Shown: positions 1 through 64,000 of the stretch, one piece after another
Layout of the letters: each line of letters starts with the position of its first letter
Position numbering within the stretch: position 1 is the first letter of the stretch
Made by a program: the position numbers and the translations under genes
Notes under the pieces: model-generated
Databases searched by the model: none
Seen by the model: only the letters and a program-made list of their open reading frames with translations
What the model was told of the DNA's origin: nothing
Assembly (NCBI GenBank): GCA_963799775.1
Contig: CAWCYD010000003.1
Coordinates: forward strand, 640,001 to 704,000
DNA: 64,000 nt
From: an uncultured archaeon
Lineage (GTDB): Archaea > Thermoproteota > Nitrososphaeria > Nitrososphaerales > Gagatemarchaeaceae
Direction of reading: 5' to 3'

Positions 1-358
1 GTATCGCGACGAACATTCCGGGAGTTAGCAACGATGTTTGATACGGCAATACCTCGCCATCCGCAATAGTGAACAAGGAGTGATCGCCGGTTGCCTTGAC
101 ACTTCTCCCGGATCGAGTCTTCACGACGAAGATCTTCTTCGGCGAGCGATGCCGCACGATGGACTTTACGCGATGGTGTCCGACTCTAAGATCATGACCG
201 AATGCGGCGGTCTCGATGCCTCGACAGGATACCGTCTCGTAGACACCTTCTCTTGATACTTCACCGGATCTCGCCATCTCGTCGTAGAAACGGCCGATGG
301 AAACTAGTCTGCCGTGGCCATTTTGGTAGATCCAAACCTTCTCGTCGCGAGGGATGCT
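1..358 (-). mobile_element. Intein (N-terminal part) inserted in the Walker A motif of the ATPase
   Basis: After GGTASGK the frame continues SIPRDEKVWI (block A-like, Ser1) and later VKTRSGRSVKATGDHSLF (block B TxxH) instead of the expected T-T of the P-loop. Confidence 0.85.
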
Positions 359-1507
359 CTTGCCACTCGCGGTCCCGCCTGCGATGAGGAGCGCGAGCTT
401 CTTCTCGATGAGATACCAGAGGTAGGCCGCTACATCCGAGCTCATCGTGTTGTAGCGGATGAGGTCGATGATAGTGAGAGGGTCGGTCCTGAACTTCCTG
501 ATCGTGAATGTGCTCCCTCGCTGCGTGATCTCCTTCCCGAAAGTGAGGTGGAGCCTGCTGCCATCGGTGAGGGATGCGTCCACGATGGGCTCGGCCAGCG
601 AGACGTGCTTCCCTGCGGAGTAGGCGAGCTTTGAGACGAAAGTGTCGAGCTCGTCCTCCGTCTCGAAGATGATGTTCGTGGGGATGGACTCGTAGTCGCG
701 ATACCAGATGTAAATCGGGATGCCCGCGCCGTCGCAGCTAATGTCCTCGATGAGCTTGTCCCTCATGAGGGGCTCTATCTTGCCGAGGTGGATGAAGTCC
801 CTCGTCATGTAATAGAGCAGCTTTGTCATCGTCGGCGGGGAGATCTTGTATCCGTACTTTTTCGCGAGCTCCTTCACCTTGGCCGAGATGTAGCGCTCCG
901 CCTTCTCCGTGCTCCCGATGTTCCGGAGGTCGACGTCCAGCTCGTCGATGAGGAGCTTCTTGAGGTCTGCGAGGCTCGCCTTCTCCTCCTCCGACATGCT
1001 CGGTTCGATGACCACGTAGGTGTACCCCTCGCGACCCTCTTCCTTCGTGACCGCGGCGTAGATGTTGAGCGGATAGCCCTCGAGCTGGACGATGTCGACG
1101 AACGGCTGGGTCTCGGCGGTCTCCTCGAGCTTGAGCTCCCCGACCCTGAGGGCTCCGCTCTGGGACTGCGATTGCAAGGGGGCTGCCTCTCCAGCAGGCC
1201 TGCCGCTTATCTTTGCTACGTTTCGCACTGTCCTCGCCTTTGCGCCGATGTACTTTGTGAGGACGCTGGGCGTGGCCCTGAAGAGCCAGTAGACGAACCC
1301 GCTAGCGAACGAGACCAAGATGACTGTGACGATCGCGCCGGCGAGTGTCGGAGCGAGCCTGAGAGAGGTAACGAGGAAGTCTGAGATTGGGAGGCGGTAG
1401 ACCGCGCCCGTGAAGGAATCGAGAGCCTCGACGGTAAGGTAACCCATGAGAAAGTTGCCCAGGACGACTAGCGCGAGCTCAAAGAGCCACGCCTTCGGTA
1501 GCTTCAA
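1..1507 (-). CDS. Type II/IV secretion or archaellum/pilus assembly ATPase (FlaI/VirB11/GspE family) with N-terminal hydrophobic segments and an intein; runs off the window
   Basis: Manual minus-strand translation from TTG at 1507: MKLPKAWLFELALVVLGNFLMGY...YVVIEPSMSEEEK...SIPTNIIFETEDELDTFVSKLAY...EPIVDASLTDGSRLHLTFGKEITQRGSTFTIRKFRTDPLT...LIAGGTASGK (Walker A). TTTAAATA TATA-like box about 30 nt upstream. Not in the ORF track because there is no stop in the window. Confidence 0.9.
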   Translation of the reverse strand, partial: MKLPKAWLFELALVVLGNFLMGYLTVEALDSFTGAVYRLPISDFLVTSLRLAPTLAGAIVTVILVSFASGFVYWLFRATPSVLTKYIGAKARTVRNVAKISGRPAGEAAPLQSQSQSGALRVGELKLEETAETQPFVDIVQLEGYPLNIYAAVTKEEGREGYTYVVIEPSMSEEEKASLADLKKLLIDELDVDLRNIGSTEKAERYISAKVKELAKKYGYKISPPTMTKLLYYMTRDFIHLGKIEPLMRDKLIEDISCDGAGIPIYIWYRDYESIPTNIIFETEDELDTFVSKLAYSAGKHVSLAEPIVDASLTDGSRLHLTFGKEITQRGSTFTIRKFRTDPLTIIDLIRYNTMSSDVAAYLWYLIEKKLALLIAGGTASGKSIPRDEKVWIYQNGHGRLVSIGRFYDEMARSGEVSREGVYETVSCRGIETAAFGHDLRVGHHRVKSIVRHRSPKKIFVVKTRSGRSVKATGDHSLFTIADGEVLPYQTSLLTPGMFVAI

Positions 1508-1691
1508 TGATTCTTCCAGATAATTCCTATATTACTATTTAAAAGAGTGTGTAACTTTTCAGGGGACAGACCGCTAGACGCCAGACCAAAGAGCAAATCA
1601 CCATGCATAGCCTCTTTTGCATGGCCATCTCGGCATCTCGCATGGTTGTCGCTCTTGAGAACAAGTTGTTCAGGCCCATTATAAGCTGAAT

Positions 1692-2063
1692 GTGGACCCT
1701 TCGTCCCTAATGGCTGAGCATCTCGAGACTTTCACTGTCGATGCGAAGCGAGGAGACGTCAGGGACCTTTGCATCAAATATCTAACCGGTTTCAAGTACA
1801 AGCTGCTTCGGGAGGAGGACCAGTCGCTTCTCTTTGAGAAGGGCTCGATGAGGAGGAACATCTTCACGTTCTCGTTCGAAGAGGCCTACAAGAGGGTCAA
1901 GGTCTCGGTGGTCGGTAGCGATAAGCTCCCTGTGACTTCGGTGTCCATCCTCTTCACCCTTCCGTATCTCAGGCTCCGCAAGGACGAGATCGACGGGATA
2001 AGGTCGGTCACAAGGTCCCTTCACGAGTTCATCCAGATCACGATGGGCTACGTCACCACGTAG
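1692..2063 (+). CDS. Hypothetical protein
   Basis: 123-aa ORF with natural composition; family not recognised. Confidence 0.6.
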   Translation: MDPSSLMAEHLETFTVDAKRGDVRDLCIKYLTGFKYKLLREEDQSLLFEKGSMRRNIFTFSFEEAYKRVKVSVVGSDKLPVTSVSILFTLPYLRLRKDEIDGIRSVTRSLHEFIQITMGYVTT

Positions 2064-2196
2064 ACACACCGAATACCAGAAACATCGCTCGCCCGGGGCA
2101 CCATGATTCTTCCTCCGTCTGACTTGCGGGGGGAAAGTCAGACTTTCGCTACTCTCAATGAGATGCCCTGGGTGGCTACACTCCTCACACTTGTAG

Positions 2197-2478
2197 TCAC
2201 CCCTCGAGAACGGGTTTGAGCCGCCTATACTCTTTCAGCATGAGGTCGAGGGTCGGGCGTAGGTTCCCTGTGGTCTGGTATTGTCTGAGGGCCTCATAAT
2301 ACTGCTTTCTGTTCTTCAGCTCGATGTTCAAGGGAAGTAGTCCATGCTTAATCAGGGCGTTGATCAGCAGCAGCCTGCCGACCCTGCCATTACCGTCTTG
2401 GAAAGGATGAGTCGTCTCGAACTGGTTGTGCAACACATTTATCATGACGAAACGGCCCGGAATCAGAAAATTGAGCAA
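2197..2478 (-). pseudogene. Fic/Doc-family protein, C-terminal fragment
   Basis: Canonical Fic motif HPFQDGNGRVGR, but only about 20 aa precede it; the N-terminal part is missing. Confidence 0.75.
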
Positions 2479-2499
2479 CCGGCCGCGGCGGCATCGTCA

Positions 2500-3198
2500 A
2501 TGAGCAAGGCTGCGACGGGAATTGCTGTCGCCGCGCTGATTGTCTCCTTGGTGGCGCTCGGGGGATTTGGGTACACATACACGATGGTAACGCAAGCGAT
2601 CCACAACGCCCAGAACAACAATACCAACGGCAACCAGCAGACGACCGGGACCTCCAACGGCAACTCTCAAAATAATAGCGGCTGCACGTCGAATTGCAAT
2701 TCTCAAACCAACGGCGGCTGCACCTCAAACTGCGGTCCACAGACCAGTGGCAGTTGCACTTCCAACTGCAATTCCCAGACCAACGGGGGGTGCGCTTCCA
2801 ACTGCACAGGAGGCGGGACTAACGTGGTAGTCACAGTGACCTCTGGGACGACGACGACCTTGGACCAATGCCAGGGTACCTCCAACGGCCAAACACAGAC
2901 GTATTCGTCGCCTGCGAATAACAACGACCAGTGCCTCCTTACGGGAAATCAAGTGCTTGTGTTCACATTTGTGGCTGGCGCATCCGGACTGTCCGCGACA
3001 GGTTCGTTCCAATCGCAGAGCAACATCGACGTCAAGTTCACTGACGTTACGGCGTCGCAGACTCTCAACAGCCAGACGGCCACCACAGGCTCAAGCTTCA
3101 CCGATCAGCTGACAAACGGCCACACCTACGTTGTCCAGATCACCAACGATGGGGCTCAGAACAACGCGCTGACCTTGAGCTTCTCCATCACCGGCTAG
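2500..3198 (+). CDS. Membrane-anchored extracellular protein with Cys-containing N/T/S/G-rich repeats
   Basis: ATG 2500: MSKAATGIAVAALIVSLVALGGFGY (TM anchor), low-complexity linker with four CxSNC repeats, beta-rich C-terminal domain. Confidence 0.75.
   Translation: MSKAATGIAVAALIVSLVALGGFGYTYTMVTQAIHNAQNNNTNGNQQTTGTSNGNSQNNSGCTSNCNSQTNGGCTSNCGPQTSGSCTSNCNSQTNGGCASNCTGGGTNVVVTVTSGTTTTLDQCQGTSNGQTQTYSSPANNNDQCLLTGNQVLVFTFVAGASGLSATGSFQSQSNIDVKFTDVTASQTLNSQTATTGSSFTDQLTNGHTYVVQITNDGAQNNALTLSFSITG
2677..2805 (+). repeat. Four imperfect 36-bp tandem coding repeats (xGCTSNCxxQTN)
   Basis: SGCTSNCNSQTN/GGCTSNCGPQTS/GSCTSNCNSQTN/GGCASNC. Confidence 0.85.
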
Positions 3199-3277
3199 TC
3201 GAAGCATCGAAGCTCGAAACGAATCAAAGCTAGTTGTGCTTAAGTGGTATCTTGGGAATGTAGCACTTGGCATCAGT

Positions 3278-3538
3278 ATGACTGAAGAAGTCGTGGTAAC
3301 ACGCAAAGGCCAGACGACGGTTCCGGTGAGATTCAGGAAGAAGTACGGAATCCAGGAGGGGACGAAGCTACAGGTCGAAGACACTGGCAAGGGGATATTA
3401 TTCAAGAAGACGACGAGCACACTCGAACTGATCGGCTCCGGGTCCAAGTACGCTTCCGTCGAGGAGATGAAGAAACTCCTGGACGAGATGAGGGCCGAAG
3501 AAGAGCGAAAGGCACCTCATACGATACGAGATTCCTGA
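3278..3538 (+). CDS. AbrB/MazE/SpoVT-family antitoxin (VapB-like)
   Basis: MTEEVVVTRKGQTTVPVRFRKKYGIQEGTKLQV is an AbrB swapped-hairpin signature; lies upstream of a PIN gene. Confidence 0.85.
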   Translation: MTEEVVVTRKGQTTVPVRFRKKYGIQEGTKLQVEDTGKGILFKKTTSTLELIGSGSKYASVEEMKKLLDEMRAEEERKAPHTIRDS

Positions 3539-3894
3539 TCGAACTGTGTTACGCCAGCGAGCTCGCAATCAAGGAGAAGATCAAGAACGTGCTGTTGGTC
3601 TCAGAGCCGAACTATCTTTCGACCGCCGCCCTATCCGAGATCTACAAGCTGACCTTGGAAAAGGAGGGCAAGGACGTGGCGGAGATCAGGGCGACTTCCC
3701 TGGCCAAGGACTTCAAACTGGTCGATGTCGACAAGGAGATATCAGTTCAGGCTGCGCTCATCAAGCACAAACACGAAATCCCCTTCGCAGACAGTCTGAT
3801 CGCCTCCACGGCCAGAGTCCTAAGGATTCCATGCTACACACATGACGCTCACTTTCACGGGATAGACGGAGTCACTTCGAAATGGCTCAGGTAG
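3505..3894 (+). CDS. PIN-domain toxin (VapC-like); native start codon apparently mutated
   Basis: The frame upstream of 3589 reads GTSYDTRFLIEL (first PIN Asp), then LSEIY, FADSLIASTA, YTHDAHF. The codon at 3505 is GCG rather than GTG. Confidence 0.8.
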   Translation, partial: AKGTSYDTRFLIELCYASELAIKEKIKNVLLVSEPNYLSTAALSEIYKLTLEKEGKDVAEIRATSLAKDFKLVDVDKEISVQAALIKHKHEIPFADSLIASTARVLRIPCYTHDAHFHGIDGVTSKWLR

Positions 3895-3996
3895 TTCCCG
3901 CGTCGCAGCCACCTGAGGCGAGGCCAGGTCATCGCTCCTCTTCGGTCCGAGATGGTCTAGCGCCTGGCCGGGGCTTTGCTTGTGGCTCGGAGGCGA

Positions 3997-5274
3997 CTAG
4001 CTCGCAAAGATCTCTCTACGCAGTCTCGTGACCGCCGCCACGGGGTCGGCACCGTCTATCAGGATCACTCCAACGAGGTTCGCCAGTCTTGGGAGGTCGT
4101 CGCCGCTGAAAGGTGAGCCGATAACGACAAGGCGAGGTGTCTTGATCTCGATCCCTTTCATGATAGCGGCAATCATGTCCTCTCTCACTGCGCCCTCGTC
4201 GTTCCCCATCACGACCTCCAGCGCGTAGCTCCTCTTTTCCGACGAAAGGAGCGCAGGCACTTCGTAATCCGCGCCCGATACACCCTTTAGGTGTCCGGGA
4301 GCCTCTACCTTCCACCCCTCCAGGGGGAGGGACGCCTTCACGATGTCGATCATGGCCTTCGCCCTCTCCTCTGCCCTCCTGCCCGTCTTCAGCTCGTGAA
4401 GCCGGTCCTTCGCGTCCACGCTCCCTTCGAACGCCTTTGCGAACATAGGAGCCATGGTCCCAGCGTAGTCCATGCTGTTTGTCCAGATGGCCACGTCCTT
4501 CTCGTTCTTCCTGCCCACGACATCATCGAGCACGAGGGAGACAAGCACTTGGCTATGGTCAGCCAACACGATCCTGCTCTTGGCGAAGTCGTCTGAATGC
4601 TTGAGAGCTGCCGCACGAAGAACGGCTTCACTCGCCTCGGTCGTCTGGTGGTCTACGATGCTGATGATCCTGGCCTTCACCCCTCGCTTCTTCGCCTCCT
4701 TCAGGCCCTCGGCAACGCCCAGGATGTGAAGTTGAAGCAGGTCGTTGCGCGTCAGGACCATCTCGAGGGTCTCGGCCGCGCCCGCGACTATCCTGAGGAT
4801 CTGGGCGTAGATCTGCTCCCTTCCTTGGACCATCTTGAAGCTGTATTCCTCACGTTCCGAGCGCTGCAGCGGTGCTAGCGTCCTCCCAATCGAGACGACC
4901 TCGGCCCTTCCCTTCTCCATCTCCTCGAGCTTCTTCATCTGGCGGTCCATCATCATCGCGACCACCTGCTCGATCGGCTCAGCGGTGTACTTGACCGGGT
5001 TCCCCGGGGAGGCCACCACCATGCCCGAGTCGGCGAGCCTCTTGATTATCCTGTAGACCTCCATCCGCCTTATCTGGACCGCCTTTGCTATCTCGCCGGC
5101 GCTCTCCTTTCCGCTCGTCAGGAGGCTGAGGTAGACGAGCGACTCCCTATCGGAGAGGCCGTATTGCATGAGGAGGCTCTGCGCCCTTTCGTCCAACTTC
5201 GATGCGAGGACGACGTCCGGTTGATAAATCTTGAACCGTATTCGATTAGATGTAGCGAGCGGACGTGGTTGCAT
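3997..5274 (-). CDS. TrmB-family transcriptional regulator with an extra C-terminal domain
   Basis: GLSDRESLVYLSLL...AGEIAKAVQIRRMEVYRIIKRL (TrmB HTH); central PLD-like effector domain (AKKRGVKARII); C-terminal GWKVEAPGHLKGVSGADY. Confidence 0.85.
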   Translation of the reverse strand: MQPRPLATSNRIRFKIYQPDVVLASKLDERAQSLLMQYGLSDRESLVYLSLLTSGKESAGEIAKAVQIRRMEVYRIIKRLADSGMVVASPGNPVKYTAEPIEQVVAMMMDRQMKKLEEMEKGRAEVVSIGRTLAPLQRSEREEYSFKMVQGREQIYAQILRIVAGAAETLEMVLTRNDLLQLHILGVAEGLKEAKKRGVKARIISIVDHQTTEASEAVLRAAALKHSDDFAKSRIVLADHSQVLVSLVLDDVVGRKNEKDVAIWTNSMDYAGTMAPMFAKAFEGSVDAKDRLHELKTGRRAEERAKAMIDIVKASLPLEGWKVEAPGHLKGVSGADYEVPALLSSEKRSYALEVVMGNDEGAVREDMIAAIMKGIEIKTPRLVVIGSPFSGDDLPRLANLVGVILIDGADPVAAVTRLRREIFAS

Positions 5275-5345
5275 TACATCCTGTTTTCGGCGCTTAGCCC
5301 CCCTGGGCAGAAGGCAGGATTAGTGGCAAGCAAGAGCATGATAAA

Positions 5346-6589
5346 GGCTCTGCCATATCTACCGGACCTCATGTAGACCTGGCTTCGAGGATTCAGCTCG
5401 GAGGATTGGAGCAATCGTCGTCTCGTTCCCCTTCACAGCTTCATCTGTGCCTCGCGCTCCTGAGTGAGCCTGACCCAGACATCTTATCTTGCCGCGACGC
5501 TCGATGTTGATTGCAGAATTCGGGTCGCGTTCGAGCGTGGCACCACAATGAGGGCATGGCCAGCTCCTATCGGTGACTTTCAACTTGTGATTGATGTAGC
5601 CACAAAGATGACATGTCTTTGAGGTGTAGGCAGCAGGGACGTACTCGATTGGTACGCCAGCCCATTTGGCCTTGTAGTCGATGTATGATTGCAATTGCCT
5701 GAAAGGCCAGAGAGCAATCCTGCGTCTGGACGCCTTTCCCTCTCCGTTCCGCTTTCCGTGGGCGTACCTGATTCCCTTCAGTTTCTCGAGGACGATCGCT
5801 TCGTTGTTGGCCCTGGCCTTCTCGACTATCAGCGTCGAGACCCTGTGCAACTCTTGGCTGACCCGCTCCTTTTCTCTCCTTGATGACGCGAACTTCTTCT
5901 TGAGACGCCTGTCATTGGGATGTCTCTCGTAGAACCCGGAGCGCCTGACCCCGTAGAGCGTGTGCAGCCTGGCTACCTCTGAGAGGTCGTGCGAGTGTCC
6001 CGTCGCTCCCGACGATCGATTTCTCGTTGAGGTCATACCCGACCCGCGTTGCTGGATCTGACACCGGCATCTCTTTCGAGAAGGCAATGACAATCGAAGT
6101 CTCCGTTATTGTTACGGACCCGCGCTTCAGGGTCGCGTCCATCAGGAACGAGCGCTGGTAGTCGCCGTATTGCAACGGGATCAGGATTCGGCCTCCACCC
6201 TTCTTTGACGGTAGTGAAAGTACGGAGTAATTGAGCTTGTAGTTAGCAGAATCCATCTTGAACATCAAGCGCTTGGCGTATGGTCTTCGATGCCAACGCC
6301 TATGCTTCTTCACAATCGACCACGCTATTTCCGCAATCGAGTATGGAAGGCAGGACAAGACGCAGTACCTTTCTTGGAACTCCTTGTAGATCCTATCCCT
6401 GAGCCTCAATCGTCCCCTAATGTTCTCGTCAAGACAGATCCGGATGGCATCGTTGACCATATGTCTGAATGTGGTGAGGAGTTCAAGCGTCTGGGGAGTG
6501 GGATTGTATGCGAACTTGACTCCCTTGACGACCTTCACACACTATCCTGTCAGTTGCCCATATAAGCACCCACGCCGCACCGTAGAACC
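5346..6589 (-). mobile_element. tnpB-only element 1 with short terminal inverted repeats
   Basis: Minus strand begins GGTTCTAC (6589) and ends GGCAGAGCC (5346). Contains a GTGGGTGCTTATAT promoter, tnpB and a 3' omegaRNA-like region; no transposase. Confidence 0.65.
5359..6538 (-). CDS. tnpB: RNA-guided endonuclease TnpB (frameshift near 5997)
   Basis: RuvC-I VGYDLNEK, RuvC-II IVLEKL, zinc finger YTSKTCHLCG...CPHCG, RuvC-III ERDPNSAINI; split over ORFs 5912-6538 and 5359-6093. Confidence 0.9.
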
Positions 6590-6596
6590 CGAAAAT

Positions 6597-6836
6597 ATGG
6601 GCGAGTCCCGAAGGATTCACAGAGGCATGATAAACATCCCAGCCAACATACGGAGGAAGTACGGCTTCAAGGAAGGGGATAAGGTGGTCTTCGTTGAGAC
6701 GGAACACGGGCTGATGCTGATACGTGTGCCCCCTCTGAAAGAGCTCTTCGGAATGGGACGGGACTATAAGGAGAAGCTGATCCAGATGGTCAGAGAGCTC
6801 GAAAAGGAGCACCGTGCGGAAGCGGCAAAAGGATGA
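6597..6836 (+). CDS. AbrB/MazE-family antitoxin
   Basis: ATG 6597: RGMINIPANIRRKYGFKEGDKVVFV; ATGA overlap with the PIN gene. Confidence 0.85.
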   Translation: MGESRRIHRGMINIPANIRRKYGFKEGDKVVFVETEHGLMLIRVPPLKELFGMGRDYKEKLIQMVRELEKEHRAEAAKG

Positions 6837-7246
6837 ACCCTTCGATCGTGTTCGATACCGGCGCCCTCACCCTGTTCTGCGCCGAAGATGAGAGGTTGCG
6901 CGAGTTGGTCGACAAGTCGGACGAGCAGGGCGCGACCCAGTTCGTCTCAGCCGTCACAATCGGAGAGTTCTACTACAAGACATGCCAAACTCTGGGCCGC
7001 GAGACCGCAAGCGTCTGGTCAAAGCAAATCAGTGAAAGGATGGAAATCGTCAGCGTGGATGCAGACACGTCTCTTTCTGCAGGGCTCGAGAAATGCAGAA
7101 ACAACAGACTCTCGCTCGCCGATTGCTACGCTCTGACACTAGCAAAGCAAGTTAGAGGGCTGCTTCTAACCACAGACAGCGAACTGGCCAAAAGCAAGGA
7201 AACTTCCGTGAGGCTTTTCCAGGTGGGTGCGTCGTCGAAAGTCTAG
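6833..7246 (+). CDS. PIN-domain toxin (VapC-like)
   Basis: IVFDTGAL...TIGEFY...LSLADCYALTLA...LLTTDSEL. Confidence 0.88.
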   Translation: MNPSIVFDTGALTLFCAEDERLRELVDKSDEQGATQFVSAVTIGEFYYKTCQTLGRETASVWSKQISERMEIVSVDADTSLSAGLEKCRNNRLSLADCYALTLAKQVRGLLLTTDSELAKSKETSVRLFQVGASSKV

Positions 7247-9723
7247 GTGGCGGACTCTTTCGTCTCATCGAATTCGTCTGAGGTCTTCCTCCGCCGCTTC
7301 ACTATCTGCCTCGCTCCCAAGGCGATGACGACGATTATCACGATGACGATCAGTATCGGAAGGATGCTCCCGATTATCCCCAGGCTCCGAGAGGTCGCGC
7401 CCGAGATAGGGAGACTGCTCCCCGAGGTGACGAGGATGTTCGTCCCGGTCGTCTGGTTCCCCAAGGCCGGGTCATGGACCACGGCCGTGACGGTGGCGAC
7501 GCCGTTGGTTGCAGGGATGAAAGTGTCGGTAAACTGCCCGTTCGCATCGGTGACCCCGCCCGGAGTGAGCATGCTGCCCGAGGTCGTCGAGATCGAGACG
7601 TTCGCGCCCTTCACGGGCACCCCGTTAGCGTCGACCTGCAGCTGGACGGTTGCAGTGGCCGCGATGGCGATCACAGGCTCGGAGCTTATGAGAGTTATCG
7701 AGACAGGCAGGGACAACTCCAAGAGGTTCGCGCTGGATGAGCTCAGACCGCTAGACGAAGCAGTCAGGACCGTCGACCCTGGGCCCGAAGTCTTGACCAT
7801 CGTCCAGGCGTAGTCCGCTCCCTGTGGGATGTCGAGCTGGAGCGGCTTGGAGATCATGCTGCTGTTGGAGCTGGTTATCACGATTGGGGTGTCCTGCCGC
7901 GCCCGCGCAGGCTGCGAGGTCGAATCCTGCAGCTGGACTGCGATTATCGCGTCTCCCTGAGGCCCGAATGATTGGATCCCGCTCGAAGGGGCGATGTAAA
8001 AGCCGAGCTGGGAGGGCGCGGGGCTCACGCTCGTGAAACTCGCGGCCGAGGAGGAATAGCCAGAGGCCGTCGCTGTGATGTTGGCGACGCCGGGCGAGAT
8101 CGTCGTGCTCACGTTCGCGAGGGCGAAAGAACTGCCCGCGGCGAGGATGACGCTGGAGTTCAGGGTAGCGATGTTGGTGGTCGAGCTCGTCAGCATCACG
8201 GTTGTGTTAGCCGGCGCCTCGGCGGGGAGCCCTGATGCGTCCTCGAACGAGACCAGGAGCACAGAGTAGGCGTTCCCATCGGCCGGCAGCTTGGAGACCA
8301 CAGATTGGACAGCGACTTTGGTCGGCGTCGGGCCATAGCTGGCGACCGAGATGGAGGCCGACTGGAGGTTCTGGGCGATCGCCGTGATGAAGGTGCTCCC
8401 GACGGAGAAGGTGGACGTGAACGTAGCAACAGCGAAACTAGAGCCGGCGGCGATCGTCACATCCTCACCGACGTTCCCTACGGACGCATCTGAGGAGGTG
8501 AGCGTTACCTGGGTGTCTGTGGTCGCTAGAGCGGGGTTCCCACTGGCGTCGGTCAACGCCACCAGTATCGAGTCGTAGGGTTTCGCGTCAGCGGGGACAG
8601 GGTTGGGGGCAACCTCGAGGGCCAGCTTGACAGGGGAGACCGGACTGACCACCGTGACCACTGAGAACGCCGACCTTAGGCCCGGTGAGGATGCCGTGAG
8701 GTTAGCATTGCCGGCCACCGAGGCGCTCGAGAACGACGTCACCGAATACACCTCTCCCTGATGAATCGTGACGGTCTGCTGGACCGACACAATCGTGGTG
8801 TTAGACGATGCTATCACGACCGAGACAGGCGCGGGAGCAGGAGTCGGGTTTCCAGACGAGTCTACGAGAGTCACCACGAGCCTTCCTGAGGTGGCGGTCG
8901 CGACCGGGTCAGGCTGGGCGAAGAGCGCGAGACCGAAGGGCGAGGCCCCCTGAAGCGAGACAGTGCCCGACCCTGAGCCGAAACCAGAGGCCGAGGCAGT
9001 GATAGTCGCCGACCCAGGAGAGGCGCCCACATCGTACGCCGTCGAGGCGAAGATGGACCCGCTTGCTATCGTCAGAGTGCTGTTCGGAAGGCTCGCCACG
9101 TTGTTGTCCGAAGAGGAAAGCGTCACCAAGATGGGCGAGCTAGACTTTGCGGGAGACCCCGTAGAGTCGAGGGCCTCGACCAGAACGATTCCTGGAGCAG
9201 ACTGGCCCACCACCTGTGTCCCGGGAACGGGTATCACGCTCAGGCGGGTCGCGAAACCGCTGAGGGTGACAGTTGTGAGCGAAGTAGACACCGCGCTGAG
9301 TCCTGGCGAAGAGGCCGAGATCGACGTCGTCCCAGGAGTTGTGCTTGTGGTGAAGTTTGCGACCGCGAAGCAGGCCCCCTTCGAGATTGTCGCCTGCGAA
9401 GAGATGCTCCCGACGCCAGCCTGGGAGGAGGTCAGGAACACGACAGTGTCATTGAGCGCGAGAGACGCCCCGCCGGAGCTCTCTAAGTAGACCACCACCG
9501 CGGGATATGATCCGCCATCCGCGGGAAGCTTGGGCGGGATGACCGAGATGGCCAACGAGGTGGGAGTCGCCGAATGACTCTGAGCCGGGGATGAGGTGGT
9601 CGTCGTGGTGCTCGTGGTCGATGTCGATGCGGCCATGGCACCGGGGAAAACCAGGATTGAGAGAAGAAGCAACGCGGCGAATGAGAGAGCGCGAGACAGC
9701 GCGCCGCCAGCATAGCTCTTCAT
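7243..9723 (-). CDS. Cell-surface protein with repeated Ig-like (invasin/Big-like) domains and C-terminal TM anchor
   Basis: Signal peptide, repeated PPKLPADG / LTSSxxxV..V modules, GVTDANGQFT, C-terminal hydrophobic helix followed by KRRRK. Confidence 0.85.
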   Translation of the reverse strand: MKSYAGGALSRALSFAALLLLSILVFPGAMAASTSTTSTTTTTSSPAQSHSATPTSLAISVIPPKLPADGGSYPAVVVYLESSGGASLALNDTVVFLTSSQAGVGSISSQATISKGACFAVANFTTSTTPGTTSISASSPGLSAVSTSLTTVTLSGFATRLSVIPVPGTQVVGQSAPGIVLVEALDSTGSPAKSSSPILVTLSSSDNNVASLPNSTLTIASGSIFASTAYDVGASPGSATITASASGFGSGSGTVSLQGASPFGLALFAQPDPVATATSGRLVVTLVDSSGNPTPAPAPVSVVIASSNTTIVSVQQTVTIHQGEVYSVTSFSSASVAGNANLTASSPGLRSAFSVVTVVSPVSPVKLALEVAPNPVPADAKPYDSILVALTDASGNPALATTDTQVTLTSSDASVGNVGEDVTIAAGSSFAVATFTSTFSVGSTFITAIAQNLQSASISVASYGPTPTKVAVQSVVSKLPADGNAYSVLLVSFEDASGLPAEAPANTTVMLTSSTTNIATLNSSVILAAGSSFALANVSTTISPGVANITATASGYSSSAASFTSVSPAPSQLGFYIAPSSGIQSFGPQGDAIIAVQLQDSTSQPARARQDTPIVITSSNSSMISKPLQLDIPQGADYAWTMVKTSGPGSTVLTASSSGLSSSSANLLELSLPVSITLISSEPVIAIAATATVQLQVDANGVPVKGANVSISTTSGSMLTPGGVTDANGQFTDTFIPATNGVATVTAVVHDPALGNQTTGTNILVTSGSSLPISGATSRSLGIIGSILPILIVIVIIVVIALGARQIVKRRRKTSDEFDETKESAT

Positions 9724-9786
9724 TTCAGGTCGCCTCGTTGAGCCGAGCGTATATAGCCGGTTGGTGTGTCACTTTGGTCAGGACAC

Positions 9787-12700
9787 CTACGAAAGAGACT
9801 TCGACATGTCCCTTCTCATCCTCATCAAGACAAGGATCGACGCGGAACCCGCTCCGGCGACGGCCGCGACCATGACGAAGAGCGAGATGATGCTCAGCGC
9901 CACTCGGCCGACAGGGATTGTCGCGCCAGAGGCCGCGTCTCCGTCGATGTGGGCGGTAGACCCCAAGCTTGTCACTTTCGCAGAATAGGTCCCGAGAGGT
10001 ATCATGGCCACGGAGAAGATCCCGTTGCTCTTGGTCACGCCGTTGATTGTGGTGCCGTTGGCGAGAGACATCGCGACGTGGGCCCCTGCCACAGGCAGCC
10101 CGAAGAGGTCGACCACCTTGAGGGAGGCGCTATACACTCGCGTCTCCAGTGTGATGTTGAGCGGCGCTCCCTTCACGACGAAGGAGGGCGAGCCCGCAGG
10201 CCCGACGCCGACTCCTTCCCAAACCACCGAGGAGACCGAGAAAGCCGTCCCGTTCGGGAACCACGCCGAGGAACCTTGGATCTCCGTTGTCGAGTTGCCT
10301 ATGGTTAGGTCGACGACGCTCGGTGTGACGGCGTTCCGTCCAACGCTGTCGAAGAACTGGAAGTTGACCAGATACTGCGTGTTCGCAGTGAATGCGAGTG
10401 TCACGGGGCCCGTGAAGGTCACGGAGGGCGTCGTGAAAGTGGAGGAGCTGGCGGAAGCTTGAACGGGGACTGGCGTTGCCCCGTTGATTGAATACGAAGA
10501 CAGGGTCTCAATCGTCCCTTGGCCCGAAGTGGCATTCCATTGGCGGGGGACCGTGAACGTCTCCTTCGAGCCGGAGTCGAAGTAGGAGTCCTGGGTCGGG
10601 GACGGAGGGATCGCAGAGACCTGCTGCGGGCCCGAGGTCGAGAGGAGGTATTGTGTCACGGAAGTTATCGCTATGGTGTGCGCCCCAGTCATGGACAGGC
10701 TGATCAGGAAGGTGCTGTTTCCAGGGCGCGTCAGGGTTGTCTTCGCGCCCCCGTCAATCGTGTAGCTCGTCGCGCTCTGCCTCGAGCCCGTCGAGTTGGT
10801 CGCCCAGGTCGAATCGAAGACAGCCTTGACGGCGACGCCGGAGTCATACCACCCTGGCAGATCTCCGGGGATGGTGGAGTTGGTGACCGATATCCACGGG
10901 ACCGGATTGGAGCTGAGGTGATACTGCGGGCCGGTCTTGGTCGTTATCGCTTCAGGCGCCGATATCCCGGACAGGCTGAGAGCTTGGACGGTGGAGGTGC
11001 TGAAGACGGTCGTCGTCTTCAGGCTGACCGTGTACGACACCAGCCTGCTCCCTGCGCTTGCAGTCCTTCCCCATACTCCGTTCAAGACGACCGAGACCGG
11101 CGTTCCGCTGTCATACCAATACTTGTCACCTGCAATCGCGGGAGGCGTGATCGAGGAGAGCGAGGCGATCCCTCCGCTGTCGAGGGTCAGCTGGTATTGC
11201 GTGACCACGTCGCCTGAGATCGACTCGGGCGATGTGATCTGCGCAAGATTGAGCGCGTTCACCAGACCGGACGAACCCACAGCGACGGGTGCCCCGCCGC
11301 TGATGGAGTAGGAGGCCAGCCTGTCTCCTGTGCCCGAGGCCCTGCTCCAGACGCTGTTCAGCACGACGCCCACAGGCGTCCCAGAGTCGTACCAGCCGGA
11401 GTCCAAGGGTATGCTGGGGCTCGTTATCGTTGATAGGGCGCTCGTCGTCGCCTTGTCGAGGGTCACCTGGTACTGGACGACGCTGGTGGTGTTGATGAGT
11501 TGAGGGGCAGTCATCGCCCCCGTCCTGATTGTCAACTGGTTCGTCTGGGCGATCTTTGTGACAGGCCCGCCGTCGAGCTGCCACGAAGCGGTCCGGTCGC
11601 CCGTCCCCGCGGAACGAGAATAGATCCCGTTGAGCACGACGCTCACGGCGGGGGATCCGGCATCATACCAGAAGGTGTCTCCCTGGAATGTGGACGGAGG
11701 TGAGACCGAGGCGAACGCACCAGCCGCTGCCGGGTTCAGCACCACCTCGTACTGCGTGGCGCTAGTTGTGGTGATGGAGATGGGGGTCTGGATTAGTGGA
11801 TTGGAGTAAGCTTGGATGGTCCCTGTGGTGTTGACGTGAAGGGTGGGCTGACCTGTTGCCGAGATGGATGTCAGTCGATGCCCGGTGCCGCCCGCTCTTC
11901 CCCAAGCTCCGTTGAGGGCGATCTGGACGGGTGAACCTGTGTCATACCAGTAGTTGTCTCCAGGGATGGTGGGCGGAGTGATGGAGCTGAGGCCCCCGCT
12001 CGCTCCCGCGTCGAGGCTTACCTGGAACTGGGTCACTGACTTGAAGGTGATGGTGTGGGGCCCTTCCATCGAGATGTAGAGGGTCAGCGTGGATAGGGGC
12101 TGAGACAGCGTCACGGGGCTCTTGGAGTCGATGGTGTAGGAAGTCACTCTGTATCCCGTCCCTTGTGACCTTCCCCAGACGCCCGGCGTGTTGAGGGTCG
12201 TGTTCGTGCCTGCGCTGACCCACTGCGTGGGGAGCGTCGCGCCTACGATGGTGAGGAGGTATTGCTGGTCGTAAGCGACGTCCACGATGTTGTTGGGGGC
12301 AGGGCCGATTATGGTCCCTGTCGCGGCGGGCGCGAACCACCTCTCAGTGCTTCCTGAGCTGGCGAGGATGCTCGTTGTGGAATACGTTGTCTGAGCGTCA
12401 GCCCAGAACATCTGCTCGCTTGTGGTGAGCGTCAACTGCTGGACGCTTCCCGCGAACATGTAGCTGAGGTTCGGCTGTGTCGACGACGGTGGAGCTTGCA
12501 GGCCCACGATGGAGAACGCGAACCCTTCGAGATACTGATGGAAGTAGACTGGGCTGATTTTGGTGGCCTGCGTTATCGTTCCCGTGGTCGAGTTGTTCAG
12601 CTCCCATCTCTCGCTGCTGTTCGTGCTGATGCAGCAGATATCAGCCGGCAGAGTGTAGGTCGAGCCGCCGTCGACCCAGACCGCCTCGTTCGCAGACGTC

Positions 12701-13737
12701 GAAGCCTTTGAGCCGAATTGCTGGTAGTTGAAGGGCGGCAGCGTCAAGCCCGTGGTGCTCCCTCCGTTGAACGTGAATGTGACGTTCACAAGGAACTGCT
12801 GGTAGTAGACCGGGGTGACCGGTATCGGGCCGGTCACCGTCCCGTTGTTGTCCATCGAGAGCGCCGTCCCCGTCTGCGCGGGCACCAAGACGGTCCCAAC
12901 CCACTTCTGATTGGTCACACTCACGGGCGTGATAACGGAGGTCCACGAATAGGATGCCCCCGCATCGAACCAGACGTTCTGAGTGCTCGGGCTCAGAGTG
13001 ATGCCCGTGTTCGAGCCGAATGCCATGCTGTCGATGACCGGGGCTGCCGGCGGTCCGCCCCCCACGACAGAGTAGCTCGTTGCGACCAGGTATTGGTGCC
13101 AATAGGTCGAGGTGATGCTCGTGGGAGCCGAGATCGTGCCGCTTCCACCCGAGGGGAGTATCCATCTCTCGTTGGTGGAGGTTCCAGGGAGCTCACCGCT
13201 GTAAGAGTAGGGGGAAGAGGCATCCACCCAGACCGGGCTGGCTCCCGCGGGCGATGAGGTGCCCGATCCCATCTCGTCATAGCTGACGGACGGCGGTGAG
13301 TATCCTGACCCTCCTTTCGTGATGTTGAAGTTGAACGTCACCAGGTACTGATGGTAATAGCTGAAGCTGATCGTCAGAGGCGTCGTGATGACGCCCGAGA
13401 CGTCCTGACTGGTCGTCCACCTCTCCTTGCTCGAGGAGCCGTTGAGGACGGTCAGGGCGCTCCATTGCGTCCCCGAATCCACCAGGTAGCCTGTGGGCGT
13501 CGAGGTCAGGGGGACGACCACGGTCGCTCCGCCGCTTACGTATTGCAACAGGTCTTGAGTGCCGCTGGAGCCGCCGCCGATGACCGAGTAACTCGCGGTG
13601 AGGGTGACCTGCGACGTGGCGTGCGCAGGGACCGCAGAGGGCCCGGCGATGAAGGAGAACGCTAGAAATGCGACGGTTGCGAGTGACAGAACCCCCAAGA
13701 CTGAGCGAATCCTCAATTTCCGGCCCTCACCACTCAT
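9787..13737 (-). CDS. Large secreted S/T-rich surface (S-layer-like) protein with C-terminal anchor
   Basis: Signal peptide; repeats with YYHQYLV, W(V/Y)DxG and ERW motifs; C-terminal TM. Confidence 0.85.
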   Translation of the reverse strand: MSGEGRKLRIRSVLGVLSLATVAFLAFSFIAGPSAVPAHATSQVTLTASYSVIGGGSSGTQDLLQYVSGGATVVVPLTSTPTGYLVDSGTQWSALTVLNGSSSKERWTTSQDVSGVITTPLTISFSYYHQYLVTFNFNITKGGSGYSPPSVSYDEMGSGTSSPAGASPVWVDASSPYSYSGELPGTSTNERWILPSGGSGTISAPTSITSTYWHQYLVATSYSVVGGGPPAAPVIDSMAFGSNTGITLSPSTQNVWFDAGASYSWTSVITPVSVTNQKWVGTVLVPAQTGTALSMDNNGTVTGPIPVTPVYYQQFLVNVTFTFNGGSTTGLTLPPFNYQQFGSKASTSANEAVWVDGGSTYTLPADICCISTNSSERWELNNSTTGTITQATKISPVYFHQYLEGFAFSIVGLQAPPSSTQPNLSYMFAGSVQQLTLTTSEQMFWADAQTTYSTTSILASSGSTERWFAPAATGTIIGPAPNNIVDVAYDQQYLLTIVGATLPTQWVSAGTNTTLNTPGVWGRSQGTGYRVTSYTIDSKSPVTLSQPLSTLTLYISMEGPHTITFKSVTQFQVSLDAGASGGLSSITPPTIPGDNYWYDTGSPVQIALNGAWGRAGGTGHRLTSISATGQPTLHVNTTGTIQAYSNPLIQTPISITTTSATQYEVVLNPAAAGAFASVSPPSTFQGDTFWYDAGSPAVSVVLNGIYSRSAGTGDRTASWQLDGGPVTKIAQTNQLTIRTGAMTAPQLINTTSVVQYQVTLDKATTSALSTITSPSIPLDSGWYDSGTPVGVVLNSVWSRASGTGDRLASYSISGGAPVAVGSSGLVNALNLAQITSPESISGDVVTQYQLTLDSGGIASLSSITPPAIAGDKYWYDSGTPVSVVLNGVWGRTASAGSRLVSYTVSLKTTTVFSTSTVQALSLSGISAPEAITTKTGPQYHLSSNPVPWISVTNSTIPGDLPGWYDSGVAVKAVFDSTWATNSTGSRQSATSYTIDGGAKTTLTRPGNSTFLISLSMTGAHTIAITSVTQYLLSTSGPQQVSAIPPSPTQDSYFDSGSKETFTVPRQWNATSGQGTIETLSSYSINGATPVPVQASASSSTFTTPSVTFTGPVTLAFTANTQYLVNFQFFDSVGRNAVTPSVVDLTIGNSTTEIQGSSAWFPNGTAFSVSSVVWEGVGVGPAGSPSFVVKGAPLNITLETRVYSASLKVVDLFGLPVAGAHVAMSLANGTTINGVTKSNGIFSVAMIPLGTYSAKVTSLGSTAHIDGDAASGATIPVGRVALSIISLFVMVAAVAGAGSASILVLMRMRRDMSKSLS

Positions 13738-13950
13738 CCGACGTTCTTTATGCCCTCGCCTCTCGAGACCAAGCTCGACGAGAAGAGAGACGGGATTAGG
13801 GCGATCTGGCCGCTGAGCGCCGCTTTTCTGGCCGCCCCCGATCTCGCCTGCATAGGGTAGTTTAGCGTCAAGGCCTCAAATATTTAGAAAGTGTATGCGG
13901 GATTCATATTACTTTTATCGCCCGAGAGGCGGTTTTCACGCGTTATTCTC

Positions 13951-14772
13951 ATGCGCCCTCGGGTGTTGAATCTCGCTGCTCCTTCAAGCGAAGACACCTA
14001 CGAGCTTCTGCTCAACGTAAAATCAAAGATAGGCGTGCTCCATGAGATAACGGGGTTCCTTGCGAAGTCCAAGATAGACATACTCTCCATGCACATCCAA
14101 GCGGCACGAGGAAAGACGGCGGTCATCGTCGCGTACCTTGAGATGGAGGAGTCCAAGACCAACGTCCAGAAGCTCTTGCGAGACCTCCGGGACCTTGATT
14201 TCGTCATCGAGGCAGAGGCCGTGAAGAAGGACGGGCTCATGTTCGAGGAATTCCTATTCCCGATCTTGGTAGACGACGAAGTACGAGGATTCCTGATGAC
14301 GGACAGCGCCTGGATGTCCATAGCGTCCAGGATGGTCCTCACCTACGGAACGGGAGGGCTGGCGATCCTCTACGAGGCAGGGTTGGCGTGCGGCGAGGAA
14401 TACGCCCGGCACCTCCACGCCAAGTTGGGGCTCAACGCGAGCGCAAAGGCGGCCATCGAGAACCTCGGCGCCATGCTGAGGGCAGTGGGGATGGGCGTCA
14501 CAGAGATGAACGCGACCACCGACGGGTTCCTCGTGAAGGTCACGCAACCGGTAATCCCGGCGACGGAGACCAAATTCCACGACCGATTCCTGGCGGGCCT
14601 CATCGCCGGCGCGGCGGGGAGGTTGATGGCCACTAGCTACTCGGTGGAGAACGTAAAGTTCGAGGGAGACGAGCTGAGTTTCAAGCTCAGCCAGCGCGCT
14701 CCTGAGAACCGGACAAACGAAGCCAGAGCCAGAGGTCCTGAGAGCTCGATCAAGAGCGTCCGAGTGCCCTAG
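13951..14772 (+). CDS. ACT-domain plus V4R-like domain protein
   Basis: N-terminal KSKIGVLHEITGFLAKSKIDILS (ACT); C-terminal YGTGGLAILYEAGLACGEEY...LRAVGMG (V4R/HNOB-like). Confidence 0.75.
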   Translation: MRPRVLNLAAPSSEDTYELLLNVKSKIGVLHEITGFLAKSKIDILSMHIQAARGKTAVIVAYLEMEESKTNVQKLLRDLRDLDFVIEAEAVKKDGLMFEEFLFPILVDDEVRGFLMTDSAWMSIASRMVLTYGTGGLAILYEAGLACGEEYARHLHAKLGLNASAKAAIENLGAMLRAVGMGVTEMNATTDGFLVKVTQPVIPATETKFHDRFLAGLIAGAAGRLMATSYSVENVKFEGDELSFKLSQRAPENRTNEARARGPESSIKSVRVP

Positions 14773-16149
14773 GCCTGCTTCTTGACGTGCAGGCCGCCCG
14801 AATCGTAGCTAAAGTTGGCCGAGTAGAGGTTCCTGACCACGTTGATCGTCTTGTCATCGTGGGCCTTTGAGAGGACTATGGAGACGAAGACGACGTCGCC
14901 GCGGCTCACTATCTCGTTCATCTGTCTAAGGAACTTGTAGGTCTCCTGGAACCCTCCGTCGAGGATCATCGACGAGATGTTGTCGAAGACGATCGCCTTC
15001 GGCTTTTCCGGGGACTCGGTGACCGCCTCGTCCATCACGTTCAGCAGCACCGAGTGGTCGTTTCGGGGGACAAGGACCTCGAGCGGCGTGCCAGACGCCT
15101 TTGGATAGGAGACGTCGGCGAAGACGAAGAAGCGCACCCCTGGGGCCTCGTGAACCAAGAGATAGACGGGGCTTCCCTTGGAGGTGAGGACGAAGACGGT
15201 GCGCCCTTTGGCCAGCATGTCCTGCCCAAAGTCCCTGATCGCGCGCTCGTAGTTGGAGGAAGGGTCGGCCTCCAGGAGCGTGGACCCCTTGTATTCTACC
15301 ACGCTACCTCGCGCTCCGGGTTCCCTATTAATATCCGATGGGGTCATGGTGGCCGAATTCGCGGAATCCGTCGGCTTGAAGAGATCCTCGAGGACGGAGC
15401 CCCGTCTCATGGCTATCCCTATGCTCGCCAGGAGGAGGCCGACGATCACCTGGCCGGGTGCTATCGCGTCGACGGAGACCGTGGGAAGGTAGCCCAGGAT
15501 CATCAGGCCCACGAACGCTATCAGTGTCCCAGCCCCCCGAGATCAGCGTCACGGCCCTTCTCGTGGAGCTGTCGCGTATCGCCCTGATGCCTATCACGTA
15601 CTCGGTGGTCGGGAACACGAGGAAGATGAGGAACGCCACCTCTGCGAGGCCGAGGAACGAGCTGTCCAGTCTCGGAAGGAGGTCTTGTGCGCCCGTAAAG
15701 TCGTGGAGGGTGGCGATCGTGAAAGGCTGCTTCACCACCAATAGGACGTCCAGAGCGAGCAGGTAGGCCACGAACAGGAGGAGGCCGAGGCCGTAAGGAA
15801 AGAAGCGCTTTGTGACGAGGGCCACCACCCTCTCTTGGAACGTCGGCTCCGGAGGCCGACAGCAGATGACGTAGGCCAGGCTCGTCAGCAGGATCCCTAT
15901 CCAGAGGATCAGGCTGATCGTCCCGACCGTGTAGAACTCCATGTAACCCGGGACCGAAGAGAAGATGCCGCGCAGGAACTCGAGGAGGAAGATCACCAGG
16001 ATGAAGACGTGAGCGAAGACGAGGATCCACTTCGCGTCGTAGAGCCTGGATATCTTCTGCCTGAGGACGAACCGGAGCGCCACCGACCCTGCCGCGAACT
16101 CAAAGATCGCGAAGAGGACGACCAGAGAGACGGGTAGCGAGCTCGTCAA
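14769..16149 (-). CDS. Multi-TM sensor fused to a DUF835/KaiC-like inactive P-loop domain (frameshift near 15528)
   Basis: ORF 15328-16149 (several TM helices) joins ORF 14769-15512 (more TM, then AIVFDNISSMILDGGFQETYKFLRQM). Confidence 0.7.
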
Positions 16150-16193
16150 AGTTCTCTATTTTTCTCTCACTGCGTCCGCGTTGGCAACCGATA

Positions 16194-16970
16194 TCAATCT
16201 TCCACGCCTGCGACCTGAGGGCTCCTACCGCCCTCCGCAGACAGCACCGACATGACCATGAGGATGCCGCCGAGACAGATCCCTATCCTCCCAACCCAGA
16301 ACACGACTGCGTCGAATTGCCAATCAGACAAGAGAAGGGCGAAGAGGCCCACCGCGATCGTCGCCAAGGACCAGGAATACCAATACAGGATTGAGGAGGT
16401 CGACCTGAGCCCTATGAGGACCGCCGCCAGTCCGAAGATGGCGATCGCGCCGCCGAGCACGGTCTTAGCCGCCGAAGTCGCCCCCGCCCCGGGGTTGAGG
16501 AATCTTGGGAGCACTCCTTGTCCGGCGGCCAATACTATAGCGCCGACGAGGAGCACTGACAGGGCCATGACCCCGAGAGCCGCTAGGCCCGAACCTCTGC
16601 GTTCACTTTGGTGAAAGAACCTGGAAGCCGCGCACGAGAGATGCAGGACCGCTGAGCAGACCGCGGCCAGGATGAAGACCAAGGTGGAGATGTTCGAACC
16701 AGAGTTCCCTGCGAGCAATGCTGCGACCAGCGCTGCGACGCCGAAGACCAGGGAGCCCGACCCCAAGAAGAGCATGCTCGGGAGACCTTCCTTGACGTAG
16801 GCTCTCACCGACACATAGGAGACTATCACTGAACCCGAGGTGATGAAGACTATCGTCAAGACCGGGAAGACAGGGACGGGCAGGGGAGAGGCGGTGAGCT
16901 TCGCCTCATAACTCAAGACGGTGAGAACGACGAGAATCGCCGCTCCGACAGCGCCTTGAAGCCTGGCCAC
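16194..16970 (-). CDS. Stand-alone polytopic membrane protein resembling a MASE3-type sensor domain
   Basis: About 8 hydrophobic segments; VSYVSVRAYVKEGLPSMLFLGSGSLVFG; no kinase domain follows. Confidence 0.6.
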   Translation of the reverse strand: MARLQGAVGAAILVVLTVLSYEAKLTASPLPVPVFPVLTIVFITSGSVIVSYVSVRAYVKEGLPSMLFLGSGSLVFGVAALVAALLAGNSGSNISTLVFILAAVCSAVLHLSCAASRFFHQSERRGSGLAALGVMALSVLLVGAIVLAAGQGVLPRFLNPGAGATSAAKTVLGGAIAIFGLAAVLIGLRSTSSILYWYSWSLATIAVGLFALLLSDWQFDAVVFWVGRIGICLGGILMVMSVLSAEGGRSPQVAGVED

Positions 16971-16979
16971 TACTCAGCT

Positions 16980-17489
16980 TCACTTTTTGAAGGCGGCTGC
17001 GAATCTTTGCGAAGTGAGCTCGATGGAGGCCTCCAGTTGCCGATTATGGTGTGAGACCAATTCTGACCTGTGCGCGCCGTCGCTCGGCAACGTCGCGAGT
17101 TCGACGAACCTCTTCAAGATCTTCTTCTCGTTCGACGTCACTGAGTGGTTCGGTGCTCCGGCGAGCGCCACGAGGCCCGACCAGCGGTGATGAGGTCTAT
17201 CCTTCCCTACTTGGTCTGCCGTGTTACGAAGCAGTATCCTCGCTATCTCGCATTCGATTATGTGCGCGCCCCTCTCTTGGAATATCTCAGTCATCGCTTG
17301 GTGGAACCTCAAAGGATCGGCCGCGAGACTGGGAAGGGGGTGGAGGCTGAGTAGCATCTGAAGCCCGCTCTCTCCCACGACCTGGCGCAGGCCCTCGGTC
17401 ACGCTCTGCTCTAGGACTACCTGGAAATCTGGCGCGCCGCTTTTCTTTCGCACTCCGGGCTCCAAATCGAGGTCTTTTGCCGGTTGCAT
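16980..17489 (-). CDS. Hypothetical protein (DUF3227/NitrOD-like output domain)
   Basis: VLEQSVTEGLRQVVGESG...DPLRFHQAMTEIFQERGAHIIECEIARIL pattern. Confidence 0.55.
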   Translation of the reverse strand: MQPAKDLDLEPGVRKKSGAPDFQVVLEQSVTEGLRQVVGESGLQMLLSLHPLPSLAADPLRFHQAMTEIFQERGAHIIECEIARILLRNTADQVGKDRPHHRWSGLVALAGAPNHSVTSNEKKILKRFVELATLPSDGAHRSELVSHHNRQLEASIELTSQRFAAAFKK

Positions 17490-17652
17490 CAGGAATCTAT
17501 ATAGGGATTATGAATTTGGTAATACACCGCGGTCCAGGCGAGCTCCAACTTGCAATAATTGTAGTCTGCTCCCTGTAGTTCATCGGACCTATCTGGAATA
17601 GTAACGTGGTCCTGCATATTCCGATAATACACGAACGGCCGCTGAAGCAGAC

Positions 17653-17886
17653 ATGAATTCTCTGTTTCTGCACAGGCTGGTCAAGGCGGCGCCGTTCGCA
17701 ATGACCGTCTTCGGCGTTCTCTTAATGGCCCACGGGGTTCATGGAGTCGTCCACAACGGGGATCCGGGAGGCAATGGCGGACCCAACATCCACGCCATCT
17801 CCAACGGAGACCCCGGCGGCAACGGTGGGCCCAACCTTGGCAGGATTTCTAACGGCGATCCGGGCGGAAACGGTGGACCTAACTAG
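17653..17886 (+). CDS. Small secreted prepeptide with three NGDPGGNGGPN cores (peptide A)
   Basis: 77 aa: basic N-region, hydrophobic stretch, AHGVHGVVH, then three 16-aa-period repeats that differ only at synonymous positions within the cores. Confidence 0.85.
   Translation: MNSLFLHRLVKAAPFAMTVFGVLLMAHGVHGVVHNGDPGGNGGPNIHAISNGDPGGNGGPNLGRISNGDPGGNGGPN
17755..17883 (+). repeat. Three 48-bp-period coding repeats
   Basis: Cores start at 17755, 17803 and 17851; identical 11-aa peptide with 6-7 synonymous differences per pair. Confidence 0.9.
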
Positions 17887-18986
17887 GTCCACCGTTGGGC
17901 CTTTATTCTCATCTTCTGAGGGAGGATCTTCTCCAGAGCTGACTTGGGCTCGAAGAACCATCCTTTCTCGTCATCGTAGTTCTCGTAGGGGATCGTGTAC
18001 CAGAAGCTCGTGGACAGGTCGAGCGTCCAGGCCGTCCATGTGCCCACTTGCGCGCTGAGATGCTGTGACAGGAACCTCATGGATTCCATGAGCGACCCAG
18101 CTGGGACAGCGCAATGCACCTGGTAGTAACCGTCTTTCCGGCCGGCTTCGAACCAGGAGAACGGGAAGTTGTTGAACAAGGTCCTGAGCGCCTCTAGATT
18201 CTTCTTCGTCAGGTTGTTGAACTCGTAGACGAGCCCTGCTGAGGTGCCTACGTCCTTCTTCGAGTCCGGGAGCCAGTGGACGTAGCTGGAGAGGGCCGTC
18301 GGAGATACGTGCTTCGCGTAATGCCAGCGCAACGTCCGCTCATTGATGCGGAGCTTCCTCGCTATCTCTGCGATGTTACGCCAAGAGTCCAGCTCGAGCT
18401 CCTTTATGATCAGGGTGTCGGTCGAGTCGATCTCTGGCGATGCGCTTGGTTCTTCCGCGCCCGATATCGCTGGCGGCTTCTCCGTCTGTTTTGCAATCTC
18501 GTCCCAGTCTATGGACCAAGCCCCTCGGCTGAAATCATAGAATCTGCTCTTGATCTCCGGGTGTCGAGACCACTCCAGCCTTTCTATCCGGGCCTCTGTC
18601 AGCACGCCTTCATGCACGAGCCTGTCCATGAACTTTCGGAACTCGTCGGTGACGGCGACAGGGACTGCGAAGAACGAAAGATAGCGAAGGTCTGCCGGGC
18701 TCTTCACCCAATAGGTCAGGAATGCGGAGGAAGAGAGGCTGTCGAGGATTGCCGGAGCGGAGTTCCTGGATTCCTCCGTGAACTTCATCACGACGAAATA
18801 GCGCTCGAGCCCCATGTAGTCGTAGTTCACGGGCGTCCTGATGTCCAGGCCCAGGGTAGGAAACCTCTTCTTCACCGTGTATCTTACGGTCTCTACCGGC
18901 ATCCCGCTCATCCGTGAGAGGAGCGAGATGTTCTGGATCCCGACTCTGTCGATTGCCTCAATCAGCTTTGTGATGTCCCGAGTCAT
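17883..18986 (-). CDS. Tandem Lrp/AsnC-like (HTH-RAM x2) transcriptional regulator A
   Basis: N-terminal HTH (NISLLSRMSGMPVETVRY), VNYDYMGL linker, second IDSTDTLIIKELELDSWRNIAEIARKL Lrp-type HTH. Confidence 0.8.
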   Translation of the reverse strand: MTRDITKLIEAIDRVGIQNISLLSRMSGMPVETVRYTVKKRFPTLGLDIRTPVNYDYMGLERYFVVMKFTEESRNSAPAILDSLSSSAFLTYWVKSPADLRYLSFFAVPVAVTDEFRKFMDRLVHEGVLTEARIERLEWSRHPEIKSRFYDFSRGAWSIDWDEIAKQTEKPPAISGAEEPSASPEIDSTDTLIIKELELDSWRNIAEIARKLRINERTLRWHYAKHVSPTALSSYVHWLPDSKKDVGTSAGLVYEFNNLTKKNLEALRTLFNNFPFSWFEAGRKDGYYQVHCAVPAGSLMESMRFLSQHLSAQVGTWTAWTLDLSTSFWYTIPYENYDDEKGWFFEPKSALEKILPQKMRIKAQRWT

Positions 18987-19082
18987 CTGTCAGGACAAGC
19001 GCCTCCGCCTAATCCCTAATAAAGATAATAGATTTTGCGAAAATATATGAGGTCCAGAATCCTGTGAATGGTCGAAGCCCCG

Positions 19083-19742
19083 CTAGACCATTTCGGGAGG
19101 CTTCCAGGTCACCTTGAGCTCGCACTTGACGCCATTGACGGCCTCGCAAGCGAGCTCGTACGCTGTCGCCTCGACCGCGAGAAGGGTTGAGACCATGCCT
19201 TCGATGTAGCCCCGCACATACCAGCACCTGGGCTCCTCGTCGACCGTATTTCTCACCATAGGGGAGTTGTGCATCGATATCCTCGCTTCGTTATGGAGCA
19301 AATCAATCTCTTCGATCTTGATCGCGCCCCAACCTAGTTTGTTGTAGGTGTGCGCGAGCTGCGCTGCCAACTGGTCGATGCCCACCTCGTCCGCAAGGTT
19401 CGCGAACTTCTTGCCTTCCGTCTTTCCCACGGTCTTTCCTGCGTTATACCAGATGACGAAGGCTCCAGTTCCAAGGACGGAGACTTCGCTCTCATAGACG
19501 CGCCGCAGCGCTTCGCCAGAGATCAGGACCCAGTCCTCCCCTGATGAGGCCCGAAGTTCTCCCCGGGAAGCGTCGAGAGAAGGCATCACGTCTTCGTCCT
19601 TGACGTGCGGTCTGCCCTCCACGGAGTGGAAGGAGCGCTCAGAGACAATATTCGCTTTCTTTCCATTTCGGAAATTCCCGGCCCGCATCTTTCTGCAATA
19701 GAACGAGAATCTGAATTCAGCATCCACACGAAACCAGCACAA
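19083..19742 (-). CDS. V4R-domain protein (true start probably downstream of 19742)
   Basis: LGTGAFVIWYNAGKTVG, KLGWG, PRCWYVRGYIEG, ELACEAVNGVKCEL. Confidence 0.85.
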   Translation of the reverse strand: MCWFRVDAEFRFSFYCRKMRAGNFRNGKKANIVSERSFHSVEGRPHVKDEDVMPSLDASRGELRASSGEDWVLISGEALRRVYESEVSVLGTGAFVIWYNAGKTVGKTEGKKFANLADEVGIDQLAAQLAHTYNKLGWGAIKIEEIDLLHNEARISMHNSPMVRNTVDEEPRCWYVRGYIEGMVSTLLAVEATAYELACEAVNGVKCELKVTWKPPEMV

Positions 19743-19781
19743 TTACTTTATGCATTTGCTGACAGCGCTTAAATTCCTAAA

Positions 19782-19958
19782 GTGCTAACCGAAAAGCTGG
19801 GTCAGAGAACGAAGAAAGAGATCATCTCGGTCTCGAAAGACAACGTCAGTCTACGTTTGGTGATAACGAGGAAAGACGACGTCTCGACTCCACGCGGAGA
19901 CGCAGCAAACAAGACTGCCCCGAAGCTGCAGAAGCCCATAATCATTCAACGCAAGTAG
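19782..19958 (+). CDS. Putative 58-aa basic small protein
   Basis: GTG 19782: MLTEKLGQRTKKEIISVSKDNVSLRLVITRK...KPIIIQRK*; TTTATG about 30 nt upstream. Confidence 0.35.
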   Translation: MLTEKLGQRTKKEIISVSKDNVSLRLVITRKDDVSTPRGDAANKTAPKLQKPIIIQRK

Positions 19959-20018
19959 CAACCTCGCCGCCGCACGCAACTTTCTCCTCAGCCAACCGGC
20001 TTTGTCTTCTGGCGTCGC

Positions 20019-20492
20019 TTGATGAGTTTTCACTCTCGTAAAGACTTATGTAGCCTGTTGCCGTTTGCATGGGATGTCGTGGAAGGGTCAGTTAATTCGG
20101 TATCAATCCTCGATATCGACTCGCTAGTCCGAAAGTATAGGAGAGGAATGGTCAACTCTCTCCTGGAGTACCTGATCCTGAACTCGCTCGAAAAGAGCAA
20201 GATGTGCGGCTACGACATTATCAAGCTGCTGCACGAGAGATTCCACACGTTGCTCAGCCCCGGACAGGTCTACCCGGTGATCGATCATCTTGCGAGGCAG
20301 GGCCTCATCGAGAAGGAGAAGGAAGGGAGGTCCGTGATGCTCTCCGCGTCCCACCTCGGACAGTCATTGCTAAAGGCGTGGAGAGAGGAACTGCGTAGCA
20401 TCCAGATGGAAGTAGACAATCTTGGCGTCCAAAAGCCAGGATTGGGTCGCGGGAGTGAAGCGCTTCGTCTCGATCCCATCCTCGCGAGTTAG
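20019..20492 (+). CDS. PadR-family transcriptional regulator (start uncertain)
   Basis: LEYLILNSLEKSKMCGYDIIKLLHERFHTLLSPGQVYPVIDHL. Confidence 0.85.
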   Translation: MMSFHSRKDLCSLLPFAWDVVEGSVNSVSILDIDSLVRKYRRGMVNSLLEYLILNSLEKSKMCGYDIIKLLHERFHTLLSPGQVYPVIDHLARQGLIEKEKEGRSVMLSASHLGQSLLKAWREELRSIQMEVDNLGVQKPGLGRGSEALRLDPILAS

Positions 20493-20559
20493 TGTTTTCA
20501 CAAGAATCTATACGTTTATTAGTGTATAATCCCTTCCAAATGATTACAGGGTGTGGTAG

Positions 20560-20901
20560 TTGCCAACGACTTGGGCCGTAGCCAGGTTCAGGACGAACAT
20601 CATTCGGGAAAACCTCCAGTTGATGGTCTTGAGTTATTTGAGACAGTCTGAGCTATCCGAATGGGAAATCCTCAACCTGCTTCACTCCCGACACAATGCG
20701 ACGCCAGGAGAGAGAGAATTCCGGAAGCTGGTCGACTCCCTAACTCAGGGAGGCTATGCAGAGTCAGAGCTGGTCTCGGGAGACCGGAAATTGCGTCTGA
20801 GCCGAAAGGGGATGGACCTGCAGAGAACGCTCGCGAAGGAGTACAAGGCCGTGATGGCAAGGTTGAACGCCTTCTCTGCAGCTGAGTTCGCGAGAGGGTA
20901 G
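20560..20901 (+). CDS. PadR-like winged-helix protein
   Basis: LQLMVLSYLRQSELSEWEILNLL...RKLRLSRKGMD. Confidence 0.7.
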   Translation: MPTTWAVARFRTNIIRENLQLMVLSYLRQSELSEWEILNLLHSRHNATPGEREFRKLVDSLTQGGYAESELVSGDRKLRLSRKGMDLQRTLAKEYKAVMARLNAFSAAEFARG

Positions 20902-20908
20902 CGGCCCC

Positions 20909-21278
20909 TCAGGCTATCTTGTAGCGGTTCGCTGCCTTCACGATAAGGAATATCACAAAAGCCACGATTATGAAAGTGAGGACTGCATTGGCGAAGTCTC
21001 CGATCCCGAACCCGTCGACCGCGTAAGTGTTGATGTTTGTGCCTTTCGGAAGGGCTAGACCGACAATCGGGAGGATCAGGTCGCTGACGAGGGCCTTGAC
21101 CACGCCTCCCAGGTATAGGCCCAGGATGAACGCGACGGCGAGGCCTATGGACCTTGTACTCGGCTAGGAAGGCCTTGAACTCTTGCGCCATTCCCTTTGG
21201 TTTCGGAGGGTCGGGAGGCTTCTTGAGTGCATCTGAGATCTTGCGGAGCTCGGCAAGGATCTCGTCATCTTTGTCCAA
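20909..21278 (-). CDS. mscL: Large-conductance mechanosensitive channel MscL (frameshift near 21150)
   Basis: EFKAFLAEYKV/IGLAVAFILGLYLGGVVKALVSDLILPIV...GDFANAVLTFIIVAFVIFLIVK. Confidence 0.9.
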
Positions 21279-21415
21279 TTGCTACAACGATTCGATTTGA
21301 GAACGGCATATATAACAAGTTCAGACAATCATAGTGAAAAATCTCGCGGGGCCGCTCAGGCCGTGAATGCCCTGCGGTCGCGACAAGCGGGAAGGACTAT
21401 CGCAGGCGACTTGCC

Positions 21416-21730
21416 TCAGCGCATTATTTCCATTCGGTGAGTCGGATAGATGAGGCCCTCTGCGTTGGAGTTAGGCTCCATGAAGACCGATTCGACCTCT
21501 TGGAAGCGTTTCAACAGGGTGAGGCCGTCGGAAGTCGGGGTGACGACCACTCCGGATGGGGTGTCCTTGCTCTCGAGTATGCCCTTCTTCTCGAGCGAGT
21601 CTAGAGCGTCGTTCAGGACTGTCCAGGCTAGGTTCGCCTTGTACATGATCCTCGTCCGCTTCATCTCTCTTTCCTCGGCGACTACCTTCATGATGTCCAT
21701 GAAGACTTCCAACTTCGACCTTCGAATCAT
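21416..21730 (-). CDS. Archaeal winged-helix regulator (HTH_45-like)
   Basis: RRSKLEVFMDIMKVV...RTRIMYKANLAW. Confidence 0.85.
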   Translation of the reverse strand: MIRRSKLEVFMDIMKVVAEEREMKRTRIMYKANLAWTVLNDALDSLEKKGILESKDTPSGVVVTPTSDGLTLLKRFQEVESVFMEPNSNAEGLIYPTHRMEIMR

Positions 21731-22118
21731 CTTAGGACGTGTTCCGGGAGCGTCTTAGATATCCTTGTTAGGCCTCACGCCAGAAATCGAGGACCGATAT
21801 TTATGGAAAATGACAGAAATCCACGCTTGGTTCAATCTCGTTCGGGAGGGGGACGACGCGCGGGGGGCTCAGGAGTGAATCGGCTAGGGGATCATGGACG
21901 GATTTTGGCGACTTTGATGAAAATCGCACTCTGCAGTCATTCTCGCGGCTGCTTTCCTGCCACACAGACGGTCTTGCAACGAGTTACGGCCCGAATATTA
22001 TGAATGTTGCACAAAAGGCAGGCGCTTTCGAGAATTGTCGGAAATCAAAACATAGAGCCAGAGCATAGATTCTTCATTCACTTTCCCTTTATAGATTAGC
22101 ACCGCTTCATTTCGCGTC

Positions 22119-22655
22119 TTGCAGGGTCTGTCCAAGAGGACGCTGGAGGGAGTCATAAGGACCGACCTCACATCTGCGAGGACTCTATACATGTCCGCCA
22201 ACTCTTGGCTTCAGATCGAAGACGACCTCTTCAGGACCTTCTCGACAGGCGCCTCGATGTTCTTGATCCACCTGGGGACATATTACGGCAAGTCGATTAC
22301 CAAGGAAGCGAAGCTCTCGTTCACAGACCCGCAAGGGATCTTGGACAGGCTCAAGGCCATGATGCTAATCGCTGGTTGGGGAGAGCTCTCGATTCGGTGG
22401 AGACAAGGCGATGAGAGGAACCTCGAGATGGAGTTGAAGAACTGCGTCTTCTGCTCAGAAGAGACGAAGGCCTTGTCTTGCTATTTCTTGCAGGGCGTGA
22501 TGGCGGGGGCGCTCTCGGAGACGTTCGGGCGGGAGTACAAGGTCTCTGAGACAGAGTGTTGCAGGAAGGGCGCGGACTCGTGCAAGCTCCACGCCACAGT
22601 GTCCGCAGTCCGAGAGACGGCAGGGATATTCTCTTCGTCCTCGGAGAGCAACTAG
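22119..22655 (+). CDS. V4R-domain protein
   Basis: FSTGASMFLIHLGTYYG, AGWG, NCVFC, SCYFLQGVMAG, ETECCRKGADSC. Confidence 0.85.
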   Translation: MQGLSKRTLEGVIRTDLTSARTLYMSANSWLQIEDDLFRTFSTGASMFLIHLGTYYGKSITKEAKLSFTDPQGILDRLKAMMLIAGWGELSIRWRQGDERNLEMELKNCVFCSEETKALSCYFLQGVMAGALSETFGREYKVSETECCRKGADSCKLHATVSAVRETAGIFSSSSESN

Positions 22656-22658
22656 CGC

Positions 22659-22908
22659 GGCTCTGTCCAATCCACTGGACTTGGAGACATCGACTGGCCG
22701 GTTTCGCTCCGGTTCCATCGCTTCACACGCCTCCCGCTCCTCGCCGAGCCACAGCGAGACATCTTGTTATCTTAGAGTCCATCACCACAAAGGGCATCGG
22801 TGGACTCTTTGCTCTTCTGAGGTTACAGAGCATGACCCAGTTGCGTCATATTCGGGCCATCAATTTAAGCGCCCATGCGTCCAGCGAACTTGACAGCGGC
22901 ACAGTGCC
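22659..22908 (-). mobile_element. MITE-like orphan omegaRNA element related to tnpB element 1
   Basis: Minus strand GGCACTGT...GGACAGAGCC with an ATGGGCGCTTAAAT promoter. AAGATGTCTCGCTGTGGCTCGGCGAGGAGCGGGAGGCGTGTGAAGCGATG resembles the tnpB1 3' end AAGATGTCTGGGTCAGGCTCACTCAGGAGCGCGAGGCACAGATGAAGCTGTG. Confidence 0.65.
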
Positions 22909-22938
22909 AAGGGTCTCGGCAAGACCTTCCACACGCGG

Positions 22939-23514
22939 TCAGTAATGCTCGCTGAAACGGGGAAGCTCAAGAGCCATCATCAGTTCTTCGACCGTCCTAA
23001 CGCAATAGTGGATGCCCCTGCCTTTCTCGGCGATCTTTTCCATGAATGCTGAGGGCTTTAGAGAGAGTTCGACCGCATCAAGTCTTATCTCTGCCTTTGC
23101 GATTTGCTCGCACAGCGGAAGAGGGTCTGGCCCTTTGTTGCCTCCATCCCCTATGAGCTTTATGCGGCGGACCGCGGGACGCCGCATCCTGTCGATCGTG
23201 GCGACGCTCTGCATCAGGTTCTTTGCGTACGAAAGGGCGTCGCGGACAGGACTTCCTCCCGTCGGCGAGAGGTCGGCCAGGTTGGCGAGCTCCGCCCTCG
23301 TAGGTGTGACCATCAACGGCACAAGCTCCTGGATGTTGGTCTTGCCGATGACGCCTTTGAGGTTATAGGACGCGATCGCGACCTTGAGCGGCCATTCAGG
23401 ATAGAAATTAGGCCACGATTCCGAGCAGAACCTCCTCAAGGCCTCCTTGACGATATCAATCTTCGGATGGCCCTTGAGTTTCTCCTTCATGCTGTTTGAG
23501 GCGTCGACAAGCAA
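22939..23514 (-). CDS. von Willebrand factor A (VWA) domain protein
   Basis: MIDAS LLVDASNSM, GGSP, LIGDG. Confidence 0.85.
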   Translation of the reverse strand: MLVDASNSMKEKLKGHPKIDIVKEALRRFCSESWPNFYPEWPLKVAIASYNLKGVIGKTNIQELVPLMVTPTRAELANLADLSPTGGSPVRDALSYAKNLMQSVATIDRMRRPAVRRIKLIGDGGNKGPDPLPLCEQIAKAEIRLDAVELSLKPSAFMEKIAEKGRGIHYCVRTVEELMMALELPRFSEHY

Positions 23515-23635
23515 TACTCTGTATTCAGCGGTCCTCTCTACGGTGCTCGCAGCAGGTCATCTCCGCCTGCCGAGCATCCATTCGTCACGCTATATGCAAG
23601 ATGGAGATTAGTTCCACGCTGGACGGTCGCTGGCT

Positions 23636-24470
23636 CTACTTTGCCAGCATGCTGATGGTCAGGTCCCACGGCGTGAGTATCATCTTCCTGTCCTTCGTGA
23701 TAAGGCAACGGCCGTCCTCCGCGTTGATCCAGCTCAGAGCAGAGGCCGCGTCCAGTTCGGGGTCCACGAAGACGGGCTTGTGCAACATCGGGCCCATCGA
23801 CTTGATCGGGGAGTCAAGGATCTCTCCGGGAGAGTCACGCAGCCTCCCTAGGTTCACCGGCGAGAGGAGCCACTTGATGATGCCCCTGTCGGAGACCACG
23901 AGGCCCGATTCCTTGACGAAGAGGCGCCTGACGTGCTTGTCGAGCATGGTCTGAATGGTGTCCATGACGCTCAGGTTCTCGCTCACGCTGACCAGCGGGT
24001 TTGAAGCCTTGTCCCTCGCCCTCACGTTGGTTATCTTGGCAGTGTAGCCAGACTTGACCAGGAAGGAGGCTATGTCCAGGAGGCCGACTAGGTTGGTCGG
24101 GGCGCCGTTCGGCGCGACGACGATGGCGTAGCCCCAGCCCTGATTCATTATGCTCTTCACCACGGTCTGGACGTCGTCCTCAGGCTTGACCAGCAGGGCA
24201 CCTCATCTTCGAGTCGGCGATCCTCGTCTGGTAGAAGGTGGTCCACACCGTCTTTCGGTTGACCAAGCGGAGCACGTTGTAGCCGAGTATGATGCCCGTC
24301 GGGGCGCCTGCCTGGTCGACGGCCACCACGCCCTCGACATCGAGCTGCGAGAGGTGCAGGCCTGCCGATATGATCGGCTCGTTCTCGTTGATCTTGTATA
24401 GAGTGCACGGGGAGGCCTCGAGGATGGACTTTACGGAGGCACCTGAAATCGAGATGCTCTTCGAGGCCAA
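23636..24470 (-). CDS. CBS-domain protein (frameshift near 24200)
   Basis: ASNPLVSVSENLSVMDTIQTMLDKHVRRLFV; N-terminal half in ORF 24180-24470. Confidence 0.75.
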
Positions 24471-24514
24471 CAGGTCAAATTTCGCACACTCAATATTTAT
24501 TCCTTAGGGATTTG

Positions 24515-25800
24515 GGCTCCTCGATATGGGCGATTAAATACTCTAGCATCCGATTAGAGCATGTCTGTCGTTGCCATGCTCTCGGTTTGGCAGCCTCATG
24601 ATAACGGTGTCTTGACTGGAATTCTACGTGAATGCAGGATCCTGACATACAACGCAATCGAATATGCTGAAAACAACGGACTAAAGAGCAGGAAGCAGAT
24701 GAACGGGTTCTACCGGTCGATAAATAGTGTCAATCTACCATCCTGCTTCAAACTCGCAATAATTACGCGCGCCTGTTCTGTACTTAGGAGTAGGAGAAAG
24801 AGCGAAAACAAATCCGTCCAGGTGAAGTATCGAAAGCCTCTGAAGCTTATGGCCTGCATAACAGCTGGATTCTTCATTACCTCTAAGGGCAAGTTGTTCA
24901 TCTCGCTGGGTCATGATAAATTCGAGATGGTCCAACTCAACTGCTACGCCTTCGCCAAAGTCTCTGCGCCCAATATCAAAATGAGGAGCCTGACAATAAC
25001 AGAAGATAGGATTGGAATCTGCTACTCGAAACAGGTTGAAGCGATACATTGTCATCGAGTCTTCGGTGTCGATAGGAACGAGAAGAACCTCACTTTTGGC
25101 AATCGAGATGCATTCGAGACGATAGATCTGTCACAGATAGCGCGAGTGAATCAGACAACGAGAGAGATCCTGAGCTCCTTCAAAAGAAACGATGATAGAG
25201 TCAAGAGACGACTATTCGATAAGTACTGGGGACGGGCCAGTAGAAGAACGAATCAGGTGCTCCACGATGCGACTAACCGTATCGTTGAAAAAGCTAGATC
25301 TGAGGGTGCGGCGTTGGCCCTTGAGGACATCGCAGGAATCAACAAGATGTATCAGAAGGGCAACGGGCAAGGAAAAGACTATCGATTCAGGATGAATTCC
25401 TGGGCGCATGGAAAGACATGCAGGATGATCGATTACAAATCTGCCGACAAGGGCGTGACTGTTGTGAAGCTCACAAAAACAGAGACCAGAGGGTCTTCAT
25501 CGACTCATTTTGGGTGTGGGGAGAAGCTCCAAAGCCCAGCCAAGAGAGATCTGGTTCATCGGCGACACCTCTGGTGCAATAAATGCGAGCGTTGGGTTCA
25601 CCGCGACGTCAACGCGGTGTTCAATCTGGCTGACAGGGGGCTGTCCAGGCTTGCCAGTTCCCTGCCTCCTTCTGAGAAGATGGAGGTGAAAGGGCATGCA
25701 GGTGAAGCTATGAATGGGAATCCGACGACGATGGCAGTAATCCCAGGAGCAGATGCCATGCAAGTGGACTCTGGGTGCGAACCGAAGAGTTAACAGAGCC
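24515..25800 (+). mobile_element. tnpB-only element 2 with GGCTC termini and a putative 8-bp target duplication
   Basis: GGGATTTG|GGCTCC...ACAGAGCC|GGGATTTC; internal ATGGGCGATTAAATA promoter; AT-richer than the flanks. Confidence 0.65.
24561..25793 (+). CDS. tnpB: RNA-guided endonuclease TnpB (intact RuvC D-E-D)
   Basis: FGVDRNEKN, LALEDIAGI, WCNKC, HRDVNAVFNL. Confidence 0.9.
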   Translation: MSVVAMLSVWQPHDNGVLTGILRECRILTYNAIEYAENNGLKSRKQMNGFYRSINSVNLPSCFKLAIITRACSVLRSRRKSENKSVQVKYRKPLKLMACITAGFFITSKGKLFISLGHDKFEMVQLNCYAFAKVSAPNIKMRSLTITEDRIGICYSKQVEAIHCHRVFGVDRNEKNLTFGNRDAFETIDLSQIARVNQTTREILSSFKRNDDRVKRRLFDKYWGRASRRTNQVLHDATNRIVEKARSEGAALALEDIAGINKMYQKGNGQGKDYRFRMNSWAHGKTCRMIDYKSADKGVTVVKLTKTETRGSSSTHFGCGEKLQSPAKRDLVHRRHLWCNKCERWVHRDVNAVFNLADRGLSRLASSLPPSEKMEVKGHAGEAMNGNPTTMAVIPGADAMQVDSGCEPKS

Positions 25801-25827
25801 GGGATTTCGGACACTGAGCAGGCCCGA

Positions 25828-26250
25828 ATGGACCTTTCGCTCCTGATCCACCCCATTATCGCCGCCAGCGCCGTCCTCCTTGTCGCGACCACCTACCTTC
25901 TGAAATCTCGGAGAAAGCTCTACTTTCGGCTCCATTACGCGGCAGGGATTCTCGCCTTTTCGTTGTCGATGTTCGCCTTTCCCCTGGGCCTATACTTTGT
26001 GCTGAGCAGCGGTGGCGTCTCGCAGTTTCCCGAGGAGATACTCTTCCACACCGTGAACTTCTTCGCCGTGGTGGGCATGATAGTGATCCAGGGGGGATTG
26101 GGCATGGGGATGCTGCTCTTCGGCAGGAGAAGGGAGGCCTACAGGACGCACAAGCGGCTCGCGAAGTACGTGCTTGCAATCTTCTTACTTCAGGGAGCGC
26201 TAGGTCTGGCGACCCTATACGGCATATTGCCATTCGTATTTGGGTCCTGA
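25828..26250 (+). CDS. Four-TM membrane protein with conserved His (cytochrome b561/DUF420-like)
   Basis: ATG 25828; IHP, RLHY, FHT, RTHKRL within or next to TM helices. Confidence 0.6.
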   Translation: MDLSLLIHPIIAASAVLLVATTYLLKSRRKLYFRLHYAAGILAFSLSMFAFPLGLYFVLSSGGVSQFPEEILFHTVNFFAVVGMIVIQGGLGMGMLLFGRRREAYRTHKRLAKYVLAIFLLQGALGLATLYGILPFVFGS

Positions 26251-26356
26251 GGGGAAATATGAGAAACCCCTGAGAAAGGTGGAAGCATGCTTCAGAGAGC
26301 TTATACCCAAGGGAGAAACGAATTCACATGCGGATAGTTCGCTTGGTGTGTGATAG

Positions 26357-29300
26357 TTGAATATCTTAGGCCGCAGGGCCGGCCCGTTAGTTATTGCAGT
26401 AGTTGCCGTCTTCTTGGCGTTTTCGGCCCTGGGTTATCATGCAGCTTCCGCAACAACAGGAACCACCACGAGTGTTTCATGCACTCCATCAATCACTGTC
26501 GGTAACCCCGCGACGTGCACGGTAACGGTAACACCAAGCTCTGCGGATGCAGCGACCGTCACCATCGCTCAAACAGGAGGAAGCGGGGCCGTGACCGGTT
26601 CGAGCTGCATGACAAGCCCGGCAAACAGTGAGACGTGTACTACAAACCTACCCAGCACCGGTGCAGGAAGCGTTACTGTGACGGCGACCTACCCAGCTGA
26701 TAGTAACTTCATGACGAGCTCCGACCCAACGAGCTTCACAGTGAATCCAGCCCAGAGCAGTGTTTTCGTCAGTTGTGCTCCCTCACCTGTCGTCGTTGGC
26801 ACCTCGACCACGTGCACCGCCACCGTCGGCGGGTATGGTACGCCTTCGGGAACTGTGACTTTCACACAACCGACAGGGACAGGGACCACTTCGCTCGTAG
26901 GTCCGGGCACCACGTGCGCCCTAAGTTCAGGGACTTGCCAGGTCACCGTCTCGACCACCGCGGCAGGGGGAGCCGGCATATTGGCCTCGTATCCGGGTGA
27001 TGGCGTGAACAACAAGGCGGGCTCGGGTTCGACAAACCTCACTATCAACCAAGTCACCAGCACGACGACGGTGGTCTGTGCGCCCTCGACCTTGATAGTC
27101 GGTCAGCCGGCCACGTGCTCGGCGACGGTGAGTGGGTATAATCCTACAGGCATCATCAATTGGCAGTCGACGGACAGAAGCGGCATTTTCTCCGCGAATC
27201 CATGCATGCTCAACTCGGGCTCATGCGGCGTATCGTATACACCCACCTCCTCGGCGACCATAACCGCGAGCTACTCCGGCGACCAGAACAACATCGGCGG
27301 CTTTGGGACGTTTGCGATCTCGACCCACGTCAACGAGCTGATCCAGGTCGTGGTGGCCAACTCCGGGCCACCGACGCCTCTGAGCCTGTCGGGTTGCTTC
27401 GTCTCTCCGAACACCATAGTCGCTAACGGGACCGCCCAGAAAGTGGAAGTGGCCTCGGCCTGCTCTCTCACGGTGACCCTTCCCTCCGCAGGCGTGAGCT
27501 CCCAGTATGTCACTTCTTCGGGGCTCAACGCCCTGACCATCGGCAGCTGCAACACGGCCACCTGCCAGAGCTATTCTGCAATCATATACTACCAGACCCA
27601 GAACACCTACCAGGCCTTCCCGAAGAGTCCTTCCGCATGGGGTTCGCCGGGGACGATAGTCGTCAACGGCACCCAGCTCGGCTCTAGCGGCCAGACAGTC
27701 TGCTCAATCAAGGTCAGCACAGGCGCGGGCGAGTTCTCATGTGAGGGGTGGACAGACTACAACACCCAGGCGCTCATGGGCTTCCTCCAGCTCTCTCAGC
27801 AGCAGAGATGGGCGAGCCCTCAGAGCTCCTTCACCGACACGTCTGGCGGGAATCAGCACCCCGCAAATTACTTCCTGCAGGTCCTGGAGGGCTTCAGCTA
27901 CTCCGTGATTGGCTCGAGCGGCGCCCCATCGTCGCCAACGCTCTCTTTCACTTCATTGGGCTCGCCGAACTCCTCTCCCCTCATCGGATCCGCCACATCC
28001 ATCTGGCTTGACTCTGGCTCGAGTTGGGCGGTCCCCCAAAGCTTGACGGGCTCGTCGAGCACCGAGAGGTGGCAGACGACGGTCACAACGGGAGCAGCGA
28101 CGGCCAACAAGACGGCGACCATCGTCTATTATCACCAGTTCCTGGTCGACTTTGGCTTCTCTATCGTTGGGGGAGGGACGGCCTACGTCTCCCCGCTCGT
28201 GCAGTTCACCTCCTTCGGAGCACCAGCTAGCGGGACTCAGAACTGGGTCGACGCTGGGAGCCCGTTCAACTACACCAACCCTCTCGCGGGTTCCACATCG
28301 GTAGAGAGATGGCTCGCCGCCTCGCCAAAGGGAACGGTGTCATCCTCGACCACCGTCAATCCGACCTATTACCATCAGTTCGCTTTCAACGTGAACTTCA
28401 CGGTGTCAGGGGGAGGCGCCTACAACAACCCGAGGTTCAACTTCACCGCGATGGGAGTCCCCACCCTGCAGCAGCTCAGCTCGACGCAGTCCACCTATTG
28501 GCTGGACGCGACCACGCCCTGGAGCATCAACTCTCTCCTACCGAGTTCGAACTTCTCGGAGCAGTGGATAACGACGCGCGTCTCCTCAGGGACCGCGACC
28601 TCGCCTTTCATCGCGGACTACCTCTACTACCACCAGTATCTGGCGACCATCCATTACAGCATCCTGGGCTCGGGCGGCTCCCCTCCAGTGCCCTCGATGA
28701 ACTTCACTTCAATCAGCAATACCCAGTCGGCGCACCTCAACAAGACCGCGACGACCTATTGGATGGACGCGGGAAGCTCATGGGTCGCGCCGGTCATCCT
28801 TCCCGGGATACATGACGAGCGCTGGCTCTCCAACATGACGGTCGCCGCGCTGGTTGACCAGCCCTTCAGCACCAACGTCCAGTACGCGCACCAGTTCTTC
28901 GTCTCTGTGGAGGTGAGCACGCCCGCGGGAGGCCAGGTCGCGAACACCGACCAGTGGAGGAACCAGGGCGACACCGAGATACTCAACGCGACATCTGCCA
29001 AGTTTTGGAGCTTCGCATACTGGAAGGGCGCCACGCCGTTCTCTTACAACGGGACGATGGCCCTGCCCACTCTGTTGGTCACAGGCACCGCCAACGAGAC
29101 GGCGATCTTCTTCCCTGGCCTGACGATATCAGCAGAGAGCCAGGGCTCAGTTTCCTACTCCTACGGCAAGATAAACGGGACCGTCCCCGCCGGGGCGAGC
29201 ATGACGATCTACCCGCCCCCGGGCAGGAACGTCACCCTCACCGCCATCCCTGACAACGTCGAGATAATGTTCGGGGGATGGACGGGGGTGCTCGCCAACT

Positions 29301-29479
29301 CGCAGCTCCAGTCCTCGGTCGCCATCAGTTCGCCCGGGCTTGTCCACGCCAGCTTCGCCCTGGACTACACCGACATCCGGACCTTCGCCATCGCGACCCT
29401 CGTCATCTTCGTGGCAGGCTGCTACGTCTTCGTCATCAGGCGCGGGTTCGCGCCCAAGATAAGGCCGTCGAAGACCTAG
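26357..29479 (+). CDS. Large secreted surface protein (Ig-like plus YYHQF repeats), related to 9787-13737
   Basis: Signal peptide; SCxPSxxxVGxxxTCTATV Ig-like modules; YYHQ(F/Y), WxDAG, ERW repeats; C-terminal TM. Confidence 0.85.
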   Translation: MNILGRRAGPLVIAVVAVFLAFSALGYHAASATTGTTTSVSCTPSITVGNPATCTVTVTPSSADAATVTIAQTGGSGAVTGSSCMTSPANSETCTTNLPSTGAGSVTVTATYPADSNFMTSSDPTSFTVNPAQSSVFVSCAPSPVVVGTSTTCTATVGGYGTPSGTVTFTQPTGTGTTSLVGPGTTCALSSGTCQVTVSTTAAGGAGILASYPGDGVNNKAGSGSTNLTINQVTSTTTVVCAPSTLIVGQPATCSATVSGYNPTGIINWQSTDRSGIFSANPCMLNSGSCGVSYTPTSSATITASYSGDQNNIGGFGTFAISTHVNELIQVVVANSGPPTPLSLSGCFVSPNTIVANGTAQKVEVASACSLTVTLPSAGVSSQYVTSSGLNALTIGSCNTATCQSYSAIIYYQTQNTYQAFPKSPSAWGSPGTIVVNGTQLGSSGQTVCSIKVSTGAGEFSCEGWTDYNTQALMGFLQLSQQQRWASPQSSFTDTSGGNQHPANYFLQVLEGFSYSVIGSSGAPSSPTLSFTSLGSPNSSPLIGSATSIWLDSGSSWAVPQSLTGSSSTERWQTTVTTGAATANKTATIVYYHQFLVDFGFSIVGGGTAYVSPLVQFTSFGAPASGTQNWVDAGSPFNYTNPLAGSTSVERWLAASPKGTVSSSTTVNPTYYHQFAFNVNFTVSGGGAYNNPRFNFTAMGVPTLQQLSSTQSTYWLDATTPWSINSLLPSSNFSEQWITTRVSSGTATSPFIADYLYYHQYLATIHYSILGSGGSPPVPSMNFTSISNTQSAHLNKTATTYWMDAGSSWVAPVILPGIHDERWLSNMTVAALVDQPFSTNVQYAHQFFVSVEVSTPAGGQVANTDQWRNQGDTEILNATSAKFWSFAYWKGATPFSYNGTMALPTLLVTGTANETAIFFPGLTISAESQGSVSYSYGKINGTVPAGASMTIYPPPGRNVTLTAIPDNVEIMFGGWTGVLANSQLQSSVAISSPGLVHASFALDYTDIRTFAIATLVIFVAGCYVFVIRRGFAPKIRPSKT

Positions 29480-29485
29480 CCGGGC

Positions 29486-29869
29486 TCAGGTCGACTCTGA
29501 GAGCTTCCGCAGCCCTTCCGCCATCTTCGGGTTCGAAGTGTTGTCGCAGCAGAAGGCGAGGATCTTGAGCTGCCTCTTCACCTCGCCGTCCACCTCCGAC
29601 TTTAGCTTCGCGAGCTCGGCCTTCCCCTTGTTGGATATCACGTATCTCCTCACCGTCCCGCCCCTGCTGGGGAGCTCCACTATCAGCGCACCCTTCCGCA
29701 GCTCCTCGAGGAGGAAGTAGATGGAGCCGGGCCCGGGCTTCCAGATGCCGTCGCTCGTCTTTCGTATCTGCTCCTGGAGTTCGGCGCCGGAGAGGGAGGA
29801 TGTCGAGAAGAGCTGGAGCGAGACGAGCTTGAGGAGGCCCTTTGGGGCGCTTATCGTCACGGCGTCCAC
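29486..29869 (-). CDS. PadR-family regulator
   Basis: APKGLLK...WKPGPGSIYFLLEEL...RRYVISNKGK. Confidence 0.85.
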   Translation of the reverse strand: MDAVTISAPKGLLKLVSLQLFSTSSLSGAELQEQIRKTSDGIWKPGPGSIYFLLEELRKGALIVELPSRGGTVRRYVISNKGKAELAKLKSEVDGEVKRQLKILAFCCDNTSNPKMAEGLRKLSEST

Positions 29870-29922
29870 CGGCGCCGAGGTTGGCTTAAATGCTCTGACC
29901 TGGGCCGGGTCGAAGCGCCGGC

Positions 29923-30892
29923 TTGCCCCACCATTGCCTCTCGCACGTCAAGGACATCGACGGCCTCTCATCAGCGGCTCTCGTGCTCGCGGCGAAGGGC
30001 GGGACGTTCAGGCTCACCGACTACGACGAGGTCCATCAAGGAGCTAGACGCCGTGCCGCCGACCGCGACGAGCCTCACGATCTGCGACCTCGGGACGAAC
30101 GCCTCGAACTTCCCTGACTTTGTAGCCCGGCTCAAGGCCCTGGCGTCGAGGATGCCCGTCACCTACATCGACCACCACTACCTCGCAGAGGAGGCCAGGG
30201 CCGAGATCGAGAAGACGGGGGTCGAGCTCAGGCACGACGTCCGCGACTGCGCGTCCACCCTCACCTACCTGACGTACAAGGCCAGCCTCCCGGAGCGGGC
30301 TCGACTGCTGGCCCTCTACGGGGCGGTCACGGACTACATGGACTCGAGCGCGGTCGCTGGCCAGATGATGGAGAGCCAGGACAGGCACTACGTGCTCCTG
30401 GAGGCGACGATGCTCTCCTACGCGCTCGCGAAGAACGGGAAGGACTACTCGTACGCGGACATGCTCGTGCGAGAGCTGGCGGCGATGAAGGCGCCCCACA
30501 CCATAGACGACGTCCCTGCCCAGGCGGTGGCCCAGGCGGAAGTCGTCAGGCAGCTCGCGGAGGAGGTGGGGACGAAGGGGCCCCGCCTGGGGAGGCTCGC
30601 CTACATGAAGACAGAGGAGAGCTCGACGGGCAACGTGGCGAAGCTCCTGCTGGGAGCGTTCGGCGTCCCGGTGGGCGTGGCCTACAAGGTCAAGGCGGAG
30701 GGAAGGGCCGAGTTCAGCTTGCGAAGCACCTCCGAGAGCAAGATCCACCTTGGCAAGGAGATAGGGGTCATAGCGCAGAAGCACGGTGGGAGCGGAGGGG
30801 GGCACGAGAAGGCCGCGGGATGCTCGGTGCCGATCTCTGAGGTGCAGGGCCTCCTGGCCGACCTGGAGTCGCGCCTCCGCGCAGCTTCGTAG
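29923..30892 (+). CDS. DHH/DHHA1 phosphoesterase (frameshift near 30035)
   Basis: SHVKDIDGLSSA, ICDLG, YIDHH, GGGHEKAAG. Confidence 0.88.
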
Positions 30893-30907
30893 CACGATTC
30901 ATTAGCG

Positions 30908-31433
30908 CTAACGGACGCTCGAGATCTCGGGATCCTTGACGGCCGCGTCGGAGGCGTCAGCGAGCTTCCTCAGAAGGGACATCAGCGTCTCGACCTCTTC
31001 TGGCTCCAGCGCTGAGAGCCCCTTCTCGATGAACTGCCTGTGCAGGTCCATGCCCTTATCGTAGGCGTCGTTCCCCTTTGCGGTTATCGCGATCAGGCAC
31101 CTCTCGCCTGTCCTCCTTGCTCCTCACGCGCTCCACCATCCCCCGCTCCTCGAGCTTGTCGACTATCCCGGTTATCGAGGGCTGGGAGAGCAGCGTGGCC
31201 GCGCAGAACCGGTTCATCGGCGAGGAGCCCTCCTCGCGAAGCACCCTGAAGACGCGCAGCTCGGCGGGCGTGAGGTCGAGCCTCAGGAGGTTCTTCTCCG
31301 CCCCGCGCTGGAGCCGCTTCCAGTTGTCGACCATCGAGCGCCAGAGCTCGACCTCGTCGACCGGCGCTGCCCGGGCGCTGCCCGAGGCCTTTGCCTTCCT
31401 GACGACCTGGCTGGAGGAACCCATAGCTCTCAC
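30908..31433 (-). CDS. MarR-family regulator (frameshift near 31097)
   Basis: [34 protein letters not shown]. Confidence 0.88.
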
Positions 31434-33187
31434 TTCTGCCCCTTCTCGTTCGCCGGCGCGTCCATGGGAGATGCGACCGACTTCGCGACTGGGACGACCT
31501 GTGGCTGGGCCTCTCGCGCGGGGATGGCCGCTACGGGCTCGACCTGCTTCCTCTTGCCCATGCCGAACCAGGTGGTGGCCGCCGCGACGTAGGACATCGC
31601 CGAGCCGATGTAGAAGGCGTCGTGAAGCGCGGACATGAAGGCCGGTGCTATCGCGGTGGGGAAGAAGGTGAGGTCGGTCAGGTGGGCCTGCGTCGCTGCC
31701 GGCAGCGAGCTCATGACCGAGGCCGGGATGAGCGCGCCGATTGGGTTGTATCCCAGGAATGCCGCGAAGAGAGCAGAGGTCGGCGGGAGGCCCTTGAACG
31801 CGCTCGCGAGTTGGGGAGCCCCGGCGCTGGTCACTGCCGCCGTGAGCGCGGGTGCTAGGCTCGCCCCGAGCGCCACCAAGACGATCGAGAAGAAGACGGC
31901 GGTGCTCGCGGTCATCCCGGTGTTCTGGACGGTGGCCCTCATGCCCGACGCGGCCCCTCTCGTCTCAGGAGGGACGGAGTTCATTATCGCGACGGTGTTG
32001 GGGCTGGCGAACAGCCCTCCGCCGAGTCCCATGACGAAGATGATTATCGCGAACTGCCAAAAGACAAAGTCGTAGGGGAGCAAGGTGAGAAGGAGCAGGC
32101 AAGTTCCCGAGATGAGCATGCCACCGGTGGCCAACCCTCTCGCCCCCCGCCTATCTGCGAGGCGCCCGCTCAGGGGGCCCATCACGACGAATCCCAAGAG
32201 CATCGGCGTGATGTAGAGCCCGGACCAGAACGGGGTCGACTGGTAGCTGTAGCCGTGGAGAGGGAGCCAGATCCCCTGCAGAAGGATGATCAGCATGATT
32301 TGGGTGCCGCCCCTCCCTATGGAGGCGAGGAAGGATGCGATGTTCCCCGCCCTGAAGGCGGCTATCTTGAAGAGGTCCAGCCTGAACATCGGGCCCTGCA
32401 CCCGGCCTTCTATGAAGAAGAAGCCGGCCAGGAGCGCGACGCCCGCGAGCGTAGCTCCCACGACCCACGGGTCTTCCCAACCGAAGTATGAGCTCCCGTA
32501 TGGCAGCAGCCCGTAGGTCACGGCCACCATTATCAAGGTCAGACCTGCCGCGAATGTGAGATTGCCCCAGAGGTCGATCTTTTGCCTGCGCTCGGGCTTG
32601 CTGACCTCTTTGAGCATCAAGTAGGCCCACGCGGTAGCGAAGACTCCTATAGGGACGTTAACGAGGAAGATGTACCGCCAGTTGATGGACGCAAGCACGC
32701 CTCCGAGGCTGAGCCCCAGCATCGAGCCCGCTATGACAGCGACCATGTTGATACCGAGGGCCTGGCCCCTCTCCTTGACGGGGAAGGCGTCGGTGATGAT
32801 CGCGACGCCGTTGGCGAAGAGGAAGGCCGCCCCCACTCCCTGGATTATCCGGAAGATGATGAGCTCCAGCGCGCCGGTATCCCCTACGTTTGGGGTGAGG
32901 TAACCCAGGATCGATCCTATCGTGAAGATCGCGAACCCGAGAGTATACAGCCGCACCCTTCCGTAGATGTCAGAGAGTCGCCCGAAGGTCACGAGCAGGG
33001 TGGAGGTCACCACGCTGTACCCGAAGAGGATCCACAGCAGGTACTGGAACGATGAAAGCGGGTCGATCTGGAGTCCTCGGAAAATCGCGGGGAGCGAGAT
33101 GAGCACTATCGTCCCGTCCAACGAGGCCATGAGGACGCCTATCGTGGTGTTGGAGAGCGCGATCCACTTGTACTGCAAAGAAAACAC
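31430..33187 (-). CDS. MFS drug-efflux transporter (14-TM DHA2-like)
   Basis: [26 protein letters not shown]. Confidence 0.92.
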
Positions 33188-33259
33188 TTCGGCCCCGAAC
33201 CATTAGGATATAAACAATTTGGGTCCGAAACAAGGAACCGCAGTCCTGACCAGAAAACA

Positions 33260-33956
33260 CTAGGCCCCGCAGCGCACGACGATGGACCCTCCCATCTGCC
33301 GCTCCGTGATTGCCACGGAGGCAAAGTACCCTGAGAGCAGCTCGACGAGGGACTTGTTGTCGAGGACGAGCCTGTAGGTGTCGCGGAGAGAGCCGAACCT
33401 CAGGCCCCGCCGCCCTCCCGTGAGGAAGCCGATGACGGGCGGGGCCACCGCTATGTAGGCCCCGACGAGGCGCGCCTTGGCTCGCGACGAGGGCTTTCCC
33501 AGGTCGCAAAAGGCGAACCTTCCCCCTTCCCGGATGGATTCCTTGATCTGGACGAGCGCGGTCTTCAGGTCGCCGAGCGTCCCTCAGCGAGAAGCCCGCG
33601 ACCGCTGCGTCGAAGCTACCCGCCCTGAATGGGAGATGCTCGAAGACGCATTGCACCCTGTCGAACCCCCTGGCCTCTGCCAGCATCTTCCTTGACGCGT
33701 CGGCCAGCACGGGCGAGCCCCCCTCGGCCTCGACCACCCGGGAGAGCGTCCCAGGCCCTGCGCCGAGGTCCAGCACGAGCGCCCCCTTTCCGTCGGCTCC
33801 GACCGCGTACGAGGCCACGTCCTTCCTCATCTCCTTGTCCGAGAAGAGGGAGATCCTGCTGGACCCCTTCTCGTAGATCGGGATGAGGGACTCCAGGGAG
33901 TCGACGACCCCCCTCCACTTTGAGTGAAGGCCCGGACCTTCACTCGAGTCTGTCAA
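33260..33956 (-). CDS. Class I SAM-dependent methyltransferase, UbiE-like (frameshift near 33580)
   Basis: VLDLGAGPG, HLPFRAGSFDAAVAGFSLRD. Confidence 0.8.
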
Positions 33957-34814
33957 AGCGCTTCATCGCCTTTGGGAGGCAGGCCACCACGTCGGCCGCG
34001 ACGAGGTGCATGCCCAGCTCCTTGACCGCCTCCGCCCCCGCGAGGCCGTTGAGGTAGGCGGCGCAGCACGCGGCCTCGAATCGTCCCATCCCCTTCGCTG
34101 CGAGCCCGGCGACCACCCCGGTGAGCACGTCCCCAGTCCCGCCCACTGTCATCGCCGGCGAGTGAGTGTTGTTCAGGCCCACCGCCTTCCCGTCGCTGAT
34201 GACGTCCGTCGGCCCCTTTAGGAGGACGACGACGTTGTGCGTCGACGAGACCTTCTTCACGAGGGCCACCCTCTCGTCGAGCGCCTCAGGGACCTTCTCC
34301 CCGAAGAGCCTCTCGAACTCCTTCGCGTGCGGCGTGACTATCATCTTCTCTCTCTGCTCAGGCGGTGCCTCGAGTATCACGGGCCTCAGCGCGTCTGCGT
34401 CCAACACCATCGTCTTGCACTTTGCCGAGAGGGTCGAGACGGCCAGCTTCAGCTCCCTCGGGTTCTGGGGCCCAGGCCGGGCCCTATCGCGATGCAGTCG
34501 AGCTCCGGGAGCCAGCCCGCCAGCCGGGTGGCGTTCCCCCGGGTCAGCTTGCTGTCCGGGAGGGGGAAGACTATGAGGTCCGGTGAGAGCGACCTGACGG
34601 GGCCTGCCACCACCGCGGGGACGGCGAGATAGACGAGGTCGACGCCGCTGCGGGCGGCGCCCATCGCCGCGTGGAAGGGAGCGCCGTGGTAGACCCTGCT
34701 GCCGCCCACCACGCAGACGACCCCGTTCATCCCCTTGTGCGAGCTCCTCTTCCGCGCGGGTATCCTGCTCTTCACATAATCCTCGTCGACCTCGAATGTG
34801 GGAAGAGGCTCCAT
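33940..34814 (-). CDS. nnrD: ADP-dependent NAD(P)H-hydrate dehydratase (frameshift near 34465)
   Basis: SHKGMNG.VVGGS..YHGAP, IGPGLG, VLDADAL, TPHAKEF, GGTGDVLTG. Confidence 0.9.
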
Positions 34815-34829
34815 CGCCGTCGATGCTCC

Positions 34830-35573
34830 TCAGAAAGAGTAAGCTTGCTTCTTCGGGGGTTCCAGGGTGACCAGCGTCTCTATCGGGCAGTTGAGCTTCA
34901 TCCTCTCCTTCAGCTTCGGGAGGGACTGCTCCATGGACGCTATCGTGAAGATCCCCACGGGGCGCGCCCTCGCCTTCTCGGCGAGCCTCACCAGCGCGTC
35001 GAGGGTGACCCCGGAACGGATGAGGTCGTCGACTATCAGGACGTGCTCCCCCTTCTTCAGGGAGCTCTTCGGGAGGTAGAGATACTTCACAGAGTCCGGG
35101 GAATAGACCATCCGGTGCTCGTAGAACTCCTCCGCCGCGAGGTCGCGCTCGGTCTTTGCGATGGCGACGCTCACGTTGAACTCGTCGGCTATCTCGACCG
35201 CCAGGGGCACGCCGTCCACCTCCATGGTGAGCACCTTCTGCACGTGGGACGGCTCGAACTCGCTGTAGACCACTTTCGCTATCTGCTTCAGGAGGCCCAC
35301 GTCGAGGACCACCTTCGTGAGGTCGTACACGCCTTCGCCTGTCGTCCTGATGTTGTCGGAGACCATCTTCTTGAGCAGCCTCTCCCTGAAGACGGCGACG
35401 AACTTGTCGGAGCGAGCGGGACTGGGGAGGACGTGCCCCCTCACATACCTGCTCAGGATGGGAGCCGAGAGGCCCAGTATCGACGAGAGCTCCTTGTAGC
35501 TGTAGCTCTTCTTGAGGGTGGAAAGGAGCTCGACCGAGGAGATCCTTGACTTGACCTCAGCCACGCGGCTCAA
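34830..35573 (-). CDS. HTH plus phosphoribosyltransferase-domain protein
   Basis: N-terminal HTH (LSAPILSRYVRGHVLP); PRT motif VLIVDDLIRSGVT. Confidence 0.85.
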   Translation of the reverse strand: MSRVAEVKSRISSVELLSTLKKSYSYKELSSILGLSAPILSRYVRGHVLPSPARSDKFVAVFRERLLKKMVSDNIRTTGEGVYDLTKVVLDVGLLKQIAKVVYSEFEPSHVQKVLTMEVDGVPLAVEIADEFNVSVAIAKTERDLAAEEFYEHRMVYSPDSVKYLYLPKSSLKKGEHVLIVDDLIRSGVTLDALVRLAEKARARPVGIFTIASMEQSLPKLKERMKLNCPIETLVTLEPPKKQAYSF

Positions 35574-35658
35574 TGATTTCTAGACTTGGGTGCGCGGCGG
35601 TGTAGAAAAACCTTCGCCATTCCGTTGGGGATTAACACGTCCGTGAACACGCGCGCGC

Positions 35659-37491
35659 TCAGTGGCCCAGGATTACGCGGAGCTGCGTCGGGAGGAAGCT
35701 CTTGTCTGGGTAGAAGATGAAGAACCAGAGGAAGACCCCCGCGAGGACGATGTAGGCTATCGGGGTGGGGAACCACTTTCTGCTCAAGAAGTAGGCGGCC
35801 CCGATGGAGAGCGCCGGCACGGCCTCGATGAAGTAGTAGGGGTAGGTCACCCGGCCGTAGAGGAAGAGGAAGACGTAGCCGAAGAAGACGAAGATGACCC
35901 AGAGGAGGGCGAGCTTCGCGACCTCGAAGTCCATGGCCTCGGACACGCTCGCAAGGGTGGACCTTCTTGCCCTTCCGCCAGACGTAGAAAGTGTAGGCCC
36001 CCCAGAAGTAGAGGAGCCAGACCTCGAACTGGTTCGTGATGCCGTAGTAGCCCACGGCGATGTAGTGGTAGCTGCTCGAGGGGCTGGTCACGTTGACGTT
36101 GGTCACGAGGTACCCGACGGGTGAGTAGTAGGTCACCCAGTTGAGGGGCGTTATCGGCGTCTTGAGGACGCTGTCAATCCACCCTTGGCTGGTCGCCGTC
36201 ATGACGAGCCCGCCGCCATACTTCAGGATGAAGTCGATCTGGCCGAGGAAGTTCGTCGCGGTCCCGGCGCCGAAGAGGGTGTCGTAGGTCTCCAGCCCGA
36301 CGGCGAAGACGAGGAAGACCCAGAGGCACAGGAGGAGCGTCGAGACCCCGATCTGCCTCCGCGTCCCCTGGCCGAAGATCAGGTGGTAGAAGACGAGGAC
36401 CAGGAAGAGGAACACGGCCGTCTCCTTGCACAGCGCCGCCAGCCCCAGGGATATCCCGGCGAGCGCGATGTTGTCGAGCTTCCACCAGCGGACCTTCGCG
36501 AAGTAGAAGAAGAAGCCCAGGAGCCCGAAGAATATGGCGCCGACGTCGATCACGGCGATGCTCGAGTGGACGAAGAAGAGCGTCTCAAACGCGAGCAAAA
36601 AGGCCGCGTAGATGGAGAGCCGCTCGTTCTTGGTTATCACCCAGCATATCCCGAAGAGGAGGGGGACGCTGAACGTCCCGAGTATGACGTTGAATATCCT
36701 CCAGCCGAAGGTGTCGTTCCCGAAGACCGCGATCCCCGCGGCGATGAACGCCTTTGAGAGGAAGGGGTGCTCGAGGTTGCAGTTGTCCTGGTATGGGGCG
36801 CACTTCTCCCCTGAGAGGAGGGTCTGGGCCGCAGGGACGTAGTATACCTCGTCCATTACGCAGCCGTCTACCTGCTTGTCTGTGGCATAGCACGTGAGGT
36901 CTTCGTAGCTCAGCGTAACCGGCCCCGAGGGCGCCGATTGGAGCGTCCAGGCCCCGTATCGCTTCCCCCTGGCTGAAGGGCCGACTCCGGAGTCACAAGA
37001 TGAGCGAATCCGGAATCTGGCAAGACCGTGTTGCCGACGGCAACAGAGAGCGAACCGATGGCGTCGGTCCCATAGTCGGAGACGACGACATTCAAGGTCG
37101 AGCCGCTGTATTCGGGAGACAGCATGACCAGACCGTCTTTCACCGTATCCCCGACAGGCCCTTGAAGGGTTGCTGTCTTTCCGAGCGCGGGCGTGTTTAT
37201 CGTCCAAAGATGTGCGCCCAGCAGGCCCAGGACTATCAGCGCGAGGATGAGGATGGTGTTCTGCCTCTGAGGGTAGAGGAGCAGGGCGTAGACCAACCCC
37301 CAGGTCATTGAGAGGCCCGAGGCCCCCCCGAGGATGTAGGTCATCGGCGCGAGCACGGCCGTAGAGACGCTCGCGGGCGAGTGGGCGTGTAGGACCACCA
37401 CCGCGAGCATCGCGAACAGGTCGATGAACGCGATGGCTGCCAGAAAGAGGACTACAAATCGCAGCGCGAGGTAGCGCTGAGGGGCGCTCAC
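35659..37491 (-). CDS. Dolichyl-phosphate-mannose-protein mannosyltransferase-like (GT39/PMT), frameshifted
   Basis: MDEVYYVPAA, NLEHPFLSK, FGWRIFNVILG; split over three ORFs. Confidence 0.8.
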
Positions 37492-37600
37492 ATTCGAAAG
37501 GCCCTCGAAGGGTCGTTATAGCGGTTGCGAGAATCGCGCCTGCTGAGAAACCGAAAAAATTCCTAAATACCCTGATAGGGGGTCAGGCACGAAAAATAGT

Positions 37601-38017
37601 TTGTCTATAGTCTTTAGAAAGTTCGGGGATGAGCTGAACGGCTTTGTCGGGAGGACCGTCGTTGTGCTGACCGCTGATTCCAAGGAGTACACGGGGACGC
37701 TTGTGGGGGTCGACGACAAGCTCAACCTGGTGCTGGACAAGGTCTCTGGCGCAGGCCCTAACGTGTTCAAGTTGGCCATGAACGGGTCGAGCGTCCGCGA
37801 GATCCGCCTCGCGGAGAAGCCCTTCGACTTCAAGGCGCTGGGCGAGAGGCTGAACAGGGTGTTCCCAGGGTTCGTCGTGGTGAGGGAGGACGTCGGCGCC
37901 GTGATCGTCATGGAGAAGATCAAGGTCACCGACAAGGGCGTGACCGAGGGAACGGGCCTCGCGGCCGACAAGGTGAAGGCTATCTTCGACGACTATCTCC
38001 GCGAGCAGAAAAAGTAG
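37601..38017 (+). CDS. Lsm/Sm-like RNA-binding protein with C-terminal domain (SmAP3-type)
   Basis: YTGTLVGVDDKLNLVL Sm1 motif plus Lsm_C extension. Confidence 0.88.
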   Translation: MSIVFRKFGDELNGFVGRTVVVLTADSKEYTGTLVGVDDKLNLVLDKVSGAGPNVFKLAMNGSSVREIRLAEKPFDFKALGERLNRVFPGFVVVREDVGAVIVMEKIKVTDKGVTEGTGLAADKVKAIFDDYLREQKK

Positions 38018-38018
38018 C

Positions 38019-39371
38019 TCACGCCACCATCGTGGGATATTCCATCTTCGTGGGCGCCGGGGCCTCGAGCCTCCCGTCCAGGTATGCCTGGTAGGCGCTC
38101 ATGTCGAGGAGGCCGTGCCCCGAGTTGTTGAAGACGATGACCTTCGCCTGGTTCTTCTCGCGGCAGCGGATGGCCTCGTCTATCACGAACTTGATCTCAT
38201 GGGCGGACTCGGGCGCAGCGATTATTCCCTCCGTCCTCGCGAACGTCATCGCGGCCTCGAAGACGCCCGTCTGGCTGAACGCGACAGAGCGCATGTGGCC
38301 CTTGTTGATGAGGTAGGATATTATCGGCGCCATCCCGTGATACCTCAGGCCCCCCGCGTGGATGGGCGGCGTCTTGTAGTCCTTCCCCAGGGTGTACATC
38401 TTCAGGAGCGGGGTCATCCCCGCTGTGTCCCCAAAGTCGTAGGTGTACTTGCCCATCGTGGTGTGGGGCACCGCGCTGGACTCGCACGCAACGAACTCGA
38501 TCGGGGCTCTGTTCTTCAGCTTGTCGCCCATGAAGGGCAGGCAGAACCCGCCGTAGTTAGAGCCCCCTCCGATGTTGCCGACGAGGACGTCGGGCTTGAC
38601 ATCGAGGATCTCCAGCTGCTTCTTCACCTCGAGCCCGATGACAGTCTGGTGTAGCAGGACGTGGTTCAGAACTGACCCGAGAGAGTACTTGGCCCCGTCG
38701 TCCGCCAGGACGTCCTCGAGCGCCTCGCTTATCGCGACGCCCAGCGAGCCCGGGTCGTTCGGGTCCTTCTCGAGACGGGACCGGCCGAACTTGGTCCTGT
38801 TGCTGGGAGAGGAAAGGCACTCCGCCCCCCACGTCTGCATCATCGTCTTGCGACCGGGCTTTTGGTTGTAACTTGCGGCGACCATGAAGACGCGGATATT
38901 CAGCCCAAAGTAGGCCCCAGCCATCGCGAGGGCCGAGCCCCACTGTCCGGCCCCAGTCTCCGTGGAGATCCGCTTCGTCCCCTCCTTCATGTTGTAGTAT
39001 GACTGGGCGAGGGCCGTGTTGGGCTTGTGGCTGCCCGAAGGGTTGACCCCCTCCCACTTGTAGTAGATCTTGGCGGGCGTCTTCAGGAAGCTCTCGAGCT
39101 TGTAAGCGCGGTAGAGCGGTGTAGGCCTTGGGAGCCACCTATAGGCTTCCATGACCTCTTCTGGGATCTTGATCCATCGCTCTTGAGAGACCTCCTGGAG
39201 GACGAGCTCCTTGGGGAAGAGCCTGAAGAGCGGCTCGGGGGACATGGGCTTGTGCGTACCCGGGTCCAAAGGAGGCGGGAGCATCTCTGGGAGGTCCGCC
39301 TGGATGTTATACCACGACGTGGGGATCTCGTCCTGGCTGAGGAAGGTCGCACGGTCTTTGGGGGAGCTCAA
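38019..39371 (-). CDS. trpB2: Tryptophan synthase beta chain 2 (TrpB2)
   Basis: [40 protein letters not shown]. Confidence 0.95.
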
Positions 39372-39482
39372 TGCGAGGAAATCGGGCGGCCATGCGTCTA
39401 ATAACGGTTGTCGGAGCCGCCGGCTTGCGCTCGTCGAACCTCACCGAAACTCCTAAAGCCGAAATTCGAGGGGGCAGTCTCC

Positions 39483-40537
39483 TTGAGACTGGTCCTGGCC
39501 GGCTTCGGGGTCGTCGGGCAGAGTTTCGCACGACTCCTGATGGCCCAGGAGAAAGACCTCGCTCTGCGATACGGCCTCGTCTCCCAGGTGGTCGGCATCA
39601 TGGACAGCTCGGGATGGCTTATCGACGAGCACGGCATCGACCTCAGGCGGGCCCTCAGGACGAAAGCCGCGTACGGTGGGATCGCCAAGGGCTCCAAGGG
39701 CGGGGCGAGGGCGTCGGAGGTGATCAGGGACATCGAGGCGGAGGTGCTCATCGAGGCGACGCCCACCAACTTCAAGACCGGGGAGCCGGGGTTCTCCCAC
39801 ATGAAGGCCGCCTTCGAGGGGAGGAAGCACGTCATCACCTGCAACAAGGGGCCACTGGCCCTCGCATACCACGCCCTTCACGAGCTCGCGAGGCACGACG
39901 GAGTGCAGCTCAGGTTCAGCGGTGCGGTAGGGGGCGGGCCCCGATACTTGACTTTGGCAAGACCTGCGCGACCGGAGACCAGCTCAAAGGGATGAGGGGG
40001 ATACTCAACGGCACCTGCAACTACATCCTGACAAGGATGGAGGCGGAGGGGGTCTCCTTCGACGTGGCTCTCAAGGGAGCGCAGGAGGCGGGATACGCGG
40101 AGGCGGACCCGTCCCTGGACGTCGACGGGTTCGACACGGCGGTGAAGCTCGTGATCACGGCGAACCACCTCCTGCTCAGCAAGGCCGGCATCAAGGACGT
40201 CAAGATCAAAGGCATCCGCGGGATATCGTCTAAAGAGGTCTCAAAGGCGAGGAAGGAAGGCAAGGCGGTCAGGCTCATCGCCTCGGCCTCCCGCGACGGC
40301 AGCCTGGTCGTCAAGCCGATGACCATCGAGAGGGAGCACCCCTTGTGCATAAGCGGGGCCAACAACGCCGTTGAGTTCGAGTGCGAGTACTCCGGCCCAA
40401 AGGTGATAATCGGCAAGGGAGCAGGCGGTCCGGAGACAGCCTCGTCGCTCCTCAGGGACCTCCTCGAGATCAGAGGCAAGATCAACGGCCAGGCGGCGCC
40501 TCAGGCCTACAGCATCGGGACCTTGAACGGAGTTTGA
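39483..40537 (+). CDS. hom: Homoserine dehydrogenase (frameshift near 39940)
   Basis: GFGVVG, HVITCNKGPLA, GILNGTCNYIL, GYAEADPSLDVDGFD, GAGGPETAS. Confidence 0.93.
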
Positions 40538-40547
40538 GGTCGAAGAC

Positions 40548-41962
40548 ATGAAGGTTGTCATGAAGTTCGGGGGGAGTTCCGTCGCCTCCGCCGAGCGGAT
40601 AAGGAACGTCGCGGACAGGGTGAAGGGAAACAGCAAGGGGCACCACGTCGTCGTGGTCTGCTCGGCGATGGGGGACGTCACAGACGAGCTCTTGGCCCTC
40701 TGCGCGGACGCCTCGAAGGGGATGGAGAAGCCGGTAGAGGAGAGGCTCGCCTCAATCCGTGAGACCCACCTTGCCGCCCTGACTGCCGCGGTGAGCGACA
40801 AGACGGTGAGGCGACAGGTCATGGGCATCATGAACCTCACCCTCAGCCAGCTGGAGAAGCTCGCGAGGGGCGCAACGGTCCTGGGAGAGCTGACACCGAG
40901 GTCGAGGGACGCGATCGTCTCGTGCGGGGAGAGGCTCTCGAACCCAATAGTGATGGGAGCTCTGATCGAACGTGGCATGGACGCTGTCTACCTCACGGGT
41001 GGCGAGGCCGGCATAATGACCGACGACAGGTTCGGGGACGCGACCCCCTTGATGGAGGTCACGAAGTTCCAGGTGAAGGAGAAGCTCGGCCCGCTCCTAG
41101 CCGAGGGCAAGACCCCCGTCGTCACGGGCTACATCGGCGCTACGCAGAGCGGGGACACCACGACGCTCGGCAGAGGCGGCTCAGACTTCACAGGCACGAT
41201 AATCGCGGCATCGATCGACGCGGACGAGGTCTGGATATGGAGCGACGTCGACGGGCTGATGACCGTGGACCCACGTCTGGAGCCAAAGGCCCGCGTGCTC
41301 AGGGAGGTCTCCTACGAAGAGGCGGGCGAGATGGCCGTCTTCGGGGCGAAGGCCCTGCACCCGCGGACCCTGGAGCCGGTGGCCGAGAAGGGCATCCCGG
41401 TGAGGTTCAGGAACACGTTCAAGCCCGAGGACCAGGGACCGTGGTAAGGCGAAACCCGAAGCTCTACGCGAAGAACGTCGTGAAGGCGGTGGCCCTCGTG
41501 AAGGAGGTCGCGATAATCACCGTGGCGGGGGCGAGCATGGTGGGAAAGCCCGGCAGCGCGGCGCGGATCTTCGACGTGATGGGCCGGAGCGGGATAAACG
41601 TCATGATGATATCGCAGAGCGTCTCCGAGTCCAACATCAGCATGGTCGTTGCGCGCTCGTCGATGGAGAAGGGCGCGAACGCGCTCGAGCTCGCGCTCCT
41701 GGGGCAGGGGGGCTACAGGCACATCCTCACGGAGAACGACGTCAGCGCCGTGGCCATCGTCGGGGGCGCGCTCAGGGCGACGAAGGGGGTGGCGGCGACC
41801 GCGTTCAGCGCTATCTCAGGCAAGAGCATCAACATCAAGATGATCGCATCGGGCTCGTCGAACCAGAACATCTCACTGGTCGTGGCCGAGAAGGACGCGA
41901 AGGAGACGGTGAGGGCGATCCATGCGGCCTTCAGGCTGGACAAGCTCAACTCTCGCAGCTGA
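40548..41962 (+). CDS. lysC: Aspartate kinase (frameshift near 41440)
   Basis: VMKFGGSSV, TTLGRGGSD, SDVDGLMTVDPR; C-terminal ACT domains. Confidence 0.93.
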
Positions 41963-41990
41963 ACTCGCCGTCCGCGGAAGCTCCGGCCAT

Positions 41991-43710
41991 CTACCCGTAT
42001 CTGAAACGGACTCCGCGCCCAGGCTCGCCAGGCTCCAGCTGGACCATCTCTCTCGGCCCTATCTCGGCGCACGTGCCGCAGCCTATGCACCCCTTCCCGT
42101 CGAAGAGGAGGGTGCCCTCCTGGACGTCTTTGATCGTCTCCCTGTAGGCGAGCACGTCGAGGCCCTTGTTCTGCCCCTCGGCTGCGAGCTGCTTGAGGTT
42201 GACCGCGTAGAGGCCCTTGTAGGACATGAAGGTGCCTTTGGTCGTCACCAGAGCGAAGCAGCCCACCGGGCAGCTCGGGGCCCCACGGCTTGACGGAGGA
42301 CTTGGACGCAGCCTCGACGTCCACCTTGACGACCGCGCTGGGGCCGTCACCCGTCTCGGAGACGCGCGGCCTTGAGATCCCTGCCTGCGGCGGCTTGAAC
42401 TTCACATTCTTCGAGAAGATGGAAGAAGAGAAGAGGACCTTTGGGAGCGTGGAGTACGCAAATCCGCTCTCGCTGAAGAAGCTCTCCCTCCCTGACCTGT
42501 TCACGTCCTCGTAGAGAGGAGCGAGCATGTCCTTGTAGCGCGACAGGTTGGAGGCCCTGTAGGAGCCCGACTCGCTAGCCAGAAGGAACGTCTCCCCGGC
42601 CATTATCCCGCCTGCTATCGCCCTGCGCATCCCGTCGAAGAGAGGCCCATATCTTGATGAAAGCCCCCAGCGCGTCCCCTGCCGCGAGATATCCGGTCGC
42701 GTAGGGCGTCTTGAGCATCGCCGTGTGCCCCCTCGGGATGTTGTGCGCGGAGGACTCCAGGAGCTCGCTCCCGTCGAGCAACTCGGCGACATATGGGTGA
42801 GCCTCGAATGACTCTAGGACTTCTCTCAAGGTCCCGACCTTCTCGAACCTCTCGGTGAAGGCCCTGACCATGGAGTCTAGAGAGGCGATTATCCCTACGG
42901 AGACGGTCTCGCGGTTCGTGACTATGAACCCGCTCCCGCTGACGCCCAGCATGAAGTCCCCGAAGCAGTCGACCACTCTGCCTTCCCCGGGCCGGAGCTT
43001 GAACCTCCTCTCGATTTCGTCGCCCGGGAGGCGGAAGACGTGCTTGATGCTGTGATAGAGCTGCCTGGGGCCTAGCATCTCTCTCAGGCCTGCGGCCTCC
43101 ACCAGGTTCGAGGTCACGCCAGAGCAGTCTATGACCAGTTTCGATTTGATCTCGCCCCGAGACGTGACCACGCCGACGACAGCCGCTCCCTCCTCCGCAC
43201 CAAAGTCCTCCTCGCCGCCCTTCTTCTCGCTGCGCTCTGTAAGGAGGCCGGTCACGGTGGTCTCGGGCAGCAGCTGGGCACCCGCGGCCACCGCCATCTC
43301 GGCGAACCACGGGTCGAACTCGCTCCTGACGACGGAGTGGTTGTGCCCTGTCTGTATCTCGACGGTGAAGAGCCCCAACCTTGAAAGGATCGAGCCCCCG
43401 TCGAGCACATAGCGCCTGAAGGTCTCCAGACTCCCTGTCTGGCGATGAGAGGATCTCGACCTCGTGGGAGATGGACTTTCCTCTGCAGGGGAGCCTGGGA
43501 CTCGAACTCCGGGATTAGGTCTATGAGGCCGTAGCCCTTGGTGAAGTCGCCATAGAGGACACCGCCGGAGACGTTGCTGTCGCCAGGGGCCTTCGACCGC
43601 TCCAGGAGCGCTACCTTGGCGCCTTTGCGCGCGAGCGTGAGGGCCGCAGCGGACCCCGCAGGGCCCGCGCCGATTATTGCTGCGTCGTACTCGGCTGTTC
43701 CAGCACTCAA
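41991..43710 (-). CDS. fixC: FixC-like FAD oxidoreductase with C-terminal ferredoxin (FixX-like) domain, multiple frameshifts
   Basis: GAGPAGSAAA, NVSGGVLY, RSEFDPWFA, AAGDALG; C-terminal CPVGCF and CIGCGTC. Confidence 0.75.
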
Positions 43711-44846
43711 GCCCTATCCGGGAAGGCTTCGAGCGTGTCTATCAGCTTTGGCACAAAGTCGTAGAGGTCGGCCACCACGGAGTACTGGGCTGCAAGATGG
43801 ATCGGGGCAGCAGGGTCCGGGTTGACCGCGAGTATCTTCTTTGCCTTGATGCCGCCTCTGTGAGGCGCAGAGCCGCTCACTCCGAGGGCGATGTAGAGCT
43901 GGGGGCTGACGAGCGTTCCGGTCTGACCCAGCTCGTGGTCTCTTGTGACTATCCCTTCCAGCGCCTTTACGTTCGCCATCACGAGCCCTCGCGACGCTCC
44001 GATCTCCGTCTTGAGGCCCCACTTGCGCTCGATGAGCTCCTTCAGCTCTGTAGCGAGCTTGAACGCCTCCATAGGGTTCCTTGGAGAGCCGTCGGCCCCG
44101 CGGAGGATTCCCATGCCGAGGCCGATCACGACGTCCGCGTGCTCGAGGTCGAAGTTGGGCTTTGGCAGCTCGACCAGCTCCTTCACGGTGAGGGCGTACG
44201 CCTTGCCGGGTCGGGGCATCTGGAGCTTCTCGACCTTCGCGTTCGCCCTCCTGCTGGGGTTGCGGGGCAGCGGGGCGAAGCTCCCGGGCTTTAGCGTAGC
44301 GACCTGAGGCCTGTGGCGTGGCGTCCAGATCTTGGCCACTCTGCTGCCAAAGTCAGGCCTCACCTGGGTCATCGTCTTCGGGAACATCTCGTTGAACTTG
44401 GGATTGAAGTAGTCCTGGACCTCAAAGTCGATGTTGTCCGTGGCAAGGCCCGAGTTGACCCTGTACGCCAGCCTCGCGGCGAGCTCCCTGCCGAACTCGG
44501 TCGCGAGGAATATGATCGCATACGGCTTCCTCTTCAGTATCATCGCCTCGAGGGTGTCGATCAGTCGCAGGGAGTGATAGGTCCGAAGCGCAGGGTCGTC
44601 TACCACGAGCACAAGGTCTGCGCCGTGGTCGATCGCCTCCTCGGGGAGGCCCCTCAGGTGGTTCCCGAGGATCAGGCCCACGAGCTTCTGCCCTACCTGG
44701 TCTGCCACCTTGCGGCCTGCGGCGAGCAGCTCAAGCGAGTCGTTGGAAAGGTGCCCATCGTCCCTCTGGAGGAATACCCAGACGTCCTTGTAATCGGCCA
44801 GGACGACCTTCGCTGAGGTGGTCGCGGCAGGCGCGGTGGTGCTCAT
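43707..44846 (-). CDS. etfA: Electron transfer flavoprotein alpha subunit
   Basis: GRELAARLA, GASRG, GQTGTLVSPQLYIALGVSGS. Confidence 0.92.
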   Translation of the reverse strand: MSTTAPAATTSAKVVLADYKDVWVFLQRDDGHLSNDSLELLAAGRKVADQVGQKLVGLILGNHLRGLPEEAIDHGADLVLVVDDPALRTYHSLRLIDTLEAMILKRKPYAIIFLATEFGRELAARLAYRVNSGLATDNIDFEVQDYFNPKFNEMFPKTMTQVRPDFGSRVAKIWTPRHRPQVATLKPGSFAPLPRNPSRRANAKVEKLQMPRPGKAYALTVKELVELPKPNFDLEHADVVIGLGMGILRGADGSPRNPMEAFKLATELKELIERKWGLKTEIGASRGLVMANVKALEGIVTRDHELGQTGTLVSPQLYIALGVSGSAPHRGGIKAKKILAVNPDPAAPIHLAAQYSVVADLYDFVPKLIDTLEAFPDRA

Positions 44847-46045
44847 GCCAGCAGCTCCTCTCCGAGCATGGACACGGTGAACGGCGTGAGGGCCCCCCTT
44901 GCGCTCCAGTCATCCTTCAAAGCCTGCGGCAGCGCGTCTGCCACGTCTCCCTTTTCGAAGGGCCCTACCTCCTTCCCCTCCCACGTCGTCTTGTCGACGT
45001 GCTTGGTAAAGACGAGGCTCTTGTCGAGAGTCTTTTGTCCGGAGGGCGCCCCCATGATAATGGCGGGACCCACTATCACGGCCGACCCGCCGAACCCTAG
45101 CCGGGCGGGGTCCGCCTGGAGCACGTCAGCGGTCCACTTTATGGGCTCCCTCACCCCCTTGCCCTTGTAGTAGTTCTCGACCACCCGCCCAAAGTCCACG
45201 AACTGGATAGTCTTTGCCACATACTCTGGTGCGAACGTCATCAGGCATGGGGCGTCCATCTCTAGCCTCTGGAGCCACCTGCCTATCCTTCTGTCGGCGT
45301 GGATGCGCAGCGTGTCGGGATCGACGTCTAGCTCCTCGACGTAGGTCGCGTGCGGGAGCTCGATCCCCATCTTCTGGGATACCACCTCGGCTACCTGCGG
45401 CCCGACGCTCCCCGTCTCGCCGTCCGTCGTGCGGATCCCGGCGACCACCACGAACTTTGTGACGTTGGCCCTCTCAGTCTTCAAGCGGGCCGCGGCCTCT
45501 TCGCGGGTGAGGTTGCCCTCCACCAGGTGACCGATGACCGATGTCTTGGTCCCTGGCTCCTCGTTGTAGACCTTGTTTGGCAGGAGGTTCTGGTCGTATA
45601 GCTCCCTCGCCTTGGCCTCGATCTCCTGCATCGAGGATGAGCCCGAGACCATGGAGATCAGCGCGTCGAACGGCGCGACGTGCCTCTCGTAGATCTTGAA
45701 GACGGCGTGCCCCACGGCATAAGAGGTCGCTACCGTGTCCGAGCCTGCCAGCTTCGGGTCGCTGAGTATGATCTCCTCGTCGACGCCCGTCGCCTCGGCG
45801 TTGAAGAGCGGCGTGAGCACGGGCTTTAGCCTGGCGTCAGGCCCCATGCTGAGCGTGACGATCTTCCCGCCAACCCGCCTCTTCAGGTAGTCTGCCCCTT
45901 CTATCGCCTTCTCGTCGTTTGGGTTCACCACCATCTCCATCGCATCGCGCTGGACGATGTTGTCGACGCGGACGACCTTCGCTGTCCGAGCCGGAACGCC
46001 TTTTACCAGTGCTATGATAAGCAATTTGCGACCCTCGCTCAGCAT
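44843..46045 (-). CDS. etfB: Electron transfer flavoprotein beta subunit (long form)
   Basis: VNPNDEKAIE, LSMGP, GSDTVATS, TDGETGSVGPQVAE. Confidence 0.9.
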   Translation of the reverse strand: MLSEGRKLLIIALVKGVPARTAKVVRVDNIVQRDAMEMVVNPNDEKAIEGADYLKRRVGGKIVTLSMGPDARLKPVLTPLFNAEATGVDEEIILSDPKLAGSDTVATSYAVGHAVFKIYERHVAPFDALISMVSGSSSMQEIEAKARELYDQNLLPNKVYNEEPGTKTSVIGHLVEGNLTREEAAARLKTERANVTKFVVVAGIRTTDGETGSVGPQVAEVVSQKMGIELPHATYVEELDVDPDTLRIHADRRIGRWLQRLEMDAPCLMTFAPEYVAKTIQFVDFGRVVENYYKGKGVREPIKWTADVLQADPARLGFGGSAVIVGPAIIMGAPSGQKTLDKSLVFTKHVDKTTWEGKEVGPFEKGDVADALPQALKDDWSARGALTPFTVSMLGEELLA

Positions 46046-46105
46046 TCCGGGGATAAAAGTATTAGGTGAAATAGCCGAAATATGTGTCGCTTCGCTTCCT
46101 CTTTC

Positions 46106-47023
46106 TCAGAGCGACCCTTCGATGGCCGCGATGCCTTCCTTGATCGTCTCCGCGCCCTTTGTGAACTGGGCCTTCTCCCTGTCGTTGAGGTCGAGGGGCA
46201 ATATCTTCTCGACCCCGTTCGCCCCTAGGACGAGGGGCACTCCGATGCAGACGCCTTTGAGGCCGTACTCCCCCTCCAGGTAAGCCGAGGCAGGGATCAC
46301 CTCCCTCCTGTCCAGGGCGATCGCCCTGACCATCTTGACCACCCCGTTCGCAGGGGCGTAGACTGTGGCGCCCTTCTTGGATATCACGTCGATCGCGACC
46401 CGCCTCGTGGCCTCCATAGCCTGGTCGATCTGGGTGTCGTCCATGAGCTTCGTGAGGGGGACGCCGCCTATCGAGGTGAAGCGTGCGAGCGGGAGCATGC
46501 TCTCGCCGTGCTCTCCGATCACCAGCGAGGTGATGGAGGAGTGGGACACGTCGAGCATCGCCGAGATGGTCGACTTGAACCTCGAGAGGTCGAGGACTCC
46601 GCCCATCCCGATCACCTTGCCCTTGGGGAAGCCGGTCTTCCTCAGGACGACGTAGTTCATGACGTCCATCGGGTTCGTCACCGTGATCGCGATCGAGCCG
46701 GGCGCGTGCTTGGCCAGCTCCTTGGCCACGGAGGCAACGATCCCCGCGTTCTTCTGGAGAAGGTCCATCCTCGTCATCCCCGGCTTTCGCGCGACCCCTG
46801 CTGTGATCACGACTATCTTCGAGCCACGGAGCGCGGAGAAGTCTGTGGAGCCTCTCACGTCGACGTCGACACCTGTCTCCGCGATCTTCTGCGAGATGTC
46901 GATGGCCTCTCCTTCCGCCAGCCCGGGGACGACGTCGACGAGCGTGACGTCATCTATCCCTGCGGATGCTACCTCGAGGGCAGACTGCGCGCCCACGCGT
47001 CCCGCGCCGAGGAATCCGATCAA
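46106..47023 (-). CDS. mdh: Malate dehydrogenase (LDH-like)
   Basis: GAGRVG, TAGVARKPGMTRMDLL, VTNPMD, GEHG. Confidence 0.95.
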   Translation of the reverse strand: MIGFLGAGRVGAQSALEVASAGIDDVTLVDVVPGLAEGEAIDISQKIAETGVDVDVRGSTDFSALRGSKIVVITAGVARKPGMTRMDLLQKNAGIVASVAKELAKHAPGSIAITVTNPMDVMNYVVLRKTGFPKGKVIGMGGVLDLSRFKSTISAMLDVSHSSITSLVIGEHGESMLPLARFTSIGGVPLTKLMDDTQIDQAMEATRRVAIDVISKKGATVYAPANGVVKMVRAIALDRREVIPASAYLEGEYGLKGVCIGVPLVLGANGVEKILPLDLNDREKAQFTKGAETIKEGIAAIEGSL

Positions 47024-47091
47024 TCTATGGTCCGCGGAAGCGCCCAGAGACGATTAGAAAAAGGTAGGCATCTCCGGCTCGAGATGTTATC

Positions 47092-47379
47092 TCAGAGCCG
47101 CAGCCCGAAGGATTGGGCGAAGTCCTCGAACTGGACGTAAGCCTGGAGGAACATGATGCCCTTGTCGCTGATCTTGTACTTTGAGCTCTTCTCTGCCGCC
47201 TCTTCGGTGAGCAAGCCCGCGCCCACCAGCTCCACTATCAGCTTCGTCATCCTAGAGTACGAGACGTTACCGCGTCTGAGCAGAGTCGTTATCCCGACCC
47301 CTTGTCCGTCCTGGTTCAGGTCGCGGGCAGTCGCGAGTACGTCCGCGATGATCTTGCCCTGGGTTCTATACTGGGGCAT
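47092..47379 (-). CDS. Winged-helix regulator (HTH_45-like)
   Basis: YRTQGKIIADVL...ITTLLRRGNVSYSRM...YKISDKG. Confidence 0.85.
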   Translation of the reverse strand: MPQYRTQGKIIADVLATARDLNQDGQGVGITTLLRRGNVSYSRMTKLIVELVGAGLLTEEAAEKSSKYKISDKGIMFLQAYVQFEDFAQSFGLRL

Positions 47380-48013
47380 TCAAGAACTCTCCTGGCTTTC
47401 TGAACGAGAACTTCAAGACTGGGACGAATAGCGCGACTAGTCCAACTTCCCTCATCAATAGCTGCAAGAATGTTAACAATAGCATGTCCGGCGCCGCGAG
47501 AGAGACCCACCAGCCTGCGGCGAGCATCCCCAGGCCCGTCGCGATGAAGAGCGTGTTAGGGTTCTTTGTCTTCGAGTAGGACAGCGTCGTCTCGAGCACG
47601 CCGTAGAGGATGAAGAAGAATGACAGGCTCTTCAGGACCGTCTCGACGCTCGTGGAGCTGACGGCGAATATGGGCAGGAGGATCAAGAGCGGCCCCAGTC
47701 GCTGTTTGACAACCACGTCCAGGACATGGGAGAACGCCAAGAAGAAGTATCCGACCGTCTGCAGGAACAGCCCGGTGATCAGCAGCGTCGACGGCGAGAA
47801 CTCGGGCCCCTGGAGGTTGGTGAACGCGCCGACGCCTTCCAGGCCCTGGAGGATGAAACCCGCGCCCAGGAAGACGAATGCGGAAGTCAGCCGGAGCATG
47901 GAGGAGCTGCTGGTCTCTCGCAGGCCCTTGTAGGAGACTGCGGCTATGGAGAACGCTACGAATGCCCCAATAAACTGTAGGGCGTTCTCGAACATGACCA
48001 AATCCGGTCCCAC
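47366..48013 (-). CDS. Approximately 7-TM membrane protein co-transcribed with the wHTH gene
   Basis: Hydrophobic throughout; overlaps the downstream wHTH start. Confidence 0.7.
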   Translation of the reverse strand: MGPDLVMFENALQFIGAFVAFSIAAVSYKGLRETSSSSMLRLTSAFVFLGAGFILQGLEGVGAFTNLQGPEFSPSTLLITGLFLQTVGYFFLAFSHVLDVVVKQRLGPLLILLPIFAVSSTSVETVLKSLSFFFILYGVLETTLSYSKTKNPNTLFIATGLGMLAAGWWVSLAAPDMLLLTFLQLLMREVGLVALFVPVLKFSFRKPGEFLNAPV

Positions 48014-48083
48014 AGACCTTAACCTAGAGTCCGGAGGGCCGATTGAATATAAAAGCTTGATGTCTGAGCTATGCTAGTTCGTC

Positions 48084-48300
48084 GGCTCATGGTTGCGAGG
48101 TGGCGCTTAAGTATGCTCACCCGCTTATTGCATGATGTTCGCTGATAGGGGGCTGTCCAGGCTCGCCAGTTCCCTGCCCTCTCTCCGGAGGGCGAAAGGG
48201 CCCGCAGGTGAAGCTATGATTGGAGACCCGGTGACGGCAATCCCAGGAGCAGATGCAGGCAAGTTGACGCTCCGGAAAGAGCCGGAAAGTTGACAGAGCC
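48084..48300 (+). mobile_element. MITE-like orphan omegaRNA element related to tnpB element 2
   Basis: 48141-48300 aligns by eye with 25629-25800 (GCTGA-AGGGGGCTGTCCAGGCT-GCCAGTTCCCTGCC, GCAGGTGAAGCTATGA, AATCCCAGGAGCAGATGC, ACAGAGCC); left end GGCTCATGG...GTGGCGCTTAAGTA. Confidence 0.8.
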
Positions 48301-48430
48301 GATGCACGAGCGGTCGACGCGGAAACGCTCTGGAAACGCCTTCCGTGAACCTCGCAGGGATTTAGTTTTGCACAACCATTAAATAGGTGTAAAATTATTT
48401 CAATAATAACTCAATCCGGAGTGCAATCGT

Positions 48431-49370
48431 TTGTCATCCGAAAGAGATTTCTCAAGACTGATGAAGTTGCAAAGGGCTCTCGACAAGTGCCCTCGTTGTG
48501 GCAAGGGTCATATGGTCGTTGACAACACGGGCGGGGAGCTCGTTTGCAGTGCCTGCGGTTTCGTGGTCAAAGAAAAGATAGAGGAGACGGGTCCGGAGTG
48601 GCGGGCTTTCTCGAAGGAAGAGAAGGACGACAGGTCCAGAGGAGGGATGCCGACCTCGATCGCGATGCACGACATGGGGCTCGCGACGGTCATCGGCGGG
48701 ACGAACAAGGACGCGTCGGGCAAGTCTCTATCCGGGTCGATGAAGGCGACAGTGGAGAGGCTCAGGACATGGGACAGCAGGAGCCAAGTCCACGAACCCA
48801 TGGACAGGAACCTGAGGCAAGCTTTCAGCGAGCTCGACAGGCTCTCCGACAAGCTCTCTGTCTCAGAGGCCGTCATCGAAAAGGCTGCTTACATCTACAG
48901 AAAGGCGCTCGAGAGAGGTCTGGTGCGCGGCAGGTCGATCTCCGCGATCATTGCGGCATCGCTCTACGCTGCGTGCAGGGACAGGGAGACTCCGAGGGAC
49001 CCTGAAGGACCTCGCTGTGGTATCAAACGTGAAGAAGAAGGACATCGCCAGGTGCTACAGGCTCCTACTCAAGGAGATGGACATCAAGATGCCGGTTGTC
49101 GACCCGGCAAAGTGCGTCTCAAGGATCGCATCCAGGGCGAGCCTCTCCGAGAGGACCAAGAGGAGGGCATTAGAGATATTGAAGAAGGCCGAGGAAGCCA
49201 GGATCTCCGCAGGAAAGGACCCGATGGGGCTGGCCGCAGCCGCGCTCTACGTGTCTTGCACCCTCGAGGGAGAGGACAAGACTCAGAGGGACGTCGCGGA
49301 GGCCGCCGGGGTGACCGAGGTCACGATAAGGAACAGGTACAAGGGCCTGCGTTCCGCGCTGGGCATCTAG
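48431..49370 (+). CDS. tfb: Transcription initiation factor IIB (frameshift near 49000)
   Basis: CPRCG...CSACG zinc ribbon, GPEWRAF, HDMGLAT, LVRGRS, GKDPMGLAAAALY, VTEVTIRNRY. Confidence 0.95.
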
Positions 49371-49479
49371 ACGAGTTAGCAAGCGATCCCTGCACGGGAA
49401 GAAAATGGAAGGGAAATTCATATTCGCTTTACATAACCGGTAATATCCATTCACGGTCTGGACTTCAGGTCTCAAGTAC

Positions 49480-50651
49480 TTGTTTTCAGAGGAAGCCCAG
49501 CGTGAAGCCCAGCCCGATTCGAGCGCAAACATCGTCTCCTTGGTCAGGCTTCTCTCCGACATAGGCCCTGACATCGCCGAGATCTCCAGGCGTCTGGGGC
49601 AGTTCAAGGAGAGCGTGAGATACCGCTACAGGGAGAAGGCATAAAGCGAGGTTTTGCAATCAAGGCAGACGTGGACTACGGGGCCCTTGGGTTGACCAGG
49701 GTCGTGATGAAGCTCAGGTTTTCCCCGATGTACACGCAACAGTCCCACAAGATTCTCGAGGTGTTGAGCAATCTATCCTACCTCGTGGCATATGCTGGGA
49801 CGATGCCAAACGATCTCTACATAGTTCATGCAGGCGTCCCCACGGAGTTTACGGAGGAATTCCATCGACTGATGGAGAGCCTCAGGGACCGGGGGATGTT
49901 CATGTCGGTGGAGTTCTATGACTGCAACTGGTTCAGGGTCGCGCCGATGCGGGCGGAATGCTTCAACTTTGACGAGGGTGTCTGGGACTTCGATTGGAGC
50001 AACCCGCCACCGATAGAGGAAAAGGCTGCTCGTGCCACCATCAGCGAGAAGAAACCTCTCGACAAGGTGGACCTTCTCATCGTCAAGGAGCTTTGGAAGG
50101 ACAGTAACCGCTCGCTCGTAGAGATTCGCGAGGCCATCAAGAAAGTGAACGGCGTTGACATCAACTACAAGACTCTCGGGTGGCACTTCGCACACCACGT
50201 GTTGGGACACCACCTGATCAGAGACTACTCGATAACCTGGCACGGCATGAAGTACAACAGCGACCTTCAGCAAATCACGCGAGTCGGGAAGCACGGTTAT
50301 CTTGGGGCGTCGCTCATACTTCGAGAAGCAAATGAACAGGAAAAAATGCTAATGCGAGGCCAACTCAATCGTCTGCCGTTTCTGTGGTCCGAAGCGTCTG
50401 GCGAGGTCTACTACGCACAGCTCTTTTTCCCGCTAGAAATGATTAATGAGGCCCTGGAATATCTCAAGACTCTGCTAAAGCCGTACGGGGATAGAGCCGA
50501 GCTCTTCATTCTAGACAGAAGGGAGATGACGTCATTCACGATAGGTTATCAAATGTGGGACGAGCGAAGCTCCCAATGGAGCTTCGACCGTGAGCGTCTT
50601 CTTGGCCGTCTGGAAAATACACTTCTGAAGGTTGCGGACAGAAGAGCCTAG
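49480..50651 (+). CDS. Tandem Lrp/AsnC-like regulator B, paralogue of 17883-18986 (frameshift near 49640)
   Basis: TTG 49480: ...LLSDIGPDIAEISRRLGQFKESVRYRYREK / KRGFAIKADVDYGALGL...FNFDEGVWDFDW...LDKVDLLIVKELWKDS...INYKTLGWHFAHHV. Confidence 0.8.
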
Positions 50652-50776
50652 TCCGCGTTTCCGCCGCCTTCAAACGCCTTCAAGTGGACTCCTGCATGCA
50701 CACCATGCGCTGTCATGAAGAGTGAGAAGGCTCCAAAGACGACCAACGCGTACCTTACCTTCTGATCGAGTTCCAT
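50648..50776 (-). CDS. Small hydrophobic prepeptide B (42 aa), homologue of peptide A
   Basis: Manual translation MELDQKVRYALVVFGAFSLFMTAHGVHAGVHLKAFEGGGNAD*; below the ORF-track cutoff. Confidence 0.8.
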   Translation of the reverse strand: MELDQKVRYALVVFGAFSLFMTAHGVHAGVHLKAFEGGGNAD

Positions 50777-50799
50777 GGAAACAGTCTTCTGAATCCAGA

Positions 50800-50807
50800 T
50801 TAATAAA
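50800..50807 (-). promoter_or_regulatory. TATA box for peptide B (leaderless)
   Basis: TTTATTAA ending 24 nt upstream of ATG 50776. Confidence 0.65.
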
Positions 50808-50931
50808 TCTGCGCTTTGCATGACCAAAAGGCCATTTGTGCGATGTAAATTCTAACGTTATTCTCAGCAAATGGGTCAGTTATTGCATGATAGAGCGGCA
50901 TCCCGCCTATGCGAATTCTAAGGCCCTGCTT

Positions 50932-52065
50932 CTAGATTGGCGCCTTGCCTTTGAGCACGCGCTTCAGCAGCTCATTGAAGACGATGAGCGTCCCGGAGCC
51001 ACCGAGGAGAAACACGATGACCACGGTCGGGATGTAGTCGAGGGGGTTGCCCGTGTTCGAGGTCCACGGGACGCCCCAGACCGCTTGGGCGAAGAACGAG
51101 AAGATGCTCCCTACGTAGTCTATGGACCAGTGAAGGAGCAGGCTGGTGTGGAGCCCGTACTTGATGTAGAGATAGCCAAGCGCGAGTCCGGCCAGCGCGG
51201 CCTCGCTTATCTTTCCTGGACCCCAGCCCGACCCCGAGGCGTAGTGCGCGTAGCCGAACATTATCGAGGACAAGACCAGGAAGGCGTAGACGACGGGCCT
51301 GATCGCCCGTATCTTCGTAGAGTCCTCCGCCCGTGCCGGGAAGAGGGAAGGGCCAGTCGTCTCGAACGAGGCCACCGTCTCGATGTCGTCTGCCTCGTCG
51401 GCGTCCCACAACGAAGAGGGACGCCAGAGAGCCTTCACGATTTTCCTGGGCGAGAACTCCCTGAACATGACCAGGCCCAGGACAAGCACGGGCACCCCGA
51501 TCATGATGAGCCGGAAGGAGGTCTCCTCCAGAAGTGGCGCGAGCGTGAAGTCAACGAGTAAGGAGAAGGGGTCTCCCGTCAGAGAGCCCGTGGATATGCC
51601 GGCGGAGTTCTGCGCTGTGTCGACCAGCAGGGTCACCAGGCTCGTGGCCCCCAGGAGCACCATCATCGCGGCCATAGGGTTCGTGAAGAGCGCCTCGTAG
51701 CCCTGGGTGGCGGCTCCCCTGAGCGACCTCCAAAATCCGATCCCCTGCTTCAGCGCGAGAATCACGCACGCGAGATAGGCGACCGAGCAGACAAGGAACA
51801 GCACTCCTAGGTTCCCCGATACGGGCACCTGGACGCTGGTGAAGACCACGTCGAGGTTGATCCCGTAGATGGGCGTTGATGCGGTGTAGTTGTTGGAGAG
51901 GTGGGCGCCGAAGACCGTGTAGACCCCCACGGGGAAGGAGACGAGCATCATCCCCAAGGTGAAGATCAGCACCGCGTCAAGGACCAGTAGCCATCTCGTC
52001 CAGGACCATCCTCCCGACTCGACCGCTCGCTGCTGTTGCTGCGGTTCGTTTGGGGGTAAGGACAA
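50932..52065 (-). CDS. CPBP/Abi (type II CAAX) intramembrane metalloprotease
   Basis: APLLEETSFR (EExxxR), FGYAH, HWSID; start TTG 52065 inferred. Confidence 0.85.
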   Translation of the reverse strand: MSLPPNEPQQQQRAVESGGWSWTRWLLVLDAVLIFTLGMMLVSFPVGVYTVFGAHLSNNYTASTPIYGINLDVVFTSVQVPVSGNLGVLFLVCSVAYLACVILALKQGIGFWRSLRGAATQGYEALFTNPMAAMMVLLGATSLVTLLVDTAQNSAGISTGSLTGDPFSLLVDFTLAPLLEETSFRLIMIGVPVLVLGLVMFREFSPRKIVKALWRPSSLWDADEADDIETVASFETTGPSLFPARAEDSTKIRAIRPVVYAFLVLSSIMFGYAHYASGSGWGPGKISEAALAGLALGYLYIKYGLHTSLLLHWSIDYVGSIFSFFAQAVWGVPWTSNTGNPLDYIPTVVIVFLLGGSGTLIVFNELLKRVLKGKAPI

Positions 52066-52070
52066 CTCTT

Positions 52071-52301
52071 CTAGGGGTCTCTGGCTCTCGCCTGGTCTGC
52101 TGAACGGTCCTTTCTCTCTGCCTCGTCCTCGCTCCGCCTGTCCTCTAGGTAGACGTATCCCTTGTAACCGCAATTCTTGCAGTAGTAGTCCTGCGGGACG
52201 AGCCAGCCGCCCAGCTCGCTGCCCTTGAAGAGGGGGGAGAGACAGTTGACGCAGAGTTTTGGCACTGGCTTGCTGGGGTTCCTCCTCACGAGGCGCGGCA
52301 T
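52071..52301 (-). CDS. Small zinc-ribbon protein
   Basis: CVNC...GGWLVPQDYYCKNCGYKG. Confidence 0.75.
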   Translation of the reverse strand: MPRLVRRNPSKPVPKLCVNCLSPLFKGSELGGWLVPQDYYCKNCGYKGYVYLEDRRSEDEAERKDRSADQARARDP

Positions 52302-52381
52302 CCCTTCGTCCGCCTCCTCCTCAGTGGACGGCAACGGGGTCCCGATGTTTCCGGCGCATCCCTAAAACCCTTTGCGCTGGC

Positions 52382-53179
52382 TCAGGGGACGTTCGTGACC
52401 TGCACGTGGACCACCTCGCTGAAGGACTGCCCACCGAGATATGTCCCCGTCACCGTCATCGGGTAGACCTGGCCCCCGTTGAAGGTCAGGCTGGCGAAGA
52501 CGATCTCGGTGCTTGAGGCCGAGCCGCCTGGCTGGAGCGGGTTCGCTTGCGAGACGCTCCCGAAGTCGAACGTCTGACCGCCGCCGTTGAGCGTCAGCAC
52601 CGCCTCGAGGTGGGAGGCCGATCGTCCGTCGTTGGGAATAGAGAGGGTCACGTTGAGCTGCGGCACCGCAGGGATCGTCGACTCGACGTCTTGAACCGAG
52701 ACGACCTCGATGGGCAGGGAGGTGTTCGCGCATCCTCCAATCGCGCCGCCGACCTCGGTTGCATTGACCTGCTCTACGGATGAAACGGAGCCTGACCCGT
52801 TGAGGAGCACCCGGATCTCGGCGGCGGGCGTCTGGACCGGCGCGTCCCCGCAAGGATAGGACACCGTCCCGTTGTAATATGCGAACGTCATCGAGCCCTG
52901 CGCCTCCCCGATGTAGTTGAAGCAAAGGCCGCCGGCCGCGCTCGTGAAGGCGGCGCTCTGCTCGACCGCCTGGGCCGCCTGCGGCATCGATGGGTCGTTG
53001 CAGTCGACCCCCGTGGTGGTGGCTGTAGAGATCGCTCCACCGGCGGGCGTGCTCAGCCGCTGGGTCTCGACGTAGAAGAAGTACACTCCGCCGACCGTGG
53101 CGACCAGGATTAAGACCACGAGGACGCTTGTCGGTATCTTCGTCCCCTTTCCTGTGCCCCACTTGTCGCTTCCTTTCAC
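52382..53179 (-). CDS. Membrane-anchored extracellular hypothetical protein
   Basis: N-terminal TM (VLVVLILVATVGGVYFFY), Cys pairs, beta-rich C-terminus. Confidence 0.7.
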   Translation of the reverse strand: MKGSDKWGTGKGTKIPTSVLVVLILVATVGGVYFFYVETQRLSTPAGGAISTATTTGVDCNDPSMPQAAQAVEQSAAFTSAAGGLCFNYIGEAQGSMTFAYYNGTVSYPCGDAPVQTPAAEIRVLLNGSGSVSSVEQVNATEVGGAIGGCANTSLPIEVVSVQDVESTIPAVPQLNVTLSIPNDGRSASHLEAVLTLNGGGQTFDFGSVSQANPLQPGGSASSTEIVFASLTFNGGQVYPMTVTGTYLGGQSFSEVVHVQVTNVP

Positions 53180-53365
53180 AATCGTCTCGCAGTCCGAATC
53201 ATGTCATCACAAATAGGTTATGTTAGCAAGATGACCAGTTCGCCTGCAGGCTACGCCTTGATCGTTCATTCGCGGTTGCAACCGCGCTCTTTTGGGTGCG
53301 AAGGTCAGAAGGACAGCTGTTTGAAAATGGGCGGGTATAACCGCCGATGGGAATTGATATTGATA

Positions 53366-53816
53366 TTGAATCGATTGCTGCGTGACCTGCGGGATCCTCC
53401 TTACAGAAGAGAATTGGACGCTCGGGAACTGAAGAAGGCGCTACCGAACCTGCAAATATTGTCACGCTGCCAGGGTGAGGGCCTATTATCGCGAGCACAA
53501 GACGGAAAGGAACGACTACTCGCGTAGGCATCGTGAGAAAGCGAAACTTGCAGTGCTGTCTCATTACGGAGGAGATCCACCTCATTGCAAATGCTGCAGA
53601 ATCTCAGACATTGAATTTCTGACGTTAGATCATTTGAATGATGACGGCGCCAAGCATCGACGAGATATCGGCTATCCTAATTCGGGCCACTTCTACTTCT
53701 GGTTGATCAAGAACGGCTATCCTGCCGAGGTTCCGCTTCAAGTGTTATGTTGGAACTGCCAATGGGGCAAGAAAAGCAAAAGAGGATGCCCACACGCTAT
53801 GACCCAGAGTAACTAG
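53366..53816 (+). pseudogene. Degraded HNH-type (His-Me) endonuclease
   Basis: CKCC...LTLDHLNDDG..HR...YFWLIKNGYP...QVLCWNCQWGK...GCPH; upstream in-frame CVTCG...N*RRRYRTCKYC with TGA at 53430. Confidence 0.7.
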
Positions 53817-53818
53817 TC

Positions 53819-53938
53819 TTGGGCGACGAATACTGCTATTGCGGGACAAAGATGGTCCAGATCCAGAGTTGCCGATATCGGTGCCCGAACTGCGGGGCCC
53901 TGCTGGATTGCGAGGACGTCTCCGGCCTCCCAAAGTAG
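53819..53938 (+). CDS. 39-aa CPxCG-type zinc-finger microprotein
   Basis: TTG 53819: MGDEYCYCGTKMVQIQSCRYRCPNCGALLDCEDVSGLPK*. Confidence 0.7.
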   Translation: MGDEYCYCGTKMVQIQSCRYRCPNCGALLDCEDVSGLPK

Positions 53939-54006
53939 TCTTGCGATTGGATTTTTCAAGCGCGCGCTTATAGCCATCTCTCAGAGGAGCCTTCAGCAGC
54001 GAGAGA

Positions 54007-55030
54007 ATGAAGGCGGCCCTGGTGGGTGCGGCTGGAGAGGTGAAGATGGAGGAGTGTCACCGACCCTGTCCCCGCGGAGGGCGAGGTCTTGGTCAAACTC
54101 AAGTGCTGTGGCGTCTGCGGCACAGACCTCGAGAAGGTCCAGGGCGTCGGCATCACGACGAAGATCTTGGGGCACGAGGCCGTGGGCGAGGTGGAGGAGG
54201 TCGGGAGGGGCGTGTCGAACGTCGAGAGAGGGATGCGCGTGTTCGCCCACCATCACGTCCCCTGCCTTTCGTGCGACATCTGCCGCCGCGGCAAGACAAC
54301 CTACTGCGCGGAGTTCGCGAGGCACAATCTCGTGCCCTGCGGCCTGGCCGAGAGGTTCTTGGTCCCGAAGTTCAACGTCGAAAGGGGGGCCGTGATCGAG
54401 CTCCCCGAGGCTCTGGACTACGAAGAGGGGAGCTTCATCGAGCCTCTGTCGTGCTGCATCCTCGGGATGGACAACGCGCGCGGTGCGTCAGCCCGCTCCG
54501 CCGTCATCTATGGCGCAGGCCCAGTCGGCCTGATGATCTACAAGCTTCTCTCCCTCGCCAAAGTCCCGAAGATCGCGGTGGGGGACGTGAGCGAATACAG
54601 GAACTCGTTCGCAACGAAGCTCGGTTGCGAGCTCGTCTTCAACCCGGCGAACCAGGAGGAGACGGAGAGGACGCTCGGCAATGCGATGCCAGGCGGCCCC
54701 GAGCTCATCGTGGTCGCGACCGCGAGCACGGCCGCGTTCGAGGAGGCGACCCGGAGGGCAGCCAGGGGAGGGACGGTCCTGCTCTTCGGCGCACCGAAGA
54801 GAGGTGCGACCGCGACCATCGACCTGGCTAGGCTCTTCCTGAACGGGACATGGTTGGTCACGAGCTACGCATCGAGCGAGAAGGAGACACAGGAAGCGAC
54901 GAAGCTTCTCGCCCAGGGGTCTCTCGAGGTGACCGACCTCATCACCCACAGGTTCCCTCTCGCCGACTCGGAGAAGGCGTTCGCCGCAGCGGGCCAGCAG
55001 CAGTGCATGAAGGCCCTGATATCGGATTGA
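54007..55030 (+). CDS. Zinc-dependent alcohol/polyol dehydrogenase (frameshift near 54065)
   Basis: CGVCGTD, GHE, CLSCDIC...C, GAGPVG. Confidence 0.92.
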
Positions 55031-55037
55031 TCGCTGG

Positions 55038-56089
55038 ATGAGGCCCAAGACCGCCGCTGGACGAGCGAAGGCGCACCCCGTCGCCAAGAGCGAGGCCGAC
55101 CCGAACACGCAGACGATCCTCAGCGTCTTGAAGACGTATCCCGCGAACGAGGTGGCCATCATAGGCTGCAACACGGCGCACATCGGCAGGAAGAGCTGTG
55201 AATACGACCTGCTCGTTGTGAGCAAGGACCCGACGCCGCCAAAATATGTGAAGGCGGGGGACGTCTACGCGGAGATAGTCTTCAGGTCTGAGAGGGAGCT
55301 GAGGAGTCCAGACCCGGAGCTCAGCGTCTCGCTGGCAAGGTCGACCATCTTGAGGGACGGGTCGCTCCTCCTGGCAGGGGTGGTAGCCGGCTGCCAAAGC
55401 AAGGAACTGGAGAACTGCGCAAAGGCTGCCGAGTCCCGTCTCGCCTCTGCGCTGAAGGCCCTCGGAAGGGTCGACGCCGAGGTCGCACACGACGTGACTG
55501 AAGCTGACTTTTGGCTGACGTCGGCTGCGATCGACTTCGCCATGTCTGAGATCTTCTTCAGCCTCCAGATCCCTTCGCCGAGCCACCTCTTCTCGCAGAT
55601 GAAGGCCCTCTCGAACAAAAAGTCGGCGAGCTTCAAGGAGTGGACCGAGGCCTCGGGCTTCACACTCGCGACGAAGGCGTCCTGCGAGAACAGGCTCGAG
55701 ACGCTCGGCGTCCTCTACGACGTGTTGCGCACGACGTCGATGGACATGCCGATGTCCTTGAGGTTCGGGAGGTTTCGGTCGGAGGACGCCATCTCCATAG
55801 TGAAGGGAAAGGCGACGGAGCTGCTACGGTCGCTCGAGACGATCGAGTGCTACTCCTACCTCGGCTACGAGGTCGTGAGGACCGTCCTCGACCTGCACGC
55901 GCTCCACTGCTACGTCCTCAAGAAGGAGCCCGACTACTCCAACATAATCGGCGAGCTGACGGAAGGACCGAGAGGCTGATCTCCGAGGAGCTCCTGAAGG
56001 GGATGGGCATAGTGAGGCAGCCGGAGCTCATGAAGGCTGGGGCGGACTCGTTGAGGGCCGCTATCTCGACCCTCGCGACGAAGATCTGA
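55038..56089 (+). CDS. Conserved hypothetical, nucleotidyltransferase-like fold (frameshift near 55975)
   Basis: IIGC...SCEYDLLVV motif. Confidence 0.6.
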
Positions 56090-56103
56090 GCGGGGTATCC
56101 GGG

Positions 56104-57039
56104 ATGTGCCGTGTCGGAGTCGTCAAGGGCGATGAACTCCTGAGGTACTCGTTCCCCCCTCCGCACCCGTTCAACTCCTCCAGGACCGTGGCATTCTGGA
56201 AAGGGCTCGGCAGGATGAAGCTTGGCGAGGTCGACCTCGAGCCGGAGAGGGCGGACGAAGAGATGATCGAGCTGTTCCACGAGCCGGCGCACGTCGAGTT
56301 CGTCAGGAAAGCTTCGACGCTCGGATATGGCTATCTCGACGAAGGCGACACGCCCGCCTTCGAGGGCGTGCTCGAGGCCACGGAGTTCGCCGTCGGTTCG
56401 ACCGCCTCCTGCGTGGAGCGCGTGGCGAACGGGGAGATCGACCATGGCTTCAATCCGGTCGGAGGGCTCCACCACGCACGGCCCGACCGCTCCGCGGGCT
56501 TCTGCGTATTCAACGACATCGGTGTGGCGGTGAGACTGTTGAGAAAGCGGGGGGTGAAGAGGATCCTCTACGTGGACATCGACGTGCATCACGGCGACGG
56601 CGTCTTCTATCCGTTCGAGAGCGACCCTGACACATTCATCTTCGATGTCCACGAGGACGGGCGGTTCCTCTATCCGGGGACCGGCCGCCAAGACGAGACG
56701 GGAAAGGGCGTCGCTGTCGGGACGAAACTCAACGTCGCCTTGCTTCCCGGGGAAGGAGACGAGCGATTGAAGGACGTCATCCCAAGACTTGAGGCTTTCG
56801 CAGCCAAATCGGAGCCTGACTTCGTCATACTCCAGTGCGGCGCGGACGGTTTGGCAGGGGGCCCGATAGGCGGGCTCAACTACTCTCCCGAGTTTCATAG
56901 GACGGTGACGCAAACGCTGCATTTGTTTTCACACGAAGTTTGCAGTGGAAGGATGGTGGCCCTCGGAGGAGGCGGCTACGACCCGGAGAACTGCGCGCGG
57001 GCCTGGACAGCAGTGGTTCGAACACTTATCGAGAAGTAA
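56104..57039 (+). CDS. Histone deacetylase-family protein (AcuC-like)
   Basis: GGLHHA, GFCVFND, DIDVHHGDG, QCGAD, GGGGY. Confidence 0.93.
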   Translation: MCRVGVVKGDELLRYSFPPPHPFNSSRTVAFWKGLGRMKLGEVDLEPERADEEMIELFHEPAHVEFVRKASTLGYGYLDEGDTPAFEGVLEATEFAVGSTASCVERVANGEIDHGFNPVGGLHHARPDRSAGFCVFNDIGVAVRLLRKRGVKRILYVDIDVHHGDGVFYPFESDPDTFIFDVHEDGRFLYPGTGRQDETGKGVAVGTKLNVALLPGEGDERLKDVIPRLEAFAAKSEPDFVILQCGADGLAGGPIGGLNYSPEFHRTVTQTLHLFSHEVCSGRMVALGGGGYDPENCARAWTAVVRTLIEK

Positions 57040-57129
57040 GTACCTTAAAATTCCAAATCTTGGAATATTTGTAGTGATAAATGAAGAATCCGATATATAG
57101 GCTTAAGTCCTAGTATACGTTGTCAGAAG

Positions 57130-57339
57130 ATGAACAGGGGCATGAGCAACCACCTGCAACCGCAACCTAGGCCAACGAAAACTAGCAGTTGCAGTTTCTG
57201 CGGACGGACTCTGGGCCAAGAGTACTACTTCACCTGTCACGTCTGCGGTGCCAAGTACTGCTACATCCACATGTATAGGCACGGCAAGGCGCACAGGGTG
57301 CCGGCGTCAGCGACGCCAGCTGCGATACTGGTCGAGTGA
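57130..57339 (+). CDS. Small AN1-like zinc-finger protein
   Basis: CSFC...FTCHVCGAKYCYIH...H. Confidence 0.75.
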   Translation: MNRGMSNHLQPQPRPTKTSSCSFCGRTLGQEYYFTCHVCGAKYCYIHMYRHGKAHRVPASATPAAILVE

Positions 57340-57358
57340 CCCCTCGGCCACCGAACGG

Positions 57359-57844
57359 TCACCCGGTCTTCTGTTTTCGGAGTTCCAAAGCCGCTTGTCG
57401 GACTGATTTCACTATGTTCTGGTAACCGGTGCACCTGCAGAGGTTGCCGCTCAGGCCCTGCCTGATCTCTTGGTCGGACGGCGCGGGGTTCTCCTTCAAG
57501 AGGAACGCGATCTGCATGACCATCCCCGGAGTGCAGTAGCCGCACTGGAGGCCGTGGTTGTCCCAAAAGGCGCGTTGAATCGGGTGGAGGCCCCCTTGCG
57601 CATCCTGCAGGCCCTCTATGGTGGTGATCTCCCTCCCGTCGGCCTGGACGGCGAACATCGTGCACGACTTCGCCGACGCTCCGTCAAGTAGGATGGTGCA
57701 GGCGCCGCAGTTTGAGGTGTCGCATCCGACATGAGTCCCGGTGAGGCCAAGCGACTCGCGCAGGAAATGGACGAGCAGGAGCCTCGGCTCGACCAGCTTT
57801 GTGACCTTGCTGCCGTTGACCGTGACAGTGATCGTGGATTTCAT
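57359..57844 (-). CDS. coxS: Molybdenum hydroxylase small 2Fe-2S subunit (CoxS/CutS-like)
   Basis: [28 protein letters not shown]. Confidence 0.9.
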
Positions 57845-57857
57845 CTTCTCGAGCTCC

Positions 57858-58755
57858 CTATGCCTTCGCTCCTTTGGCCCTCGCGACAGCCGCCTCGATT
57901 GCCCTGGCCGTGAACACCCTCGCCATCGCTCGTTTGTAGTCTGCTGACCCCCTGAGAGGGTCGTCCGTGGGAGAGCTCTCGCTCGCTGCCGCGGAGGAGG
58001 CTTCGGCGATGACATCGTTCGTCATGGTCTTGCCTGTCAGGCACTTCTCGGCCCTCGACGCTCTGAGGCTCTTCGATGCGAGCCCGGTCAGTCCGATGCC
58101 CGCACACGAGCACCGTCCGTCCTTAGACCCGTCAAGAGAGACCTGCGCGGCCACTCCGACCGTCGCGAAGTCGCCCGCCTTCCTCTCGAGCTTCATGTAG
58201 GCGCCGCCACTCCTAGAGCCTGGTGGTATCGGGACGGAGATCTCCATTATCAGTTCGTCCTCGCTCAGGGCCGTCGTGAACGTGTCGACGAGGAAGTCAT
58301 CTATCGAGATCGACCTCCTTCCCGACGGGCCGACAGCCACAACCCCGCCCCGCAACGCCAGGACCGCCGCCCCCATGTCGCCGCTTGGGTCTGAGTGGGC
58401 GAGTGAGCCGCCTATCGTCCCCAGATTGCGGACCTGAGGGTCGCCGATAGAGGACGCCACCTCCGACAGCAGAGGGCACCTTCCTTCTCACCAAGGGAGA
58501 GGTCTCGAGCGCGTGGTGCCTCGTCAGGGCCCCGATACGGAGCAGCTTGCCGTCTGGGCTCTCTTCGACGTACTCGAGCCCCTTCACTCTGTTGATGTCC
58601 ACTATCACTCCAGGGGAGGCTAGCCTCATCTTCATGAGCGGGATGAGGCTCATCCCGCCCGCGAGCACCTTCGCGTCTCCTCGGTGCTCATGGAGCAGGC
58701 TCACCGCCTCTTCGACCGAGCTGGGAGAGAAGTACTGGAAGGCGCGCGGGACCAA
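57858..58755 (-). CDS. coxM: Molybdenum hydroxylase FAD subunit (CoxM/CutM-like), frameshift near 58480
   Basis: [38 protein letters not shown]. Confidence 0.9.
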
Positions 58756-58811
58756 CGTGTGAACACGAAGCAGGCCCGAGTTCGGGATAAAACTATTCTG
58801 CGCTCTCCGCT

Positions 58812-59693
58812 TCAGTCGACCCGAGGAGAGGAGGCGCTGCGTCGGTCCTCGTGCACCTTTCCAAGGTATGCAGAGTGGGGTATGTGCTTGCCCCTCTGGG
58901 TCGCGATCACGTCTGCGATTATGCTCACGACCACCTCTTCCGGAGTGACCGCGCCGATGTCGACGCCGATGGGAGAGTGGAGCGACTCGATGAATCTCTC
59001 GTCGACCCCTCTCTTCCTCAGCTGCTCCACGTCCTCGACGACCCGCTGCATGCTCGCTAGCATGCCCACGAACCTCACCTTCTTCTTGGAGAGCAGCTCG
59101 AGGGTGGGCACGTCCCGCTCCCCCTTGGTGAGCACCACGACCGAGTCCGTCTCCAGAAAGTTGAACTTGGCCAGGTCGTAGTCTAGGTCGGTTATCAGCT
59201 CGTCGGGCTCTTCCGTCAATACAGGAAGGTGGTCGATGACCACCGTCTCGTATCCCATTGTCTTTCCGAGCTTCACCAGTCCTTCCTCGACGTCGTCCTT
59301 CCCTCCCTGCCCTATGAGTACCAGCCTGTTGGCGGGAAGGTAAGGCTCCACGTAGATCTCCATCATCCCCCCGCAGTTCGTCTCGACATAAACTTCGTCT
59401 GGGGACGGATTCTTCAGCGTGCCCTCGATGGCGGACATCGCATCCTCCAGGTGGACCTTCACGATCCTCGCCTTCCCAGTCCTCAGAGCGTCCTGGGCCA
59501 TCGTCGCGACTGCAGACTCTGGACACACCCCGCCTATCGTGCCGAAGATTATCCTGCCATCCCTGGAGATGACCGCCTTGAACCCGGGCTTGCCGAGAGA
59601 TGAGCCCTCGATGCGCACGACCGTGGCCACGACGAATGGCTCCCTCCTCTCCGCCATCTCGTCGATGAAACGAGTGAAGTCGTGCTGCTTCAA
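58812..59693 (-). CDS. xdhC: XdhC/CoxI-family molybdoenzyme maturation factor
   Basis: ATVVRIEGSS, GTIGGVCPE, CGGMMEIYVEP, SPIGVDIGAVTPEE. Confidence 0.9.
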   Translation of the reverse strand: MKQHDFTRFIDEMAERREPFVVATVVRIEGSSLGKPGFKAVISRDGRIIFGTIGGVCPESAVATMAQDALRTGKARIVKVHLEDAMSAIEGTLKNPSPDEVYVETNCGGMMEIYVEPYLPANRLVLIGQGGKDDVEEGLVKLGKTMGYETVVIDHLPVLTEEPDELITDLDYDLAKFNFLETDSVVVLTKGERDVPTLELLSKKKVRFVGMLASMQRVVEDVEQLRKRGVDERFIESLHSPIGVDIGAVTPEEVVVSIIADVIATQRGKHIPHSAYLGKVHEDRRSASSPRVD

Positions 59694-59858
59694 GCCTGTC
59701 TGGATTTTGGGGCGTCAGCCTATTTATCGATATTCTCTGAAACGCGCTCATCAGGGATGAGAGCAGGAGATGAGGCCCGAATCTCGGAATACGCTTAATT
59801 ACTTCAACCGAAAAGGAAAACGCACCGAAGGGGAGACTGCGGTAGGAAGTGATAACGG

Positions 59859-60209
59859 ATGAGTTTCGGACAAAGTGGAGGCGGCTACGGTAGCCGCGGT
59901 GGATTCGGCAGCAGAGACAGCAGCTCCAATTCCTTCAAGCCAAAGCCAGTCGAGGTCGGTAAGGAGTACGACGTCACCATCTCAGACACCAGCAGGCGAG
60001 GCGACGGCATCGCGAAGATCGACGGGTTCGTGATCTTCGTCGCCGGCGGGAAGCAAGGACAGACAGCCAGGATCAAGGTCACCCAGGTCTCGGACCGGTT
60101 TGCGACGGGCACCGTGGTCGGGGGTTCTGGGTCGGCTCCGGTCTCAGAGAGCGGAGAGTTCCCTGAGCCCAGAGAGATGGCTGAGGAATTGGAAGAATCC
60201 GACGAATAG
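59859..60209 (+). CDS. Single TRAM-domain RNA-binding protein
   Basis: KPVEVGKEYDVTISDTSRRGDGIAKIDGFVIFV. Confidence 0.92.
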   Translation: MSFGQSGGGYGSRGGFGSRDSSSNSFKPKPVEVGKEYDVTISDTSRRGDGIAKIDGFVIFVAGGKQGQTARIKVTQVSDRFATGTVVGGSGSAPVSESGEFPEPREMAEELEESDE

Positions 60210-60321
60210 GCGCGCGGGTACGCGATCATGCAGAGGTTGTTCATCGTCAAGAGGCAACCTCCTCCCTCGATTCTAGGTCAAGCATATCTACGAAGACGAT
60301 GCGCAGACGAGGCGCGTCGCG

Positions 60322-60729
60322 ATGATCAAAGTCTTCACCGATGGAAGAGCTGAGCCCAACCCTGGGCTCGGGACTTTCGGTTTCGTGGTCTACGAGTCAG
60401 GCAAGCGACTTCATCACGAGCACGGTGTGGTCGGGGAGCAGGTGACCAACAACTATGCGGAGTATCATTGCCTGGTGAAGGCACTTGGATACCTGCTCGC
60501 GCGGAAGGACGAGGAAATCGAGGTGCTCTCAGACTCCAGCCTCCTGGTCAATCAGATGAAAGGCGACTGGAAGATAAAGAGGGGGGCCTACCGCGACGAG
60601 TACGTAAAGGCGAAGAAGCTTGCGTCGAGCTTCTCGAGGCTCAGGTTCCGCTGGATCCCTAGGGAGGAGAACACCGAGGCTGATGAGCTGACGAATATCG
60701 CTTTCGCAGAAGCCCGGCGCAAAGGATAA
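60322..60729 (+). CDS. rnhA: Ribonuclease HI
   Basis: FTDG..EPNPG, TNNYAEY, SDSSLLVNQM, WIPREENTEAD. Confidence 0.92.
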   Translation: MIKVFTDGRAEPNPGLGTFGFVVYESGKRLHHEHGVVGEQVTNNYAEYHCLVKALGYLLARKDEEIEVLSDSSLLVNQMKGDWKIKRGAYRDEYVKAKKLASSFSRLRFRWIPREENTEADELTNIAFAEARRKG

Positions 60730-60763
60730 TATCACTGCCGGCCCCGCAAGGGCTCGAACCTTA

Positions 60764-61610
60764 ATGGACTATGGGCTGAAGAACAGGATGTCGAGGATGA
60801 TCAGGCCCTCTGACTGGGCATTCGGTCATGCTGGCTTGCGACCACGGCTACTTCATGGGGCCTACGAGGAAGCTCGAGAACCCGCGAAGCACCATCGCTC
60901 CACTGGTCCCCTACGCGGATGTCGTCTCGGTCACCCGCGGGATACTAAGGAGCTCCGTCGACCCAGAGTGGGACATCCCGATCCTGTTGCGCGTCTCAGG
61001 GGGGACCAGCATCCTCCAGGACGACCTCAGCAACGAGGGCATCACCACGTCCATGAAGGATGCGGTCCGCCTCAACGCGACCGCGGTCTCGATCTCGATC
61101 TTCGTCGGGGCCCCCAACGAGAAGCAGACTCTCCTCAACCTTGGCAGGCTCGTCGACGAGGGAGAGGAATACGGGATGCCGGTGATGGCGATAACAGCCG
61201 TCGGGAAGGAGCTTGAGAAGAGGGACGACAGATACCTCGCCCTGGCCTGCAGGATAGGAGCGGAGCTGGGCGCGCACATGGTGAAGACATACTACTGCGA
61301 AGGTTTCTCCCGGGTCGTGGAAGGATGCCCCGTGCCGCTCGTCGTGGCGGGAGGCCCGAAGCTCAACACGGAGGCGGACGTCTTCCAACTGGTCTACAAG
61401 GCGATCCAGGAAGGAGCGGTGGGAGTGGACATGGGAAGGAACATCTGGCAGAACGACAACCCCGTCGCCGTGATAAAGGCGATAAACGCCATTGTCCATG
61501 AAGACGCCACGGACAAGGAGGCGCTCGAGGTCTTCAACCAATCCAAGGGCACCGTGGAAGAGCTCGCCAATCCGCCGTCGTCCCGGCCGGCAAAGACCCG
61601 CAGGCGCTGA
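60764..61610 (+). CDS. lsrF: LsrF-like thiolase / DhnA-type class I aldolase (frameshift near 60818)
   Basis: MDYGLKNRMSR..., DHGYFMGPT, VKTYYC, AGGPK, GVDMGRNIWQ. Confidence 0.82.
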
Positions 61611-61697
61611 GGCCTCAGTGCTGTCTGGTGGAGCTCTTGACCCGAGGTCTCCAGCTTCAGCATTGTTTTTACCATTGAGAGAAGGACGCTAGGCACC

Positions 61698-62705
61698 GTG
61701 GCGGAACGGGAAGGGATGAAAGTCGGCGTCGGCGTGATCGGTGCCGGCAGAATCGGGAAGATCCACGCCACGAATCTCGCCAGAGAATGCCCTAACGCCA
61801 AGCTCGTAGCCATTGCGGACGTCGCGGAGGACGCTGCAAGAAAGCTGGCGGCGGAGTTCGGGGTGACCAACGTCTTCACCGACTACTTGAGGCTGGTCGA
61901 GAACCGAGAAGTGCAGGCCGTGGTGATCGCGACCCCGACCTTGATCAAGCCGCAGATAGTCAAGTTCGCGTGCGAGGCCGGGAAGCACATCTTCTGCGAA
62001 AAGCCGATCGCCACGGCGCTCCACGAGGCCGAACAGGTGGTCAAGTCCTCCCAAAAATCGCCTGCCAAGTTCCAGGTCGGCTACCAGAGGCGCTTCGACC
62101 CTCTGCACGTCAAGATCAAGCGTGCCATAGAGTCCGGGGAGATAGGCAACGTAGTCTTGGTGAAGTCCAACACCCGCGACCCCGCCCCCAACCCGTCGCA
62201 GTGGCCCGACCTCAAGAACAGCGGTGGCATATTCGTGGACAGTGCGAGCCACGACTACGACGTCGTGAGGTGGCTCTGCTCGAGCGAGGTGAGCAGGGTG
62301 GAGGCAGACGGCTCGCCCAGGTCGCTTCCCGACCAGCACACCGTCGTCACCAACCTCTCGATGGCAAACGGGATGCTCGCACAGGTCGACGCGAGCAGGA
62401 TGTCCAGCTACGGATACGACGTTAGGGTGGAGGTGCTGGGCACCAAGGGTGCGATATTCACAAAGCCGGACGGAGCCAGCGACCTGCGAATCCTGAAGGG
62501 GCCGCAGGAGGCGCTCCTGACCTACAACTGGTATCCCGACCGCTTCAGGGAGGCGTACAGGCTCGAGATGGAGTCGTTCTTGGACTGCATCGTCAAGGAC
62601 GGCGAGAGCAAGGTGACAGCTCTCGATGGCAAGGCCGCGGTGGAGATCGCCGCCGCCGCGCGCAAGTCCATGCAGGAAGGCAAGTCTGTCAACCTCCCGC
62701 TGTGA
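61698..62705 (+). CDS. Gfo/Idh/MocA oxidoreductase (inositol 2-dehydrogenase-like)
   Basis: GAGRIG, CEKP, GYQRRFD, SGGIFVD..SHDYD, YGYDVRVEV. Confidence 0.9.
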   Translation: MAEREGMKVGVGVIGAGRIGKIHATNLARECPNAKLVAIADVAEDAARKLAAEFGVTNVFTDYLRLVENREVQAVVIATPTLIKPQIVKFACEAGKHIFCEKPIATALHEAEQVVKSSQKSPAKFQVGYQRRFDPLHVKIKRAIESGEIGNVVLVKSNTRDPAPNPSQWPDLKNSGGIFVDSASHDYDVVRWLCSSEVSRVEADGSPRSLPDQHTVVTNLSMANGMLAQVDASRMSSYGYDVRVEVLGTKGAIFTKPDGASDLRILKGPQEALLTYNWYPDRFREAYRLEMESFLDCIVKDGESKVTALDGKAAVEIAAAARKSMQEGKSVNLPL

Positions 62706-62715
62706 GCGCCCTGAC

Positions 62716-63828
62716 CTAGCGTCTGGCCTTTGCGAGAGAGTCGGAGAGCCCTTCGAGGACTTTCGAGACCGACTGCGGGTTTGCGCCCGTGCCCATGTGG
62801 CCGATGCGGATTATCTTGCCGCTCAGACCTTCGAGGCCGTCAGCGATCATGATGTCGTGCTTCTCGAGCAGGTTCTGGCGGAGCTTCCCCGACCATTTGG
62901 GCTTTACTCTTGCCACGCTGACGGTGTTAGAATAGAAGCGCTTGTCCGTGAAGATGGGCAGTCCGAGGTCTTCAAGCCCCTTCCGGATCCGGGAGGCCGC
63001 TCTCGCATGCCTCTCGTAGCGGTTGCGCAGGCCCTCCTTCAGCACGAGGTCCGTCGCCTTGCTCAGCGCGACGATCACGGAGGTAGGCATCGAGGACGGA
63101 TAGGGATGCCCCCACGACCCGTCTACCTCGATGGACTCGCGCCAGGTGTTGAGGTCCAGGAAGAGACTGTGGATCCGCGGCTTGTTCTCGCGCGCCTTCT
63201 CCCACGCAGCCTTGCCGATGGCGACAGGCTGGGCCCCGAATATTCCCCCTATCGCCTTGCTCGCGTAGCCTATCACGTAGTCGACGCCCCAGTCGTCCAT
63301 GCGGACCTCCATCCCCCCGAAGGTGGATATCGCGTCCAGGACCGTGAGCACCCCTCTTTTCTTGCATACCTTGAAGATCTCAGAAGGAGGGCTAGCGGCC
63401 CCCGTGGATGTCTCCGTGTGGACGAGGAACAGGGCCTTTCCCGCCACGTCCTTGCCCGCATTGTCGAGTGCCGCCGCGACGTCTTCAGGCGTGGGCCCTG
63501 TTCCGAGTCTTGAGCGTATCTTGATGGCCTTCGCCCCTATGGCCTTCATCATCTTCGGGATCATGCCAGAGAAGACTCCGTTCTCGCAGACGAAACCTGT
63601 CCCCCCGCGACCGACGAGGTTCACCACCGAGGTCTCGACGGCGACCTGCCCTGGCACGGGCATGAGCAGGACGTCGTTCTTCGTCCCAAAGACGCGTTTG
63701 AGCTTCGAGGTGGTATCTTCATAGATCGGTTTCCATTCGGGGCCGTAGTGAGGGAGCACCGGCTCCGCTAGGGCCTTGAGCACCTCCGGGTCCGGCTGCG
63801 ACGGCCCGGGAATCATTAGCAATATCAT
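62716..63828 (-). CDS. Class V aminotransferase (alanine-glyoxylate/serine-pyruvate type)
   Basis: LMIPGP, VHTETSTG, LDAIST, SKAIGG, IRIGHMG. Confidence 0.92.
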   Translation of the reverse strand: MILLMIPGPSQPDPEVLKALAEPVLPHYGPEWKPIYEDTTSKLKRVFGTKNDVLLMPVPGQVAVETSVVNLVGRGGTGFVCENGVFSGMIPKMMKAIGAKAIKIRSRLGTGPTPEDVAAALDNAGKDVAGKALFLVHTETSTGAASPPSEIFKVCKKRGVLTVLDAISTFGGMEVRMDDWGVDYVIGYASKAIGGIFGAQPVAIGKAAWEKARENKPRIHSLFLDLNTWRESIEVDGSWGHPYPSSMPTSVIVALSKATDLVLKEGLRNRYERHARAASRIRKGLEDLGLPIFTDKRFYSNTVSVARVKPKWSGKLRQNLLEKHDIMIADGLEGLSGKIIRIGHMGTGANPQSVSKVLEGLSDSLAKARR

Positions 63829-63895
63829 GACATCGCTCCCTTGATTTTCTTCCGTCCCACCGTCGGACGTTATTTAAGGCTCGTCGAACGAATCG

Positions 63896-64000
63896 TCAGA
63901 TTATCGTGAGGCTCTCGTAGGCTTGCTTTACCTCCTCCACGGAGGCCTCGTCCTCCAGCGTGGCGATGTCGCCCAGCGGACGACCGTCGGCCACGGCCTT
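63896..64000 (-). CDS. acs: Acetyl-CoA synthetase, C-terminal end (partial)
   Basis: KAVADGRPLGDIATLEDEASVEEVKQAYESLTII* matches the typical Acs C-terminus. Confidence 0.7.
   Translation of the reverse strand, partial: KAVADGRPLGDIATLEDEASVEEVKQAYESLTII

Follow-up and report, generated by a model that had tools for sequence, protein, structure and literature searches.

A tandem Lrp-like regulator and an adjoining small peptide gene: a candidate peptide ligand and receptor cassette in soil archaea

Introduction

Two regulator genes in the genome of an uncultured archaeon are each met tail-to-tail by a very small gene. Both pairs lie within the window analysed here (the whole stretch of 64,000 nucleotides), and they raise the question of what the small product is to the regulator beside it: a signal that the regulator receives, a protein partner, or only a target of its control. 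A sequence-only reading had proposed a receptor-pheromone pair of a form not described in archaea; the literature searches made in this study likewise found no description in print, and neither a family model nor a publication describing the pair was found.

Results

Regulator A is encoded at 17883-18986 on the minus strand in a single, intact open frame of 367 aa, as had been read. It consists of two fused units, each a winged helix-turn-helix (HTH) plus a RAM-like domain, followed by a motif of the Y-D-F..G.W..D-W type. Regulator B had been described as one ORF over 49480-50651 (plus strand), which proved incorrect: its N-terminal HTH fragment (49480-49644, plus strand, 54 aa) is severed from the remainder (49638-50651, plus strand) by a one-base frameshift at about 49639-49640, so that the two parts lie in different frames. 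Two bases instead of three lie between the last good codon (49636-49638) and the next (49641-49643); the frame of the remainder is open from 49572, with homology from about 49638 and a first listed start codon at 49671. The orthologue of regulator B in genome G156 is intact, with approximately 390 codons. BLASTP shows the two regulators to be paralogues, aligned over 336 columns at 25% identity (E 5e-27), and the shared motifs on which their kinship had been proposed all fall inside this alignment. At both loci the stop codons of regulator and peptide genes overlap in the 4-bp CTAG reported earlier (17883-17886 and 50648-50651). The source genome carries six regulator paralogues and four peptide genes, three of the latter adjoining a paralogue.

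This arrangement recurs in other genomes. A profile built from 18 peptides was searched against 201 genomes of the order with a cut-off of E<=1e-4, its per-genome E-values reaching 5e-17 in other genomes; peptide and regulator positions from the two profile searches were matched by hand and then checked. Of the 89 peptide genes found, 77 are convergent with a regulator homologue, most of these pairs having stops that overlap or almost touch, 8 are divergent, 2 are orphans with no regulator and 2 could not be assigned. The divergent pairs, about 100-450 nt apart, all belong to one family (f7), and the adjacency of regulator and peptide thus survives a change of orientation. The phyletic patterns of the two genes coincide, with the regulator in 66 and the peptide in 58 of the 201 genomes: neither was found in the 40 genomes of family f15, and in family f12 the regulator was absent from all 40 genomes and the peptide gave one weak match (1/40, E 0.005). 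Other families of the phylum have related convergent small hydrophobic ORFs after regulator homologues at 8 of 28 loci. Elsewhere, copy numbers rise to at most 10 regulator and 5 peptide matches per genome. The pairing with a small gene thus recurs widely. Of the 35 regulator loci examined, however, 11 had no peptide gene and one more was ambiguous.

The gene for peptide A (17653-17886, plus strand) encodes a 77-aa precursor that opens with a basic N-region; a hydrophobic stretch of some 15 residues comes next, then A-H-G and three units of 16-17 residues. The small ORF had been recognised before, but only the first of its three tandem cores. These cores (NGDPGGNGGPN; 17755-17787, 17803-17835 and, ending at the C-terminus, 17851-17883, all plus strand) are identical as protein while 6-7 of their 33 bases differ, copy 1 departing from copies 2 and 3 at 7 and 6 bases respectively, and every change is synonymous. 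Orthologues with two or three units occur in G156, G118 and G174. In peptide A and these orthologues the copies are protein-identical within each genome, with 4-7 of 30-33 bases differing, all synonymously, and the core sequence varies from genome to genome. Judged by these substitutions, the repeated tail of peptide A is under purifying selection. The 16-residue repeat period equals the length of the segment after the conserved Gly in single-unit peptides (14-17 residues), a match that fits the release of several equal peptides.

Peptide B (50648-50776, minus strand; listed as P0217) is a single-unit precursor of 42 aa that matches the peptide profile at E 4.1e-12. Its frame is open over 50648-50827 (minus strand), and the ATG at 50776 is the likely start, giving this length. 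Peptides A and B align as had been claimed, with 12 of 30 residues identical (E 1e-4 for a single comparison).

Across the family, precursors of 40-77 aa fall into four parts. The first is a short N-region, conserved as D-x-K-I/V-R-x-G; the second is a hydrophobic stretch, 14-19 residues long (14-16 in peptides A, B and C). A small-x-Gly site with an invariant Gly comes third, and last are one to three units, 14-17 residues in length, that begin with hydrophobic residues, contain D/E-x-x-G-G and close with 3-5 hypervariable residues. The invariant Gly, the D/E-x-x-G-G motif and the variable residues replace the HGVH and acidic-x-GGN tail that had been offered as the shared hallmark. Among 55 distinct 40-aa peptides, mean entropy rises from 0.19 bits at residues 1-10 through 0.58 at residues 11-25 and 1.20 at residues 26-36 to 2.06 at residues 37-40, and 38 distinct last-four tails occur, in agreement with the earlier view that the peptides diverge at their C-termini. 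The N-terminal ten residues, predicted to be cytoplasmic, are the most conserved part, far beyond what an ordinary signal peptide, or export alone, requires.

Topology and cleavage were assigned by eye and by simple counts. By the established -3/-1 rule for signal peptidase cleavage sites, the small-x-Gly site fits predicted cutting by signal peptidase I: at -3 from the putative cut, 55/55 type-1 peptides have A, T or S and 50/52 type-2 peptides have A or T. Flank charges run from 0 to +2 on the N-terminal side and from -1 to -2 on the C-terminal side, and by the positive-inside rule, also established, they place the tail outside, a weak signal.

A complex of regulator and peptide was modelled, with alignments, for the source-genome pair at C3:231 kb in three runs and with three controls. 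The score was 0.63 (runs 0.63, 0.69 and 0.58), with 0.01 for the best control; 58 of 80 solved complexes pass this mark, as do 2 of 110 mismatched pairs, counts that are only approximate here because the alignments were built in this analysis. The runs share at least 82% of contacts, and pLDDT of the peptide partner is at least 64. The tail is placed between the two RAM-like domains, and the contacts with the lowest error lie between peptide residues 33-38 and regulator residues 325-329, 86, 88, 187-188, 250, 289 and 322. The hydrophobic stretch (peptide residues 16-26) also touches the regulator, and the first ten residues receive no confident contact. The predicted contact positions are only a little more variable than average (entropy 2.44 vs 2.16 bits). 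The model supports binding of the tail; it does not show binding.

The contact made by the hydrophobic stretch could be an artefact of folding the uncleaved precursor, or it could mean that the whole small protein is the partner. If the latter, the product would stay uncleaved in membrane or cytoplasm and act on the regulator as a subunit, tether or anti-regulator, with neither secretion nor re-import. Such a role would suit the concentration of conservation in the first ten residues and the hydrophobic stretch, and linkage as tight as 85 of 89 is expected of a stoichiometric partner, but protein-identical tandem units are hard to explain in this way, being typical of precursors cut into equal peptides. 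Residues 16-30 of the uncleaved precursor do make contacts in the model, yet the lowest-error contacts involve the tail and not the helix. Transport or processing genes do not recur at the locus, as an uncleaved partner would predict; against it, the flank charges, for what they indicate, put the tail outside, and a stretch of 14-16 residues is short for a stable membrane span. We regard this alternative as doubtful, while giving it real weight.

A 31-nt block precedes A-type peptide genes, with 22 columns invariant in 9 genomes and flanks that do not align. In the window it lies at 17599-17629 (plus strand) and reads TAGTAAC-N6-CTGCATA followed by ATAATA, a TATA-like box, 24-29 nt before the peptide A ATG. 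This block may act as a promoter or operator. The source genome has one exact match, that of peptide A, and one more, elsewhere, with one substitution; the block was not found upstream of A-type regulators, and no output gene is evident. With a single exact match, a circuit running solely through the block would do no more than feed back on the peptide gene.

Comparison of 24 contexts, each of 12 kb, showed wide recurrence of the regulator family alone (23 loci); no other family exceeds 6 loci, and because some of those loci share several neighbours they look syntenic. No exporter, protease, importer, immunity or partner-enzyme gene recurs beside the pair in these contexts. No Peptidase_C39 was found in the source genome (81.67% complete), which does encode two SBP_bac_5 oligopeptide-binding proteins. 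An Rce1-like (CPBP) intramembrane protease gene (50932-52173, minus strand; Pfam PF02517 at 37.8 bits, cut-off 22.4) sits immediately upstream of peptide B, shares its strand and is the sole copy found in the source genome. The same neighbourhood occurs at G156:C1 and G174:C62, both of the same genus, and no further case was seen among matches in 38 of 41 family genomes. The protease is possibly associated with the peptide B locus; it is not a general part of the module.

The promoter block also bears on another relationship, in which a local metabolite-sensing transcription factor controls the small gene and the product, perhaps a membrane-active, antimicrobial or surface peptide with its own role, never binds the regulator. 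Lrp/AsnC regulators commonly control a neighbouring gene, and their known ligands are amino acids. Bacteriocin-like peptides, too, show variable tails and paralogue expansion, yet neither immunity nor export genes are recurrent nearby, and most pairs are convergent, not divergent around a shared control region. The tail-centred score of 0.63, against controls of at most 0.01, would have to be a false pass, such as was seen in 2 of 110 mismatched pairs. We therefore consider this relationship improbable.

As for the regulator itself, the structure model of regulator A is confident (pLDDT 90.7, pTM 0.89). Both halves of the regulator profile match solved Lrp/AsnC proteins (E 2.8e-5 and 3.2e-5), Foldseek matches single Lrp/AsnC regulators at target-normalised TM-scores (TMt) of 0.56-0.68, and 33 of 47 family members match a Pfam HTH_AsnC-type model (best E 1.7e-9), although the Pfam RAM model finds none of the members at E<=0.01. 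The sequence and fold matches include ST1022, PH0061, PH0140, LrpA and E. coli Lrp. Profile, fold and HTH matches thus agree with the tandem-Lrp identity first suggested, and the regulator, as modelled, is a fused tandem Lrp/AsnC-like protein with a built-in pseudo-dimer. The top Foldseek match is the fused siroheme decarboxylase NirDL (4ch7; E 1.1e-9, 10% identity, TM 0.51 and 0.58 when normalised by query and target length, respectively). Because this best match is an enzyme, DNA binding by the regulator is only putative. NirDL and AhbA-AhbB, an enzyme of haem synthesis, share the fused tandem Lrp-like architecture, but the regulator is only 10% identical to NirDL and has no PF17805 signature: AsnC_trans_reg2 (PF17805) matched neither regulators A and B in the Pfam scan nor anything else in the source genome, all six paralogues included. 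To our knowledge, siroheme decarboxylase has no linked peptide gene. That the protein does not bind DNA and has shifted, as siroheme decarboxylase has, to a precursor-recognition or maturation role as enzyme or chaperone would suit the NirDL match and the predicted peptide contact, but is very improbable given that low identity, the missing PF17805 match, the AsnC-type HTH signature kept in most members and the lack of recurrent partner enzymes nearby.

Discussion

The reading that we prefer, tentatively and at a little under an even chance, is that of a cassette of peptide ligand and receptor, similar in operation to Rgg/SHP or RRNPP systems but not homologous to them. The receptor-pheromone pair first proposed keeps its footing in linkage, fold, tail variation and selection, and the complex model, and loses the HGVH/GGN signature. 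Under this reading, the large gene would encode a cytoplasmic receptor-regulator and the small gene a peptide precursor, which we infer to be exported and cut. A unit or tail would then re-enter the cytoplasm, perhaps by way of an ABC importer for oligopeptides, and bind its own regulator between the two RAM-like domains, presumably changing how this regulator acts on DNA at the conserved promoter block of the peptide gene and possibly elsewhere; the response might depend on cell density. Paralogous cassettes with different tails would be separate channels. The pairing is kept across many soil archaea, and it may be the first gene-encoded peptide signal with its receptor seen in archaea.

A close likeness is to Rgg/SHP of streptococci, where a cytoplasmic regulator is also encoded beside a short hydrophobic peptide gene. 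One account describes divergent and convergent Rgg/SHP layouts, a group III peptide gene that overlaps the end of the regulator gene, and a pheromone, DI[I/L]IIVGG, whose active C-terminal piece starts near a conserved Asp or Glu (PMC13361665). Both layouts are present here as well, and the conserved motif is D/E-x-x-G-G; unlike the SHP pheromone quoted there, 3-5 variable residues follow G-G. Further differences are that our putative receptor is tandem Lrp/AsnC-like while Rgg is an HTH-XRE plus repeat-domain protein, that some precursors carry two or three units, and that archaea are the hosts. For SHP, export, cutting of the Eep type and import by Opp have been shown; the corresponding steps here are putative.

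The RRNPP systems (Rap-Phr, NprR-NprX, PlcR-PapR and AimR-AimP) likewise combine a regulator with a neighbouring small precursor carrying an export signal, here predicted, a short mature signal at the C-terminus, here putative, that varies among paralogues, and several cassettes per genome. The two are not homologous: no TPR-type domain appeared in Pfam, PDB profile or fold searches, and a phage collection yielded no homologue. Double-glycine leader peptides, served by C39 peptidase exporters, share a conserved G-G just before a variable C-terminal piece, but the piece here has only 3-5 residues and the G-G comes after, not within, the N-terminal leader. Finally, each half of the regulator resembles Lrp/AsnC (feast/famine) regulators in its AsnC-type winged HTH and the beta-alpha-beta-beta-alpha-beta domain behind it. 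It differs from them in that two units, each with an added aromatic motif, are fused in a chain of about 365 aa, and in that its predicted ligand is a gene-encoded peptide where theirs is a free amino acid.

The two gene pairs in the window

Regulator A is encoded by an intact ORF of 367 aa on the minus strand (17883-18986), and the ORF of peptide A, the small precursor gene convergent with it, lies on the plus strand (17653-17886; 77 aa), ending in a TAG at 17884-17886. A CTAG is common to this TAG and the stop codon of regulator A (17883-17885, reverse complement), and a CTAG is again found at 50648-50651, where regulator B meets peptide B (42 aa, likely ATG at 50776). The overlap of stop codons reported at both loci by the sequence-only reading is thus confirmed. 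The two regulators are paralogues, as had been claimed (25% identity, E 5e-27), and the two peptides do align, with an E value of 1e-4 in a single comparison.

Regulator B (49480-50651, plus strand) had been read as a single ORF. This is not correct, as there are 2 bases instead of 3 between codons at 49639-49640, and the N-terminal HTH part (49480-49644) is in a different frame from the remainder. The orthologue of regulator B in another sampled genome, G156, is intact. Just upstream of regulator B, a TFB (TFIIB-type) gene (48431-49370), which in its N-terminal part matches the zinc ribbon and first repeat of TFIIB, is also split over two frames near 48950-49000. Because the TFB gene is frameshifted too, and because the source genome is 81.67% complete despite its 3 contigs, assembly indels are a plausible cause for regulator B; for both genes, true (clustered) pseudogenes are an equally probable one.

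Build of the peptide precursors

The peptide A precursor described by the sequence-only reading is present, but it had been overlooked that it holds three units in tandem, repeated every 16 residues. Their 11-residue cores are identical at the protein level, and 7, 6 and 6 of the 33 bases differ in pairwise comparisons, all of them synonymous. Orthologues of peptide A carry 3 (G156), 2 (G118) and 3 (G174) copies, which are protein-identical within each genome with 4-7 synonymous differences; between genomes, two positions of the A-type core differ. Since the copies are identical as protein and differ only synonymously, the frame is translated and selection keeps the copies within one precursor alike.

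The protein collection holds 169 peptide clusters, all labelled "hypothetical"; none of them has a Pfam family, and NCBIfam likewise has no model. There are two main types, of 40 aa (type 1) and 43-44 aa (type 2). Both begin with an N-region of the form D-x-K-I/V-R-x-G, followed by a hydrophobic stretch (14-16 residues in three peptides of the source genome) and an invariant Gly, past which come a hydrophobic segment, D/E-x-x-G-G and 3-5 variable end residues. Among 55 distinct 40-aa peptides, entropy is 0.19 bits at residues 1-10 and climbs to 2.06 bits at the last four, where 38 distinct tails occur. The AHGVH-like motif is exact only at the two window loci in the source genome, and "HGVH" had to be given up as a family hallmark.

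Sites of signal peptidase follow the -3/-1 rule. Relative to a putative cut after the invariant Gly, the -3 residue is A/T/S in 55 of 55 type-1 peptides and A/T in 50 of 52 type-2 peptides, so that by this rule the N-terminal part is compatible with a cleavable signal peptide. The segment past the Gly is 14-17 residues long, which is the length of the peptide A repeat unit, and this agreement suggests that the unit may be the released product. A prepilin-type (class III) signal, which has K or R two residues before the Gly, was also considered and rejected, as the -2 residue before the N-region Gly is hydrophobic when inspected by eye.

Linkage of peptide and regulator genes

The source genome has 6 regulator paralogues and 4 peptide genes: A, B, the member of a convergent pair at C3:231 kb, and an orphan outside the window (G000:C3:1840815-1840928; L063 1973-2143) with no regulator beside it. 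The orphan, whose tail is Ala/Gly-rich, has an orthologue in G156:C3. Close regulator homologues in a collection of 5.8 billion proteins are called "hypothetical" or loosely labelled ArsR/Lrp, and their sources are named as Nitrososphaerales or Thaumarchaeota archaea; 219 relatives were found at E<=1e-30 among 50%-identity representatives. No homologue of regulator A was found in a phage collection.

The regulator occurs in 66 of 201 genomes of the order, including 38/40 of its own family, 13/13 of family f7 and 0/40 of each of families f12 and f15. At 35 regulator loci read directly, a small hydrophobic ORF lies just past the stop in 23, with none in 11 and one ambiguous case. A profile built from 18 peptides past regulator stops gave 94 matches in 58 of the 201 genomes, with the same phyletic pattern as the regulator (both tallies take in one unpublished genome, G108, on which nothing else here depends). 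There are 89 matches at E<=1e-4: 77 in convergent and 8 in divergent orientation to a regulator match, two orphans, one at a contig edge and one in G108. All 8 divergent pairs are from f7, and the two orphans are mutual orthologues in two genomes. The pairing is thus a general one. The possibility that the small ORF is a by-product of the regulator 3' end was ruled out, because the adjacency outlasts the flip in orientation. The 4-bp stop overlap was seen at five loci read (L001, L006, L008, L010 and L081), and the maxima per genome are 10 regulator and 5 peptide matches.

In a tree of 33 regulators, most clades are made up of peptide-linked members; a peptide is lacking throughout one well-supported clade (100/100 for 6 of its 7 rows) and in four more places scattered over the tree. 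In a well-supported peptide-less clade with L002, L003 and L033 (C3:601 kb and C1:15 kb of the source genome, and G150), the regulator is followed in the same orientation by a multi-span membrane protein gene, which by eye looks like a UbiA-type prenyltransferase. The copies on C1 and C3 of the source genome are near-duplicates. At another locus (L018, in G029:C7), a start-less open frame just past the regulator stop resembles the C-terminal half of the peptide (…SALDIIGG…), perhaps as the remnant of a peptide gene that has decayed or suffered a frameshift.

Beyond the order, 301 genomes were sampled across the phylum, and 75 of them have a match to the regulator profile; at 8 of 28 such loci, the regulator is followed by a small hydrophobic ORF in convergent orientation, of a more remote type. 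These ORFs, of 44-58 aa (L092, L093, L095, L096, L098 and L099 in family f35; L076 and L081 in f33), differ in sequence from the peptides above, with, for example, M-Q-L-E-E-F-A-L-K… and a final K-V/I/L-P-x. Their build is that of the peptides above: the N-terminal part is conserved, and past it come a hydrophobic stretch, a Gly and a tail that is short.

Domains and fold of the regulator

No Pfam or NCBIfam model reaches its cut-off for regulator A, which matches the AsnC-type winged HTH (PF13404) weakly (E 0.035); among 47 family members, 33 match this model at E<=0.01, the best at 1.7e-9. Both halves of the regulator profile match solved Lrp/AsnC proteins: positions 180-236 match the HTH of ST1022 (E 2.8e-5), and other matches cover the HTH and RAM-type domain of PH0061, PH0140 and LrpC. 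The Pfam RAM model matched 0 of the 47 members at E<=0.01; the RAM-type domain is recognised by its fold, as the AlphaFold model of regulator A (pLDDT 90.7, pTM 0.89) has a beta-alpha-beta-beta-alpha-beta arrangement after each HTH, twice. A chain of the Lrp/AsnC superfamily has a single HTH-RAM unit (about 150 aa), whereas the chains of this family, of 350-400 aa throughout, have two.

With Foldseek, the best match is the fused siroheme decarboxylase NirDL (4ch7; E 1.1e-9, TM 0.51/0.58), a known example of a tandem Lrp-like chain, and single Lrp/AsnC regulators come next, with TMt of 0.56-0.68 to whole chains. PF17805 (AsnC_trans_reg2) has no match in the source genome, while control genomes do match, and regulators A and B gave no match to it at E<=1. 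Because of the HTH_AsnC-type matches, the profile matches, the fold and the absence of PF17805, we place the regulator in the Lrp/AsnC superfamily, of which it is a fused tandem form. It would be expected to bind DNA. Superfamily members bind specific DNA sequences under the influence of a small ligand; what bears on this trait here is the conserved block before peptide genes and the predicted contact with the peptide.

Predicted contact between peptide and regulator

The complex was modelled for the intact pair of the source genome at C3:231 kb, with alignments that had 39 and 41 rows. It scored 0.63 (0.63, 0.69 and 0.58 in the runs), against 0.01 for the best of three controls; of 80 solved complexes 58 attained that mark, and of 110 mismatched pairs 2 did, counts that hold only roughly here because custom alignments served as input. 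The runs have at least 82% of contacts in common, with a partner pLDDT of at least 64. In the contacts of lowest error, the variable tail of the peptide (residues 33-38) meets regulator residues 325-329 and 86, 88, 187-188, 250, 289 and 322. The contact site is a strand of the second RAM-like domain that faces the first in the model. The hydrophobic stretch of the uncleaved precursor makes contacts too. The prediction supports binding of the peptide by the regulator, and we know of no solved Lrp-peptide complex from which the model could have been remembered. Entropy at the predicted contact positions is slightly above average. As adjacent genes have a common history, we make no claim of covariation.

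Putative control regions and neighbouring genes

A 31-nt block precedes the A-type peptide genes, with 22 columns invariant in 9 genomes and flanks that cannot be aligned. It reads TAGTAAC-N6-CTGCATA, after which comes an ATAATA box at a distance of 24-29 nt from the ATG. The block has one exact match in the source genome; it recurs neither elsewhere in this genome nor before A-type regulator genes, as a shared operator would. Another peptide subgroup has its own, different conserved block. As its two half-sites are unlike, the 31-nt block could be matched to a pseudo-dimer whose two HTHs are unlike as well. Before the regulator A orthologues (L001 and L007-L013), most of the 8 loci have a TTTATTAGG-like box some 25-40 nt upstream of the regulator start, and 4 of the 8 have a TTTCGCAAA or TTTCACAA element farther upstream; these elements differ from the peptide-gene block.

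In an all-against-all BLAST of ORFs from 24 contexts of 12 kb, the regulator was the only widespread family. Near locus A, a gene just upstream of regulator A encodes a V4R-domain protein (19083-19742, minus strand; Pfam 37.3 bits), and a PadR-family regulator gene (20019-20492, plus strand; Pfam 37.6 bits) is close by. The ORFs at 13891-14772 and 22119-22655, both on the plus strand, are members of a single family seen in 6 of the 24 contexts, and the V4R gene is outside that cluster. Directly upstream of peptide B and on the same (minus) strand is a gene for an Rce1-like/CPBP intramembrane protease (50932-52173), the sole copy found in the source genome. This three-gene layout is also present in G156:C1 and G174:C62, of the same genus, and nowhere else in the family sample; since the adjacency recurs in these two genomes only, the protease is not counted among the parts of the module. 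The source genome also encodes an oligopeptide-binding protein family, which is weak support for a signalling loop.

Discussion

The linkage of the two genes, the variation centred on the tail, the multi-unit precursors and the predicted tail contact lead us to favour, tentatively, a signalling cassette in which the peptide is the ligand and the regulator its receptor. Three observations speak against a simple loop of this kind: the first ten residues are extremely conserved, no genes for export, processing or import are linked to the pair, and no output gene is evident. A small protein that is not secreted and acts as a partner of the regulator is a less likely reading, and a plain regulator-target pair is slightly less probable again. 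An enzyme or chaperone role is very improbable: a tandem Lrp-like fold is common to the regulator and the siroheme decarboxylases (AhbA/B, NirDL), but the PF17805 signature is absent here.

To our knowledge, little is known about archaeal cell-to-cell signalling. The pair is described neither in Pfam (for both proteins) nor in NCBIfam, and "Lrp", "AsnC" and "quorum" have no occurrence in the main text of a genomics paper on a related family. Nor was it found in the literature outside subscription journals on RRNPP and archaea, archaeal quorum sensing, archaeal peptide pheromones and Lrp, or tandem and fused Lrp proteins. The supplements of PMC10640624 could list these genes; one article from this literature (PMC12700828) has "archaea" in its reference list only. 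According to a 2025 article (PMC12240190), no more than three cases of true archaeal quorum sensing are on record, none with a peptide signal, and filI is the sole gene tied to it experimentally.

The module is a concrete and widespread candidate for archaeal peptide signalling whose two components are encoded by neighbouring genes, and its hosts are soil archaea of an abundant group that are not ammonia oxidisers. Archaeal peptide communication becomes testable with synthetic peptides and recombinant protein, with no need to bring the hosts into culture beforehand. If the signalling reading is true, the ligand range of the Lrp/AsnC fold widens from amino acids to dedicated peptides, and the regulator-propeptide design would be a clean case of convergent evolution. 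If it is wrong, an undescribed and strongly conserved pair of small protein and regulator is still at hand.

More guardedly still, we propose that these may be the first archaeal gene-encoded peptide signal/receptor systems, which would have arisen independently of bacterial RRNPP/Rgg. A fused double-Lrp receptor would sense a ribosomal peptide of about 15 residues that is exported and re-imported, its last 3-5 residues defining the channel. There would be many private channels, one lineage would amplify its signal through 2-3 identical units per precursor, and the receptor would be the first Lrp-family protein with a dedicated gene product as natural ligand.

Among known systems, a double-glycine leader needs a Peptidase_C39 exporter, for which the source genome (81.67% complete) has 0 matches, whereas 7 of 14 control genomes match; the remainder C-terminal to the G-G motif is 3-5 residues in this family. 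In RRNPP, a small precursor gene beside the receptor gene has an export signal and a C-terminal mature peptide; the neighbouring small gene here has a hydrophobic N-terminal part, a signal-peptidase-compatible site and a variable tail, and its product may be exported and matured. The receptors differ: that of RRNPP has a TPR-type repeat domain, whereas Pfam scans gave no TPR family here and the fold is tandem Lrp-like, and that of Rgg/SHP combines an HTH-XRE with a repeat domain, which is not the case here. In Rgg/SHP, a short hydrophobic peptide gene is divergent from the regulator gene or overlaps it convergently, both layouts being described in PMC13361665, and this is mirrored by the 8 divergent and 77 convergent pairs among 89. 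Read as a ligand-receptor pair, the cassette matches both Rgg/SHP and RRNPP in its logic.

Follow-up and report, generated by a model that had tools for sequence, protein, structure and literature searches.

Precursors of yeast alpha-factor, of cyanobactins and of plant cyclotides and orbitides consist of a leader followed by identical repeated cores, which are separated by short spacers, with the last core lying at or near the C-terminus. Bacillota and their phages characteristically use peptide pheromones that are paired with adjacent cytoplasmic receptors. Bacterial Phr propeptides can carry tandem pheromone repeats, either identical or diverged, as described in the accessible parts of two papers (PMC5199041; PMC11343458). 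For the SHP and XIP peptides, the accessible part of a third paper places the activity in the C-terminal 7-10 residues of a product encoded beside the regulator gene, and describes maturation by a membrane protease and re-import by Opp (PMC4162386). In the literature searched we found no pheromone-receptor system of this sort described for Archaea, and no account of archaeal peptide signalling, of Lrp-partnered archaeal micro-proteins or of archaeal RiPP precursors that covers the small gene presented here. The accessible part of a survey of archaeal RiPPs (PMC12144867) contained neither 'Nitrososphaer' nor 'multiple core' nor 'signal peptide' and nothing else of relevance, and the word 'Archaea' is absent from the RRNPP_detector paper.

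The small gene lies in a stretch of 64,000 nucleotides of archaeal DNA, called the window below (Table 1), from a genome of 2.47 Mb (3 contigs, 59% G+C) that is 82% complete. An original prediction, made from the letters of the window without database searches, had read the gene as a precursor that is processed into three copies of a mature peptide.

Table 1. Features of the small gene, its surroundings and the second module in the window
Feature	Position	Strand	Basis or remark
Small gene (leader, linker, three spacer-core units, stop)	17653..17886	+	77 aa, ATG start
Leader (codons 1-28), its hydrophobic helix lying between a basic N-terminus and a small-x-Gly end	17653..17736	+	AF2, alignment
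Linker, His-rich, 7 codons, ahead of core 1, equivalent to the later spacers	17737..17757	+	linker/spacer table
Core copy 1, GDPGGNGGPN	17758..17787	+	translation
Spacer 1, IHAIS plus N	17788..17805	+	translation; linker/spacer table
Core copy 2, GDPGGNGGPN	17806..17835	+	translation
Spacer 2, LGRIS plus N	17836..17853	+	translation; linker/spacer table
Core copy 3, GDPGGNGGPN, stop codon (17884..17886) immediately after	17854..17883	+	translation
Upstream block, 31 nt, nearly invariant	17599..17629	+	alignment of 20 orthologous upstream regions
Terminator-like hairpin with T-rich tail, right after the stop, within the 3' end of the partner gene	17885..17902	+	weak
Partner gene, 367-aa tandem Lrp/AsnC-like protein	17883..18986	-	convergent with the small gene
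Divergent genes: 169-aa protein of no known family; 258-aa membrane protein	16194..17489	-	variable association
Second module: regulator paralogue and convergent 42-aa leader-plus-Gly-rich-tail ORF	49671..50776		same window
Regulator paralogue of the second module	49671..50651	+	26% identity to the 367-aa protein, E 4.5e-26
42-aa ORF of the second module	50648..50776	-	E 3.3e-16 against the family HMM (a seed thereof)

The cores and their relatives

The three 33-nt units starting at positions 17755, 17803 and 17851 are each translated as NGDPGGNGGPN. Pairwise they differ at 7, 6 and 6 nucleotides, in every case at third codon positions; the 9 variable sites all fall within the 11 third positions (P = 1.4e-6 for random placement). 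The original prediction had described the units in just these terms, as one peptide encoded by synonymously diverged DNA. When codons were drawn independently according to the usage of the source genome, 6.12 mismatches were expected per pair of 10-codon cores. Compared with this expectation the observed differences mean that the window cores are fully saturated at synonymous sites, and their DNA is no more alike than the shared peptide imposes. The same figures give no indication of selection favouring extra DNA divergence for the sake of repeat stability. Tandem Repeats Finder (min_score 30) did not report a repeat at the small gene, which, together with the saturation, bears out the earlier statement that this is not a recent slippage repeat. 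The spacers, also said to diverge, differ at 3 of 5 residues (IHAIS and LGRIS); compared as 6-codon spacers, they gave a pN of 0.39 and a pS of 0.85.

The core motif occurs once in the source genome. A scan of that genome for exact 9-mer peptide repeats encoded with at least 4 nucleotide differences returned 60 other overlapping pairs, mostly in repeat-domain proteins. Since identical peptides encoded by diverged DNA occur elsewhere in the genome, the pattern is proof of purifying selection and no proof of processing.

Among 5.8 billion proteins, a word-indexed search retrieved 18 other homologues (E 7e-27 to 5e-10). Six genus-mates were found to carry the small gene (E <= 4.9e-16), and nothing convincing was detected in 18 genomes from other genera. 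Metagenome scans added 18 further loci and genome scans 4. A profile of the family matched 12 of the 23 genomes in the genus; across 201 genomes of the order, just two weak matches (E about 0.007) fell outside it. The search of genomes and metagenomes for the core peptide that had been proposed with the original prediction thus yielded 37 distinct homologous proteins, from one Nitrososphaerota genus, with three cores in 12 of them, two in 21 and one in 4.

Counted over a set that includes related sequences, the cores were identical within the protein in 32 of the 33 multi-copy proteins, the exception (L034) differing at two residues. The protein terminus coincided exactly with the last core in 36 of 37 cases; the remaining protein (G011) has a truncated third spacer. 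Fourteen core variants were found. Positions 1-5 and 9 are constant save for two single variants that differ within GDPGG, while positions 6-8 (NGG, NTG, TGG, SGG, PGG, PGE, PGA, SGA or IGG) and the final residue (N, D, S or T) vary between clades, not inside them. The core therefore does not vary freely among orthologues; free variation was the outcome that had been named beforehand as refuting the prediction. To judge from their distribution, positions 6-8 look like specificity-determining positions. The 11-residue unit originally proposed has to be shortened by one: its ten residues GDPGGNGGPN stand, and its leading Asn is specific to this genome, because in relatives the residue preceding the Gly may be N, S, A, G, F, Y, L or H. 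The unit common to the family is GDPGG-x3-P-[N/D/S/T].

From 22 distinct gene DNAs, 40 within-gene core pairs were obtained and compared by Nei-Gojobori proportions. The pairs differed at 219 of 400 third positions and at 2 residues, both in a single gene, which corresponds to a pN of 0.0035 and a pS of 0.65. For cores compared between genes the values were 0.115 and 0.70. The spacers had a pN of 0.35-0.37 and a pS of 0.63-0.67 (pN/pS about 0.5), and the leader, compared between species, a pN of 0.18 and a pS of 0.50. Codons mismatched at identical residues with frequencies of 0.548 within genes and 0.584 between genes. Comparison of cores with spacers, a check suggested along with the original prediction, thus upheld its central claim of purifying selection on the exact peptide, and this selection is very strong.

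One might still ask whether the ORF is a gene at all, and not a chance reading frame or slippage repeat without function that happens to overlap the 3' end of its neighbour. It is short and of low complexity, it matched no Pfam or NCBIfam family, and its stop codon overlaps that of the neighbouring gene. Such an origin is refuted, however, by the synonymous-only differences among the cores (9 of 9 variable sites, with the P value given above) and by core pN set against pS. With 37 distinct homologues sharing a conserved leader, no repeat called by Tandem Repeats Finder and a conserved promoter block (see below), its probability is practically nil, and by these comparisons the coding ORF at 17653..17886 is a real, conserved gene.

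In comparisons across species the units in the same position were the closest. Between the window gene and its closest relative (L038) the units differed by 10, 14 and 5 nt on the diagonal and by 14-19 nt off the diagonal, with the third cores identical at 30 of 30 nt; between L004 and L031 the values were 4, 2 and 1 nt on and 12-18 nt off the diagonal. The three-copy state is therefore older than these species. Together with the synonymous saturation, this rules out gene conversion or concerted evolution of the window gene, whose ancient copies have evidently evolved independently and without conversion since, with the peptide kept the same. Some other members of the family contain young pairs of copies, 1 nt apart (copies 1-2 of L024) or 2 nt apart (copies 1-2 of L026 and L027, copies 2-3 of L023), which indicates that duplication or conversion of units still occurs.

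On the tree of the partner protein described below the core types are monophyletic, copy number is variable inside clades and the outgroups are single-copy. A parallel amino-acid change across all copies is therefore unneeded, repeated duplication of the tail being simpler. The simplest history suggested by these sequences is that the tail unit was duplicated repeatedly after fixation of each core type and was then held by very strong purifying selection. One homologue (P0002) has three copies of a different core type, and its spacers hint at a core change inside an already three-copy gene.

The partner gene, the upstream block and the wider family

At all 22 loci (7/7 and 15/15 in two sets) the small gene is adjoined, in convergent orientation, by a homologue of the 367-aa partner; a contig end truncates one of these homologues, and frameshifts or masked bases interrupt two others. 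In the window the stop codons of the two genes overlap in the palindrome CTAG. The convergent layout is evidence of linkage and does not imply a direction of regulation. The partner (E <= 1e-60) was present in 13 of the 23 genomes of the genus and the small ORF stood alongside it in 13 of 13 (12 recognized by the profile, and G002 by inspection of the adjacent ORF), whereas the peptide was matched in none of the 10 genomes without the partner; as the genomes are related and incomplete MAGs, these co-occurrence counts are descriptive, not independent. At these loci the pairing is strict. G014 has a second locus carrying the pair.

The AF2 model of the partner (pLDDT 86, pTM 0.85) consists of two winged-HTH plus ferredoxin-like modules. 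Its best structural match was the fused, Lrp-like NirDL (PDB 4ch7), with a Foldseek E of 7e-10 and a VIA-align Z of 17.2 over 284 aligned residues (rmsd 4.2), and each half of the model matched Lrp/AsnC regulators with Z 7-7.7 (rmsd about 3.0, about 143 residues aligned). The HTH_AsnC-type domain PF13404 was matched by 14 of 19 family members (best E 1.2e-6); the window's own partner protein stayed below the Pfam cut-offs, and no member of the partner family reached the cut-off for a Pfam effector domain. In the ESM Atlas the neighbours of the partner are archaeal clusters of 350-415 aa with the same HTH families. As modelled, the partner follows the Lrp/AsnC layout of an N-terminal winged HTH and a subsequent alpha-beta sandwich domain. 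We know of no peptide ligand in the Lrp/AsnC family. Since the closest structure is that of an enzyme, the siroheme decarboxylase NirDL, the partner might have a non-regulatory role and could, with low probability, bind a cofactor-like ligand instead of DNA. Prediction of a complex between the regulator and the 77-aa protein scored 0.00, which gives no verdict either way.

In the alignment of 20 orthologous upstream regions, 24 columns were invariant and 11 nearly so, and they were concentrated in a 31-nt block, which is nearly invariant in 20 of 20 genes and closes with a TATA-like heptamer 23 nt before the ATG. The DNA flanking the block is scrambled among orthologues, as are synonymous sites. 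The window copy has 3 differences from the consensus, and a genome search allowing up to 9 mismatches turned up no second copy. No Rfam family was matched in 17300..18100, so the block is not a known RNA. We infer that it is promoter plus operator and that the mRNA of the small gene is leaderless or nearly so. The hairpin after the stop codon is a weak candidate terminator, one being found against 0.7 expected in shuffled sequences. The divergent gene pair was present at 13 of the 17 distinct loci with sufficient flank, the window included, and absent at G017, G013, G008 and L039. The ESM Atlas alone assigns MASE3/MASE4-like features to its 258-aa membrane protein, which is a lead.

The pair in the window is not an isolated case. 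Six paralogues of the partner are encoded in the source genome, and next to three of the six there is a convergent ORF that is 40-77 aa long and has a single hydrophobic helix. In the second module of the window the stop codons also overlap in CTAG. Partner homologues were found in 20 of 61 genomes sampled across the order. An HMM was built from 13 convergent micro-ORFs and searched against 3062 open frames at 34 partner loci. It gave 17 matches at E < 1e-3, of which 13 were seeds, at 17 of the 34 regulator loci; all 17 adjoin the partner gene, 14 in convergent and 3 in divergent orientation. In a profile search of 1.84 billion cluster representatives, 102 reached E <= 1e-3 and 31 reached E <= 1e-10. 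All except two of the 102 have at most 98 aa, and the match mostly reaches the C-terminus. None of 16 members of the wider family matched Pfam.

These micro-proteins share a short charged N-terminus, a helix of about 18 residues, a small-x-Gly motif and a tail of 12-15 residues, in which an acidic residue precedes a Gly-rich end that abuts the stop codon. Conservation is highest in the N-terminal segment, which is charge-balanced, not basic; a His after the helix is not conserved. In a representative of another subfamily (P0081) the tail has been doubled independently, giving identical copies and a His-containing spacer. The family of the window gene and the wider family are linked by the shared layout, by the homologous partner and by weak profile similarity (hhalign E 8.7e-4, probability 23%, 33 collinear columns; HMM E 0.06), and on these grounds the window gene is probably a tail-multiplied offshoot of the family of leader-plus-Gly-rich-tail proteins of about 40 residues. 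In 6 of 16 genes of the wider family the motif TTAG[ATC]A stands 79-83 nt ahead of the ATG, and in 8 of 16 it occurs somewhere in the upstream 90 nt, where shuffled sequences gave 1.8; chosen after looking, it is a lead only.

The micro-ORF/regulator pairs recur across the archaeal order and make up a largely unannotated, undescribed family. The window gene is its clearest case, because its triplicated peptide, identical in spite of saturated DNA, pins down the selected part. The original prediction had noticed neither the partner regulator nor the conserved block upstream nor the wider family.

Leader, tail and the possible products

AF2 predicted a helix at residues 3-28 of the 77-aa protein (pLDDT 70-84). 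In all 23 leaders compared, position -1 is Gly, and position -3 is A in 16, L, V or M in 2 each and S in 1; the small residues A, V and S at 19 of 23 favour export, and the L or M of the other 4 speak against it. The uncharged stretch can extend to about 23 residues, and ordinary Sec signal peptides are less conserved than this leader. Either a signal peptide or a membrane anchor would fit: the helix, preceded by basic residues, should put the tail outside the cell, and a signal peptidase cut may follow. Inspected by eye, the sequence did not fit N-glycosylation sequons, sortase-type or archaeosortase-type sorting signals or a class III (pilin) signal peptide.

If the leader is an anchor, the product would be an uncleaved bitopic micro-protein, with the helix in the membrane (N-in, C-out) and the repeat tail displayed outside. 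The tail might be a sensor or use its His, Asp and Asn residues to bind a metal or some other ligand, and the protein might modulate the adjacent regulator or be its dedicated target, the repeats acting as added binding sites. Conservation of the leader and helix at a pN of 0.18 is unusual for a disposable signal peptide, and the charge-balanced N-terminus of the wider family, like the length of the uncharged stretch, would suit a functional membrane helix equally well. His is frequent in linkers and spacers, the gene pairing fits a membrane partner as well as a signal, and the MASE-like membrane protein is often nearby, the last point being a lead only. However, the cytoplasmic part would have merely about 10 residues, and the His following the helix is not conserved across the wider family. 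Moreover, 36 of 37 proteins ending at a core, with whole units gained or lost, is more typical of product dosage, and the spacers evolve nearly as fast as weakly constrained sequence. We consider a permanently anchored product somewhat less likely than the exported propeptide described below.

The repeat tail is predicted to be disordered, without a fold in the AF2 model (pLDDT below 50). The spacers contain no dibasic motif (no Lys/Arg pair) and no evident protease site, and the residues at the unit boundaries are variable. The lack of a recognisable protease site between units would suit a secreted mini-protein that stays uncut, its 49-residue repeat tail functioning, once the signal peptide has been removed, as a single Gly/Pro-rich molecule that might, for instance, bind cations or associate with the surface. 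Every core has Asp, Asn and Gly-rich turns, and the repeat proteins of the genome share the signature of identical peptides encoded by diverged DNA. This explanation is nevertheless improbable: the tail has no predicted fold, the spacers are poorly conserved, and there are conserved single-core homologues of 44 aa, in which one unit evidently suffices.

The original prediction had also considered Asn-specific cleavage or cyclisation of the cores, and had recognised no RiPP modifying enzyme nearby. The latter agrees with a Pfam scan of the 18 ORFs between 7.2 and 29.5 kb, which detected no tailoring or processing enzyme. A strict multi-core RiPP precursor would then depend on enzymes encoded elsewhere to modify the cores or cyclise them head to tail. 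The arrangement of leader, repeated core and spacer is that of such a precursor, and the cores begin with Gly, have Asn or Asp as their last residue in most cases and contain many turn-forming Gly and Pro residues. Against this, the conserved neighbour is a regulator and no tailoring-enzyme family is represented among the 18 ORFs; the C13 peptidase family (PF01650) was not matched in the source genome, which is 82% complete; the last core is without the follower residues a transpeptidase would need; and the terminal residue can be S or T, with other tails occurring in the wider family. With variable boundary residues and no C13 peptidase matched in the 82% of the genome at hand, the proposed Asn chemistry is unsupported, and a RiPP origin of the product is very improbable.

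The explanation we prefer, if only tentatively, is that the small gene encodes an exported propeptide, functionally coupled to the regulator, from which one peptide is obtained in several copies, by analogy with Phr and SHP. The leader would carry the C-terminal tail across the membrane; the tail would be released and then cut between the units, yielding several copies of one peptide; and the peptide would feed back, directly or via a sensor, onto the adjacent regulator, which may act at the invariant block upstream of the small gene. Multiplication of the tail would mean more peptide per translation: since the repeat unit equals the entire post-helix tail of the single-copy forms, the three-copy gene looks like one yielding three products per translation. 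The anatomy of the homologues is consistent with a multi-core precursor in the number of copies (1-3), in the end of the protein at a core (36/37) and in the predicted disorder of the tail. Opp-type binding proteins and M50 proteases are encoded in the source genome; by analogy they would permit a mechanism of processing and import, without showing one.

A bolder form of the exported-propeptide explanation, which we hold to be unlikely, is that this is the first peptide-based cell-to-cell signalling of Archaea. A propeptide family of about 40 residues, widespread in non-cultured Nitrososphaerota, would be exported and encoded tail-to-tail with a dedicated tandem Lrp/AsnC sensor; the C-terminal acidic, Gly-rich peptide would be sensed by the Lrp/AsnC pseudo-dimer; and there would be clade-specific 'pherotypes', several parallel pairs per genome and a repeatedly multiplied signal module. 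Should the peptide prove to be a signal, a synthetic decapeptide would allow archaeal cell-cell communication and a new class of Lrp/AsnC ligand to be tested directly. Should it not, the gene product is still a conserved membrane micro-protein, new as a partner of archaeal transcription factors.

Comparison with known systems

Like the Rap-Phr and other RRNPPA systems, the locus combines a small propeptide gene with an adjacent gene (at 22 of 22 loci) for an HTH-bearing cytoplasmic partner. In both, an N-terminal export segment precedes a C-terminal active part, which is a prediction for the archaeal gene, and some propeptides carry several identical or nearly identical copies; both have lineage-specific peptides and turnover of copy number. 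The receptors differ in fold: that of RRNPPA systems is a TPR protein, whereas the AF2 model of the archaeal partner contains no TPR-type peptide-binding domain and has a tandem Lrp/AsnC fold of winged-HTH plus ferredoxin-like modules. The archaeal host, the convergent genes with overlapping stops and the decapeptide of Gly, Pro, Asn and Asp are further differences.

The wider archaeal family, with about 40 aa and a conserved C-terminus that is acidic and then Gly-rich, resembles the very short precursors of the streptococcal Rgg/SHP and ComR/XIP pairs, which fall in the same size range. It differs from them in the fold of the regulator, in leaders that are much more conserved and in the occurrence of both convergent and divergent pairs.

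With the precursors of alpha-factor, cyanobactins and cyclotides the small gene shares a leader, repeated identical cores separated by short spacers behind it, and a final core at the C-terminus. Unlike in cyanobactins and cyclotides, no clustered protease, macrocyclase or tailoring enzyme was found among the 18 ORFs scanned at the archaeal locus, where the sole invariant neighbour is the regulator; and unlike in alpha-factor, the spacers contain no dibasic Kex2-type sites. The partner has the same arrangement of two winged-HTH plus ferredoxin-like modules as NirDL (Z 17.2), from which it differs in having 11% identity, a source genome without a match to PF17805, the domain of the siroheme decarboxylases NirDL/AhbAB, and six paralogues, half of which are paired with a micro-ORF.

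The constant tail-to-tail pairing suggests an undescribed peptide-and-regulator pair and, if signalling is demonstrated, a categorically new archaeal system is a real possibility. Having neither a TPR receptor nor clustered enzymes nor dibasic sites, the locus works at most like an RRNPPA system, a RiPP precursor or alpha-factor, and is a member of none of these groups.

Further copies of the two-gene module

The small gene and its partner, the tandem Lrp-like protein, are not the only such pair in this genome. A second, distant copy of the module is present in the window (Table), and its two stop codons share the palindrome CTAG, the same arrangement as at 17883..17886. A third module lies on contig C3, where the 40-aa micro-ORF is of the widespread, order-wide type. 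At the three remaining partner paralogues of the genome (C3:601442, C1:15278 and C3:1973222) no micro-ORF was recognisable.

Two copies of the module were also found within one genus-mate, G007 (loci L049 and L055, at C1:1736140 and C1:2160570). The two copies have partner proteins of the same sequence, and each is adjoined by a PadR-like gene, a pattern that points to a recent segmental duplication.

The small-gene homologues of two metagenome loci, L035 and L037, carry three repeats of a six-residue Gly/Val/Ser/Leu/His unit between the leader and the first core, thus expansion of short units occurs in the His-rich linker too. At the start position of L037 ATG is replaced by ATT.

Table. Coordinates of the features (window positions unless a contig is named)
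Position	Strand	Feature
2683..2767	+	Cys-rich 13-residue peptide, two exact occurrences 24 codons apart, inside ORF 2344..3198
7243..13737; 26357..29479	-; +	Very large ORFs of 826, 1316 and 1040 aa
14769..16149	-	Overlapping pair of ORFs, each in its own frame (273-aa membrane part, 247-aa part)
16194..16970	-	258-aa polytopic membrane protein, divergent from small gene
16980..17489	-	169-aa protein, no family, divergent from small gene
24561..25793	+	410-aa ORF
within 49671..50776	+	Second module: 326-aa paralogue of tandem Lrp-like protein
within 49671..50776	-	Second module: 42-aa leader-plus-Gly-rich-tail ORF, convergent with the paralogue
C3:231309-231431	+	Third module: micro-ORF
C3:231476-232561	-	Third module: partner

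Genes upstream of the small gene

The two divergent genes are present at 13 of the 17 distinct loci, counting the window. Among the ESM Atlas neighbours of the 258-aa protein, 20-48% of members have MASE3/MASE4 sensor domains. The overlapping ORFs at 14769..16149 are either separate genes or parts of a single shifted one; the overlap is likewise seen in relatives, and the 247-aa part gave weak DUF835/DUF7504 matches.

Other features of the window

The two DNA copies of the Cys-rich peptide have 4-5 synonymous differences per 27 nt; this is another repeat conserved at the protein level. A Cas12f1-like TNB domain (E 1.4e-9 to PF07282) is present in the 410-aa ORF, which probably encodes a TnpB-type transposon nuclease; synteny with relatives breaks near this ORF. 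The domains of the three very large ORFs are of the Ig-like or invasin-like and carboxypeptidase-regulatory-like kinds; these ORFs presumably code for surface proteins, and their location is conserved genus-wide.
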